Shown here piece after piece: positions 1 to 64,000 of a DNA stretch of 64,000 nucleotides. How positions within the stretch are numbered: position 1 is the first letter of the stretch; the number at the start of each line of letters is the position of its first letter. The position numbers and the translations under genes are program-made. The DNA comes from Oculina patagonica. Lineage: Eukaryota. The DNA lies in assembly GCF_052425735.1 (NCBI RefSeq), contig NC_135769.1, positions 20,150,001 to 20,214,000 on the forward strand, read 5' to 3'. A model generated the notes under the pieces. It was not told the origin of the DNA and ran no database searches. It worked only from the letters and a program-made list of their open reading frames with translations.

Positions 1-700
1 GCAACGTCCTGTAAAAGACACGACCGGAAATTTTCTTTTTGAAAGAAGCATTGGCCCTTTTTGGGCGATGGAGAGAACATTTAGAACGTATTCTGAATAG
101 GACAGAACGTGTACAAATGACAGAAATCCCACCAGTAGCAGAGGATGTGGTCATCTGTACAGATCCACCTACCTTGGAAGAGGTGAAGGCAGCCATCAAG
201 GCAATGAAGAGTGGAAAGACAGTAGGAGAAGACACTAGCGTGACAGCAGAAATGCTCAAGGCTGAAGAAACGGAAACACACCGCATTTTGACAGACATAT
301 TCAAATAAATATGGGAAAGTGAACAGATTCGTGAAGTGGAAGACGGGCCTCATTGTCAAATTGCCTTAGAAGGGTGACTAGGGAGAATGCAACAACTGAA
401 GAGGCGTCAAACTACTCCCCATTACCAGCAAGTTCTTTAGCAAGATGCCCCACACAAGATTGGCAACTGCGTTAAACGAGCACATCAGACAGGAACAGAC
501 AGGTTTTAGCCCAGTATGCTCATGCTCTAAACACACGTCACCCTAAGGCAAATCCTAAAACAGCGTAAAGCACGGAATACCCCTCTGTATGCCAATTTCA
601 TTGATCTGAAGAAGGCGTTTGATAGCATTCACCGAGTTTCCCTGTGGAAGATCTTAAGTCACTACCTTCAACGTGACCACCGGCGTGAAACAGGGCTGCA
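1..700 (+). mobile_element. RTE-clade LINE, decayed RT N-terminal part (continues at 4784)
   Basis: Translates with stops/frameshifts to RWREHLERILN, PPTLEEVKAAIKAMKSGK, RQEQTGF, FIDLKKAFDSIHRVSLWKIL and FNVTTGVKQGC, all typical RTE ORF2 motifs. Confidence 0.85.
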
Positions 701-949
701 CGTCTGAACGTCTAAGTACGCCTCCTGCACGAAGAACTAAACACAAAAGATTCTGGAGAAAAGGAACATCCAGCGAACTCGATTTTACCAGAGTGGCAAG
801 ATGTACCATATTCCAAAACAACTAAAACAAAGAATCAAATCCCAAAGGAGCGTGCACCCTCAAACTCAACGCGAGAAGCTACCAAAACCAACAAAAATAC
901 CAAAAAACAGCCTTCGGAGCCCCAACCAGAGAGATCTTCAATAACTAAC

Positions 950-1451
950 TCCGCTGTCATTATCGGTGACTCAATCATCAAAAATCTACAAGGCTATAAG
1001 ATGAAGAAAAGAGCCGGCTGTAATGTCTTTATTAGATCGTTTCCTGGTGCTCAGACAGCTGACATTGCTGACTATATAAAACCGACAGTTCGAAACAAAC
1101 CTAAATCGATCATCATTCACACAGGCACGAACGACATTCAGACCAAATCCCCACAACAGGTTACCGACTACCTCGTCGACATAGCACAAAAGATCAATCA
1201 CGACCATCCACACATTGAAATAGCCTTTTTCACAAATAATAAACAGATCCGATGACGCAAATCTCAACCCGAAGATTGCTGATGCAAACAAACGCCTGAA
1301 AAAGTTCTGCGCTCGGCAACGAGGCTGGGGCTGGATCTCCAATGATAATATTGTTGAAAGCCACCTAAACAGAAGCGGACTTCACCTAAACATATCGGGA
1401 ACCAAACAGCTGGCCACGAACATGATGAAATATCTTTCTCGCCAAAATTGA
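950..1451 (+). pseudogene. LINE ORF1 SGNH/GDSL esterase domain (frameshifted)
   Basis: VIIGDSII, SFPGA, IIIHTGTND and SGLHLN match the four SGNH blocks of CR1/L2-group ORF1 esterases; frameshift near 1240. Confidence 0.8.
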
Positions 1452-1601
1452 TCGCCTAGGACTACTACTCCGCTATTAGGTGAGACACCTACTAATAAGT
1501 ATATTGATAAAGGTGCAAATTCTCCTGCTGAAATTAATTTCAACACAAGTCCTCACCCTCTTCATGAAATTAATAAGATAAAAGGTTTCAAAACAGCTAG
1601 C

Positions 1602-4390
1602 TTGAACATCACAAGTCTCATAAAACATATCGACGAGCTTAAAATGTTAATGGCGAACAGCCCTCTTGACATACTTGCAATTAATGAAACAAGACTTGAT
1701 AAATCGATCAATGACAATGAAGTAGCCTTACCAGGCTATAGCATAATACGTAAAGATCGCAACCGTCAAGGAGGCGGTGTAGCTATGTATATTAAAGAAA
1801 ACATCGCTTTTGTCGAGAAGGAAGATCTCCGATGTGTACACCTGAAGACACTAACCATCCAAATCTCAGCTGAATTTACCCAGCCATTTTGTGTTAGCAC
1901 ATGGTACCGACTTCCAGGATCTGACCTCGACCTCTTCGACAAACTTGATGCATTCTTAGCTAAATTAGATAATGTAAATAAGGAGTCCGTGATACTTGGT
2001 GATTTTAACTGTAACTTATTAGAGGCTAATGCAAGTTTACATACGAATAAGTTGCTATCACTTTACGATGAATATCAATATAAACAACTAATTAAACAAC
2101 CAACCCGCATAACTAAAACATCCAAAACTCTGATTGACCATATAATTACTAACTCGCCTCAACATATATACAAGAGCGGTGTGTGCCATATCTCAATTAG
2201 CGACCATAGTCTTATTTATACTGTTCGCCGCTTAGTTTCCCCAAGGGGACAACCTAGAATAATAGAAAAAAGAAGCTTTAAAAACTTTGATAAAGCCTCA
2301 TTCTTAAACGATCTAACTGAAGCGCCCTGGGACACAATCGAATCCTTTTATGATCCAATTAAAAAATGGTCAATCTTTAATAGTATATTCACCAATATTC
2401 TTAATCTGCATGCGCCAGTTAAAACCAGATATTTGAGAAATAAAGGGGTGCCGTGGCTTAATTTCGAGCTTAAAAAGCTTATGTTTCATAGGGATGCCTT
2501 AAAGAAACGAGCCGTTAAATATAACTCCCAAGCGAACTGGAACGCTTATCGCAAAACCAAAAACGAACTAAACAGGAAAAGGAAGGAAACTAAACGTGAT
2601 TACTTCATAAATAAGATAAATGAAAGTTGCAATGATATAAAAAACACCTGAAAAGTCTTAAATGCAGCTATGAGTAAATCATCGAAAGTAATCCGAATTA
2701 ATAAACTGAAGGCGAATGAAGATGACATTACTGACCCTAAAGAAATTGCAAATCTGCTCAATAAGTATTTTGTAAACATTGGACCATCTCTAGCAGAAAA
2801 TCTACCTATTCCTAACCATGATTCCGTAGAACTCCAAACAGAAAGATCACAATCCTTTAAATTTGAGCAAATCAATTGCAATATAGTTGAAGAAACCATC
2901 AGAAAACTCTCAGCAAACAAAGCTACTGGTCTGGACAAGCTCCCGGCATCGATTTTCAAACTTGCCTGTAATGTTATTTCCACGCCACTCTCCCACATCT
3001 TTAATGCATCAATTTCAAGTGGCATCTTCCCTGATGATTGGAAGGTTGCTAAAGTACTTCCCAAGTATAAGTCTAAAGATAGATGTGATCCAAGTAACTA
3101 CAGACCAATCTCCATCGTACCGATAGTCTCAAAAATTATCGAAAAAATAATTTTCTCCCAAATTTATAAATATCTAGAAGAAAATAATATTCTCTCAGAT
3201 CACCAGTCAGGGTTCAGACCATTAAACTCAACACTAACAGCCTTGCTTAAAGATACCATTGTTTGGTTAAAAAATATGGATGAAGGTAAAATTAATGTTG
3301 CTGTTTTCCTGGACCTAAAAAAGGCCTTTGACACAGTTGATCATGATATTTTAATTAAAAAATGCAAAGTTATGGCATAATAGCAAACGAATTAAAATGG
3401 TTTAGATCGTACCTAACTAATAGAACGCAATATTGTTATACTAATGGAAACATATCCAACGGTGAAAATATAAAATGTGGAGTCCCTCAAGGCTCTATAC
3501 TGGGTCCTCTACTATTATTACTATACATAATTTATTTGCCTGGTTACTTAACTTATTCCATTCCAAGTATGTATGCTGATGATACCAGTATAACATCAAG
3601 TGGCATCGATACCCATTCTATAGAACTCAAATTGAATGAAGACCTAAAACAGCTAGAAAATTGGCTTGATGCAAATCGCCTCAGTATTAAGTATTAATGT
3701 GGTTAAAACTGAATATATGATAATTGGCTCTAGAAAAAGGCTAAATCACGCAAATTTAGACCTTAACCTAAAGATTGGAGATACCAATCTAAAACGAGTT
3801 GAAAAAACAGTGTCACTGGGTGTCACCCTAGATGAAAACCTTACTTGGATGTTTCTAATATTAGTAAAAAAGTTAGCAAGGGCTTAGGTGTCTTAAGGCG
3901 AACCCGTGAAATACTCCCTAATGATTCTTTAAATCAAATCTATAAATCAATTATACAACCTCGCTTTGATTACTGCTCGCCTGTTTGGCACACATGTGAT
4001 AAAGGGTTACGGACAAAATTACAAAGACTACAAAATCGTGCAGCCAGAATTATCACTAGGTCTGGCTATGAAGTCAGATCTGCTGATCTAAGAAAGGACC
4101 TAGGATGGCAGCCACTAGAAGATCGCTGGTACCAACAAAAAGTAACAACTATGTATAAAATTGTCAATAATCTAGCCCCACACTCGTTGGCACGAAACTT
4201 CACTCCAGTTAGAGATACTCATCACTATGAAACTAGAGGCTGCCATATAAACCTATGTGTTCCAAAACCCAACACTGAGTTTCTTAAAAGGAGCCTCGCC
4301 TATAACGGAGTAGTAGCATGGAATGCACTTCCTGTGGAAGTCAAAGAATCGAAAGACCTTAATAGTTTTAAAAGAATTGTTAAATATTAA
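1602..4390 (+). pseudogene. LINE ORF2 (APE endonuclease + reverse transcriptase), disrupted
   Basis: INETRL, LGDFN, LIDHI and SDHSL (endonuclease); NYRPIS, HQSGFR, FLDLKKAFDTVDH, GVPQGSILGP and YADD (RT). Premature TGA at 2649-2651 and frameshifts near 3360, 3690 and 3850. Confidence 0.9.
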
Positions 4391-4616
4391 TATATATATA
4401 TATATATATATAACCAAATATGTTCTCACTCTACAGTGCCAGGACAGAGCGGTGACTCAAGAGGGACCGAGGCGCGCACGCGGCAGAAGCGGGTCCGCCG
4501 GAGCGCGGCGGAGGGGGCCAAAGAGGGAACGGAGGGGGGGGGGGGACAGCCAGGGAGGGGCGGGAGAGGGCGGCGGGGCGGGCCCGGGGGGGGGGCGCGG
4601 AGAGCGGGGGCAGGCG

Positions 4617-4650
<34 letters not shown>
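4391..4650. repeat. (TA)n tracts flanking a G-rich low-complexity insert
   Basis: (TA)n at about 4391-4412 and 4620-4650 bracket about 190 bp of strongly G-skewed sequence. Confidence 0.8.
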
Positions 4651-4653
<3 letters not shown>

Positions 4654-4783
4654 ATATTTAATCTCATTATTTATTTATTAATTCAATTTTTGTAATTATA
4701 TTAGAGCACGGATCTCTGGAAGACCATCAATTGATGAATGTGATTCCGTGGATAAATGAAGTTTTCTTACTCTTACTCTTGCA

Positions 4784-5890
4784 TCCTTTCACCGTTTCTG
4801 TTTATCCTTGAGATCGACTATATAATAAAGCAAGTGACAAGCAACGGAAGGAGAGGGATAAGATGGACGCTTATTAGTATCTTGGAACGCTAACTAGTAT
4901 CTTGGAAGACCTTGATTACACAGATGACATTGTGCTGCTCTCCTATCGATACCAGATGACATTGTGCTGCTCTCCTATCGATACCAGGACGTGCAAGCAA
5001 AGAGCAACATCCTGGTAACCTCAGCAGGGAGCGTTGGCCTCGAGATCAGTACCAGGAAGACCAGACATTTGAGGATGAACAGCAGAACCAGCGAAGCCAT
5101 CATGCTGAACTGGAAAGCGGCCAAAGAGGTTGAACACTTTACCTACCTGCAATCATTGACAAAAGTGTTGACACATGATCAATTTAGGTCCTATTTTATT
5201 GTTATTTGGACCAATTTCATCCTTTTGCCCCACTTTTCCAACCCCCTTCCCCCTATCAATGTTGTAGTTTGTTTCTAGGAGCCCTTTGCTACCATTTTAT
5301 AACATTGGATGGGGGGAGGGGGGTTATTTTTGCAGACAGTCATGAAATTTAAAAACTAGTGGTAAATTTATCATAAAACCAGCAGAGCGAAGTCAATGTG
5401 TCAACTACTTTTGTCAAAGATTGTGGGTTCAAAGGTCAACCAGGGGAGATGGAAAGGAAGACACCCTAGCTCGGATTTCAAAGGCACGTCAGGCTTTTGC
5501 CTCTCTTCGGAGCATTTGGAGATCCAGAAACATCAGCTAGAAAACCAAGACCCGTTTCTTCAAGAGCAATGTTTTAAGTACTCTATTGTATGGTGCAGAT
5601 TCCTGGAAGATGACCAAGACCATTAGCCACAAGCTAGAAGTCTTCCAGAACAGGTGTCTGCGAAGGATTCTCTGCATATTTTGAGAGTACACTTTCTCAA
5701 ACTACGAGCTGTGCATAATAGCAATAACAAGAACAGAATCCATCACACAACTAGTGCAGTGAAGAAGATGGAGATGGATCGGTGATGTGCTTCGCATGTC
5801 GCCTACAGCCCTACCAAGAGTCGCCCTCAGATGGACCCCTGATGGCCGCAGAAAGAGAGGTCGCCCGAACGAAACCTGGAGGAGGAATGT
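4784..5890 (+). mobile_element. RTE-clade LINE, decayed RT C-terminal part
   Basis: ILSPFLFILEID, LEDLDYTDDIVLLS (32-bp tandem duplication at 4921-4984), EVEHFTYLGSK and RWRWIG..LR..ALRWTPDGRRKRGRP..TWRR. Confidence 0.85.
5150..5423. mobile_element. MITE with about 26-bp TIRs inserted in the RTE
   Basis: CAATCATTGACAAAAGTGTTGACACA ... TGTGTCAACTACTTTTGTCAAAGATTG; excision restores FTYL|GSKV; 2-bp TG flanks on both sides. Confidence 0.75.
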
Positions 5891-6598
5891 GCACCCATCC
5901 ACGAAAAGGACTAAGTATTTAAGTATTTAATTGATTGGCATACTAAGCGACTTTTAAGACATTTTTGTTTTGTTTTGAGTCTTTCAAAATATTGAATGAA
6001 CGACTATGGAACTTTGATGTGCATTTGCTAACTCAGTATATTTTTGATCAAGAATTAAGCTAACAATCTTCGTTCAGCGGTATATTCTCACCGATATCTC
6101 TTTTACCACGTCTGAAATGTCTAATTTCAAAACAGTTTGTTAGTGGGTTTTTTTTAATACTGGCTTGTTTAATAACCCTGACACGCACGCAGGTGACATT
6201 TACTTCTCAATATTAATCTTATCAGCTATGTGAATTATTCAAGACCCACGCTAGCACGTCGAGCAGTTTGTTAAGTCTTTTTCAGTGACAGTTACTGACA
6301 CTCGGATGGCCTGTTACAAGTCTTATTTTTTCTCTCGTTTAATTTTCTTTTGTCTTTATTTAAATATACAGGTGGATTTCAACTGACGCGTAATTTTTAC
6401 GTGCGTTTACGTGCGTATAAATATTTAGAGATAACGTTTTCACAGGACTACTGGGATATTGATGCCTTGGACCATCAAGTAGAAGACAGGAAAATTTTTA
6501 TGCAAGAGGTACCTGTTGTAGCCCTAAGAAAGCGGCAAAATTTCTTCGGCAAGACAAACGCTGAGTGCACTAAAGAAGGTTGAATCGCTATAACGGAG

Positions 6599-7528
6599 AT
6601 GTCATCTTGCGAAGTGTTCGCGCAGCACTTTTTTGCATCTTCCGAAGTTGACAATGACTTCTATTCGACTTTCATCGCCAACTGCGTCTTTAACAATTTT
6701 CTATCTTATACCGCCATCACGTTGAACGTTTTAACAATCCACGCAATAAGAAAAACATCTTCGTTACCAATGCCGTTAAGAACATTGCTTCTCAGTCTTG
6801 CTGTTTCTGATGTCGGGGTTGGTTTAGTGGGCCAACCATTATACACCTCACTTCTAGTCGACGGGATTCAACGAAACATTACTGACTGTAACACGTATAA
6901 GGCTTTTGACATCCTTGTGGTCTTGTTTTCTATAGCTTCGTTCTTTACTGTTGTGACGATAAGTGTAGACAGGTTCTTAGCTATTCATCTTCATCTCAGA
7001 TATCAGGAACTTGTGACTCACAAGCGTGTTGTTGCTGTGGTGATCTCAATATGGGTGATAAGTCCGTTTTTGTCTTTGATGGCGTTGTGGATACCGCCTG
7101 ATACTCGCACGCTATTTGTCTGCATCGGTGATGTTGTTGGTCTCGTTCTTACAACAGTGGTTTACATCAGGATTTATTTAGCCGTAAAACGCCACAAGAA
7201 TCAGATTCAGGCCCTGCAAGTACAACAAGTAGCACAGAATGTCGAAATGGCAAATTTCGCAAGCCTCGTTAAATCTGCAGTCGGGACGTTTTACGTATAT
7301 CTCGTGTTTTTGGTTTGTTATTTTCCAATCTTTATCTGTTTTGCCGCCCTCCAAATCTACGGTCCGAGTATCGCTTTGCAGAGACTTTTGCTTTTTTTAG
7401 TGACTCTCGTTTTTCTTAATTCAACTTTGAACCCTGTAATTTACTGTTGGAAGATGAGACACATTCGACACGCTATCATGGACATACTGCGAAACATGTC
7501 TTGGATCAGAAATCGCGCATCACACTAA
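6599..7528 (+). CDS. G1: intronless class A (rhodopsin-like) orphan GPCR, type A
   Basis: 309 aa, 7 hydrophobic segments, LSLAVSD, SVDRF, CYFP and NSTLNPVIY. Confidence 0.92.
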   Translation: MSSCEVFAQHFFASSEVDNDFYSTFIANCVFNNFLSYTAITLNVLTIHAIRKTSSLPMPLRTLLLSLAVSDVGVGLVGQPLYTSLLVDGIQRNITDCNTYKAFDILVVLFSIASFFTVVTISVDRFLAIHLHLRYQELVTHKRVVAVVISIWVISPFLSLMALWIPPDTRTLFVCIGDVVGLVLTTVVYIRIYLAVKRHKNQIQALQVQQVAQNVEMANFASLVKSAVGTFYVYLVFLVCYFPIFICFAALQIYGPSIALQRLLLFLVTLVFLNSTLNPVIYCWKMRHIRHAIMDILRNMSWIRNRASH

Positions 7529-9192
7529 TCACAGAGCCGGCCATGCTATGCCAGAATTCTCCACATTCAGTGTTGTCGTTGCTGAAAAAAACCTTTTATA
7601 TATACTAAACAAGGACCGCGAGCAGTCTGAACATGAGCTGCAAGAGGACAAACGACAGCGTATTAAAACTAAGTAAAATATACTGAGGAAATATATATAT
7701 TGGGAACGAATTTTTATAGCTTAGTGATTTCTTGAACACTAAGTTCAGTGGCATTTTTGTGATTCCGAAAAAAATAAACAACACGCATTTAGAATGAATT
7801 AATTCCATATGCCAGAGGAACAAGAACATGTACGTTGACCTTTTTTAAATTAAAAAATTTACTCGTAGTGTTATTTATTGTCTTTTCAAATAAAGAATGT
7901 GGAAGCTAAAAGTGCGGAGCAAGCACGCTTTGGATTTGTTGTTCACTATTTAGCCATGACAGGGGAAAGGGGAACTAGAAACCATATTTGACAAATTTTT
8001 CAGGTTTTCATCGATAAGCATATAAAACGCTTTTTAATTATACCCATGTTGCGTTCTCTATATTTTTGGCTACTTTACAAAATTTCCGAGAAATGCTTTC
8101 TGTAAACAACTTTTAGATATAAGTAATATTTTCGATCAGTTTCCAAAAGCCTTATGATATTCGTTCCGAAGTTCTATTATAAAGATATTTTTTCTTATCA
8201 AAATATAACAATTCATCTCCTGTTTAATAAACAGTTTTCTTTAAGTCTCTATTTTGTCAGTGAGGTGCAAATGGTCTTATTAGAATCTTCTTCAATTCAC
8301 ATTTAATTTTATTTTACTCCATTCTCATAATGTCCTTCAAAAAACCTGAGCAGTTTTACATTTTTTCAACAAAGGACACAAATCACTTTTAAGCAAATAA
8401 CGAATTTCCGGTGACAAGAACGAACGAGCGAAAGAACGTGCCTCGAATTTTAAATCTATTCCTCGGTGTGCAATGATCAGCTTCATCACGTAATAATTTA
8501 ACAAACTGCAACGAAAAGCTAAGACTGTTAGTTTTTATTAAACAATTTCAATGACTATTCTAAGTGCTTTCCAAAGAAACAGGTCGAGTCTATCGATATC
8601 ATCTGACTTTACGTGACGTTTCCCGCGCTTAACTTCCCACCGGCGACATTTTAACTTAGGTTCTTATTCATTAATTACATTTTTCCCGGCCGCTCTTAAT
8701 CCTCGATTGTTCGGAAATACCCGGGCAACTTGACACTAGTAATTTACTGAAACAACAGAAAGGAAGAAATAAGGATTAACCTTGTTTGACCAAAGTTTCC
8801 AAGTTTACCTGCCATTAACATATATATAAAAACCTTTTCTGATAACTCCCTCGATTGTTTAATAAAACTGAGAATGACGCAAGCAGTCTGGGTTTTGACA
8901 GTTTTTGAAGTGCTCCTGGTATTATTTTTTAATTTAATTCATTTTTTCTGTTCTCTAGTTTCGTTTTTTCGATTCCCTGACAAAGAGCGTGAATTTTTTC
9001 CTTGGCGAACATCCAGAATACTGGAATACTTTACTGACTTCTTTAATTGAGGAATATGGCTTTAGTAGGTAGAAGAATCATTTTACCAAGTACTTCCTGG
9101 CGCCCTGTAAGGGAACCATCTTATAGCTTCAGCTTCCTAAGTCAATTTATATGACAAGCACTTGCTGCCTTAAAGAAACCCGAGTCGATATC

Positions 9193-10125
9193 ATGAATAA
9201 GTCATCTTGTAAATTGACGCTGCAGTACTATCCCGAAATCTCCGATGTTGAAGACCTTCATTCAACTTACATTGCTAATTGTGTCTTTAACAATTTGTTA
9301 TCCTATGTCGCCGTCATGTTCAACATTGTAACAATCCATGTTATAAGAAAAACTTCGTCGTTGCGGAAAACTTTAAAAACATTGCTCCTGAGTCTTGCCT
9401 TTTCTGATGTTGGTGTTGGTTTATTGGTTCAACCATTTTACACCTCACTTCTGATCACGTGGTTACAACAAAGCCTTCTCAGCTGTAGCACCTATAAGGT
9501 TTCCTTCGTCATTGGGCTGTTCTTTACTCTAGCTTCGTTCTTTGGTGTTGTGGCTGTTAGTGTAGACAGGTTTTTAGCTATTCATCTTCATCTCAGATAT
9601 CAGGAACTTGTGACTCACAAGCGTGTTGTTGCTGTGGTGATCTCAATATGGGCGTTAAGTGCATTATATTCTTCGATGCCGTTGTGGGTACCGTCCAACA
9701 TTCGCTCGGTATTAGTTTCCATTAGCACTGTTCTTGGTCTTCTTCTTACAACAGTGGCTTATATCAGAATTTATTTGGTCGTAAGACGCCACAAGAATCA
9801 GATTCAGACCCTGCAAGTACAACAAGTAGCACAAAATGACGAAATGATAAATTTTGCTAGCATCGTTAAATCTGCAGTCTGTACGTTTTACGTATATCTC
9901 GTGTATTTGGTTTGTTATTTGCCTACCTTTATTTATTGGGCGACCGTTGCGAACTACGACCCAAGTATCGCTTTGAAGCGATTTTTGCTTTTCGCGTTGA
10001 CTCTTGTATATCTTAATTCATCTTTGAACCCTGTAATTTACTGTTGGAAGATGAGACACATTCGACACGCTATCATGGACATACTGCGGAACATGTCTTG
10101 GTTCAGAAATCGCGCATCATACTAA
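9193..10125 (+). CDS. G2: class A orphan GPCR, type B (optional in-frame upstream ATG at 9151)
   Basis: 310 aa from the ATG conserved in paralogs (MNKSSC); 7TM motifs SVDRF, CYLP and NPVIY. Confidence 0.92.
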   Translation: MNKSSCKLTLQYYPEISDVEDLHSTYIANCVFNNLLSYVAVMFNIVTIHVIRKTSSLRKTLKTLLLSLAFSDVGVGLLVQPFYTSLLITWLQQSLLSCSTYKVSFVIGLFFTLASFFGVVAVSVDRFLAIHLHLRYQELVTHKRVVAVVISIWALSALYSSMPLWVPSNIRSVLVSISTVLGLLLTTVAYIRIYLVVRRHKNQIQTLQVQQVAQNDEMINFASIVKSAVCTFYVYLVYLVCYLPTFIYWATVANYDPSIALKRFLLFALTLVYLNSSLNPVIYCWKMRHIRHAIMDILRNMSWFRNRASY

Positions 10126-10436
10126 TCACAGGACCGCCATGCTATGCCAGGATTCTCCACATTCAGTGTTGTCGTTGCTGATTAAAACTTTCTATATAAT
10201 TTACAAGGACCGCGAGCAGTCTGAACATGAGCTGCCTGAGGACAAACGAAAGCGTATTAAAACTAAGTAAAATATACTGAAGAAATGTATATATACTAGG
10301 AAGGAATTTTTTTAGCTTAGTGATTTCTTGAACACACTAAATAACAGACATTTAGAATGAATTTATTCCATATGCCAGAGGAACAAGAACATGTACGTTT
10401 ACCTTTGTTAAATTAAAAAGTTTTACTTGTAGTGTT

Positions 10437-10479
10437 ACTGCGAAACATGTCTTGGCTAAAAAACCGTACATCACATTAA
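10437..10479 (+). pseudogene. Orphan 3' tail of a deleted G10-like GPCR
   Basis: Encodes LRNMSWLKNRTSH*, identical to the end of G10; followed by about 2 kb matching G10's downstream flank (50208-52330). Confidence 0.85.
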
Positions 10480-10633
10480 TTGGACCGAAATTGGAAAGCC
10501 GGCCATTCTATGCCAGGATTCTGACCACAATTTCAGTGTTGTCATTGTTGATAAACGCCTTCTTTGTGCAACATGTCAAACGAAGATCGTGAGCAGTTTA
10601 AACTTGGGCAAACGACAGCGTTTTAAAACTAAT

Positions 10634-11388
10634 ATTATTCATTCAAAATATTTCTCTGTTTCTGATTGGCTTTCAATCCCCGGTTAATTCCAGCTAACCG
10701 GCTAGCGCCGACCAAATTTGGAAGAAGGTCCAATTTTACGACGATTGACGTCCAATATCAAAAATCAATGGATCGCAACCTCGTTCCCAAGGATGATTAA
10801 CCGATCGCAACCTCGCTCCCATGGATCGCTGACGTCACGCAACTGAACGGCTTTGCTGCCGAGCAGGTTAAAAGAAAATGGCTGCTAGGTTTGAGCATTA
10901 CGAAGAGATAAAATATTTAAGTTATTAGAAGTCAAGGAAAGTCAAAACACGGAAAAAGCAACAAAGGGGAGTCTATCGATTTTGAAAGCGTATCTTCACG
11001 AGGAAAAAACCCCTGATCCAGCCACAGCAGAGGACTTGGAGCGGTTTTACGAAAATTCTACGTCGAAGTAAGCAAGAACGATGGAAACCTGTATTCGAAA
11101 ACATCGCTTTGTGTCATCAGATTTAGCTTCAATAGACACTTCAAGGAAGTACTAAATATCGACATTATAAAGGACAAGAAATTTAATGAAGGTAACCGAG
11201 TTTTTGAAGTTTAAATCAAATTTAAAAGCGAACGTTGTTGTGTATCTGTGTACTTTACCTACTGTCAAAACCCTATTCAATTCATTTTGTGCATTTGGAG
11301 CTCTGGAAATATTTTGAATGAATAATAAAACAATTATTGAATTCGGCTTTCGTATCTTCATATCATACTCTGCCTTATCCAATAATTG
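10634..11388 (+). mobile_element. Crypton-like (tyrosine-recombinase-derived) non-autonomous element
   Basis: 21-bp IR ATTATTCATTCAAAATATTTC (10634) / GAAATATTTTGAATGAATAAT (11306-11326); remnant coding MAARF..SQNTEKATK..LRKFYVEVSKNDGNLYSKTSL..IRF..NRHF; empty paralogous site near 18945. Confidence 0.65.
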
Positions 11389-11566
11389 CTAATTAATGCG
11401 AGAACGCAGACATAACACTGACATAATAGTCTTGAAAAGAAATATTTTTATTGCTTAGTTATGTCTGATACATTGAGCTCAGAGTGACATTTTTGTGATT
11501 CTGAAAAACATTAAAAAAAAACAAAGAAATAGGACAAATAAGACAATAAAATTTATTTATCACATA

Positions 11567-11903
11567 CCGTAAAATTCCGGTTATAAGCCCCCCCGCTTAT
11601 AAGCCCCCCCCCCCCGGTTATAGGCCCATCAACCTGGAAACAAAAAAATACCTCCGATTATAAGCCCCCCCGGATATAAGCCCCCCTCTTTCGGATGACA
11701 GTACTGAACAGGGCTAAATGTTGCTTTATTATGCGTTTTTAACTTAAAAAGGTATTTCGATCAACACTTTCGTTACCCGTTTCGAAACGTTTTTTCTATT
11801 CCGCTTATAAGCCCTCCCGGATATAAGCCCCTCCACTTATAAGCCCACCCAAAAACCCTTAAGAAGTTGTATAAGCCCAGGGCTTTTAACCGGAATTTTA
11901 CGG
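11567..11903. mobile_element. Tc1/mariner-pogo-type MITE with TA TSD
   Basis: TA-CCGTAAAATTCCGGTTA ... TAACCGGAATTTTACGG-TA; internal ATAAGCCC repeats; empty sites CACATATACTT at about 19116 and 51725. Confidence 0.9.
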
Positions 11904-12677
11904 TATACTTAAAATAAAAGAAAATATGAAGCCAATTGTTGTTCGCCTTTGTGAGTTAAAACCTGTTTTACTTGCAATGTTTTGTTTTAATGATAAGAAA
12001 AATAAACGTTAAGAGCGCGGATCATGCACGGGTTGGATTTGTTGTTCACTTTTTTAGCCATGACAGGTACCTGCGGGTTCGTAATGAATTGATTGCACAG
12101 TTAGTTTTTTTTGCGGATTAAAAACAGAGAAAAAATGAATGCAATAGTTGTGTACTGTCTGTTGTACCTTGTAGTGAAAATAATTACTATGTTCTCTCTA
12201 AGGTACAACAGCTAGCACGCAATTTTCATATGACTGTGATAAATTTTTGGAAAGATATTTATACATGCACCCACTTCACCGATACTCGCTCTTTTCTTGC
12301 GATTTTTTTTTGTGGTGGGGTCCTTAGTCCGTTTCCTTTTCAGTCCATTTTCAATAGGGCCCTTTCTTACGTTTTCTTAGCCTTGTGATTGGTTAATAAA
12401 ACTCGTGCAAGCTGCTCTAGCTAATCGGAGCCAAGGTATTGTCTTCTCAGCCAATCAAGTGCGAAGCGGAACCAGTCGTGAGTTAGCTTACGTGAAACTT
12501 CCCGCACTTCCCATCAGCAGTGTATTCTTACTTCAGTTCTGATTCGTTTATTAGATTTTATCGGACGAAATCTTTTTAATGCTCGAGAATACCCAAGGCC
12601 GTGTAAACAAAATACGTTTAGTTAGGAAAATTATCCTCAGTTGAACGAGATTGATTTTTCTGATGAAATACGTTTGA

Positions 12678-12804
12678 TGTAATGTATATGAAATAATTCA
12701 TATAGTTAGTTCATAATTCATATAGTTATAATGTATATGAAATGATTCATATAGTTTCCAATTGCTTAAATTGGAAATTCACTGCGACGATCATTTACAC
12801 TCTC
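12678..12804. mobile_element. Short retro-type insertion with 14-bp TSD (SINE-like remnant)
   Basis: TGAAATACGTTTGA at 12664-12677 and 12805-12818; empty paralogous site near 19840; internal duplication of AATGTATATGAAATAATTCATATAGTT. Confidence 0.7.
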
Positions 12805-14292
12805 TGAAATACGTTTGAAAATCCTGAACTGAATAGCGTTTCAGAGCTTCTAGATTGCAAAATTTTCTGGGGGATGCCCCAAGAAACATAACAGATGCAA
12901 GTTTCGGAAACAGACAAATCAAGGGATTATATTACTGTAGCAAAAAAATATTACACTTAAGTTTGCCGGTTTACCACCCATTAACATTCAAAACGCTTTT
13001 TAAATACAGGGTTGTCATTATTTAGTTTGCCATGTTTAGAACTTCAATTTTATAAAACGTTTCCTGTGTTTACACAATTTATCTGTAAACGTATGCCAAT
13101 CAGTCACCTCAAGACTAGTAAATGATCTTTTTTCGTTAGTGGGCTTGTAAGGATATTTTTCTAAACAAATATCAAATGTGCAAGTTTAAAGTAATTGTTT
13201 GGATTTTTACAAACGCTTGGCTTGTTTACTAAACGCAAGCAATTTGTTTTGGTTTTGTCCGTTATTAGAGGGGCGGTGGATTAACTCTGAGTTTTATTCT
13301 ATATTCGCTTAATTCCATTCTGCTCCATTCTCCTTATATGGTTTTTGAAAAACCCTGAAAGTGTTCCGTTCTTTTTCAACAATCAACAAGAAGCTTTTTT
13401 TTCACAACAAACACCTGGCGGAGAGAGCGACTTCTTGTTAGATACCAAGTAGGCGGTTTGTGTCTATGCCCTGCCCAGTCCATCAGAGCACTTTAATTTC
13501 TAGCGTTTTCCGAACCTTGTAATTGGTTAGTAAAACTTGGACAACGTGCTTTAACCAATCAGAGCAAAGCGTTATCTACAACGTCAATCAAGTGCAAACC
13601 GGAAGTAGTTATGTTTGGCTTTACGGGAAGTTCGTTTAGTTCTGATTCATTTATTACATTTTGTCTCTAATGCTCGAGAATAGCCGAGGATCAAGGCATT
13701 AATTAGGAACTAAAAAGAAGAAAAGCTGAAGAAACGAAAGAGAAACGCTGTTTGATAGTAGTTTGCTGGTTACCCCATTAGCATATAAAACGATTTTTGG
13801 TCGTTTAATAAACCTGAGAAAGACACGAGCGGTTTTATTAATTATTGTTTTGTCATTAATTGACATACAAATGGTGATGTTGTAAGTTTTTTTCTATTCT
13901 ATTTCAATTTTATTCCATTCTGTTGTGCCTATGAGAAGACCTAAGCAGCTTTGTCTTTTCTTTAACAAGCAGTACAAATTTTTTCTCGGCACTGAAACAC
14001 CCGAAAGCTAAGTAACCTTAACAATGCATTTACTGCTAAAAACAAACAATGGAGCGCTGTCGGTGTTTTGAGTAGCATCACGCAGGTGTATCATTGATTG
14101 GCATACTAAGCGACCTTTAAAGACATTTTTGTTTTGTTTTGTGTCTTTCAAAATATTGCATGAATGACCATGGAACTTTGATTTCCATTTGCTAACTCAG
14201 CTGACTCAGTATATTTTTGATCAAGAATTAAGCTAACGATTTTCATTCAGCGGTATATTGTAACCGCTATCTCTTTTACCACGTCTAAAATG

Positions 14293-14711
14293 CCCGGGGG
14301 GGGCACTCAAAAAAGTTTTATACGGGGAGGCTCCACCCCAAGCTCTTACCCCTTACCCTTTTATATACCATTTTGACAGAAGTTGTACCCCTTTCGTATA
14401 CCTTTTACTGAAAAAAGGTACCCCTTTCATATACCTAAAAGACGTGACATAGCCTTAGAACAGGACGTTTTCTTGTCATTTTTATGAAGTGCTTAATAAA
14501 TTAAAATAATATAGCCATAAAGTGGGTCTGTTCGAAATATTTTAATTACAGGCCTTTTAAAAAACCTAAATGACGGATTTCCATACCCTTTCGTATACCT
14601 AAACTTGTGAAATCGCTACCCTTTTATATACCTGAAGCCTGAAAAAGGTACCCCTTTCGGGCGGAGCCTCCCCGTATAGGCCGTTATATGGAGTACCCCC
14701 CCCCCCCCGGG
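14293..14711. mobile_element. CCCGGG-terminated MITE, 7-8 bp TSD
   Basis: CCCGGGGGG...CCCCCCGGG ends with subterminal TATACGGGGAGGCTCC/GGAGCCTCCCCGTATA IR; TSD CTAAAAT(G/A); empty sites at about 6112, 21369 and 54957. Confidence 0.85.
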
Positions 14712-14969
14712 CTAAAATATCTAATTTCAAAACAGTTTGTTATTGGGGTTTTTTAATACTGGCTTGTTTAATAAACCTGACACTCACGCCAGTGACATTT
14801 ACTTCTCAATATTATTCTAATCAGCCATGTGAATTATTCAAGACCCGCGCTAGCACGTCGAGCAGTTTATAAGTCTTTTTCAGTGACAGTTACTGACACT
14901 CTGATGGACTGTTACAAGTGTTATTTTTTTCTTGTTTAATTTTCTTTTGTCTTTATTTAAATATACAGG

Positions 14970-15143
14970 TGGATTTCAACTGACGCGTAATTTTTTACGT
15001 GCGTTTTCATGCGTGAAAAAATTTAATTAGCGACAATGTATAAACGACTTGCGTAAACGTTTACGCAAGTCGTTCATACACTATCACTAAAATTTTTCAC
15101 GCACGTAAACGCACGTATAAAAAAACGCGTCAGTGGAAATCCA
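14970..15143. repeat. Loopless palindromic MITE upstream of G3
   Basis: TGGATTTCAACTGACGCGT...CGTAAAC|GTTTACG...ACGCGTCAGTGGAAATCCA; self-complementary with few mismatches. Confidence 0.85.
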
Positions 15144-15382
15144 GCATCAGACCTAAGCGCTGTTGTCTTTTTCAACAACAAGCAAAACGTTTTCACAGCA
15201 AACACCCAGTAGAAAGAGTGACTACTGGGATATTGATGCCTTCACCTTGGACCAACACATAGAAGACAGGAAAATTTTTATGCAAGAGGCACCCGTTGTA
15301 GGTAGCCCTAAGAAAGCGGCAAAATTTCTTCGGCAAGACAAACGCTGAGTGCACTAAAGAAGATTGAATCGCTATAACGGAG

Positions 15383-16315
15383 ATGACATCTTGTGAAGTG
15401 TTCGCGCAGCACTTTAACTTTGCATCTTCTGAAGTTGACACTGACTTTTATTCGACTTTCATCGCCAACTGCGTCTTTAACAATTTTCTATCTTATACCG
15501 CCATCACGTTGAACGTTTTAACAATCCACGCGATAAGAAAAACATCTTCGTTACCAATGCCGTTAAGAACATTGCTTCTCAGTCTTGCTGTTTCTGATGT
15601 TGGGGTTGGTTTAGTGGGCCAACCACTATACACCTCACTTCTAGTCGACGGGATTCAACGAAACATTACTGACTGTAACACGTCTAAGGCTTTTGACATC
15701 CTTGTGGTCTTGTTTTCTGTAGCTTCGTTCTTTACTGTTGTGACGCTAAGTGTAGACAGGTTCTTAGCTATTCATCTTCATCTCAGATATCAGGAACTTG
15801 TGACTCACAAGCGTGTTGTTGCTATGGTGATCTCCATATGGGTGATAAGTCCGTTTTTGTCTCTGATGGCGTTGTGGATACCGCCTGATACTCGCACGCT
15901 ATTTGTCTGCATCGGTGATGTTATTGGTCTTGTTGTTACAGCAGTGGCTTACATCAGGATTTATTTAGCCGTGCGACGCCACAAGAATCAGATTCAGGCC
16001 CTGCAAGTACAACAAGTGGCACAGAATGACGAAATGGCAAATTTCGCTAGCCTCGTTAAATCTGCAGTCGGAACATTTTACGTATATCTCGTGTTTTTGA
16101 TTTGTTATTTACCAATCTTTATCTGTTTTGCCGCCCTTGAAATGTACGGCCCGAGTATCGCTTTGCAGAGACTTTTGCTTTTTTCAGTAACTCTCGTTTT
16201 TCTTAATTCATCTTTGAACCCTGTAATTTACTGTTGGAAGATGAGACACATTCGACGCGCTATCATGGACACACTGCGGAACATGTCTTGGTTCAGAAAT
16301 CGCGCATCACACTAA
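15383..16315 (+). CDS. G3: class A orphan GPCR, type A
   Basis: 310 aa intact ORF, very close to G1 and G5. Confidence 0.92.
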   Translation: MTSCEVFAQHFNFASSEVDTDFYSTFIANCVFNNFLSYTAITLNVLTIHAIRKTSSLPMPLRTLLLSLAVSDVGVGLVGQPLYTSLLVDGIQRNITDCNTSKAFDILVVLFSVASFFTVVTLSVDRFLAIHLHLRYQELVTHKRVVAMVISIWVISPFLSLMALWIPPDTRTLFVCIGDVIGLVVTAVAYIRIYLAVRRHKNQIQALQVQQVAQNDEMANFASLVKSAVGTFYVYLVFLICYLPIFICFAALEMYGPSIALQRLLLFSVTLVFLNSSLNPVIYCWKMRHIRRAIMDTLRNMSWFRNRASH

Positions 16316-17854
16316 TCACAGGACTGCCATGCTATGCCAGGATTCTCCACATTCAGTGTTGTCGTTGCTGATTAAAACTTTCTATATACTACACAAGGAC
16401 CGCGAGCAGTCTGAACATGAGCTGCCTGAGGACAAACGAAAGCGTATTAAAACTAAGTAAAATATACTGAAGAAATGTATATATACTAGGAAGGAATTTT
16501 TTTAGCTTAGTGATTTCTTGAACACACTAAATAACAGACATTTAGAATGAATTTATTCCATATGCCAGAGGAACAAGAACATGTACGTTTACCTTTGTTA
16601 AATTAAAAAGGTTTACTTGTAGTGTTATTTATTGTCTTTTCAAATAAAGAATGTGGAAGCTAAAAGTGTGGAGCGCGCACGCGTTGGATTTGTTGTTCAT
16701 TATTTACCCATGACAGGGGAAAAGGGAACTAGAAATCGTATTTGACAAATTTTGCAGGTTCTCATCGATTAGCATGTCGCTATTTTTGGCTACTTTACAA
16801 AATTTCCGATCAGTTTCCAAAAGCCTTATGATATTTGTTCCGAAGTTCTATTATAAAGATATTTTTTCTTAACAAAATATAACAAATTCATCGCCTGTTT
16901 AATAAACAGTTTTCTTTAAGTCTCTATTTTGTCAGTGAGGTGCAAATGGTCCTATTAGAATCTTCTTCAATTCTCATTGTCCTTCAAAAAACCTGAGCAG
17001 TTTTGCATATTTTAACAAAGAGCACAAATCACTTTTAAGCAAATAACGAATTTCCGGCGACAAGAACGAACGAGGGAAAGGACGTGCCTTGAATTTTAAA
17101 TCTATTCCTCGATGTATAATTATCACCTTCATCACGTAATAATTCAACAAACTGCAACGAAGAGCTAAGAATGTTAGTTTTTATTAAACAATTTCAATGA
17201 CAATTCTAAGTGCTTTCCAAAGAAACATGTTGAGTCAATCGATATCATCTGGCTTTACGTGACGTTTCTCGGGCTTAACTCCCCACAGGCTACATTTTAA
17301 CTTATGTTCTTATTCATTTATTACATTTTTCCCTCTCTTAATCCTCGAATAAATGTTAACGTTCGGGAATACCCGGGCAACCTGACAGCAGTAATTTTCT
17401 AAAACAATAATAAAGGAAGAACTAAGGATTAACCTTGTTTGACTGACGTTTCTCAGTTTACCAGCCATTAACATATATATATATATATAAATCTTTTCTG
17501 ATAACTCCCTCCATTGTTTAATAAAACTGAGAATGACGCAAGCAGTCTGGGTTTTGACAGTTTTTGAAGTGCTCCTGGTATTATTTTTTAATTTAATTCA
17601 TTTTTCTGTTCTCTAGTCTCGTTTTTTTCGATTCCCTGACAAAGAGCGTAATTTTTTCCCTTAGCGAACATCCAGAATCATGAAATACTTTACTGATTTC
17701 GTTAATTGAGGATCATCGCTTTAGTAGGTAGAAGAATCATTTTTACCAAGTACTTCCTGGCGCCCTGTAAGGGAACCATCTTAGCTTCAGCTTCCTAAGT
17801 AAATTTGTATGACAAGCACTTGCTGTCTGAAAGAAACCTGAGTAAGTCGATATC

Positions 17855-18783
17855 ATGAATAAGTCATCTTGTAAATTGATGCTGCAGTACTACCCCGAAA
17901 TCTCCGATGCTGAAAACATTCATTCAACTTACATTGCTAATTGTGTCTTTAACAATTTGTTATCCTATCTCGCCATCATGTTGAACATTGTAACAATCCA
18001 TGTTAAAAGAAAAACTTCGTCGTTGACGAAAACTTTAAAAACATTGCTCCTGATTCTTGCTGTTTCTGATGTCGGTGTTGGTTTATTGGTTCAACCATTT
18101 TACACCTCACTTCTGATCACGTGGTTACAACAAAACTTTCCCAGCTGTAGCACCTATAAGGTTTTCTTCGTCATTGGGCTGTTCTTTAGTTTAGCTTCGT
18201 TCTTTGGTGTTGTGGCTGTAAGTGTAGACAGGTTCTTAGCTATTCATCTTCATCTCAGATATCAGGAACTTGTGACTCACAAGCGTGTTGTTGCTGTGGT
18301 GATCTTAATATGGGCGCTAAGTGTGGTATATTCTTCGATGCCGTTGTGGGTACCTTCAAATATTCGCTCGGCATTGCTATCCATTGGTACTGTTATTGGT
18401 CCTCTTCTTACAACTGTGGCTTACATCAAAATTCATTTGGTCGTTAGGCGCCACAAGATTCAGATTCAGGCCCTGCAAGTACAACAAGTAGCACAGACTG
18501 ACGAAATGGCAAATTTTGCTATCATCGTTAAATCTGCGGTCTGTGCGTTTTACGTATATCTCGTGTATTTATTTATTTACCAACCTTTATTTATTGGGCA
18601 ACCGTTGCGAACCACGACCCAAGTATCGCTTTGAAGCGATTTTTGCTTTTCGCGTTGACTCTTGTATATCTTAATTCATCTTTGAACCCTGTAATTTACT
18701 GTTGGAAAATGAGACACATTCGACACGCTATCATGGATATACTGCGGAACATGTCTTGGGTAAGAAATCGTGCATCACATTAA
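17855..18783 (+). pseudogene. G4: type B GPCR, frameshifted in TM6
   Basis: Short deletion near 18570 shifts the frame (stop at 18634); TM7 and NPVIY..RASH* persist out of frame to 18783. Confidence 0.85.
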
Positions 18784-21638
18784 TTGGACCACTTTTGCAC
18801 AATTAAAATTGGAGAGCCGGCCATTCTATGCCAGGATTCTGACCACAATTTCAGTGTTGTCATTGTTGATAAACGCCTTCTTTGTGCAACATGTCAAACG
18901 CAGATCGTGAGCAGTCTGAACTTGGGCAAACGACAGCGTTTTAAAACTGATTGATACGAGAACGCAGACATAAGACTAACATAATAGTCTTGAAAAGAGA
19001 TTTTTATTGCTTAGTAATGTCTGATACATTGAGCTCAGAGTGAAATTTTGTGATTCTGAAAAACATAAATAAAAAACAATGAAATAGGACAAATAGGACA
19101 ATAAAATAAATTTATCACATATACTTAAATGAAAGAGAATATGAAGCCAATTTTTGTTCGCTTTTGTGAGTTTGTTTTAATGACAAGAAAAATTAAAGTT
19201 CAGAGCGCGTATCGTGCACGGGTTGGATTTGTTGTTTACTGTTTTAGCCATGACAGGCGTCTGTGGGTTCGTAATGGAAGAATTGCACAGTTTTTTTTTT
19301 CGGATTAAAAACAGAGAAAAATGAAAATGCAATAGTTGTGTGCTGTCTGTTGTAGCTTGGAGTGAAAATAATTACTATGTTCTCTCCAAGATACAACAGC
19401 TAGCACGCAATTTTCATACTACTGTGATAAATTTTTGGAAAGATATTTATTACATGCACTCGCTTCACCAATACTCGCTCTTTTCTCACGATTCCTTTAT
19501 GTCCCTAGTCCGTGTCATCCCCAGCCCACCTTCGAGCACTTTCCTACGTATGCTAAGCCTTGTGATTGGTTAATAAAACTCGTGCAAGCTGCTCTAGCCA
19601 ATCAGAGCCAAGGTATTGTCTTCTCAGCCAATCAAGTGCGAAGCGAAACCAGTTGTGAGTTAGCTTACGTGAAACTTCCTGCGCTTCCCATCGGCTGTGT
19701 ATTCTTACTTCAGTTCCGATTCGTTTATTAAATTTTACACGACTAAATCTTTAAATGCTTGAGAATACCCAGGCCGTAAAAACAAAGTACGTTTTGTTAG
19801 GAAAATTCTCCCCAGTTGAACGAGATTGATTTTTCTGAGGCAATACGTTTGAAAATCCTGAAAAAACCGTTTTAGAGCTTCTAGATTTCAAAATTTCTGG
19901 GGATGCCCAAAGACGTCCCTAGTGGCTCACACCTTCAGCGATCACAGATCTTGTCTCGTCTATGCCAAAAGTCTGGCTATACGGCCCTGTAATACCCAAA
20001 GAACATAGCAGTTGCAAGTTTCGGAAACAGACAAATCAAGGGACTATATATTTTAGCACAAACTTATTACACGGGAGTTTGCCGGTTTACCACCCATTAA
20101 CATACAAAACGCTTTTTAAATACAGGGCTATCATTATTAAGTTTGCCGTGTTTAGAACTGCAAATTTTATAAAATGCTCCTGTGTCCACACAATTTTATC
20201 TGTAAACATATGCCAGTCAGTCACCTCAAGACTAGTAAATGATCCTTTTTCGTCAGTGGGCTTGTAAGGATATTTTTCTAAACAAATATCAAATGTGCAA
20301 GTTTATAATAATTGTTTGGATTTTTACAAACGCTAGGCTCGTATAATAAACGCGAACAATCTTTTTTCTGGTTATGTCAGCGATTGGTGGGGGTGGATTA
20401 ACTCATAGTTTTAATCTATATTCGCCTAATTTCATTCTGCTACAGTCCTTATATGGTTTTTGAAAAACCCTGAAAGCGTTCCGGTCTTTTTCAACAATCA
20501 ACAGGAAGCTTTTTTCCACAACAAACACCCGGCGGAGAGAGCGACATCTTGTTAGATACAAAGTAGGCGGTCTGTGTCAGAGCACTTTATTAATTTCTAA
20601 CGTTTTCCGAACCTTGTGATTGGTCAGTAAATTTTGGACAACGTGCTTTAACCAATCAGAGCAAAGCGTTATCTACAACGTCAATCAAGTGCAAACCGGA
20701 AGTTGTTATGTTTGGCTTTACGGGAAGTTCGTTTAGTTCTGATTCATTTGTTACATTTTGTCTCTAATGCTCGAGAATAGCCGAGGAACACGGCATTAGG
20801 AACTGAAAAGAAAAAATGAAAGAGAAGCGCTGTTTGATTGCAGTTTGCAGGTTACTCCATTACCATATAAATCGATTTTTGGTTGGTTAATAAACCTGAG
20901 AATGGCACGTGCGGTTTTAATTATCGTTTTGTCATTTTAAAATTGACATACAAATTGTGATGTTGTAAGTTCTTTTCTATTCTATTTCGATTTTATTCCA
21001 TTCTGTTGTGCCTATGAGAAGACCTAATTAGCTTTGTCTTTTCTTTAACAAGCATTGCAAATTTTCTCTCGGCACTGAAACACCCGAAAGCTAAGTAACT
21101 TTAACAATGCATTACTGCTAAAAACAAGCACTCCTAGCCACACTTACCAATAGAGCGCTGTCGGTGTTGTGAGTAACATCATGCAGGTGTATCATTGATT
21201 GGCATACTAAGCGACTTTTAAAGACATTTTTTTTTATTTTTTCAAAATATTGAATGGATGACCATGGAACTTTGATGTTCATTTGCTAACTCAGTATATT
21301 TTTGATCAAGAATTAAGCTAACGATCTTCGTTCAGCGGTATATTTTCACCGATATCTCTTTTACCACGTCTGAAATGTCTAATTTCAAAACAGTTTGTTG
21401 GTGGGTTTTTTAATCTGTTTAATACTGGCTTGTTTAATAACTCTGACACTCACGCCGGTGACATTTACTTCTCAATATTAATCTAATCAGCTATGTGAAT
21501 TATTCAAGACCCACGCTAGCACGACGAGCAGTTTATAAGTCTTTTTCAGTGACAGTTACTGACACTCTGATGGCCTGTTACAAGTCTTATTTTTTTTTTC
21601 TCGTTTAATTTTCTTTTGTCTTTATTTAAATATACAGG

Positions 21639-21812
21639 TGGATTTCAACTGATGCGTAATTTTTTACGTGCGTTTCCATGCGTGAAAAAATTTAATTAGC
21701 GACAATGTATAAACGACTTGCGTAAACGTTTACGCAAGTCGTTCATACACTATCACTAAAATTTTTCACGTACGTCAACGCACGTATAAAAATACGCGTC
21801 AGTGGAAATCCA
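21639..21812. repeat. Loopless palindromic MITE upstream of G5
   Basis: Near-identical to 14970-15143 at the paralogous position. Confidence 0.85.
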
Positions 21813-22050
21813 GCATCAGACCTAAGCGCTGTTGTCTTTTTCAACAACAAGCAAAACGTTTTCACTGCAAACACCCAGTAGAAAGAGTGACTACTGGGAT
21901 GTTGATGCCTTCACCTTGGACCAACACATAGAAGACAGGAAAATTTTATGCAAGAGGTACCTGTTGTAGGTAGCCCTAAGAAAGCGGCAAAATATCTTCG
22001 GCAAGACAAACACTGAGTGCACTAAAGAAGATTGAATCGCTATAACGGAG

Positions 22051-22983
22051 ATGCCATCTTGTGAAGTGTTCGCGCAGCACTTTAACTTTGCATTTTCTGA
22101 AGTTGACACTGACTTCTATTCGACTTTCATCGCCAACTGCGTCTTTAACAATTTTCTATCTTATACCGCCATCACGTTGAACGTTTTAACAATCCACGCG
22201 ATAAGAAAAACATCTTCGTTACCAATGCCGTTAAGAACATTGCTTCTCAGTCTTGCTGTTTCTGATGTTGGGGTTGGTTTAGTGGGCCAACCACTATACA
22301 CCTCACTTCTAGTCGACGGGATACAAGGAAACATTACTAACTGTAACACGTCTAAGGCTTTTGACATACTTGTGGTCTTGTTTTCTGTAGCTTCGTTCTT
22401 TACTGTTGTGACGCTAAGTGTAGACAGGTTCTTAGCTATTCATCTTCATCTCAGATATCAGGAACTTGTGACTCACAAGCGTGTTGTTGCTGTGGTGATC
22501 TCAATATGGGTGATAAGTCCGTTTTTGTCTCTGATGGCGTTGTGGATACCGCCTGATACTCGCACGCTATTTGTCTGCATCGGTGATGTTATTGGTCTTG
22601 TTGTTACAGCAGTGGCTTACATCAGGATTTATTTAGCCGTGCGACGCCACAAGAATCAGATTCAGGCCCTGCAAGTACAACAAGTAGCACAGAATGACGA
22701 AATGGCAAATTTCGCTAGCCTCGTTAAATCTGCAGTCGGAACATTTTACGTATATCTCGTGTTTTTGATTTGTTATTTGCCAATCTTTATCTGTTTTGCC
22801 GCCCTTGAAATGTACGGTCCGAGTATCGCTTTGCAGAGACTTTTGCTTTTTTCAGTAACTCTCGTTTTTCTTAATTCATCCTTGAACCCTGTAATTTACT
22901 GTTGGAAGATGAGACACATTCGACACGCTATCATGGACACACTGCAGAACATGTCTTGGTTCAGAAATCGCGCATCACACTAA
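22051..22983 (+). CDS. G5: class A orphan GPCR, type A
   Basis: 310 aa intact ORF; differs from G3 at only a handful of residues. Confidence 0.92.
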   Translation: MPSCEVFAQHFNFAFSEVDTDFYSTFIANCVFNNFLSYTAITLNVLTIHAIRKTSSLPMPLRTLLLSLAVSDVGVGLVGQPLYTSLLVDGIQGNITNCNTSKAFDILVVLFSVASFFTVVTLSVDRFLAIHLHLRYQELVTHKRVVAVVISIWVISPFLSLMALWIPPDTRTLFVCIGDVIGLVVTAVAYIRIYLAVRRHKNQIQALQVQQVAQNDEMANFASLVKSAVGTFYVYLVFLICYLPIFICFAALEMYGPSIALQRLLLFSVTLVFLNSSLNPVIYCWKMRHIRHAIMDTLQNMSWFRNRASH

Positions 22984-23701
22984 TCACAGGACCGCCATGC
23001 TATGCCAGGATTCTCCACATTCAGTGTTGTCGTTGCTGATTAAAACGTTCTATATACTTCACAAGGACTGCGAGCAGTCTGAACATGAGCTGCCTGAGGA
23101 CAAACGAAAGCGTATTAAAACTAAGTAAAATATACTGAAGAAATATATATAAACTAGGAAGGAATTTTTTTAGCTTAGTGATTTCTTGAACACACTAAAT
23201 AACAGACATTTAGAATGAATTTATTCCATATGCCAGAGGAACAAGAACATGTACGTTTACCTTTTATAAATTGAAAAGTTTTACTCGTAGTGTTATTGAT
23301 TGTCTTTTCAAATAAAGAATGTGGAAGCTAAAAGTGTGGAGCGCGCACGCGTTGGATTTGTTGTTCATTATTTACCCATGACAGGGGAAAGGGGAACTAG
23401 AAACCGTATTTGACAAATTTTGCAGGTTCTCATCGATTAGCATGTCGCTATTTTTGGCTACTTTACAAAATTTCCGATCAGTTTCCAAAAGCCTTATGAT
23501 ATTCGTTCCAAAGTTCTATTATAAAGATATTTTTTCTTATCAAAATATAACAAATTCATCTCCTGTTTAATAAACAGTTTTCTTTAAGTCTCTATTTTGT
23601 CAGTGAGGTGCAAATGGTCTTATTAGAATCTTCTTCAATTCTCTCATAATTTTATTTTACTCCATTCTTATAATAGACAAGTAAAAATAAACGATAATAA
23701 C

Positions 23702-23742
23702 GAACGACGTTTCGGAGTCGTCATGACACCATTTTCAAGTTC
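23702..23742 (-). ncRNA. Minimal type I hammerhead ribozyme motif (U3-A8 variant), left PLE arm
   Basis: Reverse complement of the motif at 25450-25490. Confidence 0.65.
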
Positions 23743-25449
23743 AAAAATGAAAAGAATAAACTGTCAGAAAAAGTTCGCTTAAGATTAACATAATAAAATA
23801 TGCAATGTCACGCAAATAGTTTGGCTCGGATTGAGTCTGATTGGACATTTAGAGATGGTGACAATTCTCTGATTACTAGCATTTCATGCACTAAACAATC
23901 AAACTTATTCTTGCACTTCTTGATGACATGAAACTGTTTGTCAAGGTCTTTTGGGACAATACAGTGTTTGTCTCTATAATGCTTGCCAATAGATGATGTT
24001 TTGTTCTTGTGCTCGTCCACGCGCTGATGTAAATGCCTCAGTGTATATCCTACATAACTTGCATCAAACAAGTCGCATTGAAATCTATATACAACACACT
24101 GCTGGTTTACAATAGGTGGTTTCTTCTCTTGTACTTTAAGCTTTTGTTCGATTTTGTTACTAACAAAAACTGGTTGAATGACTGTGCGCGTTTTGTGGCT
24201 TAGGTCGTTGAGTTGTTTCCGTACAAAATCTGCAGAATCCTGATCTTTGAAGGGTAGTACTATCCGAACTGTTGGACTCTCGCCAGTGGCTGGTATTGGT
24301 TGTCGATCTTCGGTCTTTGAACTAACAAAACAACGGACGGTGGTATTGATGAGCTGTTCCGGATATTTCAGCCGGGAGAACAGTGCTTTCAATCGGTCAC
24401 ATTCTTCGGAAAAATATGTCCAACACGATGATAATTGATATGCACGATCAAGCATGGTTTTCAGGAGCTGATGGATGGCAATTATTGAGAACTTGAAGAA
24501 ATGTAGCCGCTGATGTTAGGTCTGGCATGATGGTTAAAGTGTCGTCGATGTATCTCTTGTAGAATAAAGGCATTTTACCTTCACGCTCAAGAGTTTCTTC
24601 AATGTAACCCATGAAAACGTTGGCCAACAGTGGTCCCAGTGGCGAACCCATGGCGACGCCATCATGCCAGACCTAACATCAGCGGCTACATTTCTTCAAG
24701 TTCTCAATAATTGTCATCCATCAGCTCCTGAAAACCATGCTTGATCGTGCATATCGATTATCATCGTGTTGGACATATTTTTCCGAAGAATGTGACCGAT
24801 TGAAAGCACTGTTCTCCCGGCTGAAATATCCGGAACAGCTCATCAATACCACCGTCCGTTGTTTTGTTAGTTCAAAGACCGAAGATCGACAACCAATACC
24901 AGCCACTGGCGAGAGTCCAACAGTTCGGATAGTACTACCCTTCAAAGATCAGGATTCTGCAGATTTTGTACGGAAACAACTCAACGACCTAAGCCACAAA
25001 ACGCGCACAGTCATTCAACCAGTTTTTGTTAGTAACAAAATCGAACAAAAGCTTAAAGTACAAGAGAAGAAACCACCTATTGTAAACCAGCAGTGTGTTG
25101 TATATAGATTTCAATGCGACTTGTTTGATGCAAGTTATGTAGGATATACACTGAGGCATTTACATCAGCGCGTGGACGAGCACAAGAACAAAACATCATC
25201 TATTGGCAAGCATTATAGAGACAAACACTGTATTGTCCCAAAAGACCTTGACAAACAGTTTCATGTCATCAAGAAGTGCAAGAATAAGTTTGATTGTTTA
25301 GTGCATGAAATGCTAGTAATCAGAGAATTGTCACCATCTCTAAATGTCCAATCAGACTCAATCCGAGCCAAACTATTTGCGTGACATTGCATATTTTATT
25401 ATGTTAATCTTAAGCGAACTTTTTCTGACAGTTTATTCTTTTCATTTTT

Positions 25450-25490
25450 GAACTTGAAAATGGTGTCATGACGACTCCGAAACGTCGTTC
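25450..25490 (+). ncRNA. Minimal type I hammerhead ribozyme motif (U3-A8 variant), right PLE arm
   Basis: gaac-TTGAAAA-t-ggtgtc-atgac-gactcc-GAAA-cg-TC-gttc: stem I gaac/gttc, stem II 5 of 6 bp, palindromic ACGT in place of stem III, GUC cleavage triplet. Confidence 0.65.
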
Positions 25491-26359
25491 GTTATTATCG
25501 TTTATTTTTACTTGTCTATGTATATCAAAACCCTTGCTTATAAGCATTCTCATAATGTTCTTCAAAAAACCTGAGCTTTTTCGCCTTTTTCAACAAAGAG
25601 CACAAATCACTTTTAAGCAAATAACGAATTTCCGGCAACAACAACAAACGAGGGAAAGAACGTGCCTTGAATTTTAAATCTATTCCTCAGTGTACAATGA
25701 TCACCTTCATCACGTAATAATTTAACAAACTGCAACGAAGAGCTAATAATGTTTGTTTTTATTAAACAATTTCAATGACAATTCTAAGTGCTTTCCAAAG
25801 AAACATGTTGAGTCTATCGACAGCATCTGGCTTCACGTGACGTTTTTAACTTTCCACTGGCTACATTTTAACTTCAGTTTTTATTCATTTATTGCGTTTT
25901 TCCCTCTCTCATACCTCAAATGTTCGGGAGTTATAACCTTGTTTGACCGACGTTTCCAAGTTTACTTGCCATTAACATATATATAAAAACCTTTTCTGAT
26001 ACCTCCCTCGATTGTTTAATAAAAATGAGAATGACGCAACCAGTCTGGGTTTTGACAGTTTTGAAGTGCTCGTGGTATTATTTTTTAATTTAATTCATTT
26101 TTTTTTCGTTCTCTAGTTTCGTTTTTTTCGATTCCCTGACAAAGAGCGTAATTTTTTCCCTTAGCGAACATCTAGAATACTGAAATACTTTACTGATTTC
26201 GTTAACTGAGGAACTGTTGAGGATCATCGCTTTAGTAGGTAGAAGAATCGTTTTACTAAGTACTTCCTGACGCCCTGGAACCATCTTAGCTTCAGCTTCC
26301 TAAGTAAATTTATATGACAAGCACTTGCTGCCTGAAAGAAACCTGAGTGAGTCGATATC

Positions 26360-27265
26360 ATGAATAAGTCATCTTGTAAATTGATGCTGCAGTACTACCC
26401 CGAAATCTCCGATGCTGAAGACCTTCATTCAACTTACATTGCTAATTGTGTCTTTAACAATTTGTTATCCTATGTCGCCATCATGTTGAACATTGTAACA
26501 ATCCATGTTATAGGAAAAACTTCGTCGTTGCCGAAAACTTTAAAAACATTGCCCCTGAGTCTTGCAGTTTCTGATGTTGGTGTTGGTTTATTGGTTCAAC
26601 CATTTTACATCTCACTTCTGATCTCGTGGTTACAACAAAGCCTTCCCAGCTGTAGCACCTATAAGGTTTTCTTCGTCATTGGGCTGTTCTTTAGTTTAGC
26701 TTCGTTCTTTGGTGTTGTGGCTATAAGTGTAGACAGGTTCTTAGCTGTTCACTTTCATCTCAGATATCAGGAACTTGTGACTCACAAGCGTGTTGTTGCT
26801 GTGGTGATTTCAATATGGGTGTTAAGTGCATTATATTCTTCGATGCCGTTGTGGGTACCGTCCAACATTCGCTCGGTATTAGTTTCCATTGGTACTGTTC
26901 TTGGTCTTCTTCTTACAACACTGGTTTACATCAGAATTTATTTGGTCGTAAGACGGCACAGGAATCAGATTCAGGCCCTGAAAATGGCACAGAATGGCGA
27001 AATGGCAAATTTTGCTGGCCTCATAAAATCTGCAGTCTGTACGTTTTACGTTTGTTATTTGCTTACCATTATCTATTGGGCAGCCCTTGCAAACTACGAC
27101 CCAAGTATCGCTTTGAAGAGAGTTTTGCTTTTCTCGTTGACTCTTATATATCTTAATTCATCTTTAAACCCTGTAATTTACTGTTGGAAGATGAGACACA
27201 TTCGGCACGCAATCATGGACATACTGCGGAACATTTCTTGGCTCAGAAATCGCGCATCACATTAA
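26360..27265 (+). CDS. G6: type B GPCR with in-frame deletions (possibly non-functional)
   Basis: 301 aa open ORF; lacks YLVYLV in TM6 and 3 aa in ICL3; L>P at the start of TM2. Confidence 0.75.
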   Translation: MNKSSCKLMLQYYPEISDAEDLHSTYIANCVFNNLLSYVAIMLNIVTIHVIGKTSSLPKTLKTLPLSLAVSDVGVGLLVQPFYISLLISWLQQSLPSCSTYKVFFVIGLFFSLASFFGVVAISVDRFLAVHFHLRYQELVTHKRVVAVVISIWVLSALYSSMPLWVPSNIRSVLVSIGTVLGLLLTTLVYIRIYLVVRRHRNQIQALKMAQNGEMANFAGLIKSAVCTFYVCYLLTIIYWAALANYDPSIALKRVLLFSLTLIYLNSSLNPVIYCWKMRHIRHAIMDILRNISWLRNRASH

Positions 27266-27413
27266 TCGTAGAGCCCGGGGGAAGGGGGGAGGTCGTAGAG
27301 CCGGCCATGCTGTGCCAGAATTCTCCACATTCAGTGTTGTCATTCTTGAAAAACGTCGTATATACTTACATATATAAGAAAGGCCGCCTCCGATAACATG
27401 AGGACGAGCTTAA

Positions 27414-27843
27414 GGATAGCTCACGAGTGAACGCAGCAAACGAGTGAGATATCGATTTGAACACGAAAAGATTAATTTCATACCTCCAAGCAACCATGTA
27501 TTATTCTGTGTATTATCTTAACCTTCTAATAATGACGTTTTTGACGATTTTCCGAAAATATCCGAAAGTTTTCAAAATGTTGCCCGAACGTCGTAAAAAT
27601 GTTTCCGAACATTTCCGAACTTCTCCGAAAAATTTTCGAAGATAACCGAAGACTGCCGAGAAAGATCCAAAGATGTTTCGATAAACTTTGGCTCATTAAG
27701 CATTGAAACATGCAAAATCTTCGAGCTGATTCGTGATATCACACATGTGTGGATATCATTTTTATCCACCCATGTGTGATACCATTTTTATTAATTTGCT
27801 ACCACTCGCTATACCTGTATACCACTGCAGTTTATATAATAAA
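27414..27843. mobile_element. Truncated hairpin-type interspersed repeat (same class as 60630-61680)
   Basis: Shares the CGAGTGA.CG.AGC.AACGAGTGAG motif and the TTATATAATAAA end with 60630-61680; interrupts GPCR 3' flank homology. Confidence 0.5.
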
Positions 27844-27902
27844 TACAATACTGAAAAAGGATACAAATAGAATCGACATAGCTTTACTAAAATGAATATC
27901 TC

Positions 27903-28062
27903 CCAGCAAAATTTGCCATTTTGCCATTCTGTGCCATTTGCAGGGCCTGAATCTGATTCCTGTGCCGTCTTACGACCAAATAAATTCTGATGTAAACCAG
28001 TGTTGTAAGAAGAAGACCAAGAACAGTGCCAATGGAAACTAATACCGAGCGAATGTTGGACG
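27903..28062 (-). pseudogene. Inverted 160-bp fragment of a G6-type GPCR CDS (ECL2-TM5-ICL3)
   Basis: Reverse complement of 26859-27018, including the 9-bp ICL3 deletion seen in G6 and G13. Confidence 0.85.
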
Positions 28063-28260
28063 TCTGATATTATTTTTCTTCGGGATCCGTCAAAAATGCT
28101 ACTGAACTCAGTGCTTTAGAAATCAAGCTCACCTATAAAAATTCCTTCCTCGTATTTATGTTTCTTCAGTATTTTAACACCCAGTTTTTTAAAAGACGCT
28201 CTTATTTCCGCTTCAGCCCGAGCTCAGAGCGGTCCTTGTTATCAGTATGGAAATTGTTAA

Positions 28261-28831
28261 TTAGCAACAGCAACTCCGAAGGTGAGCATGGCCGGTCCTG
28301 TGTTTTGCGCAATTTCTGATCCAAGACATGTTCCGCAGTATGTCCATGATAGCGTATCGAATGTGTCTCATTTTCCAACAGTAAATTACAGGGTTCAAAG
28401 ATGAATTAAGAAATACGAGCGTGAAGGAAAATAGAAAAAATCTCTTCAAAGCGATACTCGGGCCTAGTTTTTTAAGGGAGGCCAAGCTGATAAAGTATGG
28501 CAAATAACAAGCCAAAAACACGAGAAATACGTAGAATATACCGACTGCAGATTTAACGATTATAGCAAAATTTGTCATTTCTTCAGTCTGTGCTACTTGT
28601 TGTACTTGCAGGGCCTGAATCTGATTCTTGTGGCGTCGCACGGCTGAATAAATCTTGATGTAATTAGAGCGAGACCAACAACTATTAAAATGCCATCAAA
28701 TTGGGAGCGAATATCGAGGGTAGCCCACCACAGCATTAGAGAAAGAAATACACTAAACACCCATATTAAGATCACTACAGCAACAACACGCTTGTCACAA
28801 GTTCCTGATATCTGAGATGAAGATGAATAGC
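28261..28831 (-). pseudogene. G7 3' half: GPCR pseudogene (5' end at 34174-34213)
   Basis: AIHLHLRYQELV..KRVVAVV through NPVIYCWKMRHIR; small frameshifting deletions and loss of the normal stop. Confidence 0.88.
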
Positions 28832-31800
28832 AATTATCTAATTGAAATGAAAGCAACGCCTTGGCCATGCCATCCCGCTGACACAGAGGGCAGCAAAGTG
28901 AAAATTCCAACGCAATTACATTGATTTCTTGTTGGAGTTATGACTCAAAACCCTGAAAATGAGAATCCGCCGCAGAGAGTTGTTTCCCTTGTAGAGTCTT
29001 TCGGCCAAGACTTGATTTATGCTGTAACATGTGGCCAGTACAAACCACCAAAAGCATTAAACTGGAAACACTGAGATCATCAAGACCCTTAATCGATTTG
29101 GGCATTGTATCTCATACAGCCAAATGGAGGAAAATGATACAGCTCTATGCTTGCCAAAGTTAGCGCAAGGCCTGAACGAGAGAGTGTTGCTTCCTTCTTC
29201 CATCAAACCAAATGTCTTCACAACTATTGCGTGGGATAATATAGAAAGACTCGAGGAAACGCTTTCTGGTCATGGTACATCCCATCGTGTTAATGGGATA
29301 GCAGTTCAACCAAGAGTGTTTGGACCTGACCCACCGCCTGTCAAGCCTCCATCTGTTGCTAGATCGAAGCAAAGAACACTGACCCTCGCAAAGCAAGCCG
29401 AATTGCCTGTCTATGTTGCTGGAAGCCGAGCGGGTCCCCATCCACTTATTACTAAAGACGACCATGCAAGCAATGTTAACGATGCAGCGAAGCAAGCTAG
29501 CAACAAAAACATGCTCTGGATCCTAAGCAGACAGGCTGATACTAGCCATCAACAGATACCCAGCTGGACAGGGTTTAACATCAAGACAAGGGATCAAGAG
29601 CCTGTATCGCAAGATGTCGTCCACTAAATGCCCCTGCTAGCGACTTAACAACTGTGTTTGAAATCTTAAACCAGTCCGAGGAGATAAGAAGAAAGCTGTG
29701 CTTAAATGCAATCGTAGTGGTCATTGACCAGGCTTTGTTTGCCAATGCAGCTGAAATTTGTTACAAGGAAGAATGTTTTTCTCAAATTATCCTGAGGATG
29801 GGTACCTTTCATACAATTTGAAACATGTTTTCAATTCTCGGAAAGCAGTGTGGCGATGAGGATTGAAGGATGTGTCGGAGGGGTCAGTTAATGGCGTCCT
29901 CGATGGCAAACATTACAACCGAGCTGTGAGAGTCCATAAGTATGTATATGAAGGTCTGACGCGCCTTGCGTGGGAGGAATTCATGAAGTGGCTGAAGAGT
30001 AGTGACCTAAGCTCCTAACTATTGTCAATCTGTTGTTGGAGCGGATAAGTAATGTGGCAGGTGATCTGAGGCAGGAAGTGGCTGAAGAGATTCTCCAGAG
30101 TCGCTTGTTAACATTTGTCATGATCGTGTGGAGAGAGTTTCTCGAGAAACTACCCTGTAACAATGGAGAATTGTCGTCTTTTTGGATGACCTTCGTGGAT
30201 TTGGTGAAAGGGGTGGTACTTGGCCTTTTGCGTGCCTTACGTGAGGGCAACTGGGATCTTTATCTAACAACCATCCGGATGATGATCCCGTGGTGCTTTG
30301 CGTATGATAAGGTTAATTACGTGAGCAAAATTTAAAGCACACAGACTTCCAGCGATCGCGTATTACAAAGGATGAACAAGCTGTTTCTGCGGTGGTTGAA
30401 CTAATCAGAGGCTGGACCAATCCCTTCTCTGGGAACCAGGATCTCGTCAGCATCTCGACAGCGAAGGCGGCTCCGAAGGAGATCACAACAGACCTGATGA
30501 AAGCGCAAGAAATCGGCAAGAAATGCTACAAAACGTTTAAAGAAGAGCGCCCAGAGAAAGTTCCACAGAAGTTTCACGACCCCTTAAAAGCTAATAAGCT
30601 GGAGACCTTCAGTATCGTAACCTGAGTTAAAAGAAGCAAATCGCCTCTGGTGGTAAAACAGTTGCACTCAAGGCTGATAGGTCTCTTTTCGGCAGGATCG
30701 TTGTAATGGCACAGGGAAGAAATCTGCAGATGGACGACATTCTTTCACATCCTCTGGGACCGTTGCCCTGGGCTTTAGCTACCCCTGATGGTTTCCTTCG
30801 AAAGACCAACAAGGCTGCTTTGGCAACTTTGCTTCAGAAGAATGTGCAACAAGCTGAACAGATTCCAAGTAACGCTGCTGCCATTATCGATGAAATGAGC
30901 TTGGTGCAGAAAGTGAATGCTGACCACTTGTCTTTTGGAGATGTTGCCGATGCAGTTCTGAATATGGCGCTGAGAGAGGGTGCACAGTGCAAGCAAATAT
31001 ATATAGTATTTGACACATACCAAGAAATGTCAATCAAGAACAGCGAGAGATCTTTACGAGGCGAATAAAGTGGGAATCTCCTCCAGAATATTACTAGTGC
31101 TCAGATAGTTAGACAGTGGCGAAGTTTCCTGGCAAATGTTAACAACAAAAGGGCTCTGATTAGTTTTATCGTTCGTGAATGGAAGGCAGAGAAGTTTAGA
31201 CAGAAGCTTAACGACAAAGAGCTGTATGTGACGACTGAGTCATTGTGCTTCAAAATAACCTCCCAAGCCAGCGAAGAGGTACAAGCCTTACAGTGCAAGC
31301 AAGAGGAGGCAGCCGGTCGATTGCTTCTGCATGCATCGCACGCTAGCAAAGAAGGCTACACCTCAGTCATGATCTGTTCGGAAGACACGGACGTATTCAT
31401 TATGTCAGTTGCAGTTGCTAGCGAAATTGCGTCATCTCTGTTTATCAAATGTGGAAGCAGAAACCGCACAAAGATCATCGATGTCAACAGAGGTTACGAT
31501 ACTGAAGGTCTCCAGCTTATTAGCTTTTTTTGTGTATAAACGGGGAGGTATCAGAGACTTGCCCTATTGACCTAGGTGTGCCACAAGGAAGTATCCTAGG
31601 CCCGCTTCTATTTAATGTTTACATTAACAGCTTGTCAGCTGCTGTAACGAAGAGTGAACTCCTACTGTATGCGGATGATGCTGTTTTAATAGCTGCTGCG
31701 TCGACACCCCAAGAGCTTAATGATACCCTTCGACATGACTTCACCCTAATCTCCGACTGGTACACCAACAAAAGTTAACGCTTAACGTGAAGAAGACTAA

Positions 31801-34173
31801 ACTGATGCTTTCGGGTAGCAAGACAATGTTGTCTCTGTTTAACGACTTCCAGTTTTCTACTGATGAAGGGCAAATAAATCGTGTTTCGTCTTTCAAGTAT
31901 CTAGGCGTATTATTGGATGAGAGATGGAAATGGAAAATGCACGTCAATAGCCTCTTACAAAAATTAGGACATCGCCTGTCAGTCTTTAATCGAATCTATC
32001 ATATGCTGGATCAGAAAAGTCTCATGGCATATATTTTAATGGCCTTGTCCTACCACACCTAGATTACGCAGATATTGTCTGACCTGATATCTGATATTGA
32101 CCAGCCTGGTCTTGCAACACAGATGACACAATTACAATATTTTCAAAATCGTTTTGCGAAGAAGATCGTCAAGTCGAAAATGTCATCAGCGGTGGGTGTC
32201 TTTAAATGCGAGGCGGTTCGGTCATCGGTGTTGTGTTGTGCAAGATGCAATGAAAGGTGGCATCCCCGAACATTTCGGTGTTTTCAGATCCACCATGAAC
32301 CAACAACACGGTTATAATACCCGAAATGGCTACATGCCCAAAGTCAGTAGGCCAAGAACGGAATGGGGAAAATGCAAAACATTTTATAAAGCCATTAATG
32401 ACTGGGCCACACTACCTAGTGTTTTAAAGAAACTGATGCCGAAAACTATTTTTAAATACAAACAGAAACAGTTTTTATTAAATCATTTTTAACCTTAGTT
32501 AGTAGTATTTTAATTCTTGTTCTTAATTTTAATCTTAGTTAGCGTACCGCATAGGTCTTATCTTTTTATTATATTTTAGATTTTAATGTATTTTAAGGTT
32601 AAACATTTATTTTTTTAGAGGACCCTCCTGAAAACCACCCCTAGGTGATTGGAGGCCTCCTCTTAAAATATTATGTATTATTATTATTTTTTTATTTATA
32701 GAGTTGCTAACGTTTGCGGCCGAGATGTTTGCAAGGCGGTAACTGGAATGCACGCTTTAATATACTGGATGTGATTCAGTAAGTACCTTTGCTGGAAGAG
32801 GAAAAGCACAAGCACTGAATCTAGTGGTAAGTGACAAACAGACCCGTGAAACCTTCACTGAGGTAGGAGAGGAGTGGGATTTCTCATCAGACCTGTTCAA
32901 AAGGTTGGAGGCTGTGACTTGCAAGCTCTATGCTTCGAAAACAACCACCACAACAGTCAATGAGCTTAGATATCAGCTATTCTGTGCGAAACGGGGAGAA
33001 ATAGAGAGTCATCAGCTTCCGTCATGTAGGGATTGTCTGGCAAAGCACTCTCAGAGAGCTAATTACCAGGCTGCGATATGGAAACGATGCCTTCTTCCGG
33101 ATCCACAAGTACCAAGCCCTATTGGGAGGGGCTGGAAAATTGAGAGAGATGAAGGCGTGGAACAGCTAGTAGTCGACTGGATGGCCGGAAAGCCAGCCCC
33201 AGAGGTAATCCTCGAGCTTTTGTCGTGCAACTGCATGAAACACTGTTCTTCTACTCGATGCGTTTGCGTGGCAAATGGAATGAAGTGTACAGACGTGCAG
33301 ACTGCACAACTGTGAAAACCAGCCATCTGTTGAAGAGGAAGAGAGCACCCTAGAGGAAGCGCAGGAATTTGACAGTGACGACGATTATTAAAACAATCGT
33401 AATTTGGTTTGTCGACCGAGGCTGTGACTTCAAACTGTTTATAACTTTCCCAACTTGATTGACAAAAATATTTTTGTAATGAAAATTGTCTACAAAGCTA
33501 AAAGATGTGTAAAAAAGGAATGTTTTTTAAGAAACTGCCAAATAAGTAATTAAATTCGTTCTCTTTTGTAAATCACGTGTCAGTTCACGTGATGTTTTGA
33601 AGAAGTAGATAAGTTGAAATTAACATACAGCGTTCAGGATTATTTCTTAGCTTTTTTAATCCATTTTTCTGCGATTATGGCTCACCCTCGTTTTCATGCT
33701 GAAAAGAAACTTTCAAAGAGCATCCTCTCCACAAACTTCCACCGATGAGTTGCTATCAGGCATTTTCCGAACTGTTACTACTATACCTTCCTAAAAATTA
33801 CCAGTAAGATTATTCCCCCGGATGATACCGAGCAACCAGCTGGCTATGGACTACAACAAGTACCATTCTCCTCTCTCGCGAATGTTAATTGAACTTCGAA
33901 CGGTTCAACTATAAAGGACTTTAGGTAGAGTTTATTGTTTAAATTAACCTAGAATCACAGAATTTGGTCCAAAATATACCATGCAAATTTACAAATGGTG
34001 GACCTTCAACCCAAAGGACCATATTGAATGTAAATATTCTAAGTATAGAGATATCATCTACCTTTGTTTATTTAATTTGATAATTTTTTCACAATGAGTG
34101 GACTTCCAAGGCTCGTGAGGGGGGGGGGGGGGGGTGCGGACGCACCCGTCGCACCCTCCTCCCTACGGGCCTG
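28832..34173 (+). mobile_element. AcademX-like DNA transposon, decayed, left end deleted
   Basis: WDNI..LEETLSG.GTSH, IDQALF, MGTFH, REGNWDL and FAYDKVNY (transposase); EEA..RLLLHA, SEDTDV and HAL.TGCD..S.FAGRGK (XPG/FEN-like nuclease); C-terminal CNC..HC...RCVC......CT Cys cluster; right TIR ...CCCTACGGGCCTG ends at 34173. Confidence 0.75.
31493..32699 (+). mobile_element. CR1/L2-group LINE 3' fragment nested in the Academ element
   Basis: GVPQGSILGPLLF, YADD and FKYLGV; (TAT)n/T-rich tail; TSD AGAG at 31489-31492 and 32700-32703; removal rejoins IDVNR|VANVCG. Confidence 0.88.
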
Positions 34174-34213
34174 TGAAGTACCGTAGCAATACTATACAAA
34201 ATGATTTCTTCAT
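34174..34213 (-). pseudogene. G7 5' end (first 13 codons)
   Basis: MKKSFCIVLLRYF, homologous to G9 MKKSFCEALLQYY; upstream flank 34214-34705 matches G9's upstream flank 42647-43065. Confidence 0.85.
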
Positions 34214-34477
34214 GATATCAACTCGAGGTTTCTTTAGCGCACTGAGCGTATCACATAAAAATTGATTTACAAAGCTAATCAGTTTGTTTTCTATGAGCCT
34301 TCAGACCTTTACATACTATAGTAATGATTCTCAGGAAACCAAGGTTGTTCCGACATTTACAGGAGTGTTTACGTAGTAAATGGTTTGAAAACAAGAGCAT
34401 CAGTAGTTCGTATAGTGTTATAGTCCGGGTGAAAGTAGTTCTGAAAATCCGATTCTGAAAAAAAAAACTGTTGTTGG

Positions 34478-34522
34478 TGACTGACGTTTCGACAACCTGA
34501 GCGGAAGTTATCTTCAGAGTCA
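34478..34522 (-). ncRNA. Minimal hammerhead ribozyme motif in a short PLE-derived repeat (about 34372-34525)
   Basis: tgact-CTGAAGA-taacttccgctcaggttgtc-GAAA-cg-TC-agtca: 5-bp stem I, canonical CUGANGA/GAAA/UH core, weak stem II. Confidence 0.65.
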
Positions 34523-34922
34523 AGTAAAACAACTTGCTTAGTTTGCTAATCGATGGTGCATCAGCAGACTGTTTCAAGTTTCATACGCCGTGTAGCGTGC
34601 GCTACTGAAACACTGGGAGAGATCCACTGCTAAGTGTAGCTGGGTGTTTTGCCGGCAGAAACGTATTGCTCAAGTAAATTCTGGGTGTTTTCAGGAAGTA
34701 ATTCGCAACGTTTTTCGCGAACGTTGAGCCCGTACCAAATTACGTTTTGTCATTGTTTTAAAAGACAAAACTGTTTAAATCTTTACAAAGACATCGAGTT
34801 GAACAATTGACAGACATTAGAATAAACGTTTAATTAAACCATCAGCACTTCAATAGCTGTCAATACACCAAAACTTAATAAAAACGGCTGGCGTAATTCT
34901 TAGGTTAATCTAGACTAATGGT

Positions 34923-35078
34923 GGATTTCCACTATTTCCACCATTACGTGCGTGAAAAAATTTAGAGACAATGTATGAACGATTTGCGTAAACATGTACG
35001 CAAGTCGTTCATACATTGTCTCTAAATTTTTTTCACGCACGTTAACGCACGTAAAAAATTACGCGTCAGTGGAAATCC
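34923..35078. repeat. Palindromic MITE, independent insertion of the 14970 family
   Basis: Same arms with different flanks; absent from the paralogous region near 45385. Confidence 0.8.
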
Positions 35079-36203
35079 CCTTTAAACTGTGCTGCGCAAT
35101 AGATGCAATACATTCAAAATAGAAACACCCTGCGTAACACCATGATGTTTCTAACATTTACTTGCGAACATTTTGAATAAAACTTTTGAATGTTTTAATT
35201 CTTAGGTTGATTACTAAACGATTGCGGAATTAACAGAAAGAGTTTTTAAATGTTAATGGCTTGTTAACCTGCAAACGTCTAGTTCCTCCTTTAATCAATT
35301 TAGAAAACTCAGTCTATTTCTTTGTTACTCGAGTATTCGTGAACATTTGTCGATATAAAGAGCGGAAAAATAAAATAAATGAAGCCGGTGGCAAGCGCGG
35401 AAACTTCACGTAAAGCCAATATTTGACTCAAGCCAACGTTTGACTCAAGTTTCCGTTTGAAAGCATTGTCTCTCGAAATGTTACGCCGTGACAGATTTTC
35501 TTAGCTCTTTTTGAAGCTTGTTTAAATGTCACATAAACAAAAAAATTATCCAGGACTCGTTCTTTCCGCTGGAAACTCGGTATTTGCTTAGAAATAATAT
35601 GTGCTCTTTGCTGAGAAGACAAAAACTGCTTACTAATAGGTATTTCCATGACAGACTGAGAATGGAGAAGAATAAAATTGAATGAGAATTGAAGAAGACT
35701 TTCAATAAGACCATCTGCAACCCACTGACAATCAATTTGTATAAACATCTGTCAACAAAGGTTTCTAGTTCCCCTTTCCCCTGTCATAGCTAAACAGTGA
35801 ACAACAAATCCAACGCGTGCAAGCTCCGCACTTTTAACTTCCACGTTCTTTCTTTGAAAAGAAAGTAAATCTACAAATAAAACGTTCTTATTTAAAAAAG
35901 ATAAAAGTACAAGTTCTCGTTCCTTTGGTATGTGGAATATGTCTGTTATTTTTATTTTTTCAGAATCACAAAAATGTCACTAAACTAAGTGTTTAAGAAA
36001 TCACTAAGCTATAAAAATTCCTTTCTTGTATATAGATATATTTTTCAGTTCTATATTACTCAGTTTTAACACGCTCTCGTTTGTCCTCATGCAACACATG
36101 TTCACACAATTCGCGGTCTCTGTTATATACAAAAGGCGTTTATTAGCAACAGCAACTCCAAATGCGTGGAATCCAGACATAGCACTGATCACCGGCCCTG
36201 CGA

Positions 36204-37136
36204 TTAGAGTGATGCACGATTTCTGATCCAAGACATGTTCCGCAGTATGTCCATGATAGCGTGTCGAATGTGTCTCATCTTCCAACAGTAAATTACAGGG
36301 TTCAAAGATGAATTAAGAAACACGAGCGTCAAGGAGAAAAGAAAAAATCTTTTCAAAGTGATACTCGGCCCTAGGTTTTTAAGGGCGGCCAAGCTGATAA
36401 AGTGTGGCAAATAACAAAGCAAAAACACGAGATAAACGTAAAATATACCGACTACAGATTTAATGAGGCTCGCAAAATTTGCTTTTTCGTCAGTCTGTGC
36501 TACTTGTTGTACTTGGAGGGCCTGAACCTGATTCTTGTGGCGTCGGACGGCTAAATAAATCCTTATGTAGAGCATTATCGTAAAAACGAGACCAACAACC
36601 ATTAAAATGCCTGTAAATAAAGTAAGAATGTCACGCGGAGCCCACCACGGCATTAGAGAAAGAAATACACTTAACACCCATATTGAGATCACCACAGCAA
36701 CAACACGCTTGTGAGTCACAAGTTCCTGATATCTGAGATGAAGATGAATAGCTAAGAACCTGTCTACACTTACAGCCACAACACCAAAGAACGAAGCTGC
36801 AGAAAACAAATGCCCAACGAGGAAAAAAACTTCATGGATGCTACAGCTTGCCGTGCTTGTTTGTATCCACTTGACCAGAAGTGAAATATATAGCGGTTGA
36901 GCCAATAAAGCAACACCAACATCAGAAACAGCAAGACTCAGGAGCAATGTTTTTAAAGTCTTAGGCAACGACGAAGTTTTTCTTATCGTGTAAATTGTTA
37001 CAATGTTCAACATGATTGTGGTATAGGATAAAAAATTGTTGAAGACACAATTAGCGACGGAAGTTGAATGAAGGTCTTCAACATCGTAGATTTCGGGGTA
37101 GTACTGCAGCATCAATTCACAAGATGACTCATTCAT
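36204..37136 (-). CDS. G8: class A orphan GPCR
   Basis: 310 aa intact ORF with all family motifs. Confidence 0.92.
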   Translation of the reverse strand: MNESSCELMLQYYPEIYDVEDLHSTSVANCVFNNFLSYTTIMLNIVTIYTIRKTSSLPKTLKTLLLSLAVSDVGVALLAQPLYISLLVKWIQTSTASCSIHEVFFLVGHLFSAASFFGVVAVSVDRFLAIHLHLRYQELVTHKRVVAVVISIWVLSVFLSLMPWWAPRDILTLFTGILMVVGLVFTIMLYIRIYLAVRRHKNQVQALQVQQVAQTDEKANFASLIKSVVGIFYVYLVFLLCYLPHFISLAALKNLGPSITLKRFFLFSLTLVFLNSSLNPVIYCWKMRHIRHAIMDILRNMSWIRNRASL

Positions 37137-38152
37137 GATAATGACGCAGGTTTCCCTAAGACATAAAGCGTTTGTCCTATAAACTGAGGTACGAAGCTAA
37201 GAAAGTTTTCTTTCTGGGCCCCACGTAGCTCCTGGGCGGTTCTCTTTGGCAAAAATGATTCTTCTACCTACTAAAGCGACGATTCTCAGTTAACGAAGTC
37301 AGTATAAAGGTATTCCAGTATTCTGGATGTTTGTCAAGAAATAATGTTTGTCGAGTCAGCGAAAGGGACGAAACTACAGAACAGCATGGAATAGAATAAA
37401 GTTAAAATGTAAAACCAGGAGCCCGTCAATAACTGTCAAAACAAGACTTAATGAAAACTGCTAGCGCAGGAAGCTTCACGTAAAGCCAACATGATATCGG
37501 GACGACTCAAGTTTGTTTGGAAAGCACTGAGAGTTGTCATTCAAAAATTTTCACCGAGACCGAATTTCTTAAATCTTCTTTGCACGTTGTTTAATTATCA
37601 CGTGATGACTGTGATGCTCATACACAAAGGAATAAGAGGGTGCTAATGGGGTTAACAGTTAACTGACAATTGGCCCAAAAAATAGTAGTTAACTGATGTT
37701 TGGCCAAAACATTAGTAGTAAACTGATAAATGATAGAGGGTAGTGCACCGACACAATTAAGGATAAATGCAACGGATTCTTGTGAGTATTCCGGTCGCCC
37801 TTTTTCTTATAAAGATAAATCCGTCGTAAACTCTCGCAAACCATTCCCGGTAGCGTCCGCCATATTGAATGGAGTTCTTGGGATGCGGGAGCCTGGAACA
37901 AAGGGAGCTGGAAAACTAGGAATTTGGAATTGTTTGTCTGCAACGCAGACAAACAACGCAGTTAGACATTCATTTCAGAAAAGCTATGTCAATGCTGTTT
38001 TAATAATCTTTTTTCAGTATTGCATTCAAGTTATCTGACGTTTTGTTTCAAATAGTCTTAAAGGGACTGTGTCACGCCTACGTTAAGTTAAGTTTATTAA
38101 GTTTGCCCAATACTTCCTATGAAAGTTAATGTTTGCAAAGAAAGTACTTCTA

Positions 38153-39974
38153 CAATCTCGAGCCCAGAGTGTCCCCCGGCTCCTTGGTCCGTCAGCGGTT
38201 GGTCAGCGGTAGGGTCGCCGGGACACACTCTGGGAAACTGAAATGTATTTGGTCATTCACAGAACAATAGAAATCCATCAGGAAGTCTAAAAATCATCCC
38301 CAGAAGTTAACCAAACCGGAAACCCTGAAAAAGCATTTTTTTTTCCTTTCGATGGCCAGATGTTTGAAGTATCAACTTAATTTCGGCTTTTCTTTGTAAA
38401 ACACCTTAAGACTTGTGGAATGGCGCTACATAAATGAAGTACTTTCTAATTCTACCCTTCTCATTGAACTCAAAAGATACCATGAATAAAAAAAAGACTT
38501 CTTTCAAACGGCTTTTCTGAACGGAGTTTAAAAGCAACAATGACGGCGACACAGATTGGCGACACAAAGGACAAGGTCGATTGAAAACTCAATTTATACT
38601 TGACTTACAAATCTCGCTAGAACTACTGTTTTCAATCATTTCTCCGTTTCGGCTGAAAAACTAAATATCGAAGACATTGTTCGATTCCAAGTAATAACTT
38701 ACGGCAATGCAACGCAGAATTTGAGCATAAAGCGCTGTTGTTTTGCCGAAGGAAAAAAAATGTATAAAAAATTATCACGCACGTGCACGAGCGTGCACGT
38801 GCAGAGTCGCTGTGCTGCTCATTAAACCTATTGAATAGTGTAGCGTTGACCGGTGTGGCCTTAAACGTGCTAATTAATATTACCGCTATTCGTCAAGAAA
38901 AAAAATTGCTTGCTTGAAAACATGCAATCTATTCTGGAAAGCCGTTTTTATGAAAATTGCGTTAAAGATGCGCTGTCAAGCCTGGTTTTCACTAGCGACG
39001 CAAGCACAAGCGCAAGCACAAACGCAAGCATAAGTAGTTCATGCCAAGTGAAAACGAACGTCGACATAAGCACATTAGCATAAGAATATGATGTTTACAA
39101 GTTAGAAGGCTCCGTTCTCGACTCCGTTCTGTCGGCAAATATTGCGGCAGAAACTCTCAGACATCGAGTGTTGTTGTCTCCTCTACTCTTGTGACGAAGA
39201 AAGCGAGAGCGACTTATAAAGGAGAAAAACGAAACATTTGGGTTATAGATATTTTTAAAGAAAGCATTCATCTCCATTTATTTCGCTACTAGAGTCCGCG
39301 CTTGTGCCTTTTTGTTTTTTTTGTCCACGCTCCGAACAATCTCGAAAAACGTTTATCAAAATCAACCGCGGCCACTGCGACTTTGTTCAAATGCTGGAAC
39401 GAGTGTTTTAATTGGATAGACACCGGCAGACGTAAACAATTTTCTTGTGCTTATGCGATGTTTCGTTTTCACACGAACGCAAGCACAAGCGCAAGCACAA
39501 GAAAAGGAAAAATTTTGATCCTTGTGCTTCTGCTTGCGCTTGTGCTTATGCTTGCGTCGAAGCCGTTTTCACGATGAAATAAGAGCTGTTATGCTTGCGT
39601 TTGTGCTTGCGCTTGTGCTTGCGTCGCTAGTGAAAACCAGGCTGAAGGCTTTCATTTCAAACAAATATAGCAGAATGCTCAAAAAATTAAAGCGCCAGAT
39701 GCTTTGTAGTTAACTCATTATTCTTCTTTCTTGCGGAATATTATTGTTACTTCGATAAATACCAATTCCGTCAATAGTGTGTTGGAAATAGTTTAACTTT
39801 CTCGATTTACTTCCGTTCTGGGAAATTTACTTCCGCTTAGACCTAAGAGCATGAACAATAAAAACCGGAAAACCAAGTTTCTTACCTGAAATCGACCTGA
39901 AATTGATTTGGTCAATTACAGTTTCCCAGAGTCCGTCCCATACCGCTGACCGACGGACTCTGGGCTCGAGATTG
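38153..39974. mobile_element. Non-autonomous TIR element with 9-bp TSD
   Basis: CAATCTCGAGCCCAGAGT / ACTCTGGGCTCGAGATTG TIRs; TSD GTACTTCTA at 38144-38152 and 39975-39983. Confidence 0.88.
38979..39643. mobile_element. PIF/Harbinger-type MITE with (GCAAGCAC) subterminal repeats
   Basis: About 40-bp TIR AGCCTGGTTTTCACTAGCGACGCAAGCACAAGCGCAAGCAC; the relative at 55757 shows a TAA TSD. Confidence 0.8.
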
Positions 39975-40225
39975 GTACTTCTATGGATCTAAACAATGAC
40001 AAAACCATGGCTTCACTGCAGCCAAATGTGTCTCCCGGGCGTTATAATTTAAAGCTACAAGACAACAATATTTCAAAACCCATATCTCAATCCCTTTCAA
40101 TCTTCGTCGCTTTTTGCTACCCGTACCTTCATTTGTATTTGGCGTGTCATTGAAATTTTCCTCCACTGTTTTAAGAGGTTATTTTTATATTTCAACGAGC
40201 TTGATGGTCATTTCCCATGCCTATA

Positions 40226-40682
40226 TCTGTCTGGAGTTGACAAAACGTGGACTCCGGGATCCGTGCTTGAAGGTCGACGTAGTCGGCCTTCAAGCCATTG
40301 CGGTCCGAGAAATTTGAGAGGGGAAGCGTCAACGACCCCGTGGGCAGGTAGCCTGGGTCCTGACCTAACAACCCTAAGGAGCCCTGGGTCAGCTGTTGAA
40401 TTGCATTCCGGCTGGGGGGTTGGCTAAAGTCAGCTTTTTGGCTTGTTTCCGCGAAGACTTTGCTTTGAAATATGGCCAGTACTGCTCCCGGCTTTTGGTT
40501 TTCTGAGGGCTGGGCTCAGTAGCCTTGAGGCCTCTGAGAGCTCAGCTGTGACCGGGCATGGGAAGGCTTCCTAGTAGTGCCCCTGGGCTCTCTCAAACCC
40601 ACAGGAGGAAGGGAGGGGAGGGCTAAGAGAGTGAGTGGCCCCTGGCAGTTCTGGGGGCATTGTTTTCTTAAATCAGGACAGA
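40226..40682. mobile_element. GC-rich unclassified insertion with short TIR and TATA flanks
   Basis: TATA-TCTGTCTGGA ... TCAGGACAGA-TATA; empty duplicate site at about 41150. Confidence 0.65.
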
Positions 40683-40828
40683 TATATAAATGTAGCTAAA
40701 ATCCGTGACACAGTCCCTTTAAGCTCGTCTTCATGTAATCAGAGATTACATATGTAAATATATAAGACGTTTATCAAGAATGACAGTGGAGAATTCTGGC
40801 AAAGCATTGCCGGCCCTACGGCGAAAAA

Positions 40829-40933
40829 GTGTGATATACGATTTCTGAACCAAGACTTGTTCCGCAGTATGTCCATGATAGCGTGTCGAATATGTCTCAT
40901 TTTCCAACAGTAAATTACAGGGTTCAAAGATGA
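40829..40933 (-). pseudogene. Orphan GPCR 3' tail (TM7-helix 8)
   Basis: SSLNPVIYCWKMRHIRHAIMDILRNKSWFRNRISH with no upstream CDS and no stop. Confidence 0.85.
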
Positions 40934-41710
40934 TTGCTCGAAAATATTAATTCTATGTAAGACTTGTTTACAGAAAGCATTTCTTGGAAATTTTGCCAAA
41001 AAGCGTTTTATATGCTAATCGATTTAAAACATGCCAACTTTTGTCAAACAAGGTTTCAAGTTCCTATTTGGTATGTCATTGAAATTTACCCCCACTGATT
41101 TAATGGGTTATTTTTATATTTCAACGAATTTGATGGTCATTTTCCATGCCTATACATAAATTTAGCTAAAATTCGTGACACAGTCCTTTTAAGCTCGTCT
41201 TCATGTTATATTAATTCTATGTAAGACTTGTTTACAGAAAGCATTTCTTGGAAATTTTGCCAAAAAGCGTTTTATATGCTAATCGATGTAAAAGATGCCA
41301 ACTTTTGTCAAACAAGGTTTTTACCGGGGGTTTCTAGTTCCCCTTTCCCCTGTCAGCTTTCACAAGACAATAAATAACACCTCGAGTTAACATTTTTTTT
41401 ATTTAAAAAAGGTAAAAGTACATGTTCTCGTTCCTCTGGTATATGGAATAAATTCACTCTAAATGTCTTTTTTTTTTTCGAATCGCAAAAATGTCACTGA
41501 ACTAAGTCGGTTCAAGAAATCACTAAGCTATAAAGATCCCTTCCTGGCATATATATTTCCTCAGTATATTTTACTTAGTTTGAAAACGCTTTCGTTTGTC
41601 CTCAGGCAGCTCATGACTGCTCGCGACCCTTACTCAGTATATACAGGTTTTTATCAGAAACGAAAACACTGAATGAGAAGAATCCTAGCATAGCATGGCC
41701 AGTCCTGCGA

Positions 41711-42646
41711 TTAGTGTGATGCTCGATTTCTGAGCCAAGACATGTTCCGCAGTATGTCCATGATAGCGTGTCGAATGTGTCTCATCTTCCAACAGTAAAT
41801 TACAGGGTTCAAGGATGAATTAAGAAATCCAAGAGTGCCTGCGAAAAAGATAAATTTCTTCAAAGTGATACTCGGGCCGTTGATTTCAGTGGCAGCCAAT
41901 GAGATAAAGTAAGGCAAATAACAAAGCAAAAACACGAGATATACGTAAAATATACTGACAGCAGATTTAACGAGGCTAGCAAAATGTGCCGTTTCCTTGG
42001 TCGACTGTGCTACTTGTTGTATTTGCAGGGCCTGAATATCATACTTGTGGCGTCGTACCGCTAAATAAATCCTGATGTAAACCAATGATGTAACAACGAC
42101 AAAACCAAATCCAAGAATGTATACAATAAGGGCCTTAATATCGGTCGGCACCCACACCATTAAAAAAGAAAGAAATACACTAAACACCCATATTGAGATC
42201 ACCTCAGCAACAACACGCTTGTGAGTCACAAGTTCCTGATATCTGAGATGAAGATGAATAGCTAAGAACCTGTCTACACTTACAGCCACAACACCAGAGA
42301 ACGAAGCTGTGAGAAAGAAATTCGTAATGATGTCAAAAGCCTTGTAAGTGGTACAGCCAGGATCGCTTTGTTGTAAACCTTTGACCATAAGTGAGGTAAA
42401 AAAAGGTTGAACCAATAAACCAACACCAACATCAGAAACAGCAAGACTCAGAAGCAATGTTTTTAAAGTCTTTGGCAACGACGAAGCTTTTCTCATCGCG
42501 TGGATTGTTACAATGTTCAACATGATAGCGGTATAGCATAGAAAACTGTTGAAGACACAAATTGTGATGAACGTCGAGTGGAGATCTTCATATTCTGATA
42601 CTCTTGGGTAGTACTGCAGCAACGCTTCACAAAATGATTTCTTCAT
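41711..42646 (-). CDS. G9: class A orphan GPCR
   Basis: 311 aa intact ORF with all family motifs. Confidence 0.92.
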   Translation of the reverse strand: MKKSFCEALLQYYPRVSEYEDLHSTFITICVFNSFLCYTAIMLNIVTIHAMRKASSLPKTLKTLLLSLAVSDVGVGLLVQPFFTSLMVKGLQQSDPGCTTYKAFDIITNFFLTASFSGVVAVSVDRFLAIHLHLRYQELVTHKRVVAEVISIWVFSVFLSFLMVWVPTDIKALIVYILGFGFVVVTSLVYIRIYLAVRRHKYDIQALQIQQVAQSTKETAHFASLVKSAVSIFYVYLVFLLCYLPYFISLAATEINGPSITLKKFIFFAGTLGFLNSSLNPVIYCWKMRHIRHAIMDILRNMSWLRNRASH

Positions 42647-42840
42647 AATATCGACTCAAGGTTCTTTAGCGCACCGAGCGTATCACGTAATCAGTTTGCT
42701 TTCTATGAGCCTTCAGACCTTTATATACTATAGTAAAGATTCTCAGGAAACCAAGGTTGTTCCGACATTTACAGGAGTGTTTACATAGTAACAGGTTTGA
42801 AAACAAGAGTATCAGTAGTTCTGAAAAGAACTGTCGTAGG

Positions 42841-42885
42841 TGATTGGCGTTTCGACAACCTGAGCGGAAGTTATATTCAGAGTCA
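42841..42885 (-). ncRNA. Degenerate copy of the 34478 hammerhead motif
   Basis: tgact-CTGAATA-...-GAAA-cg-CC-aatca: G8>U, U16.1>C and a stem I mismatch. Confidence 0.55.
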
Positions 42886-44786
42886 AGTGAAAAAAGTCAC
42901 TAAGTATGCTAATCGATGGTGCACCTGCAAACTGTTGTTCCATGTGCGTGAGGCGAGCGGGACTAAAAAAAACGACAGAGATCCACTGCTAAGTGTAGCT
43001 GGGAGTTTTGCTGGCAGAAACGTATTGTTCAAGTGAATTCCGGGTGCTTTTCAGGAAGTAATTCGGGGTCCGCCAACGCGGTGAGTTACACTGAGTGAGT
43101 TATCATGTGAATTAATGATGGTGTGAGTTGCCAAATATTGAATTTTTTTACGAGTATGGTGACCCACATTTTTAATGCATTAATTTAAATGTCATACGAT
43201 TGACAACAATATATTGCACTTTAAAGAAAAGTTTAAAATTCTACATTGAGATATTTTTATTTGAATGCCGTAAAAACACGTTTTTAGGTAGTGTTGTTTA
43301 GGTGCGCACGAAGCAAAATCTTTAATTTCTTTCTTTATCTTAATTCCAGATCAATAAGAATAGTTTATAATTAGATCAAAGTCTATTTTGTTGAACTAGT
43401 CTAATATATTAATGCAAGCAATGATTTTTTTCTAGAAGCGATAGTTCCCAATTCGGATTACTAGGGTTCCTAATATGTACCTCGCGGGTCGTATATTTAC
43501 TATAATGGCCATCCATTTTGCACAAAAACTAGCGCGGTAACCCCTGTTTTTATTTCATTTTTGTAATGCTCGTAACATAATTGTAACCTGGGCCAAGTTT
43601 TAGAAAATTTTAAATACTCCTTCTTTTTCAGTGGAATCACCTTAATAACTACATATTTTGTGTGAAACGCAGCTTGAAGAGCGAGTTTTATGTAGTAGAT
43701 AAAATATGAGCGGGAGATCGGCTCGCCATTGTAAACGGCCATACAGATCGGACGCGAATATTTTATTCTACTTGTGAAATGAAAACAATAAATCGAATGC
43801 AAAGTATTGCTATGCGAATCAATACAGATCTGTATCTAAAGTTAATGAATAATAATTAGCTGAGCAGGAGTTTGTATCAAAAGTTAAATCTATTGTTTGA
43901 TTTGTATTGGGGTTTACAGTTGTGTACATGTGATCTGAATATGGTACTGGGATTGGTTTGCACCCGCATGAATAGTTAATGAATTTTACAAAATATATTA
44001 CTACCTTCCTATGCCGAGTATTTCTGATAACTTTTATAGTTAATTACTTAAGCTAAAGTGATCCAGCTGGTCGGCCTAGTGTTATTTATTATCTTTTCAA
44101 ATAAAGAACGTGTAATTTGAATTAATTTTCGTTGGATTTGTTGCCTCACTGTTTATCCATGACAAGGGAAAGGGGAACTAGAAACCTTATTTGACAGACG
44201 TTTATTTTTAGCTATAACAAAATTTCCGAGAAATGCTTTCTGTAATTCTTATTCAATTTTATTCTACTTCACTCCCCGTCCGTCTTTGTAAAACCTAAGT
44301 AGTTTCGTTCTTTTAAGCAAAGAGCACAAATTATTTCCAAGCAAAAACCGATTTCCCAGCGGAAAGATCGAGCCCTGGATGATTCCTTTGTTTATGACTA
44401 TGGTCATCATGTGACAATTTAACAAGCTTTAAAAAAGAGCTTAGAAAGTCTGTCAGTCTGTGTAACATTTTGAACGACAATGCTTTCAAACGGAAACTTT
44501 CCAGTGAGTCGATCGATGTTGGCTTTACGTGAAGTTTCCGTGCATGCCACCGGCTTCATTTATTTTATTCCACTCTTTATCGACAAATGTTCACGAACAC
44601 TCGCGTAACAAAACACTAGAAATCTTCTAAATTGATTAAAGGAGTAAATTCCGCAATCGTTTTAGTAATCAACCTAAGAATGAATATATTCAATAGTTTA
44701 ACTCGAAATGTGCGCTAGTTAATGTTAGAAACATATCATCATGGTGTTACGCAGGATGTTTCTATTTTTAATGTATTACATCTATT

Positions 44787-45363
44787 TTAATTTATTATAC
44801 ATTAGAATTACTTTGAAACATGTGATTGGTCGAGAGCATTCAGTCAATATACAGTAGCACGTGAACTTGACATGATAACCCAATATCTGCAGCAGATATT
44901 GGGTTATCATGTCAAGTTAAAAGTTCGCCTAGTTTCCAAGCCCCTCGTCCGTGAAGTGCTGTCAAACTTTTGAAAATATGGCTGAGCGATTCGCCTCCGT
45001 TTCCGAAGAGGAATTGAAAGTTTTGATCGAAAACAAAGATTCTAAAAACACCAAGAGAACAACAAAAACAAGTGTAAAGATTCTGAATGATTATTTGAGG
45101 GAGAAGAACCTGGAGGAACCACAAGATAAAACTGCTTTGGCCAATGTTCTGACGAAGTTTTACGCCGGCGCTAGAAAAAAGTGATGGCAGTCTTCGTTTG
45201 CAAATTGTTTGAAAACGTATAATAAAACAATTATTGAATTCGGTTTTTGCATGATATCTTGAATTATCAAACCTCGTGTCTGTGTTATGGCTGAGGCAGA
45301 TAACACAGACCTCGGTTTTGATAATTCACGATATCATGCTCAACCTCATCCAATAATTGCTTA
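44787..45363 (+). mobile_element. Crypton-like non-autonomous element with hairpins and a 14-bp flanking duplication
   Basis: MAERFASVSEEELKVLIENKDSKNTKRTTK..VLTKFYAGARKK remnant; perfect 27-bp-arm palindrome at 44864-44918; terminal hairpin at about 45228-45359; GTATTACATCTATT at 44773-44786 and 45364-45377. Confidence 0.7.
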
Positions 45364-45527
45364 GTATTACATCTATTGCGCTATTGCGGTGATTAACCTA
45401 ATAATTACGCAAGCATATTGACAGCTATTGACGTGCTAATGGTTTAATTAAAAGTCTTATTCTATCATCTGTCAATTCTTCAACTCTGTTGTCTTTGGAA
45501 AGACCTGAGCAGTTTTGTCTTTAAAAA

Positions 45528-46027
45528 NNNNNNNNNNNNNNNNNNNNNNNNNNNNNNNNNNNNNNNNNNNNNNNNNNNNNNNNNNNNNNNNNNNNNNNNN
45601 NNNNNNNNNNNNNNNNNNNNNNNNNNNNNNNNNNNNNNNNNNNNNNNNNNNNNNNNNNNNNNNNNNNNNNNNNNNNNNNNNNNNNNNNNNNNNNNNNNNN
45701 NNNNNNNNNNNNNNNNNNNNNNNNNNNNNNNNNNNNNNNNNNNNNNNNNNNNNNNNNNNNNNNNNNNNNNNNNNNNNNNNNNNNNNNNNNNNNNNNNNNN
45801 NNNNNNNNNNNNNNNNNNNNNNNNNNNNNNNNNNNNNNNNNNNNNNNNNNNNNNNNNNNNNNNNNNNNNNNNNNNNNNNNNNNNNNNNNNNNNNNNNNNN
45901 NNNNNNNNNNNNNNNNNNNNNNNNNNNNNNNNNNNNNNNNNNNNNNNNNNNNNNNNNNNNNNNNNNNNNNNNNNNNNNNNNNNNNNNNNNNNNNNNNNNN
46001 NNNNNNNNNNNNNNNNNNNNNNNNNNN
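45528..46027. other. Assembly gap (500 N)
   Basis: Run of exactly 500 N, likely a placeholder length. Confidence 0.99.
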
Positions 46028-46123
46028 AAATATATATACTAGGAAGGGATTTATGTAGCTTAGCTTGATTTCTAAAACATTGAGTCCAGTAACAACTTTT
46101 GTGATTTCGAATAAAAATAAAAA

Positions 46124-46310
46124 TAGTAGTAGTAGTAGTAGTAGTAGTAGTAACCTTTATTATGACACGATAAAAATTTAAAGCTGAGTAGCTTGTGGGG
46201 TCGTGTCTAAAATAAGCTAGAAATGAATTAAAATACTAAAAAATATATAAAATACAATAAAAAAGTCTTATTTACATAGTATACAGGACTAAAAATATAA
46301 CATATAGGAC
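46124..46310 (-). mobile_element. LINE 3'-end remnant with (CTA)n tail
   Basis: (TAG)9-10 at 46124-46151 followed by unique sequence; absent from the paralogous flank near 57485. Confidence 0.55.
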
Positions 46311-46468
46311 TAAAATAAATAGCAACATTAGGAATAAAGTTAGCCGATACATACACAATCCCCACACGAATTTCGATCCTTTTCTTACAACGCTCGAGAT
46401 AACCCGAAAGTCTTACTCTGTAATTTTTGTGATACTCTCGGTGTGTTTAAGAACCCTGAGACAATATT

Positions 46469-46531
46469 ATGGAGAAATCATTTTGTAAACTGTTGCTGCA
46501 GTACTACCCAAGATTATCAGAATACGAAGAT
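46469..46531 (+). pseudogene. Orphan GPCR 5' head
   Basis: MEKSFCKLLLQYYPRLSEYED, then homology is lost abruptly. Confidence 0.85.
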
Positions 46532-46701
46532 AAGTTTTATTTTATTTCTCTTTTATTTTATCTTGTCAGTTATATTATATTTTGTCATTTATTGACATGC
46601 TGATTATCTAAAGAAGTCTTACAGCATATATCCGCACGCATATGGCAATACCTGACCATTTTTAAGCTATTTAAATAGACTGATGTCAGGTTACACAATT
46701 T

Positions 46702-46943
46702 AGCCCGGGCCAAACGAGGATTACAGTTGATGAGAGGTTGACGGCTCTCATGAGAGTTTGGTCGACTCCCATCGACTATCATCAACTCAAGCAAAACGAG
46801 AGAAAACTCTCATCGACTCTCATGAATAGTTTAAGCACGTTCAAAGTCGATAGAAGCGCATTAGAGTTGATGAGAGTGCATAAGAAATTCAGGCCAAACG
46901 AGAGCATGAGTCTTTGAGCTCTCATTCTCGTTTGGCTCGGGCT
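46702..46943. mobile_element. MITE (Harbinger-like)
   Basis: AGCCCGGGCCAAACGAG / CTCGTTTGGCTCGGGCT TIRs; internal TTGATGAGAG/CTCTCAT repeats; TTT/TTA flanks. Confidence 0.7.
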
Positions 46944-47226
46944 TTACAATAGAAAGCAGAGGTTCCTCGTTTCTAAGAAACGTACACTTGACGAACGCAC
47001 GTCTATGCTCAGCCAAATTTGGCGCGAAAAGATTACAATTCACGATAACTGTTATTACAATTTACGACAGCTATTACAGTTTACGACGTTATTACAATTC
47101 ACGACAGTACACACGTCGAGATTTGTATTAAGTCTTTTTTATGACAGTTATTGACACTCTGATGGACTGTTACAAGTGTTATTTTTTCTCGTTTGATTTT
47201 CTTTTGTCTTTATTTTAATAAAAAGG

Positions 47227-47395
47227 TGGATTTCCACTGACGCGTAATTTTTTACGTGTGTTTACGTACGTGAAAAATTTAGAGACAATGTATGAACGAC
47301 TTCCGTAAACGTTTACGCAAGTCGTTCATACATTGTCTCTAAAATTTTTCACGCACGTAAACGCACGTAAAAAATTACGCGTCAGTGGAAATCCA
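47227..47395. repeat. Loopless palindromic MITE in a type A upstream region whose gene is deleted
   Basis: About 84-bp arms centred on 47310/47311; followed by the type A 5' flank and only MSSCDVF (47631-47652). Confidence 0.88.
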
Positions 47396-48092
47396 GCATA
47401 AGATCTAAGCGCTGTCGTCTTTTTCACCAGCGAGCAAAACGTTTTCACAGCAAACACCCAGTAGAAAGAGTGACTACTGGGATATTGATGCCTTCACCTT
47501 GGACCATCACATAGAAGACAGGAAAATTTTTATGCAAGAGGCACCTGTTGTAGACCTAAGAAAGTGGCAAAATTTCTTCGACAAGACAAACGCTGCGTGC
47601 ACTAAAGAAGGTTGAATCGCTATAACGGAGATGTCATCTTGTGACGTGTTCGGTCAAGGGATGGAAGAAAACCTGATTTTTTTGTGAAAACAACGAGCAC
47701 TGGAACAAAAACTGGCATCACGTGATGATTTAACAACGTGCAAGGAAGAGCTAAAAACGTCTCTTTCTGTAAAACATTTTGAATGACTTTTCTGACTGCT
47801 TTCAAAGAAACTTGAGTCGAGTGTTATATTTAAGTCGTTTTATATTTAACTTCAGTTCTTATTCGTTTCTAACATTTTTCTTGCTTTAAATTCCCAAATT
47901 TTCGAGAAAGCCCAAGGAAATTTTCTAAATCGATTTCTGAATCGATTAAAAATTTTCGAGAATACCCAAGGAACAGTACACTAGAAATTTTCTAAATTGC
48001 TTAAAAGGAGGAACTAAGGATAAACCTTGTCTAACAGAAGTTTACAGGTTAACCAACCACTAACATATTTAAAAACCTTTTTATAACTACTT

Positions 48093-48172
48093 TAGCCTGC
48101 GTTGCAGACGAACAAAACCTAGGTATATACCCCGGACTATACCGGAGTTTTGTTCGTCTGCAACGCAGGCTA
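48093..48172. mobile_element. 80-bp TAG...CTA mini-element with degenerate 9-bp TSD
   Basis: 26-bp TIR TAGCCTGCGTTGCAGACGAACAAAAC; flanks TAACTACTT / TAACTGCCT. Confidence 0.75.
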
Positions 48173-49274
48173 TAACTGCCTCGATCTTTTAACAAACCTA
48201 ATAATTACGCGAGTGGTTTTTATTAAGTCTTGGTATTGACAGCTTTTGACGTGCTGATAATCTAATTACTAGTCTTATTCTATTGTCTGTCAATATTGAA
48301 ATGCACAAACGCATTTTCCATCAATCTATTTTGTCAGTGAGAAGCAGATGGTCTCAATGGTAGTCTTATTTAATTTTCATTCAATTATATTTTACTCCAT
48401 TCACCAGATGTCTTTGAAAAGAGACATGCTTTGAAGAGAAGAGAAAAGAGACTGCTTTGAAAAGCAGTCTCGTCCTTTTCAACCGAGAAAGAGCAAAAAA
48501 TATTTCTAAGCAAATAACGAATTTCCTGCCGGAAGAAGGAGCCCTGGATTATTCCAGGGTTATAAATGGATTATATATTGGATTATAATTCAACAACGTG
48601 CAAACAAAAGCAAGGAAGTCGGTCTCTGTAAAGTATTTTGAACGACAACTTTAAGTGCTTTCTAAAGAAACTTGATTCGATCAATATCATGTTCGCTTTA
48701 CGTGAGGTTTCCCTGCACTTGCTATCGGCTTCATATTTAACTTCAGTTCTTCTTTATTCAGTATTCATTTATTTCATTTTTCCCGCTTTTAATCCTTGAG
48801 TTTTCGAGAAAACCCGAGAAACATAACACTAGAAATTTTCAGAAACGACGACAACGAGTAAATATTACAGAATAAACCTTGTTTGACAGACACTTGCAGG
48901 TTTACCGACATTATTAAACATATATAAAAACCTTTTTTTATAACTCCTCGATTGTTCAATAAACTTGAGAATGACAGAGCAGTTTTTATTTATAAAAGTT
49001 TTTGTTTTATTGACGTGCTCATAGTCAGGAAGTCTCGTCTCATTCAATTCGCTGACAAAGAGCGTGAATCATTTCTTGGCAAACTTCCAGAATACTGGAA
49101 TAATTTACTGATTTCGTACATACTAAGGATCGTCGCTTTAGTAAGTAAAAGAATCATTTTAGCCAAAGAGATGGGACCAGTACTCCCTGGCGCCTAGAAA
49201 CGAAACTAACTTAGCTTCGCACCTTAGTTTATAGGACAAATGCTTGCTGCCTTAAAGAAGCCTGCGTCCATATC

Positions 49275-50207
49275 ATGGATGAGTCATCTTGTGAATTGAT
49301 GCTGCAGTACTACCCCGAAATCTCCGATGTTGAAGACCTTCATTCATCTTTTATCGCTAATTGTGTCTTCAACAATTTTTTATCCTATACCACAATCATG
49401 TTGAACATTGTAACAATTCACACGATAAGAAAAACACCTTCGTTGCCAAAGACTTTAAAAACATTGCTCCTGAGTCTTGCTGTTTCTGATGTTGGCGTTG
49501 GTTTATTGGTTCAGCCATTTTACACCACACTTCTGGTCAAATGGTCACAACAAAGCATTCCTATCTGTAGCACCTATAAAGATTTCTTCGTCATTGCGCT
49601 ATTGTTTACTTTAGCTTCGTTCTTTGGCGTTGTGGCTGTAAGTGTAGACAGGTTCTTAGCTATTCATCTTCATCTCAGATATCAGGAACTTGTGACTCAC
49701 AAACGTGTTGTTGCTGTGGTGATCTCAATATGGGTGTTAAGTGCGCTATATTCTTCGATGCCGTTGTGGATACCTTCAAATATTCGCTCAGCATTGCTAT
49801 CCATTGGTACTGTTGTTGGTCTTCTTCTTACAACAGTGGCTTACATCAAAATTTATTTGGTCGTAAGACGGCACAGGAATCAGATTCAGACCCTGCAAGT
49901 ACAACAAGTAGCACAAAATGACGAAATGATAACTTTTGCTAGCATCGTTAAATCTGCAGTCTGTACGTTTTACGTATATCTCGTGTATTTGGTTTGTTAT
50001 TTGCCTACCTTTATTTATTGGGCGACCGTTGCGAACTACGACCCAAGTATCGCTTTGAAGCGATTTTTGCTTTTCTCGTTGACTCTTGTATATCTTAATT
50101 CATCTTTGAACCCTGTAATTTACTGTTGGAAGATGAGACACATTCGACACGCTATCATGGACATACTGCGAAACATGTCTTGGCTAAAAAACCGTACATC
50201 ACATTAA
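49275..50207 (+). CDS. G10: class A orphan GPCR (mosaic)
   Basis: 310 aa intact ORF with all family motifs. Confidence 0.92.
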   Translation: MDESSCELMLQYYPEISDVEDLHSSFIANCVFNNFLSYTTIMLNIVTIHTIRKTPSLPKTLKTLLLSLAVSDVGVGLLVQPFYTTLLVKWSQQSIPICSTYKDFFVIALLFTLASFFGVVAVSVDRFLAIHLHLRYQELVTHKRVVAVVISIWVLSALYSSMPLWIPSNIRSALLSIGTVVGLLLTTVAYIKIYLVVRRHRNQIQTLQVQQVAQNDEMITFASIVKSAVCTFYVYLVYLVCYLPTFIYWATVANYDPSIALKRFLLFSLTLVYLNSSLNPVIYCWKMRHIRHAIMDILRNMSWLKNRTSH

Positions 50208-50360
50208 TTGGACCGAAATTGGAAAGCCAGCCATTCTATGCCAGGATTCTGACCACAATTTCAGTGTTGTCATTGTTGATAAACGCCTTCTTTGTGCAAC
50301 ATGTCAAACGAAGATCGTGAGCAGTTTAAACTTGGGCAAACGACAGCGTTTTAAAACTAA

Positions 50361-51555
50361 TATTATTCATTCAAAATATTTCTCTGTTTCTGATTGGCTT
50401 TCAATCCCCGGTTAATTCCAGCTAACCGGCTAGCGCCGACCAAATTTGGAAGAAGGTCCAATTATACGACGATTGACGTCCAATATCAAAAATGAATGGA
50501 TCGCAACTTCGTTCCCAAGGATGATTAACCGATCGCAACCTCGCTCCCATGGATCGCTGACGTCACGCAACTGAACGGCTTTGCTGCCGAGCAGGTTAAA
50601 AGCGCGAAAATGGCCGCTAGGTTTGAGCATTACGAAGAGATAAAATATTTAAGTTATTAGAAGTCAAGGAAAGTCAAAACACGGAAAAAGCAACGAAGGG
50701 GAGTCGATCGATTTTGAAAGCGTATCTTCAAGAGGAAAAAATCCCTGATCCAGCCACAGCAGAGGACTTGGAGCGGTTTTACGAAAATTCTACGTCGAAG
50801 TAAGCAAGAGCGATGGAAACCTGTACTCGAAAACATCGCTTTGAGTCATCAGATTTAGCTTCAATAGACACTTCAAGGAAGTGCTAAATATCGACATTAT
50901 AAAGGACAAGAAATTTAATGAAGTCTCGGGGGGGGGGGTACTCAAAAAGTTTTATACGGGGAGGCTCCGCCCCAAGTTCTAACCCCTTACCCTTTTATAT
51001 ACCATTTTTGACAGAAATTGTACCCCTTTCGTATACCTTTAACTGAAAAAAGGTACCCCTTTCATATACCTAAGAGACATGGCTGGACTTAAAATAGGAC
51101 GTTTTCTTGTCATTTTTATGTAGTGCTTAATGAATTAAAATAATACAGCCATAAATTGCGTCTGTTCGAAATATTTTAATTAAAGGCCCTTTTAAATAGC
51201 CATATGACAGATTTCCATACCCTTTCATATACTTAAACTCGTGAAATCCCTACCCTTTTATATACCTGAAGCCTGAAAAAGGTACCCCTTTCGGGCGGAG
51301 CCTCCCCGTATAGGCCATTATAGGGAGTACTCCCCCTCCCCCCCCCCCGGGAATGAAGGTAACTGAGTTTTTGAAGTTTAATCAAATTTAAAAGCGAACG
51401 TTGTTGTGTATCTGTGTACTTTACCTACTGTCAAAACCCTATTAAATTCATTTTGTGCATTTGGAGCTCTGGAAATATTTTGAATGAATAATAAAACAAT
51501 TATTGAATTCGGCTTTCATATCTTCATATCATACCCTGCCTTATCCAATAATTGT
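50361..51555 (+). mobile_element. Crypton-like element, paralog of 10634-11388, with a nested MITE
   Basis: Near-identical to 10634-11388 at the same insertion site. Confidence 0.65.
50925..51351. mobile_element. CCCGGG-terminated MITE, second independent insertion
   Basis: Homologous to 14293-14711; TSD AATGAAG(T/G); empty site at about 11185. Confidence 0.85.
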
Positions 51556-52564
51556 TAATTAATGCAAGAACGCAGACATACGACTGACATAATAGTCTTG
51601 AAAAGAAATTTTTATTGCTTAGTTATGTCTGATACATTGAGCTCAGAGTGACATTTTTGTGATTCTGAAAAACATAAAAAAAAAACAAAGAAATTGGTCA
51701 AATAGGACAATAAAATATATTTATCACATATACTTAAAATGAAAGAAAATATGAAGCCAATTGTTGTTCGCCTTTGTGAGTTAAAATTTGTTTTACTTGC
51801 AGTGTTTTGTTTTAATGATAAGAAAAATAAACGTTAAGAGCGCACGGGTTGGATTTGTTGTTCATTGTTTTAGCCATGACAGGCACCTGCGGGTTCGTAA
51901 TGAAAGAATTGCACAGTTAGTTTTTTGCGGATTAAAAACAGAGAAAAAATGAATGCAATAGTTGTGTACTGTCTGTTGTACCTTGTAGTGAAAATAATTA
52001 CTATGTTCTCTCTAAGGTACAACAGCTAGCACGCAATTTTCCTATGACTGTGATAAATTTTTGGAAATTATTACATGCACCCGCTTCACCGATACTCGCT
52101 CTTTTCTTGCCATTTTTTTTTTTTGGGGGGGGGGTCCATAGTCCGTTTCCTTTCCAGTCCATTTTCAATAGAGCCCTTCCTTACGTTTGCTAAGCCTTGT
52201 GATTGGTTAATAAAACTCGTGCAAGCTGCTCTTGCCAATCAGAGGCAGGGTATTGTCTTCTCAGCCAATCAAGTGCGAAGCGAAACCAGTTGTAAGTTAG
52301 CTCACGTGAAACTTCCCGCGCTTCCCATGGCTTGGACAACGTGCTTTAACCAATCAGAGCGAAGCGTTATCTACAACGTCAATCAACTGCAAACCAGAAG
52401 TAGTTTTGTTTGGCTTTAGGGGAAGTTTGTTTAGTTCTGATTCATTTATTACATTTTGTCTCAGTCTAATGCTGGAGAATAACCGAGGAACACGGCATTA
52501 AGAACAGAAGGGAGGAAACGAAAGAGAAACGCTGTTTGATAGCAGTTTTCAGGTTACCCCATCA

Positions 52565-54439
52565 ATCCTTTAAACGCCCAGTGGCGCATAGGGCATCAAC
52601 AAGTCGCCTCCATTCTTGTCGGTCCTTTGCACTGAGCCGCGAAGCTTGCCCCCAGGTCAGATTTAGGGCCTGAAGTTCTGCTTCTGCAGTTCTTCTCCAG
52701 GTGGATTTTGGACGGCCTCTTTTTCTTTTACCCTCTGGTGTCCATCTGAGAGCAACTTTAGAAATGCTGGTAGATTCTCTACGGAGCACATGACCAACCC
52801 AACTCCATCGTTTCCGTGTGAGAACAATAGTCATGTCCTCCTGTTCTGTCAATTTAAAGAGCTCGTTGTTGGAGAAGATATGCAAGATTTTTCGGAGACA
52901 AGATGTGTGAAAGCTTTGCAGCTTTTTCAAGTCGTGCACAGTCATTCTCCAACATTCAGATCCGTAGAGTAGTACAGAGAGTCCACAAGCTTGGTAGATC
53001 TTAATCTTCGTTCTTCTGCTGTAGTTTTTGCTCCTCCACACGGGTCGCAATTTTGCAAAGGTCCCTCTTGCTTTACCAATCCTCTGTCGGATGTCGTTGT
53101 CAACCCCCCCCCCCCCCCCCCGCCCCCATCACTGCAGACTGTACTACCCACATAGGTGAATTGTTGGGTCGCTTCAAGGTCTAGTTGTCCCACTTTGATG
53201 GACAATGGTGCTGAGATGTTGACAGGCTATACTTTTGTCTTCTGAGGGCTGATCTTAAGCCCTACCTGCCGAGAGAATCTGTTAAGCCGCTCAGTTTTCT
53301 CCTGCATGTCACTGAATGAATGGGACAGCAAAGCAATGTCATCGGCATAATCCAGGTCCTCCAGGACAGTTGATAGCGTCCAGCGTATTCCTCTCCTTCT
53401 GTCTTCCAGTAGCTCGAGACAGCACCCAATCGATGACAATGTTAAACAGTAGCGCTGACATAACGCATCCCTGTCGAACATCCGATTTGACATGGAAGCT
53501 CAGGTCAGAGCCTCCAACCGAGCAACAAAAGTCAGTGTAGAATTGCTTTATCACTCGGACAATGTGTGCAGGCATGCCATACGCCCTGAGGATACTCCAT
53601 AAACTCTCCCTGTGCACGCTATCGAAGGCCTTCTGAAAATCGATAAAATTGATGTACAGTCCCCTCTGCCATTTATGACACTGTTCAATGATGTTTCTCA
53701 AGAAGAAGATTTGTTCTGCGCAGCCTCGGCCTTTTCTAAAACCGGCTTGTTCCTGTCGCAGCACTTCATTGACCGCCAAAGAAAGACGATTCGCAATAAC
53801 CTTACAAAAGATCTTACTTGGTAAGGATAAAATAGTGATATCCCGCCAATTATTACAGTCAGACAGTGTGCCTTTCTTAGGAATTGGTATGATGACTCCT
53901 TTGCTCCAGTCACTTGGTATCCCCTCACCATTCCACACCTTAGCAAAGAGTGGGAGTAATATCTCTGCTGCAAGCTCTGGATGTCATTTAAAGAGCTCAG
54001 CATTAAGCTGGTCCTGCCCAGGTGCTTTACCATTCTTGAGATCTTTAATGGCTTCCACAATCTCTTCTTTAGTGGGTGGTTCAATGCTGATGTCAAGGTC
54101 TTCCTCAGCATCCTGAGCAGCAGCTGGCTTCTCTGGGACCTCCTTGTTAAGTACTTCCTGAAAGTGTTCTGCCCATCGCTCCTCCTGTTCCTTCTCAGTT
54201 GTTAGTAATACCCCTTGCTTGCTGCAGATAGGTGCTTTCCCTCTCCGTTGACCTCCACATATTTGCTTGGTGATTCTGTAAACTGTGACTTGCTCCTGTT
54301 TCTGGACAGCAGCCTTTGCTTCTGTTGCGAGGTCCTCAACAAATCTTCTTTTGTCTGCTCTAGCTGATCGCTTCACTTTGGCATTGAGTTTACTGTACTG
54401 AGCTTGTAATTTCTCTTTTAGGCGAGTAGACCTGGCCCC
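52565..54439 (-). mobile_element. RTE-clade LINE, 5'-truncated, 15-bp TSD
   Basis: PPTKEEI, KAPGQD, NWRDITIL, QEQAGFR, FIDFQKAFDS, RQGCVMS, LDYADD and WTPEGKRKRGRP; TSD CAGGTTACCCCATCA at 52550-52564 and 54440-54454; empty site near 13766. Confidence 0.93.
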
Positions 54440-55756
54440 CAGGTTACCCCATCAGCATATATAAAAAACGATTTTTGGTTGGTAAACAAACCTGAGAATG
54501 ACACGAGCGGTTTTATTAATTATTGTTTTGTCATTAATTGACATACTAATGGTGATGTTGTAATTTTTTTTTCTATCCTATTTCAATTTTATTCCATTCT
54601 GTTGTGCCTAAGAAAAGACCTAAGCAGCCTTGTCTTTTCTTTAATAAGCAGTGCAAATTATTTCTCGGCACTGAAACACCCGAAAGCTAAGTAACTTTAA
54701 CAATGCACTACTGCTCAAAACAAACACTCCTAACAACACTTACCGATAGAGCGCTGTCGGACCTGTCGGTGTTTTGAGTAGCATCATGCAGGTGTATTAT
54801 TGATCGGCATACTAAGCGACTTTTAAAGACATTTCTGTTTTGTTTTGAGTCTTTCAAAATAGTGAATGAGCGACTACTCCGTATATTTTTGTTCAAGAAT
54901 TAAGCTAACGAACTTCATTCAGCGGTATATTCTCACCGATATCTCTTTTACTACGTCTGAAATGTGTAATTTCAAAACAGTTTGTTAGTGCGTTTTTTTA
55001 ATACTGGCTTGTTTAATAACCCTGACACTCACGCCGGTGACATTTACTTCTCAATATTAATCTAATCAGTTATGTGAATCCAGTATAAGACCTAAGCGCT
55101 GTCGTCTTTTTCAACAACAAGCAAAACGTTTTCACAGCAAACACCCAGTAAAAAGAGTGACTACTGGGATGTTGATGCCTTCACCTTAGAAGACAGGAAA
55201 ATTTTTATGCAAGAGGCACCTGTTGCAGCCCTAAAAAAAGCGGCAAAATTTCTTCGGCAAGACAAACGCTGAGTGCACTAAAGAAGAATCACGCGAGCAG
55301 TTTTTATTATGACTTGTTATTGACAGTTTTTGACGTGCTGATGGACTAATTACTAGTCTTATTCTATTTCCATTCTCTTATGTCTTTGAAAAGACCTAAG
55401 CAGTTTTGCCTTTTTTAATAAACGCTACGTAAGATTTCCTAGCAAACACCCTTAATTTACTTAGACATTACATGACAGCCGGCAAAGCTCCCAGCCACAC
55501 TTAGCAGTGGATCTTGCTACACGGCATATGAAACTGACTCGTAGCTGTTTGCAGGTGCCACATCGATTAACATATTAAGCGACATTTAAAAAAAAGTTGT
55601 TTGTTTTGGCTCATTGACAAAATAAAATGAACATCCATGAATTTTTCATAAACACTTTCTTACTTATAGCATTTAGCTAAGCATCTTCAATCGGAAGTAT
55701 TTTATAACGCATATCTCATTATTAACAATGTCTGAAATGTCAAAAATCACCGCTAA

Positions 55757-55956
55757 AGCCTGGTTTTTACTGCAACGCAAGCACAAGCGCAATCGCGCGA
55801 AAAAAAAAGACCCTTGTGCTTGTGCTTGCCGCAAATACAAACACAAGCATCAAAATGCAATGCCCTTGTGCTTTTGCTTGCGTCGTAGCTGTTTTCACGG
55901 TGGAATAAGAGCTGTTATCCTTGCACTTGTGCTTGCGTCGCTGCGAAAACCAGGCT
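55757..55956. mobile_element. PIF/Harbinger-type MITE, TAA TSD
   Basis: TAA-AGCCTGGTTTT ... AAAACCAGGCT-TAA; relative of 38979-39643. Confidence 0.8.
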
Positions 55957-56299
55957 TAAATGTTCTTAACAGCTCTTAAGGTTATTACAAACATTTGCTT
56001 GTTTGACGAACCTGACACTCACACCAGTGACATTTACTTCTTGGTTTCATTGAAATTATATATAAGCCAGAAAGTTCAAGACCCGCGTATAAATTTAAAT
56101 TATATATTTCCTGTTGACAAAAAAATCTGAAAGAGCGAGTTTTGGAATATATTTCTACCTTCGTTTCCTGAGAATCATCACTTTTACATTTTAAGGAACC
56201 ATTTATGGCCAAAGTGTTCTAGTTTGTTTGCCTGTGGCGCTTAGAACGGAAACTATGTTTGTGTGATACGCTTGGTGTGTTAAGGAACCTGAAACCAAT

Positions 56300-57235
56300 A
56301 TGACGAAGAAATCATTTTGTGAACTGTTGCTGCAGTACTACCCCAGAATATCAGAATTTGAAGACCTCAAATCGACGTATATTGCTAATTGTGTCTTCAA
56401 CAGTTTTCTATGCTATACCGCCATCATGTTGAACATTGTAACAATCCACGCGATAAAAAAAACTTCGTCGTTGTCAAAGAGTTTAAAAACATTGCTACTG
56501 AGTCTTGCTGTTTCTGATGTTGGTGTTGGTTTATTGACTCAACCATTTTACACCTCACTTCTGGTCATGTGGTTACAACAAAACGATCCTGGCTGTAGCA
56601 CGTATAAGGTTTTTAGTGTCATTGCAAATTGTTTGTCCGCAGCTTCGTTCTTTGGTGTTGTGGCTGTAAGTGTAGACAGGTTCTTAGCTATTCATCTTCA
56701 TCTCAGATATCAGGAACTTGTGACTCACAAGCGTGTTGTTGCTGTAGTGATCTCAATATGGGTGTTTAGTGCATTTCTTTCTTTGTTAATGGTGTGGGTT
56801 TCGTTCGATGTTAAGGGTCTTATTGTATTTATTATTGTATTTGTTTTTGTTGTTGTTACAACACTGGTTTACATCAGGATTTATTTGGCCGTCCGACGCC
56901 ACAAGAATCAGATTCAGGCCCTGCAAGTACAACAAGTAGCACCGACTGACGAAATGGCAAATTTTTCGAGCCTAATTAAATTTGCAGTCGGTATATTCTA
57001 CGTATATCTCGTATTTTTAGCTTGTTATTTGCCATACTTTATCAGCTTGGCCTCCCTTAAAATACTAGGCCCGAGTATCGCTTTGAAGAGATTTTTTATT
57101 TTCTCTTTTACGCCTGTATTTCTTAATTCATCTTTGAACCCTGTAATTTACTGTTGGAAGATGAGACACATTCGACACGCTATCATGGACATACTGCGGA
57201 ACATGTCTTGGTTCAGAAATCGCGCATCACACTAA
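56300..57235 (+). CDS. G11: class A orphan GPCR (mosaic)
   Basis: 311 aa intact ORF with all family motifs. Confidence 0.92.
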   Translation: MTKKSFCELLLQYYPRISEFEDLKSTYIANCVFNSFLCYTAIMLNIVTIHAIKKTSSLSKSLKTLLLSLAVSDVGVGLLTQPFYTSLLVMWLQQNDPGCSTYKVFSVIANCLSAASFFGVVAVSVDRFLAIHLHLRYQELVTHKRVVAVVISIWVFSAFLSLLMVWVSFDVKGLIVFIIVFVFVVVTTLVYIRIYLAVRRHKNQIQALQVQQVAPTDEMANFSSLIKFAVGIFYVYLVFLACYLPYFISLASLKILGPSIALKRFFIFSFTPVFLNSSLNPVIYCWKMRHIRHAIMDILRNMSWFRNRASH

Positions 57236-57904
57236 TCGCAGGACCGGCCATACTATGCCATGATTCCTCACATTCGAAGATGCTTTTGCTTATAAACGAT
57301 TTTTTTATGTAACAAGGATCGGGAGTAGTCTGAGCTCGGACAGCAGCATGTCAAATAAGAGCGTTCTAAAACTAAGTAATATAATACTGAAAAATATATA
57401 TACTAGGAAGGGATTTATGTAGCTTAGCTTGATTTCTAAAACATTGAGTCCAGTAACATTTTTGTGATTCCGAAGAAAATTAAAAATAAATAACAGCATT
57501 AGGAATTAAGTTACCCCATATATACACAATCCGCACACCAATTTCGATCCCTTTATTACAACGCTCGAGATAACCCGAGGCCGGTAACATGGCACAACCC
57601 TGGAAAACAGCAAAAACTGAGGAGGAACTACCCCGGGAAAGCTTCTTTGACAGATGTTTTCAGGCTTTGCCTTCGATAAACCTTTTAAAACGCTTTTTAA
57701 ATAAAGGTTTCCGGTTTTTTCATTTGTCATTGTAAAAATGAAAATTGTCATGAAATGTTTTCATATCTGACGTTTTTATATCCGAACCCATTAGCTTCAA
57801 TGGCGTCCGTCGTCTCCATCATCTTTTCATCATTTATCCATTTTCATGGTGGCTTTGTTAAAGTTTTGTTTTATTTGTCTTTAATTTAATCCTGTCAGTT
57901 ATAT

Positions 57905-58739
57905 TTGTGAACTGTTGCCGCAGTTCTACCCTCAGAATATCAGAATATTAAGATCTCCACTTGACGTTTATTGTAAATTGTGTATTTAAAAATTGTCTAT
58001 GCTTTACCGCTATCGTGTTGAACATTGTTACAATCCACTGCTCCTGAGTCTTGCTGTTTCTGATGTTGGTGTATTTTTATTGCATGGTCCAACCATTTTA
58101 CATCTCACTTCTGGTTAAGTGGTCACAACAAAGCATTCCCAGCTGTAGCACATATAAGGTTTTTCTTAATTTTTCGGTTTTGCTTGCAACTGCTTAGATC
58201 TCTGGTTTTGTGGCTGTAAGTGTAGACAGGTTCTTAGCTATTTATCTTCATCTCAGATATCAGAAACTTGTGACTCACAAGCGTGTTGTTGCTGTAGTGA
58301 TCTCAATATGGGTGTGGATTTTCTTCTTTAATACCGTTGTGGGCTCCGCCCAATGTTCGCACCATATTTCTATACATCATTATAGCCGTTCGACAGCACA
58401 AAAATCAGATTCAGGCCCTGCAAGTACATCAAGTAGCACAGACTGACGAAATGTCAAATTTTGCGAGCCTCGTTAAATTTGCAGTCGGTATATCATACGT
58501 TTATCTCGTGTTTTTGCTTCCATATTATCCTTAAGTGACCTGTTTGGTCGCCATTTAAAAATTCAATGGCCCAAATATCGCTTTGAAGAGATTTTATTTT
58601 TTCTCAACTACGCTTCTTTGTCTTAATTCATCTTTGAACCTTATAATTTACTGTTGGAAGATGAGACACATTCGACACGCTATCATGGACATACTGCGGA
58701 ATATGTCTTGGATCACTGAGAAATCGCGCATCAAACTAA
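57905..58739 (+). pseudogene. G12: heavily decayed GPCR pseudogene
   Basis: No ATG; multiple indels and stops; retains LSLAVSD, SVDRFLAIYLHLRYQKLVTHKR and YCWKMRHIRHAIMD. Confidence 0.88.
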
Positions 58740-59981
58740 CGGCAGGGCAAGCCATGCTCTGCCAGAATTCTCCATATTTAGTGTTACTGTTGCTGATAGA
58801 CAGCTTCTGTATATTACAAAGACTACAAGCAGTCGGTACTCGGGCTGCATGAGGTCTAAGGAAAGCGTATTTTAATCTGAGTTATATATGGCCGACGAAA
58901 TAATACTCTGAAGACATTCATATTGCTTATAAACTGACTTCGAAGGTAGTTTCATGATGAAAATAAGTAATTTGGGTTACTGGGACAGGGAATCACAAAC
59001 AAAACAATGGGAATGAGACTGGGATTTTGGCAAATCTAGGGCTGAAAAATGAGATTTACACCCATCTCCCCCCCCCCCCCCCTTTCGGGCCCTCTAGACT
59101 ATGTTTAAAAACATAAGCAAAATGAAACACAATAAAAATCAAATCAAATAAAGACTTTAATAAAGCCACTATCTCGCTGCAATAAATGACAAAACCAAGT
59201 CTTAATGAAAATTGTTCAGGTTAATTAGACAAAAAATCTAAACATCTGTAAGTGTTGGCACATTTGATATTCGGTACGGTATTATACGGAACCTCAAACG
59301 AATGAAGATCAGTTAATTGATTGAGGCAACAATTTTAGGCAATTTGTTTTTGCAAATAAAACGTTGACCCAGGAAGTATTTCATGACAATTCCCTTCCTG
59401 ACAACAAACCCGGAACCATTTAATTAAAAAAAGCTTTTTTAAAGGTTAATCAATTATAATTGATGACAAAGTCTGAAAACATCTGTCAAAGAATGTTTTC
59501 CCAAATTAGTTCCTCTTCATTTTTTTTGTTTCAGAAAGTTATAAAAGCTACGCTTCCGGCCTCTGGTATTCTCGAGCAATATTTCGCCGGGGAAAGGGCT
59601 TGGTAAATTTTGCGTAAGCAAACGAAAGGGGAAAATACTGCTTTTTGTATAATCCCTTTGGACTTTGGAGAGAACTGTCCTAATTAATCGTCTTTTACGC
59701 TGTCATGACTAAACAGTGAACAACAAATCTAACTCGTTTACGTTCTGCGCTTTCGTCTTCCACTTTATTTATAATCATACAAAAAACACTCACTGTGAAT
59801 AAAATTGTTTTTTATTTGAAAAAGCGAACCAAATTTTCTCATTCTTTTTCATTTTGAGTTATGGCGTAAATACCATTTTCCAAGTGAAAAAAATAGGCAA
59901 ATCTCAGATCCCATGTTACCCTTTCAGGCCCCTCTAGCTAAGTGGCTTTTTGAAAAAGGCCTATTTGGGTTTTTTAATGAT

Positions 59982-60090
59982 AATTAACAATTATTCACCG
60001 AAGTGGAGGTGAATAGTACTATGCTAATAACCTTTGAGTTAACCAATCAGCGTGCGCGAAAAGCACTATTTACTTGTGTGGTATATATTA
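59982..60090. mobile_element. Small internally deleted hairpin-type repeat
   Basis: ATTATTCACCGAAGTGGAGGTGAATAGT hairpin plus AACCAATCAG..GTATATATTA end, resembling the ends of the Crypton-like elements. Confidence 0.4.
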
Positions 60091-60629
60091 AGATCGGATA
60101 GTTTCTTTGCCTAGGGTTTTCTTTTGATACAAAGGAGTAAAATGCAATTATTTCACTCCAGGGTGCAACGCCCAGGAAGCAATATTCATATGAGTGCGAA
60201 AAACCAAAATGGAGAACGGATTTCACAGCCCAGTCTAAATGTTTATATGTATTGCTGTGTAGGCCTAATGTACAAATTGCTGTGTAGATATTGCCTCTTT
60301 CTCGCGGTCATTTTGCGTCCTTAGAACGTGACCTCTCAACTTCCCCAGTCCAACTTAGAGAACTTTCTTACATTCAAGGAGCCTAGTGATTGGCTAACAA
60401 ACCTCTTGTAACTCGCCCCATAGCAATCACAGCCAACGCGTTATCTTCTCGGTTAGTCAAGTGAGAACAGAACCAGTTAGTCGTGAGTTCGTTTAAGCTA
60501 CATATCATTTTTACTTCTGAGCAGCCCTAATTTGTTTTTTACATTTTTCCAAACCGGAAACAAACAAAAAGGGGAACTAGAAACTTGTTTGACAGAAGTT
60601 TGCAGGTTTTCCATCGATTAAAATATATA

Positions 60630-61680
60630 TAGATTACTTCATAGAAAGTGCGCCGTACGGATTTATATTCACGAGTTGCAAAATTTTGGGAAACGAACGA
60701 GTGAGCGTAGCGAACGAGTGAGTTTTCCAAAGTTTTGCAACGAGTGAATAAAAATCCGTACAAAGCACTTTCTATGCTGTAATTTGTTTATTATATATAT
60801 AACGAGAATTCCACCATTGAGCACTTTACGCCGATTTTTCCAGTTTATAACCTTTAGCATACAACAGTTAAACGGCGCGAGAAAACAAAGCTGCAAATGC
60901 ACATAGCTTTACAAGCGAATTCGCTATTTCAATAATATGAAAGAAAAATTACTGGCGACAAACTCTCCTAGCAAGAACTTTATTTAGATAAACACACTGC
61001 GTTACATTTATAAACTTCGTATCGCATCGAGGAAACTTCGCCACAAGCGAATAAACTACTGGCGAATCAACTGGCGAATTTTGAACAAATTGTGACAACA
61101 CAAGGAGTCGGTTAATTAAACTATAATTGCGACGTAAATCTAATTAAAAAATACAATTTACTTTACCAAGACGATCCCAAGAGTTCCTGAATACTCTTAG
61201 AAAGTCCTTGGATGTGTTGTAAGTTCCGATGAAAGTCTTGTCTTCAACTCGCTTTCACTTATCGACACTTCGCCTTCGCCTGTCTTCACTTCGCCTTTGA
61301 AGAGTGATTTTTATCACTGCTGTATTCTTTAGGTTTTGCTTAGCGTGTTTCTGTTGGCTTGCATTTCCATTAAGTTCTTAAAAGGCAAAGTTTTGTAAAG
61401 AAACAAAACATGTAGCTATGTTTTCAAAGCATAAACTGCCGTCGAGAGCAAACTTGCCGCTCGCTTTCTCAACCTCGTTGGAAACCATTTAAATTCTCGC
61501 GCTGTGATTGGTTTAGTCGTACTAGTCTAGATGCTGATTGGTTATATTTTTCACATGTGAAGAAAGCTATACGCGAAGCTGATTGGACGTATCGCTTTTT
61601 TCACATGTGAAAATATAGCAAATATAGAATTCTATTTGCAAGGTTTATTGCTTAAAATTCTCGCTATATATATAATAAAA
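60630..61680 (-). mobile_element. Crypton-like hairpin element (opposite orientation)
   Basis: Long hairpin at about 60639-60777, then IR TTTATTATATATATAACGAGAATT (60787) / AATTCTCGCTATATATATAATAAA (about 61657-61680); weak minus-strand remnant EMQANRNTLSKT. Confidence 0.55.
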
Positions 61681-61815
61681 AATGCTATTTAATTATACCT
61701 ATGTTATGTTATCTATATTTTTAGCTATTTTAGAAAAAATCCGTAAAATGCTTTCTGTTTACAACTTTTATATATAATTAGGTGAAAACGTATTTTCGAT
61801 CAATCTCCCAAAGCC

Positions 61816-61885
61816 TAGCCTGCAAATACAGCCGCCTCTCATTCACGTCCCGCAACGAAGAGCGAAACGCGTTTCGCTCTTTCTA
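61816..61885. mobile_element. 70-bp TAG...CTA mini-element with perfect 9-bp TSD
   Basis: TSD CCCAAAGCC at 61807-61815 and 61886-61894; internal palindrome AAGAGCGAAACGCGTTTCGCTCTT; empty site near 8143. Confidence 0.8.
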
Positions 61886-62879
61886 CCCAAAGCCTTTTGA
61901 TTTTCATTTCGAAGTTCTATTATAAAGATAATTTTACTTATCAAAATATAACAAATTTATCTCCTGTTTAATAATTAAATCGTTTTCATTAAGTCTTTAT
62001 TTTGTCAGTGAGGTGCAAATGGTCTTATTAGAATCTTCGTCAATTCTCATTTAATTTTATTTTACTCCATTCTCATAATGTCCTTCAAAAAACCTGGGCT
62101 TTTACGCCTTTTTCAACAAAGAGCACAAATCACTTCTGAGCAAATAACGAATTTCGGGCGACAAGAACCAACGAGGGAAAGAACGTGCCTTGAATTTTAA
62201 ATGTCTATTCCTCGGTGTACAATTATCACCTTCATCACGTAATAATTTAACAAACTGCAACGAAGAGCTAAGAATGTTTGTTTTTATTAAACAATTTCAA
62301 TGACAATTCTAAGTGCTTTCCAAAGAAACAAGTTGAGTCTATCGATAGCATCTGGCTTCACGTGACGTTTTTAACTTTCCACTGGCTACATTTTAACTTC
62401 AGTTTTTATTCATTTATTACATGTTTCCCTCTCTTAATCCTCAAACGTTCGGGAGGGTTTAACCTCGTTTGACCGACGTTTCTAAGTTTACCAGCCATTA
62501 ACATATATATAAAAACCTTTTCTGATAACTCCCTCGATTGTTTAATAAAACTGAGAATGACGCAAGCAGTCTGGGTTATGACAGTTTTGAAGTGCTCCTG
62601 GTATTATTTTTTAATTTAATTCATTTTTTTCCGTTCTCTAGTTTCGTTTTTTTCGATTCCCTGACAAAGAGCGTGATTTTTTTCCTTGGCGAACATCCAG
62701 AATACTGCAATACTTTACTGACTTCGTTAACTGAGGATCATCGCTTTAGTAGGTAGAAAAATCATTTTTACCAAGTACTTCCTGGCGCCCTATAAGGGAA
62801 CCATCTTAGCTTCAGCTTCCTAAGTAAATTTATATGACAAGCACTTGCTGCCTGAAAGAAACCTGATTGAGTCGATATC

Positions 62880-63817
62880 ATGAATAAGTCATCTTGTAAA
62901 TTGATGCTGCAGTACTACCCCGAAATCTCCGATGTTGAAGACCTTCATTCAACTTACATTGCTAATTGTGTCTTTAACAATTTGTTATCCTATGTCGCCA
63001 TCATGTTGAACATTGTAACAATCCATGTTATAAGAAAAACTTCGTCGTTGCCGAAAACTTTAAAAACATTGCTCCTGAGTCTTGTTGTTTTTGATGTTGG
63101 TGTTGGTTTATTGGTTCAGCCATTTTACACCTCACTTCTGATCACGTGGTTAGAACAAAGCCTTCCCAGCTGTAGCATCTATAAGGTTTTCTTCGTCATT
63201 GGGCTGTTCTTTAGTTTAGCTTCGTTCTTTGGTGTTGTGGCTGTAAGTGTAGACAGGTTTTAAGCTATTCATCTTCATCTCAGATGTCAGGAACGTGTGA
63301 CTCACAAGCGTGTTGTTGCTGTGGTGATCTCAATATGGGCGTTAAGTGGATTGTATTCTTCGATCCCGTTGTGGGTACCGTCCAACATTCGCTCGGTATT
63401 AGTTTCCATTGGCACTGTTCTTGGTCTTCCTTTTACAACGAATTAACAGTGGCTTATTTCAGAATTTATTTGGTCGTAAGACGGCACAGGAATCAGATTC
63501 AGGTCCTGCGAGTGGCACAGAATGGCGAAATGGCAAATTTTGCTGGCCTCATAAAATCTGCAGTCTGTACGTTTTACGTATATCTCGTGTATTTGGTTTG
63601 TTATTTGCCTACTATTATCTATTGGGCATGCGCAGCCCTTGCAAACTACGAACCAAGTATCGCTTTGAAGAGAGTTTTGCTTTTCTCGTTGACTGGTGTA
63701 TGTCTTAATTCGTCTCTGGACCCTGTAATTTACTGTTGGAAGATGAGACACATTCGGCACGCAATTATGGACATACTGCGGAACATTTCTTGGCTCAGAA
63801 ATCGCGCATCACATTAA
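62880..63817 (+). pseudogene. G13: type B GPCR pseudogene
   Basis: Premature TAA right after SVDRF (63261-63263), further indels and NP>DP in TM7; the C-terminus RASH* is still present. Confidence 0.88.
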
Positions 63818-64000
63818 TTGGAGGGCAGGCCATGTTGCGCGAGGATTCCGACCATATTTTCAGTGTTATAATTGTTGACAAACGCCTTCTCAGTAGTATA
63901 GTAGGTACCGGTTACTCCCTTTTTTGCGGAGGAATCTTAATTGAGGAGGAATAAATAAAGTTGGTGACGTCATTGTCTAATGGCGATAAGTGTAGACAGG

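Follow-up and report, generated by a model that had tools for sequence, protein, structure and literature searches.

How does a tandem array of receptor genes keep short stretches of coding DNA almost constant, silent positions included, while the segments between them differ from gene to gene? The question is raised by a 64,000-nucleotide stretch of an Oculina patagonica chromosome (contig C12), referred to below as the window, whose positions are used throughout. For this stretch the initial annotation proposed that exchange at constant blocks builds new ligand pockets on a fixed signalling chassis, and counted 13 coding sequences. Searches with tblastn and blastn did locate 13 gene-length copies of an intronless class-A GPCR at these places; nine of them are intact and four (G4, G7, G12 and G13) are broken (Table 1). 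Four small receptor fragments were additionally found in the window. The one behind G2 is followed by approximately 760 more bases of the G10 3' flank at 97.8% identity, and this duplicated tail looks like a relic of unequal exchange. No receptor homology was detected in the 500 bases preceding the run of N, and no CDS relies on continuity across it, although it could hide further copies. G6 is possibly non-functional despite its open reading frame.

Table 1. Receptor copies, fragments, assembly gap and conserved blocks in the window. Codon numbering follows G8, the coordinate reference.
Feature	Position	Strand	Description
G1	6599..7528	+	intact 309-aa class-A GPCR
B1 in G1	6782..6814	+	cytoplasmic half of TM2, LAVSD motif; G8 codons 63-73
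B2 in G1	6962..7057	+	TM3 end with DRF, ICL2, TM4 start; G8 codons 123-154
B2 core in G1	6983..7036	+	54 nt; G8 codons 130-147; I H L H L R Y Q E L V T H K R V V A
B3 in G1	7196..7237	+	TM5 end and ICL3; G8 codons 201-214
B4 in G1	7415..7504	+	NPVIY and helix 8; G8 codons 274-303
G2	9193..10125	+	intact ORF; 324 aa if started at the upstream ATG (9151)
Fragment	10436..10479	+	identical to final 44 CDS bases of G10
G3	15383..16315	+	intact 310 aa
G4	17855..18783	+	pseudogene, frameshift near codon 240 from 4-nt deletion
G5	22051..22983	+	intact 310 aa
G6	26360..27265	+	open 301-aa ORF; two in-frame deletions, 9 nt in ICL3 and 18 nt in TM6
Fragment	27903..28062	-	160 nt, 98% identical to G6 nt 500-659
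G7	28261..28831	-	5'-truncated pseudogene, 3' two thirds only
G8	36204..37136	-	intact 310 aa
Fragment	40791..40933	-	B4-region 3' end; matches G11 at 94% over 106 nt
G9	41711..42646	-	intact 311 aa
Assembly gap (N run)	45528..46027	.	AT-rich intergenic DNA between G9 and G10
Fragment	46469..46531	+	first 21 codons of a receptor (63 nt, 5' end); starts 441 bases past gap
G10	49275..50207	+	intact 310 aa
G11	56300..57235	+	intact 311 aa
G12	57904..58794	+	old pseudogene; 4 in-frame stops and indels
G13	62880..63817	+	pseudogene; 1 in-frame stop inside B2, 8-nt insertion, other indels

Matches to the Pfam model 7tm_1 scored 94-101 bits (E=1.2e-26 for G1). Database relatives numbered 6643, including named ones from Oculina and Orbicella, and pseudogenes accounted for 20 of 57 sampled loci, about a third. 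The best explanation is a coral-specific family of intronless class-A GPCRs with at least 150 copies in the genome. In corals, the rhodopsin-like GPCR is the commonest domain in tandem-amplified families (34 of 192 amplified orthogroups; PMC10236652), and the O. patagonica array is one such family. The olfactory, vomeronasal and taste receptor clusters of vertebrates are likewise large tandem arrays of intronless class-A receptors of ~310 aa; they too are rich in pseudogenes, turn over by birth and death, and vary in the outward-facing halves of the helices. However, the Pfam olfactory model matches the coral receptors weakly and over TM1-TM4 only, and the olfactory signature motifs are absent; the two do not belong to the same family. 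Occasional gene conversion has been reported in vertebrate chemosensory clusters, for which we know of no description of interleaved blocks conserved at silent sites.

Alignment of the window copies placed the four blocks where the initial annotation had them. Compared in pairs, the 13 copies had a mean DNA identity of 92.5% in B1, 95.0% in B2, 90.9% in B3 and 95.6% in B4, vs 71-79% in the four segments between the blocks; "nearly identical" overstates the case for B1 and B3. Silent positions follow the same pattern, as had been claimed. In the window, mean codon difference at amino-acid-invariant codons was 0.064 in the blocks vs 0.185 outside (Mann-Whitney p=0.0036). Across 36 intact genes, synonymous difference was 0.357 outside the blocks, 0.076 in B2, 0.10 in B4 and ~0.17 in B1 and B3. 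Restricting the measure in these genes to codons for at least four-fold degenerate residues gave 0.28 outside the blocks, 0.067 in B2 (p=3.5e-6), 0.114 in B4 (p=0.002), 0.149 in B1 (p=0.017) and 0.125 in B3 (p=0.04). Two protein-conserved stretches outside the blocks served as internal controls: codons 22-36 (pN 0.12-0.16) still had pS of 0.55-0.59, and codons 190-201 (pN ~0.11) still had 0.37-0.41. The contrast in codon difference also remained without CpG contexts (0.261 vs 0.122), and no rise of GC3 was seen in the blocks (0.38-0.45 vs 0.405). The blocks stay near consensus even in the old pseudogene G12, where 19 of 170 near-invariant sites were changed outside them vs 4 of 195 inside; over the pseudogenes, 2.6% of B2 was changed vs 4.4% at other formerly constrained sites. 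Block sequence is present in RNA libraries.

Trees of the four variable segments proved incongruent, again as the initial annotation had expected: when cross-tested, 12 of 12 AU tests rejected (p<=0.004, delta lnL 124-382), far beyond pseudo-segments of permuted codons, for which the same measure averaged 58 and reached at most 145. Clear mosaics have parts 95-98% identical to different donors. The clearest in the window is G10, with codons 1-73 close to G8 (95%), 74-178 to G4 (92%) and 179-310 to G2 (96%). G2 itself resembles G13 over codons 1-181 and G10 over codons 181-297 (6 mismatches in 349 nt), G4 follows G6 over codons 1-118 and G10 in the remainder, and the first ~50 codons of G8 match G10, although the two lie on opposite strands. 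A gene beyond the window consists of G11-type codons 1-122 fused, within B2, to codons 122-310 of the G1 type. Recombination among the copies is strong and real. The independent assortment of versions that had been claimed is visible for G2, G4, G6, G8, G10 and G13 only. G1, G3 and G5 form a simple duplicate group, in which G3 covers the whole of G1 in the painting analysis and differs from G5 at 15 of 930 nt, and G9, G11 and G12 have no partner within the window (a protein copy of G9, 96% identical, lies ~83 kb downstream, beyond it).

As to where exchange takes place, a greedy breakpoint search, which also responds to rate shifts, ranked codons 125-150 first, followed by 185-195, 60-75 and 270-285; the best-supported breakpoints thus fall in B2 (the top plateau), near codon 185, in B1 and in B4. 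Single switch points, however, are neither confined to the blocks nor enriched there: with the caveats of the painting analysis, their relative rate in blocks was 0.16 and most lay outside. The blocks are therefore not demonstrated as start sites of exchange.

Whether conversion also made the blocks alike is a separate matter, on which the blocks differ. In B4, cluster genes had a codon difference of 0.072 among themselves and of 0.264 to other corals, with 0.25-0.37 inside the other coral samples, and pS in Orbicella (0.29-0.38) was near neutral, matching a single-copy PITP gene at 0.30. At Cys284 in B4 every gene of the cluster has TGT, and 83% of other corals have TGC. This likeness within the cluster, set against near-neutral divergence from other corals, looks like the product of local gene conversion. 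B3, the weakest block (0.098 within the cluster, 0.183 against other corals), was probably homogenised in the same way, though less clearly. For comparison, the same-residue codon difference was 0.147 and 0.171, respectively, in B1, and 0.245 and 0.32 outside the blocks. Conversion as the source of block identity, as initially proposed, consequently suits B4 and less clearly B3, but fails for the core of B2, which is conserved across chromosomes and genera.

Within B2, 93 bases reached at least 98% identity at 40 places scored out of 208 candidates. A 34-mer of its core occurs exactly at 85 places on at least six chromosomes, and with up to two mismatches at 152 places on C1, C2, C3, C10, C11, C12 and C1209. 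Orbicella (n=3 genes) shows one synonymous difference in ~22 sites over the whole of B2, vs pS 0.30 in the PITP gene, and the within-species and between-genus values of B2 are equal (0.076 vs 0.08). In Porites (n=4 partial genes) a 35-mer of the core is present with 1-3 mismatches, and codon difference in the core was 0.18 vs 0.51; B1 is not conserved there (0.425). Contigs from other coral organisms matched on the blocks only, which also fits extra constraint. It should be added that both of these samples are small and that the 66 metagenome genes were selected by peptides in B2 and B4. Since other chromosomes, Orbicella and Porites all keep these codons, silent identity of the B2 core does not derive from conversion within the array; on this evidence some constraint at nucleotide level is needed, and conversion cannot explain it.

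We consider it probable that the array reflects a tandem family shaped by ectopic recombination, by purifying selection on the cytoplasmic face and by an extra nucleotide constraint on the B2 and B4 cores. The family would have grown by tandem duplication with frequent gene death. Ectopic recombination between copies, mainly gene conversion and also between oppositely oriented neighbours, with some unequal exchange leaving relics, would repeatedly have moved segments between genes, giving four to five outward-facing segments different histories and new combinations. The same process may have homogenised B4, and probably B3, within clusters of the C12 chromosome. The protein blocks would be held constant by purifying selection acting on the parts that face the cytoplasm (TM2 LAVSD, DRF-ICL2-TM4 and NPVIY-helix 8), and the added constraint, on the 54-nt B2 core and ~30 nt of B4, would be common to chromosomes, genera and both sides of the Robusta/Complexa divide.

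A close known parallel is offered by clustered protocadherins, whose variable exons undergo region-restricted gene conversion in fish and mammals (PMC1852091; review PMC3966226, citing Noonan et al. 2004). There, too, tandem receptor genes have one part of the CDS homogenised among paralogues, silent sites included, the diversity-bearing part remains divergent, and homogenisation is lineage-specific, a feature that B4 shares. Unlike the single long 3' region of protocadherins, the coral genes, which encode GPCRs and not cadherins, have variable segments alternating with four short blocks of 33-96 nt, and conversion does not predict a B2 core kept between genera and on other chromosomes. Several observations sit uneasily with the preferred explanation. 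Repeated conversion raised GC3 in fish protocadherins (PMC1852091), unlike in the coral blocks. Only one near-fixed silent difference sets the cluster apart from other corals. B4 is homogeneous over at least 2.5 Mb, a long distance for ectopic conversion, and a survey of coral tandem arrays found gene conversion to be very rare (PMC10236652), in contrast to the strong segment incongruence and local homogenisation of this family.

The absence of a GC3 rise would also suit a different account, in which all four blocks are functional nucleic-acid elements within the CDS (targets of small RNAs or RNA-binding proteins, or exonic regulatory DNA), with silent identity due to selection alone and recombination not causal. 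It gains from the silent sites of the B2 and B4 cores, kept across chromosomes and genera and in Porites, and from the equal within-species and between-genus values of B2. Cnidarian miRNAs are reported to work through near-full complementarity (PMC3975064, PMC11811051), which makes targets in coding sequence plausible. Nevertheless we judge this account unlikely, because B4 outside its ~30-nt core is near neutral relative to Orbicella and other corals and yet homogeneous within the cluster; B3 behaves similarly, if more weakly, and family-wide constraint does not predict such a pattern. Moreover, 54-96 nt is long for a single small-RNA site, and searches of the blocks for a matching small RNA, a hairpin, an Rfam family or a local fold were negative.

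Silent-site conservation of B1 and of the B2 core could have a common cause in a long-range RNA (or DNA) helix between them. The predicted duplex has 25 base pairs in 33 nt and dG of -28.7 kcal/mol, whereas the mean for random synonymous recodings of these peptides is -11.7 (sd 3.5), with 0.03% of them reaching the observed value. It ranks best or second-best within G9 and G8, is the main long-range feature in an RNAalifold prediction from 33 diverse genes and reaches -20 or lower in 77 of 108 genes. But the pair was chosen post hoc among 10 block pairs and covariation is absent (term -0.33, only two compensated cells), variants mostly breaking pairs, as does the change from TAT to TAC that 23 of 77 haplotypes carry at codon 136. 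In Porites, furthermore, the B2 core is still conserved although B1 has diverged, and the duplex there does not exceed null level (-12 to -14). We regard such a helix as quite improbable.

Mosaic genes, conserved block DNA and the share of pseudogenes with near-consensus blocks (about a third of loci) could also be read as signs of programmed somatic diversification, as in chicken antibody genes or lamprey VLRs, with neighbouring genes and pseudogenes serving as templates to rewrite complete genes and the blocks acting as homology anchors. This is very unlikely, as every mosaic seen is germline assembly sequence, the 2-8% divergence from donors indicates old and not somatic events, and the genes are complete ORFs instead of incomplete germline genes. 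We give least credence to an artefact of chimeric assembly of near-identical repeats, or of mis-alignment inflating variable-region divergence: the family is highly repetitive and the window holds an assembly gap, but this gap is intergenic, the same blocks and variable segments recur in Orbicella, Porites, an ENA assembly and JGI contigs (independent assemblies and metagenomes), mosaic parts are 2-8% different from their donors and not identical, and the contrast persists when restricted to codons with identical residues.

What the constrained stretch might do can be approached by analogy with plant NLR families, which are co-regulated by miR482/2118 through the conserved P-loop coding sequence. 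Both are large receptor families that evolve fast and in which most members have a short piece of coding sequence in common, and such a stretch could let one small RNA reach the whole family; the coral stretch, unlike that of the NLRs, exceeds one target site, and the search for small RNAs complementary to the blocks yielded none. For the proteins, the proposed division into a constant cytoplasmic face and variable outer parts holds: pN/pS is 0.15-0.38 in the four blocks vs 0.63-0.83 in the variable parts, which correspond to outward-facing helix halves and loops, with helix boundaries taken from a low-confidence model and motifs. The receptors may sense external ligands, in a putative chemosensory or self/non-self role such as the initial annotation proposed, and selection may favour new combinations of the pocket.

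The stretch, at C12:20150001-20214000 in the genome, holds 13 gene-length copies (G1-G13) of an intronless receptor gene of about 310 codons, detected by six-frame ORF search and by tblastn with intact products, and four short receptor fragments scattered amid retrotransposon remains. Nine copies are open (G1, G2, G3, G5, G6, G8, G9, G10 and G11; G6 in spite of two in-frame deletions) and four are broken: G4 by a frameshift, G7 by truncation of its 5' end, G12 by several stops and indels, and G13 by an insertion and a stop inside block B2. Products matched Pfam 7tm_1 (PF00001) at 94-102 bits (G1 94.2, G8 101.5; cut-off 30.5). The class-A motif set tested comprised D2.50 in LAxxD, E/DRY, W4.50, CWxP and NPxxY, and was found to be kept family-wide as LAVSD, DRF (variant), W153, CYLP (variant) and NPVIY. 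Assignment to vertebrate-type olfactory receptors (PF13853) was rejected, as the match is partial (residues about 39-159, E 8e-8 to 5e-10) and lies below that of 7tm_1; the olfactory motifs MAYDRYVAIC, KAFSTCxSH and PMLNPxIY are absent from the translations of the copies. The NCBI names (adenosine, melanocortin and adrenergic receptor) vary from copy to copy within one family and therefore reflect best-hit naming.

An AlphaFold2 model of low confidence (mean pLDDT 54), computed from a 10-sequence alignment, places helices at 16-53, 59-94 (kinked), 100-135, 140-165, 168-210, 216-255 and 259-309. In a 10-protein alignment from several corals, two cysteines are invariant (G8 numbering): Cys6, within the N-terminal tail, and Cys98, at the outer end of TM3. 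ECL2 (loop 166-167) spans just a few residues, and the cysteine usual there is missing; these features suggest that a disulfide from the N-terminus to TM3 may replace the canonical TM3-ECL2 bridge.

Aligning the 13 copies as DNA placed four near-constant blocks (B1-B4) where the initial annotation had put them, with mean pairwise identity of 71-79% in the four segments between. Their topology was read from motif positions and the low-confidence structure model, in which codons 88-114, 155-186 and 244-270 (G8 coordinates) are predicted to form outward helix halves and extracellular loops, in agreement with the earlier proposal that the variable parts face outward. In these three stretches pN/pS is 0.63-0.83, versus 0.15-0.38 in the four blocks.

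Features of the stretch and related loci (window coordinates unless a contig is given)
Feature	Position	Strand	Remarks
Block B1	6782-6814 in G1	+	mean pairwise identity 92.5%; cytoplasmic half of TM2 (LAVSD)
Block B2	6962-7057 in G1	+	95.0%; DRF end of TM3, ICL2, start of TM4
Block B3	7196-7237 in G1	+	90.9%; end of TM5 and ICL3
Block B4	7415-7504 in G1	+	95.6%; NPVIY and helix 8
Second G10-tail copy	about 10436-11190	+	begins 311 bases past the G2 stop
Non-LTR retrotransposon remains	1602-4390	+	array flank
Non-LTR retrotransposon remains	52562-54376	-	array flank
215-aa ORF	23808-24455	-	weak GIY-YIG match
215-aa ORF	24737-25384	+	weak GIY-YIG match
G6 and truncated pseudogene G7	26360-28920	+ (G6), - (G7)	tail to tail, about 1 kb apart
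ORF run between G7 and G8	29124-33315	+	ORFs of 100-167 aa, GC-richer (0.43-0.45)
Run of N	45528-46027		AT-rich intergenic DNA; no receptor homology touching the run
PITP orthologue of Oculina	G000:C12:24838001-24848000		same chromosome as the array
Further dense family clusters, C12	31.74-31.86, 32.95-32.98 and 33.23-33.29 Mb		marked by the exact B2-core 34-mer
Further dense family cluster, C1	26.98-27.02 Mb		marked by the exact B2-core 34-mer
Further dense family clusters, C3	5.42-5.45 and 6.17-6.19 Mb		marked by the exact B2-core 34-mer

The blocks are alike at silent sites too, as had been noticed: in the window, residue-invariant codons differ in 6.4% of pairs inside the blocks vs 18.5% outside (p=0.0036). 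The sample was widened by 200 kb of the same chromosome, which added 28 intact ORFs and brought the loci to 57, including 20 pseudogenes; 36 intact Oculina genes, spanning 264 kb, were used for the Nei-Gojobori estimates, and all distances are uncorrected proportions. pS is not uniform along the coding sequence. Protein-conserved stretches outside the blocks, such as codons 22-36 (pN 0.12-0.16, pS 0.55-0.59) and 190-201 (pN about 0.11, pS 0.37-0.41), keep high pS, and the low pS of the blocks thus cannot be ascribed to protein constraint alone. Nor is a CpG effect the source of the higher silent change outside the blocks, which without CpG contexts still amounts to 0.261 vs 0.122. A signature of GC-biased conversion was sought through GC3 and none was seen, the blocks not being raised.

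Recombination among the copies was traced with maximum-likelihood trees of the four variable segments from 34 genes of the cluster, i.e. the family members of this chromosome region, including the additional 200 kb. The trees are incongruent, as the initial annotation implied, with all 12 cross-tests rejecting (AU p<=0.004, delta lnL 124-382; control with permuted-codon pseudo-segments, mean 58, maximum 145), and the farther apart two segments lie in the gene, the stronger the incongruence. In a greedy search for breakpoints, a plateau at codons 125-150, corresponding to B2, came first, followed by codons 185-195, codons 60-75 (B1), codons 270-285 (start of B4) and several weaker breakpoints, all still passing AIC. 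The expectation of breakpoints at the constant blocks was thus borne out for B2, B1 and the start of B4, but not for the second-ranked codons 185-195, nor by copying-model painting, where the majority of switch points fall outside the blocks (relative rate in blocks 0.16) and cluster at codons 178-188; painting places switches only where sites differ and is therefore unreliable for diverged donors, and no conclusion is built on its result, which has the opposite sign to block enrichment.

Individual mosaics are evident. According to the painting, G10 is G8-like over codons 1-73 (95%), then G4-like (92%) and then G2-like (96%), the 3' 349 bases of G2 and G10 being 98% identical, and the donor of G4 changes at the B2 edge. 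In a gene lying 30 kb outside the window, a 5' half of G11 type and a 3' half of G1 type meet within B2. Because G8 and G10 lie on opposite strands, their exchange is to be attributed to conversion and not to simple unequal crossover. The second G10-tail copy, behind G2, starts with the final 44 bases of the coding sequence and continues into the G10 3' flank for about 760 bases (97.8% identity); it is a putative relic of unequal exchange or partial duplication. Independent assortment of segment versions, claimed for the array at large, holds for six genes in the window and not for the remaining ones. As these data show, the evolution of a tandem array in corals can proceed through exchange of modules, and not by duplication and point mutation alone. 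Somatic assembly or rewriting of the VLR or chicken Ig type is disfavoured: it would call for incomplete germline genes, and nine of the 13 copies are complete ORFs.

Among the 20 pseudogenes, sites that hardly vary in the intact genes were changed in 4.4% of cases outside the blocks vs 2.6% in B2, a comparison confounded by subfamily divergence and the alignment of truncated ends; in the old pseudogene G12 the counts were 19/170 outside vs 4/195 inside. The pattern fits, suggestively, with continued overwriting of the blocks by conversion.

Comparison with other corals separated two kinds of block. It was based on three genes of Orbicella faveolata and three from an ENA assembly, on 66 intact genes from coral metagenome contigs, retrieved with degenerate peptide patterns, which avoid any preselection of codons, and on four partial genes of Porites evermanni and P. 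lobata; both the Orbicella and the Porites set are small, the latter with partial gene models.

Silent-site measures by region: pS (Nei-Gojobori) of 36 intact Oculina genes; p for block vs outside at codons of residues with at least fourfold degeneracy; GC3; and same-residue codon difference in four comparisons
Region	pS	p	GC3	Within Oculina cluster	Cluster vs other corals	Within other coral samples	Porites vs cluster
Outside blocks	0.357		0.405	0.245	0.32	~0.33-0.41	0.51
B1	0.165	0.017	0.26	0.147	0.171	0.14-0.23	0.43
B2	0.076	3.5e-6	0.38	0.054	0.139	0.16-0.28	0.28
B2 core (codons 130-147)				0.029	~0.08	0.09-0.17	0.18
B3	0.178	0.04	0.44	0.098	0.183	0.13-0.30	0.29
B4	0.100	0.002	0.445	0.072	0.264	0.25-0.37	0.33

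As a neutral yardstick, the single-copy phosphatidylinositol-transfer-protein (PITP) gene gave pS 0.30 between Orbicella and Oculina, with 69-76% identity in alignable intron patches. By this yardstick Orbicella B4 is neutral (pS 0.29-0.38), and in Orbicella B2 a single silent difference was counted over about 22 sites (P about 0.003-0.004). Similarity within the cluster combined with ordinary divergence elsewhere, clear in B4 and less so in B3, is the signature of local concerted evolution: paralogues are closer to one another than to copies of other species in B4 (0.072 vs 0.264) and, more weakly, in B3 (0.098 vs 0.183). The clearest single site is Cys284, encoded by TGT in all cluster genes and by TGC in 83% of those from other corals.

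Conversion restricted to the region was rejected for the B2 core, a 54-nt stretch inside B2, because the core is equally conserved between genera. In the Oculina genome its 34-mer occurs exactly at 85 places, and at 152 with up to two mismatches, spread over contigs C1, C2, C3, C10, C11 and C12 and an unplaced contig. Fifteen family genes of other genome regions, chosen by this 34-mer, hence biased for the core and used just to show its spread, have a protein identity to the cluster of just 58-76%. It should be added that the genes at 31.8 and 32.98 Mb of C12, the contig carrying the array, form a subfamily of their own (about 60% protein identity), which has the silent sites of B1 and B2 in common with the cluster, and not those of B3 and B4.

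Among stony corals, Porites falls in the other major clade. A 35-mer of the B2 core was found again there with 1-3 mismatches, the core DNA being 85-94% identical to the Oculina consensus vs 55-62% for the rest of the gene, and the B4 core (~30 nt) is likewise conserved (codon difference 0.09). If conversion homogenises a neutral stretch, differences between species should still build up there at the neutral rate, and conversion therefore cannot explain the B2 and B4 cores. The proposal that exchange within the array produced the silent identity of the blocks consequently fails for the B2 core, which is kept on other chromosomes, in Orbicella and in Porites. Contigs of other coral organisms, from three RNA libraries and one DNA library, map to G1 and G2 at the blocks only, which fits cross-taxon conservation; block sequence is present as contigs in RNA libraries of other corals, and such presence does not equal transcription.

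On a reading that we put forward tentatively and consider rather improbable, the B2 and B4 cores would be a cis-acting nucleic-acid element within coding sequence, on which selection would act as DNA or RNA in 150 or more paralogues of each genome and on both sides of the deepest divide among stony corals. In one version, a small RNA or an RNA-binding protein would use the element to reach the family as a whole, which, if true, would allow joint regulation of the whole repertoire, or choice among receptors, comparable to the control of plant NLR families by a miRNA that targets a conserved motif. Local folding of the blocks, examined on either strand, was unremarkable (z-scores -0.6 to +0.8), no Rfam family reached its gathering threshold anywhere in the window, and nowhere else in the genome does B1 or B2-core sequence supply the arms (12 nt, exact) of a hairpin. 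In 8.4 million papers, a substring search for published small RNAs that are reverse complements of B1 or the B2 core yielded chance primer matches alone.

A helix between B1 and the B2 core could account for the silent-site conservation. The two stretches can pair at 25 positions in 33 nt (-28.7 kcal/mol); when the peptides are recoded with random synonymous codons the mean is -11.7, with 0.03% reaching the observed value, and RNAalifold predicts the helix from 33 diverse genes. However, covariation is absent and common variants break pairs, and in Porites the B2 core is still conserved, yet B1 has diverged and pairing of the two is at null level. For these reasons the helix was demoted to a minor rival explanation.

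Traces of mobile elements lie among the receptor genes and on the flanks of the array. The retrotransposon remains on these flanks comprise an endonuclease/exonuclease/phosphatase domain and then reverse-transcriptase-like ORFs, with a separate RVT_1 fragment. The two 215-aa ORFs differ by one residue and point away from one another with about 280 bases between; they look like an inverted pair of a Penelope-like element. The ORF run between G7 and G8 is probably a decayed mobile element, and a Pfam scan of two of its ORFs returned no match. Between G6 and G7 sits a 160-nt G6-like fragment, and read-through transcription of this pair would yield a long imperfect inverted repeat with the constant blocks best paired. 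On Orbicella contig MZGG01001771.1 the PITP gene adjoins a family member, and in Oculina its orthologue and the array share a chromosome, which hints at a PITP-receptor linkage conserved between Orbicella and Oculina. The Orbicella gene has a repeat of ~200 nt upstream that recurs on Oculina chromosomes in hundreds of copies (86-88% identity).

In coral families amplified by tandem duplication, the domain met most often is that of rhodopsin-like GPCRs, and gene conversion was judged very rare in coral tandem families (PMC10236652); the module exchange described here runs against that rarity. In clustered protocadherins a single region of tandem receptor genes is homogenised, silent sites included (PMC1852091; PMC3966226). 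The coral family resembles them in that homogenisation is region-limited and extends to silent sites, and differs in its interleaved block pattern; it is a fresh instance of protocadherin-type homogenisation. An added feature, of which no description was found in the literature, is the conservation of coding cores at silent sites across the whole order.

Corals carry many orphan GPCR expansions, with possible roles in settlement cues, symbiont or microbe sensing and self-recognition. The 54-nt stretch offers a ready target for probes or primers with which the family can be retrieved from any stony coral, and as a concrete, testable oddity of coding sequence it could mark a regulatory layer over the whole receptor repertoire.
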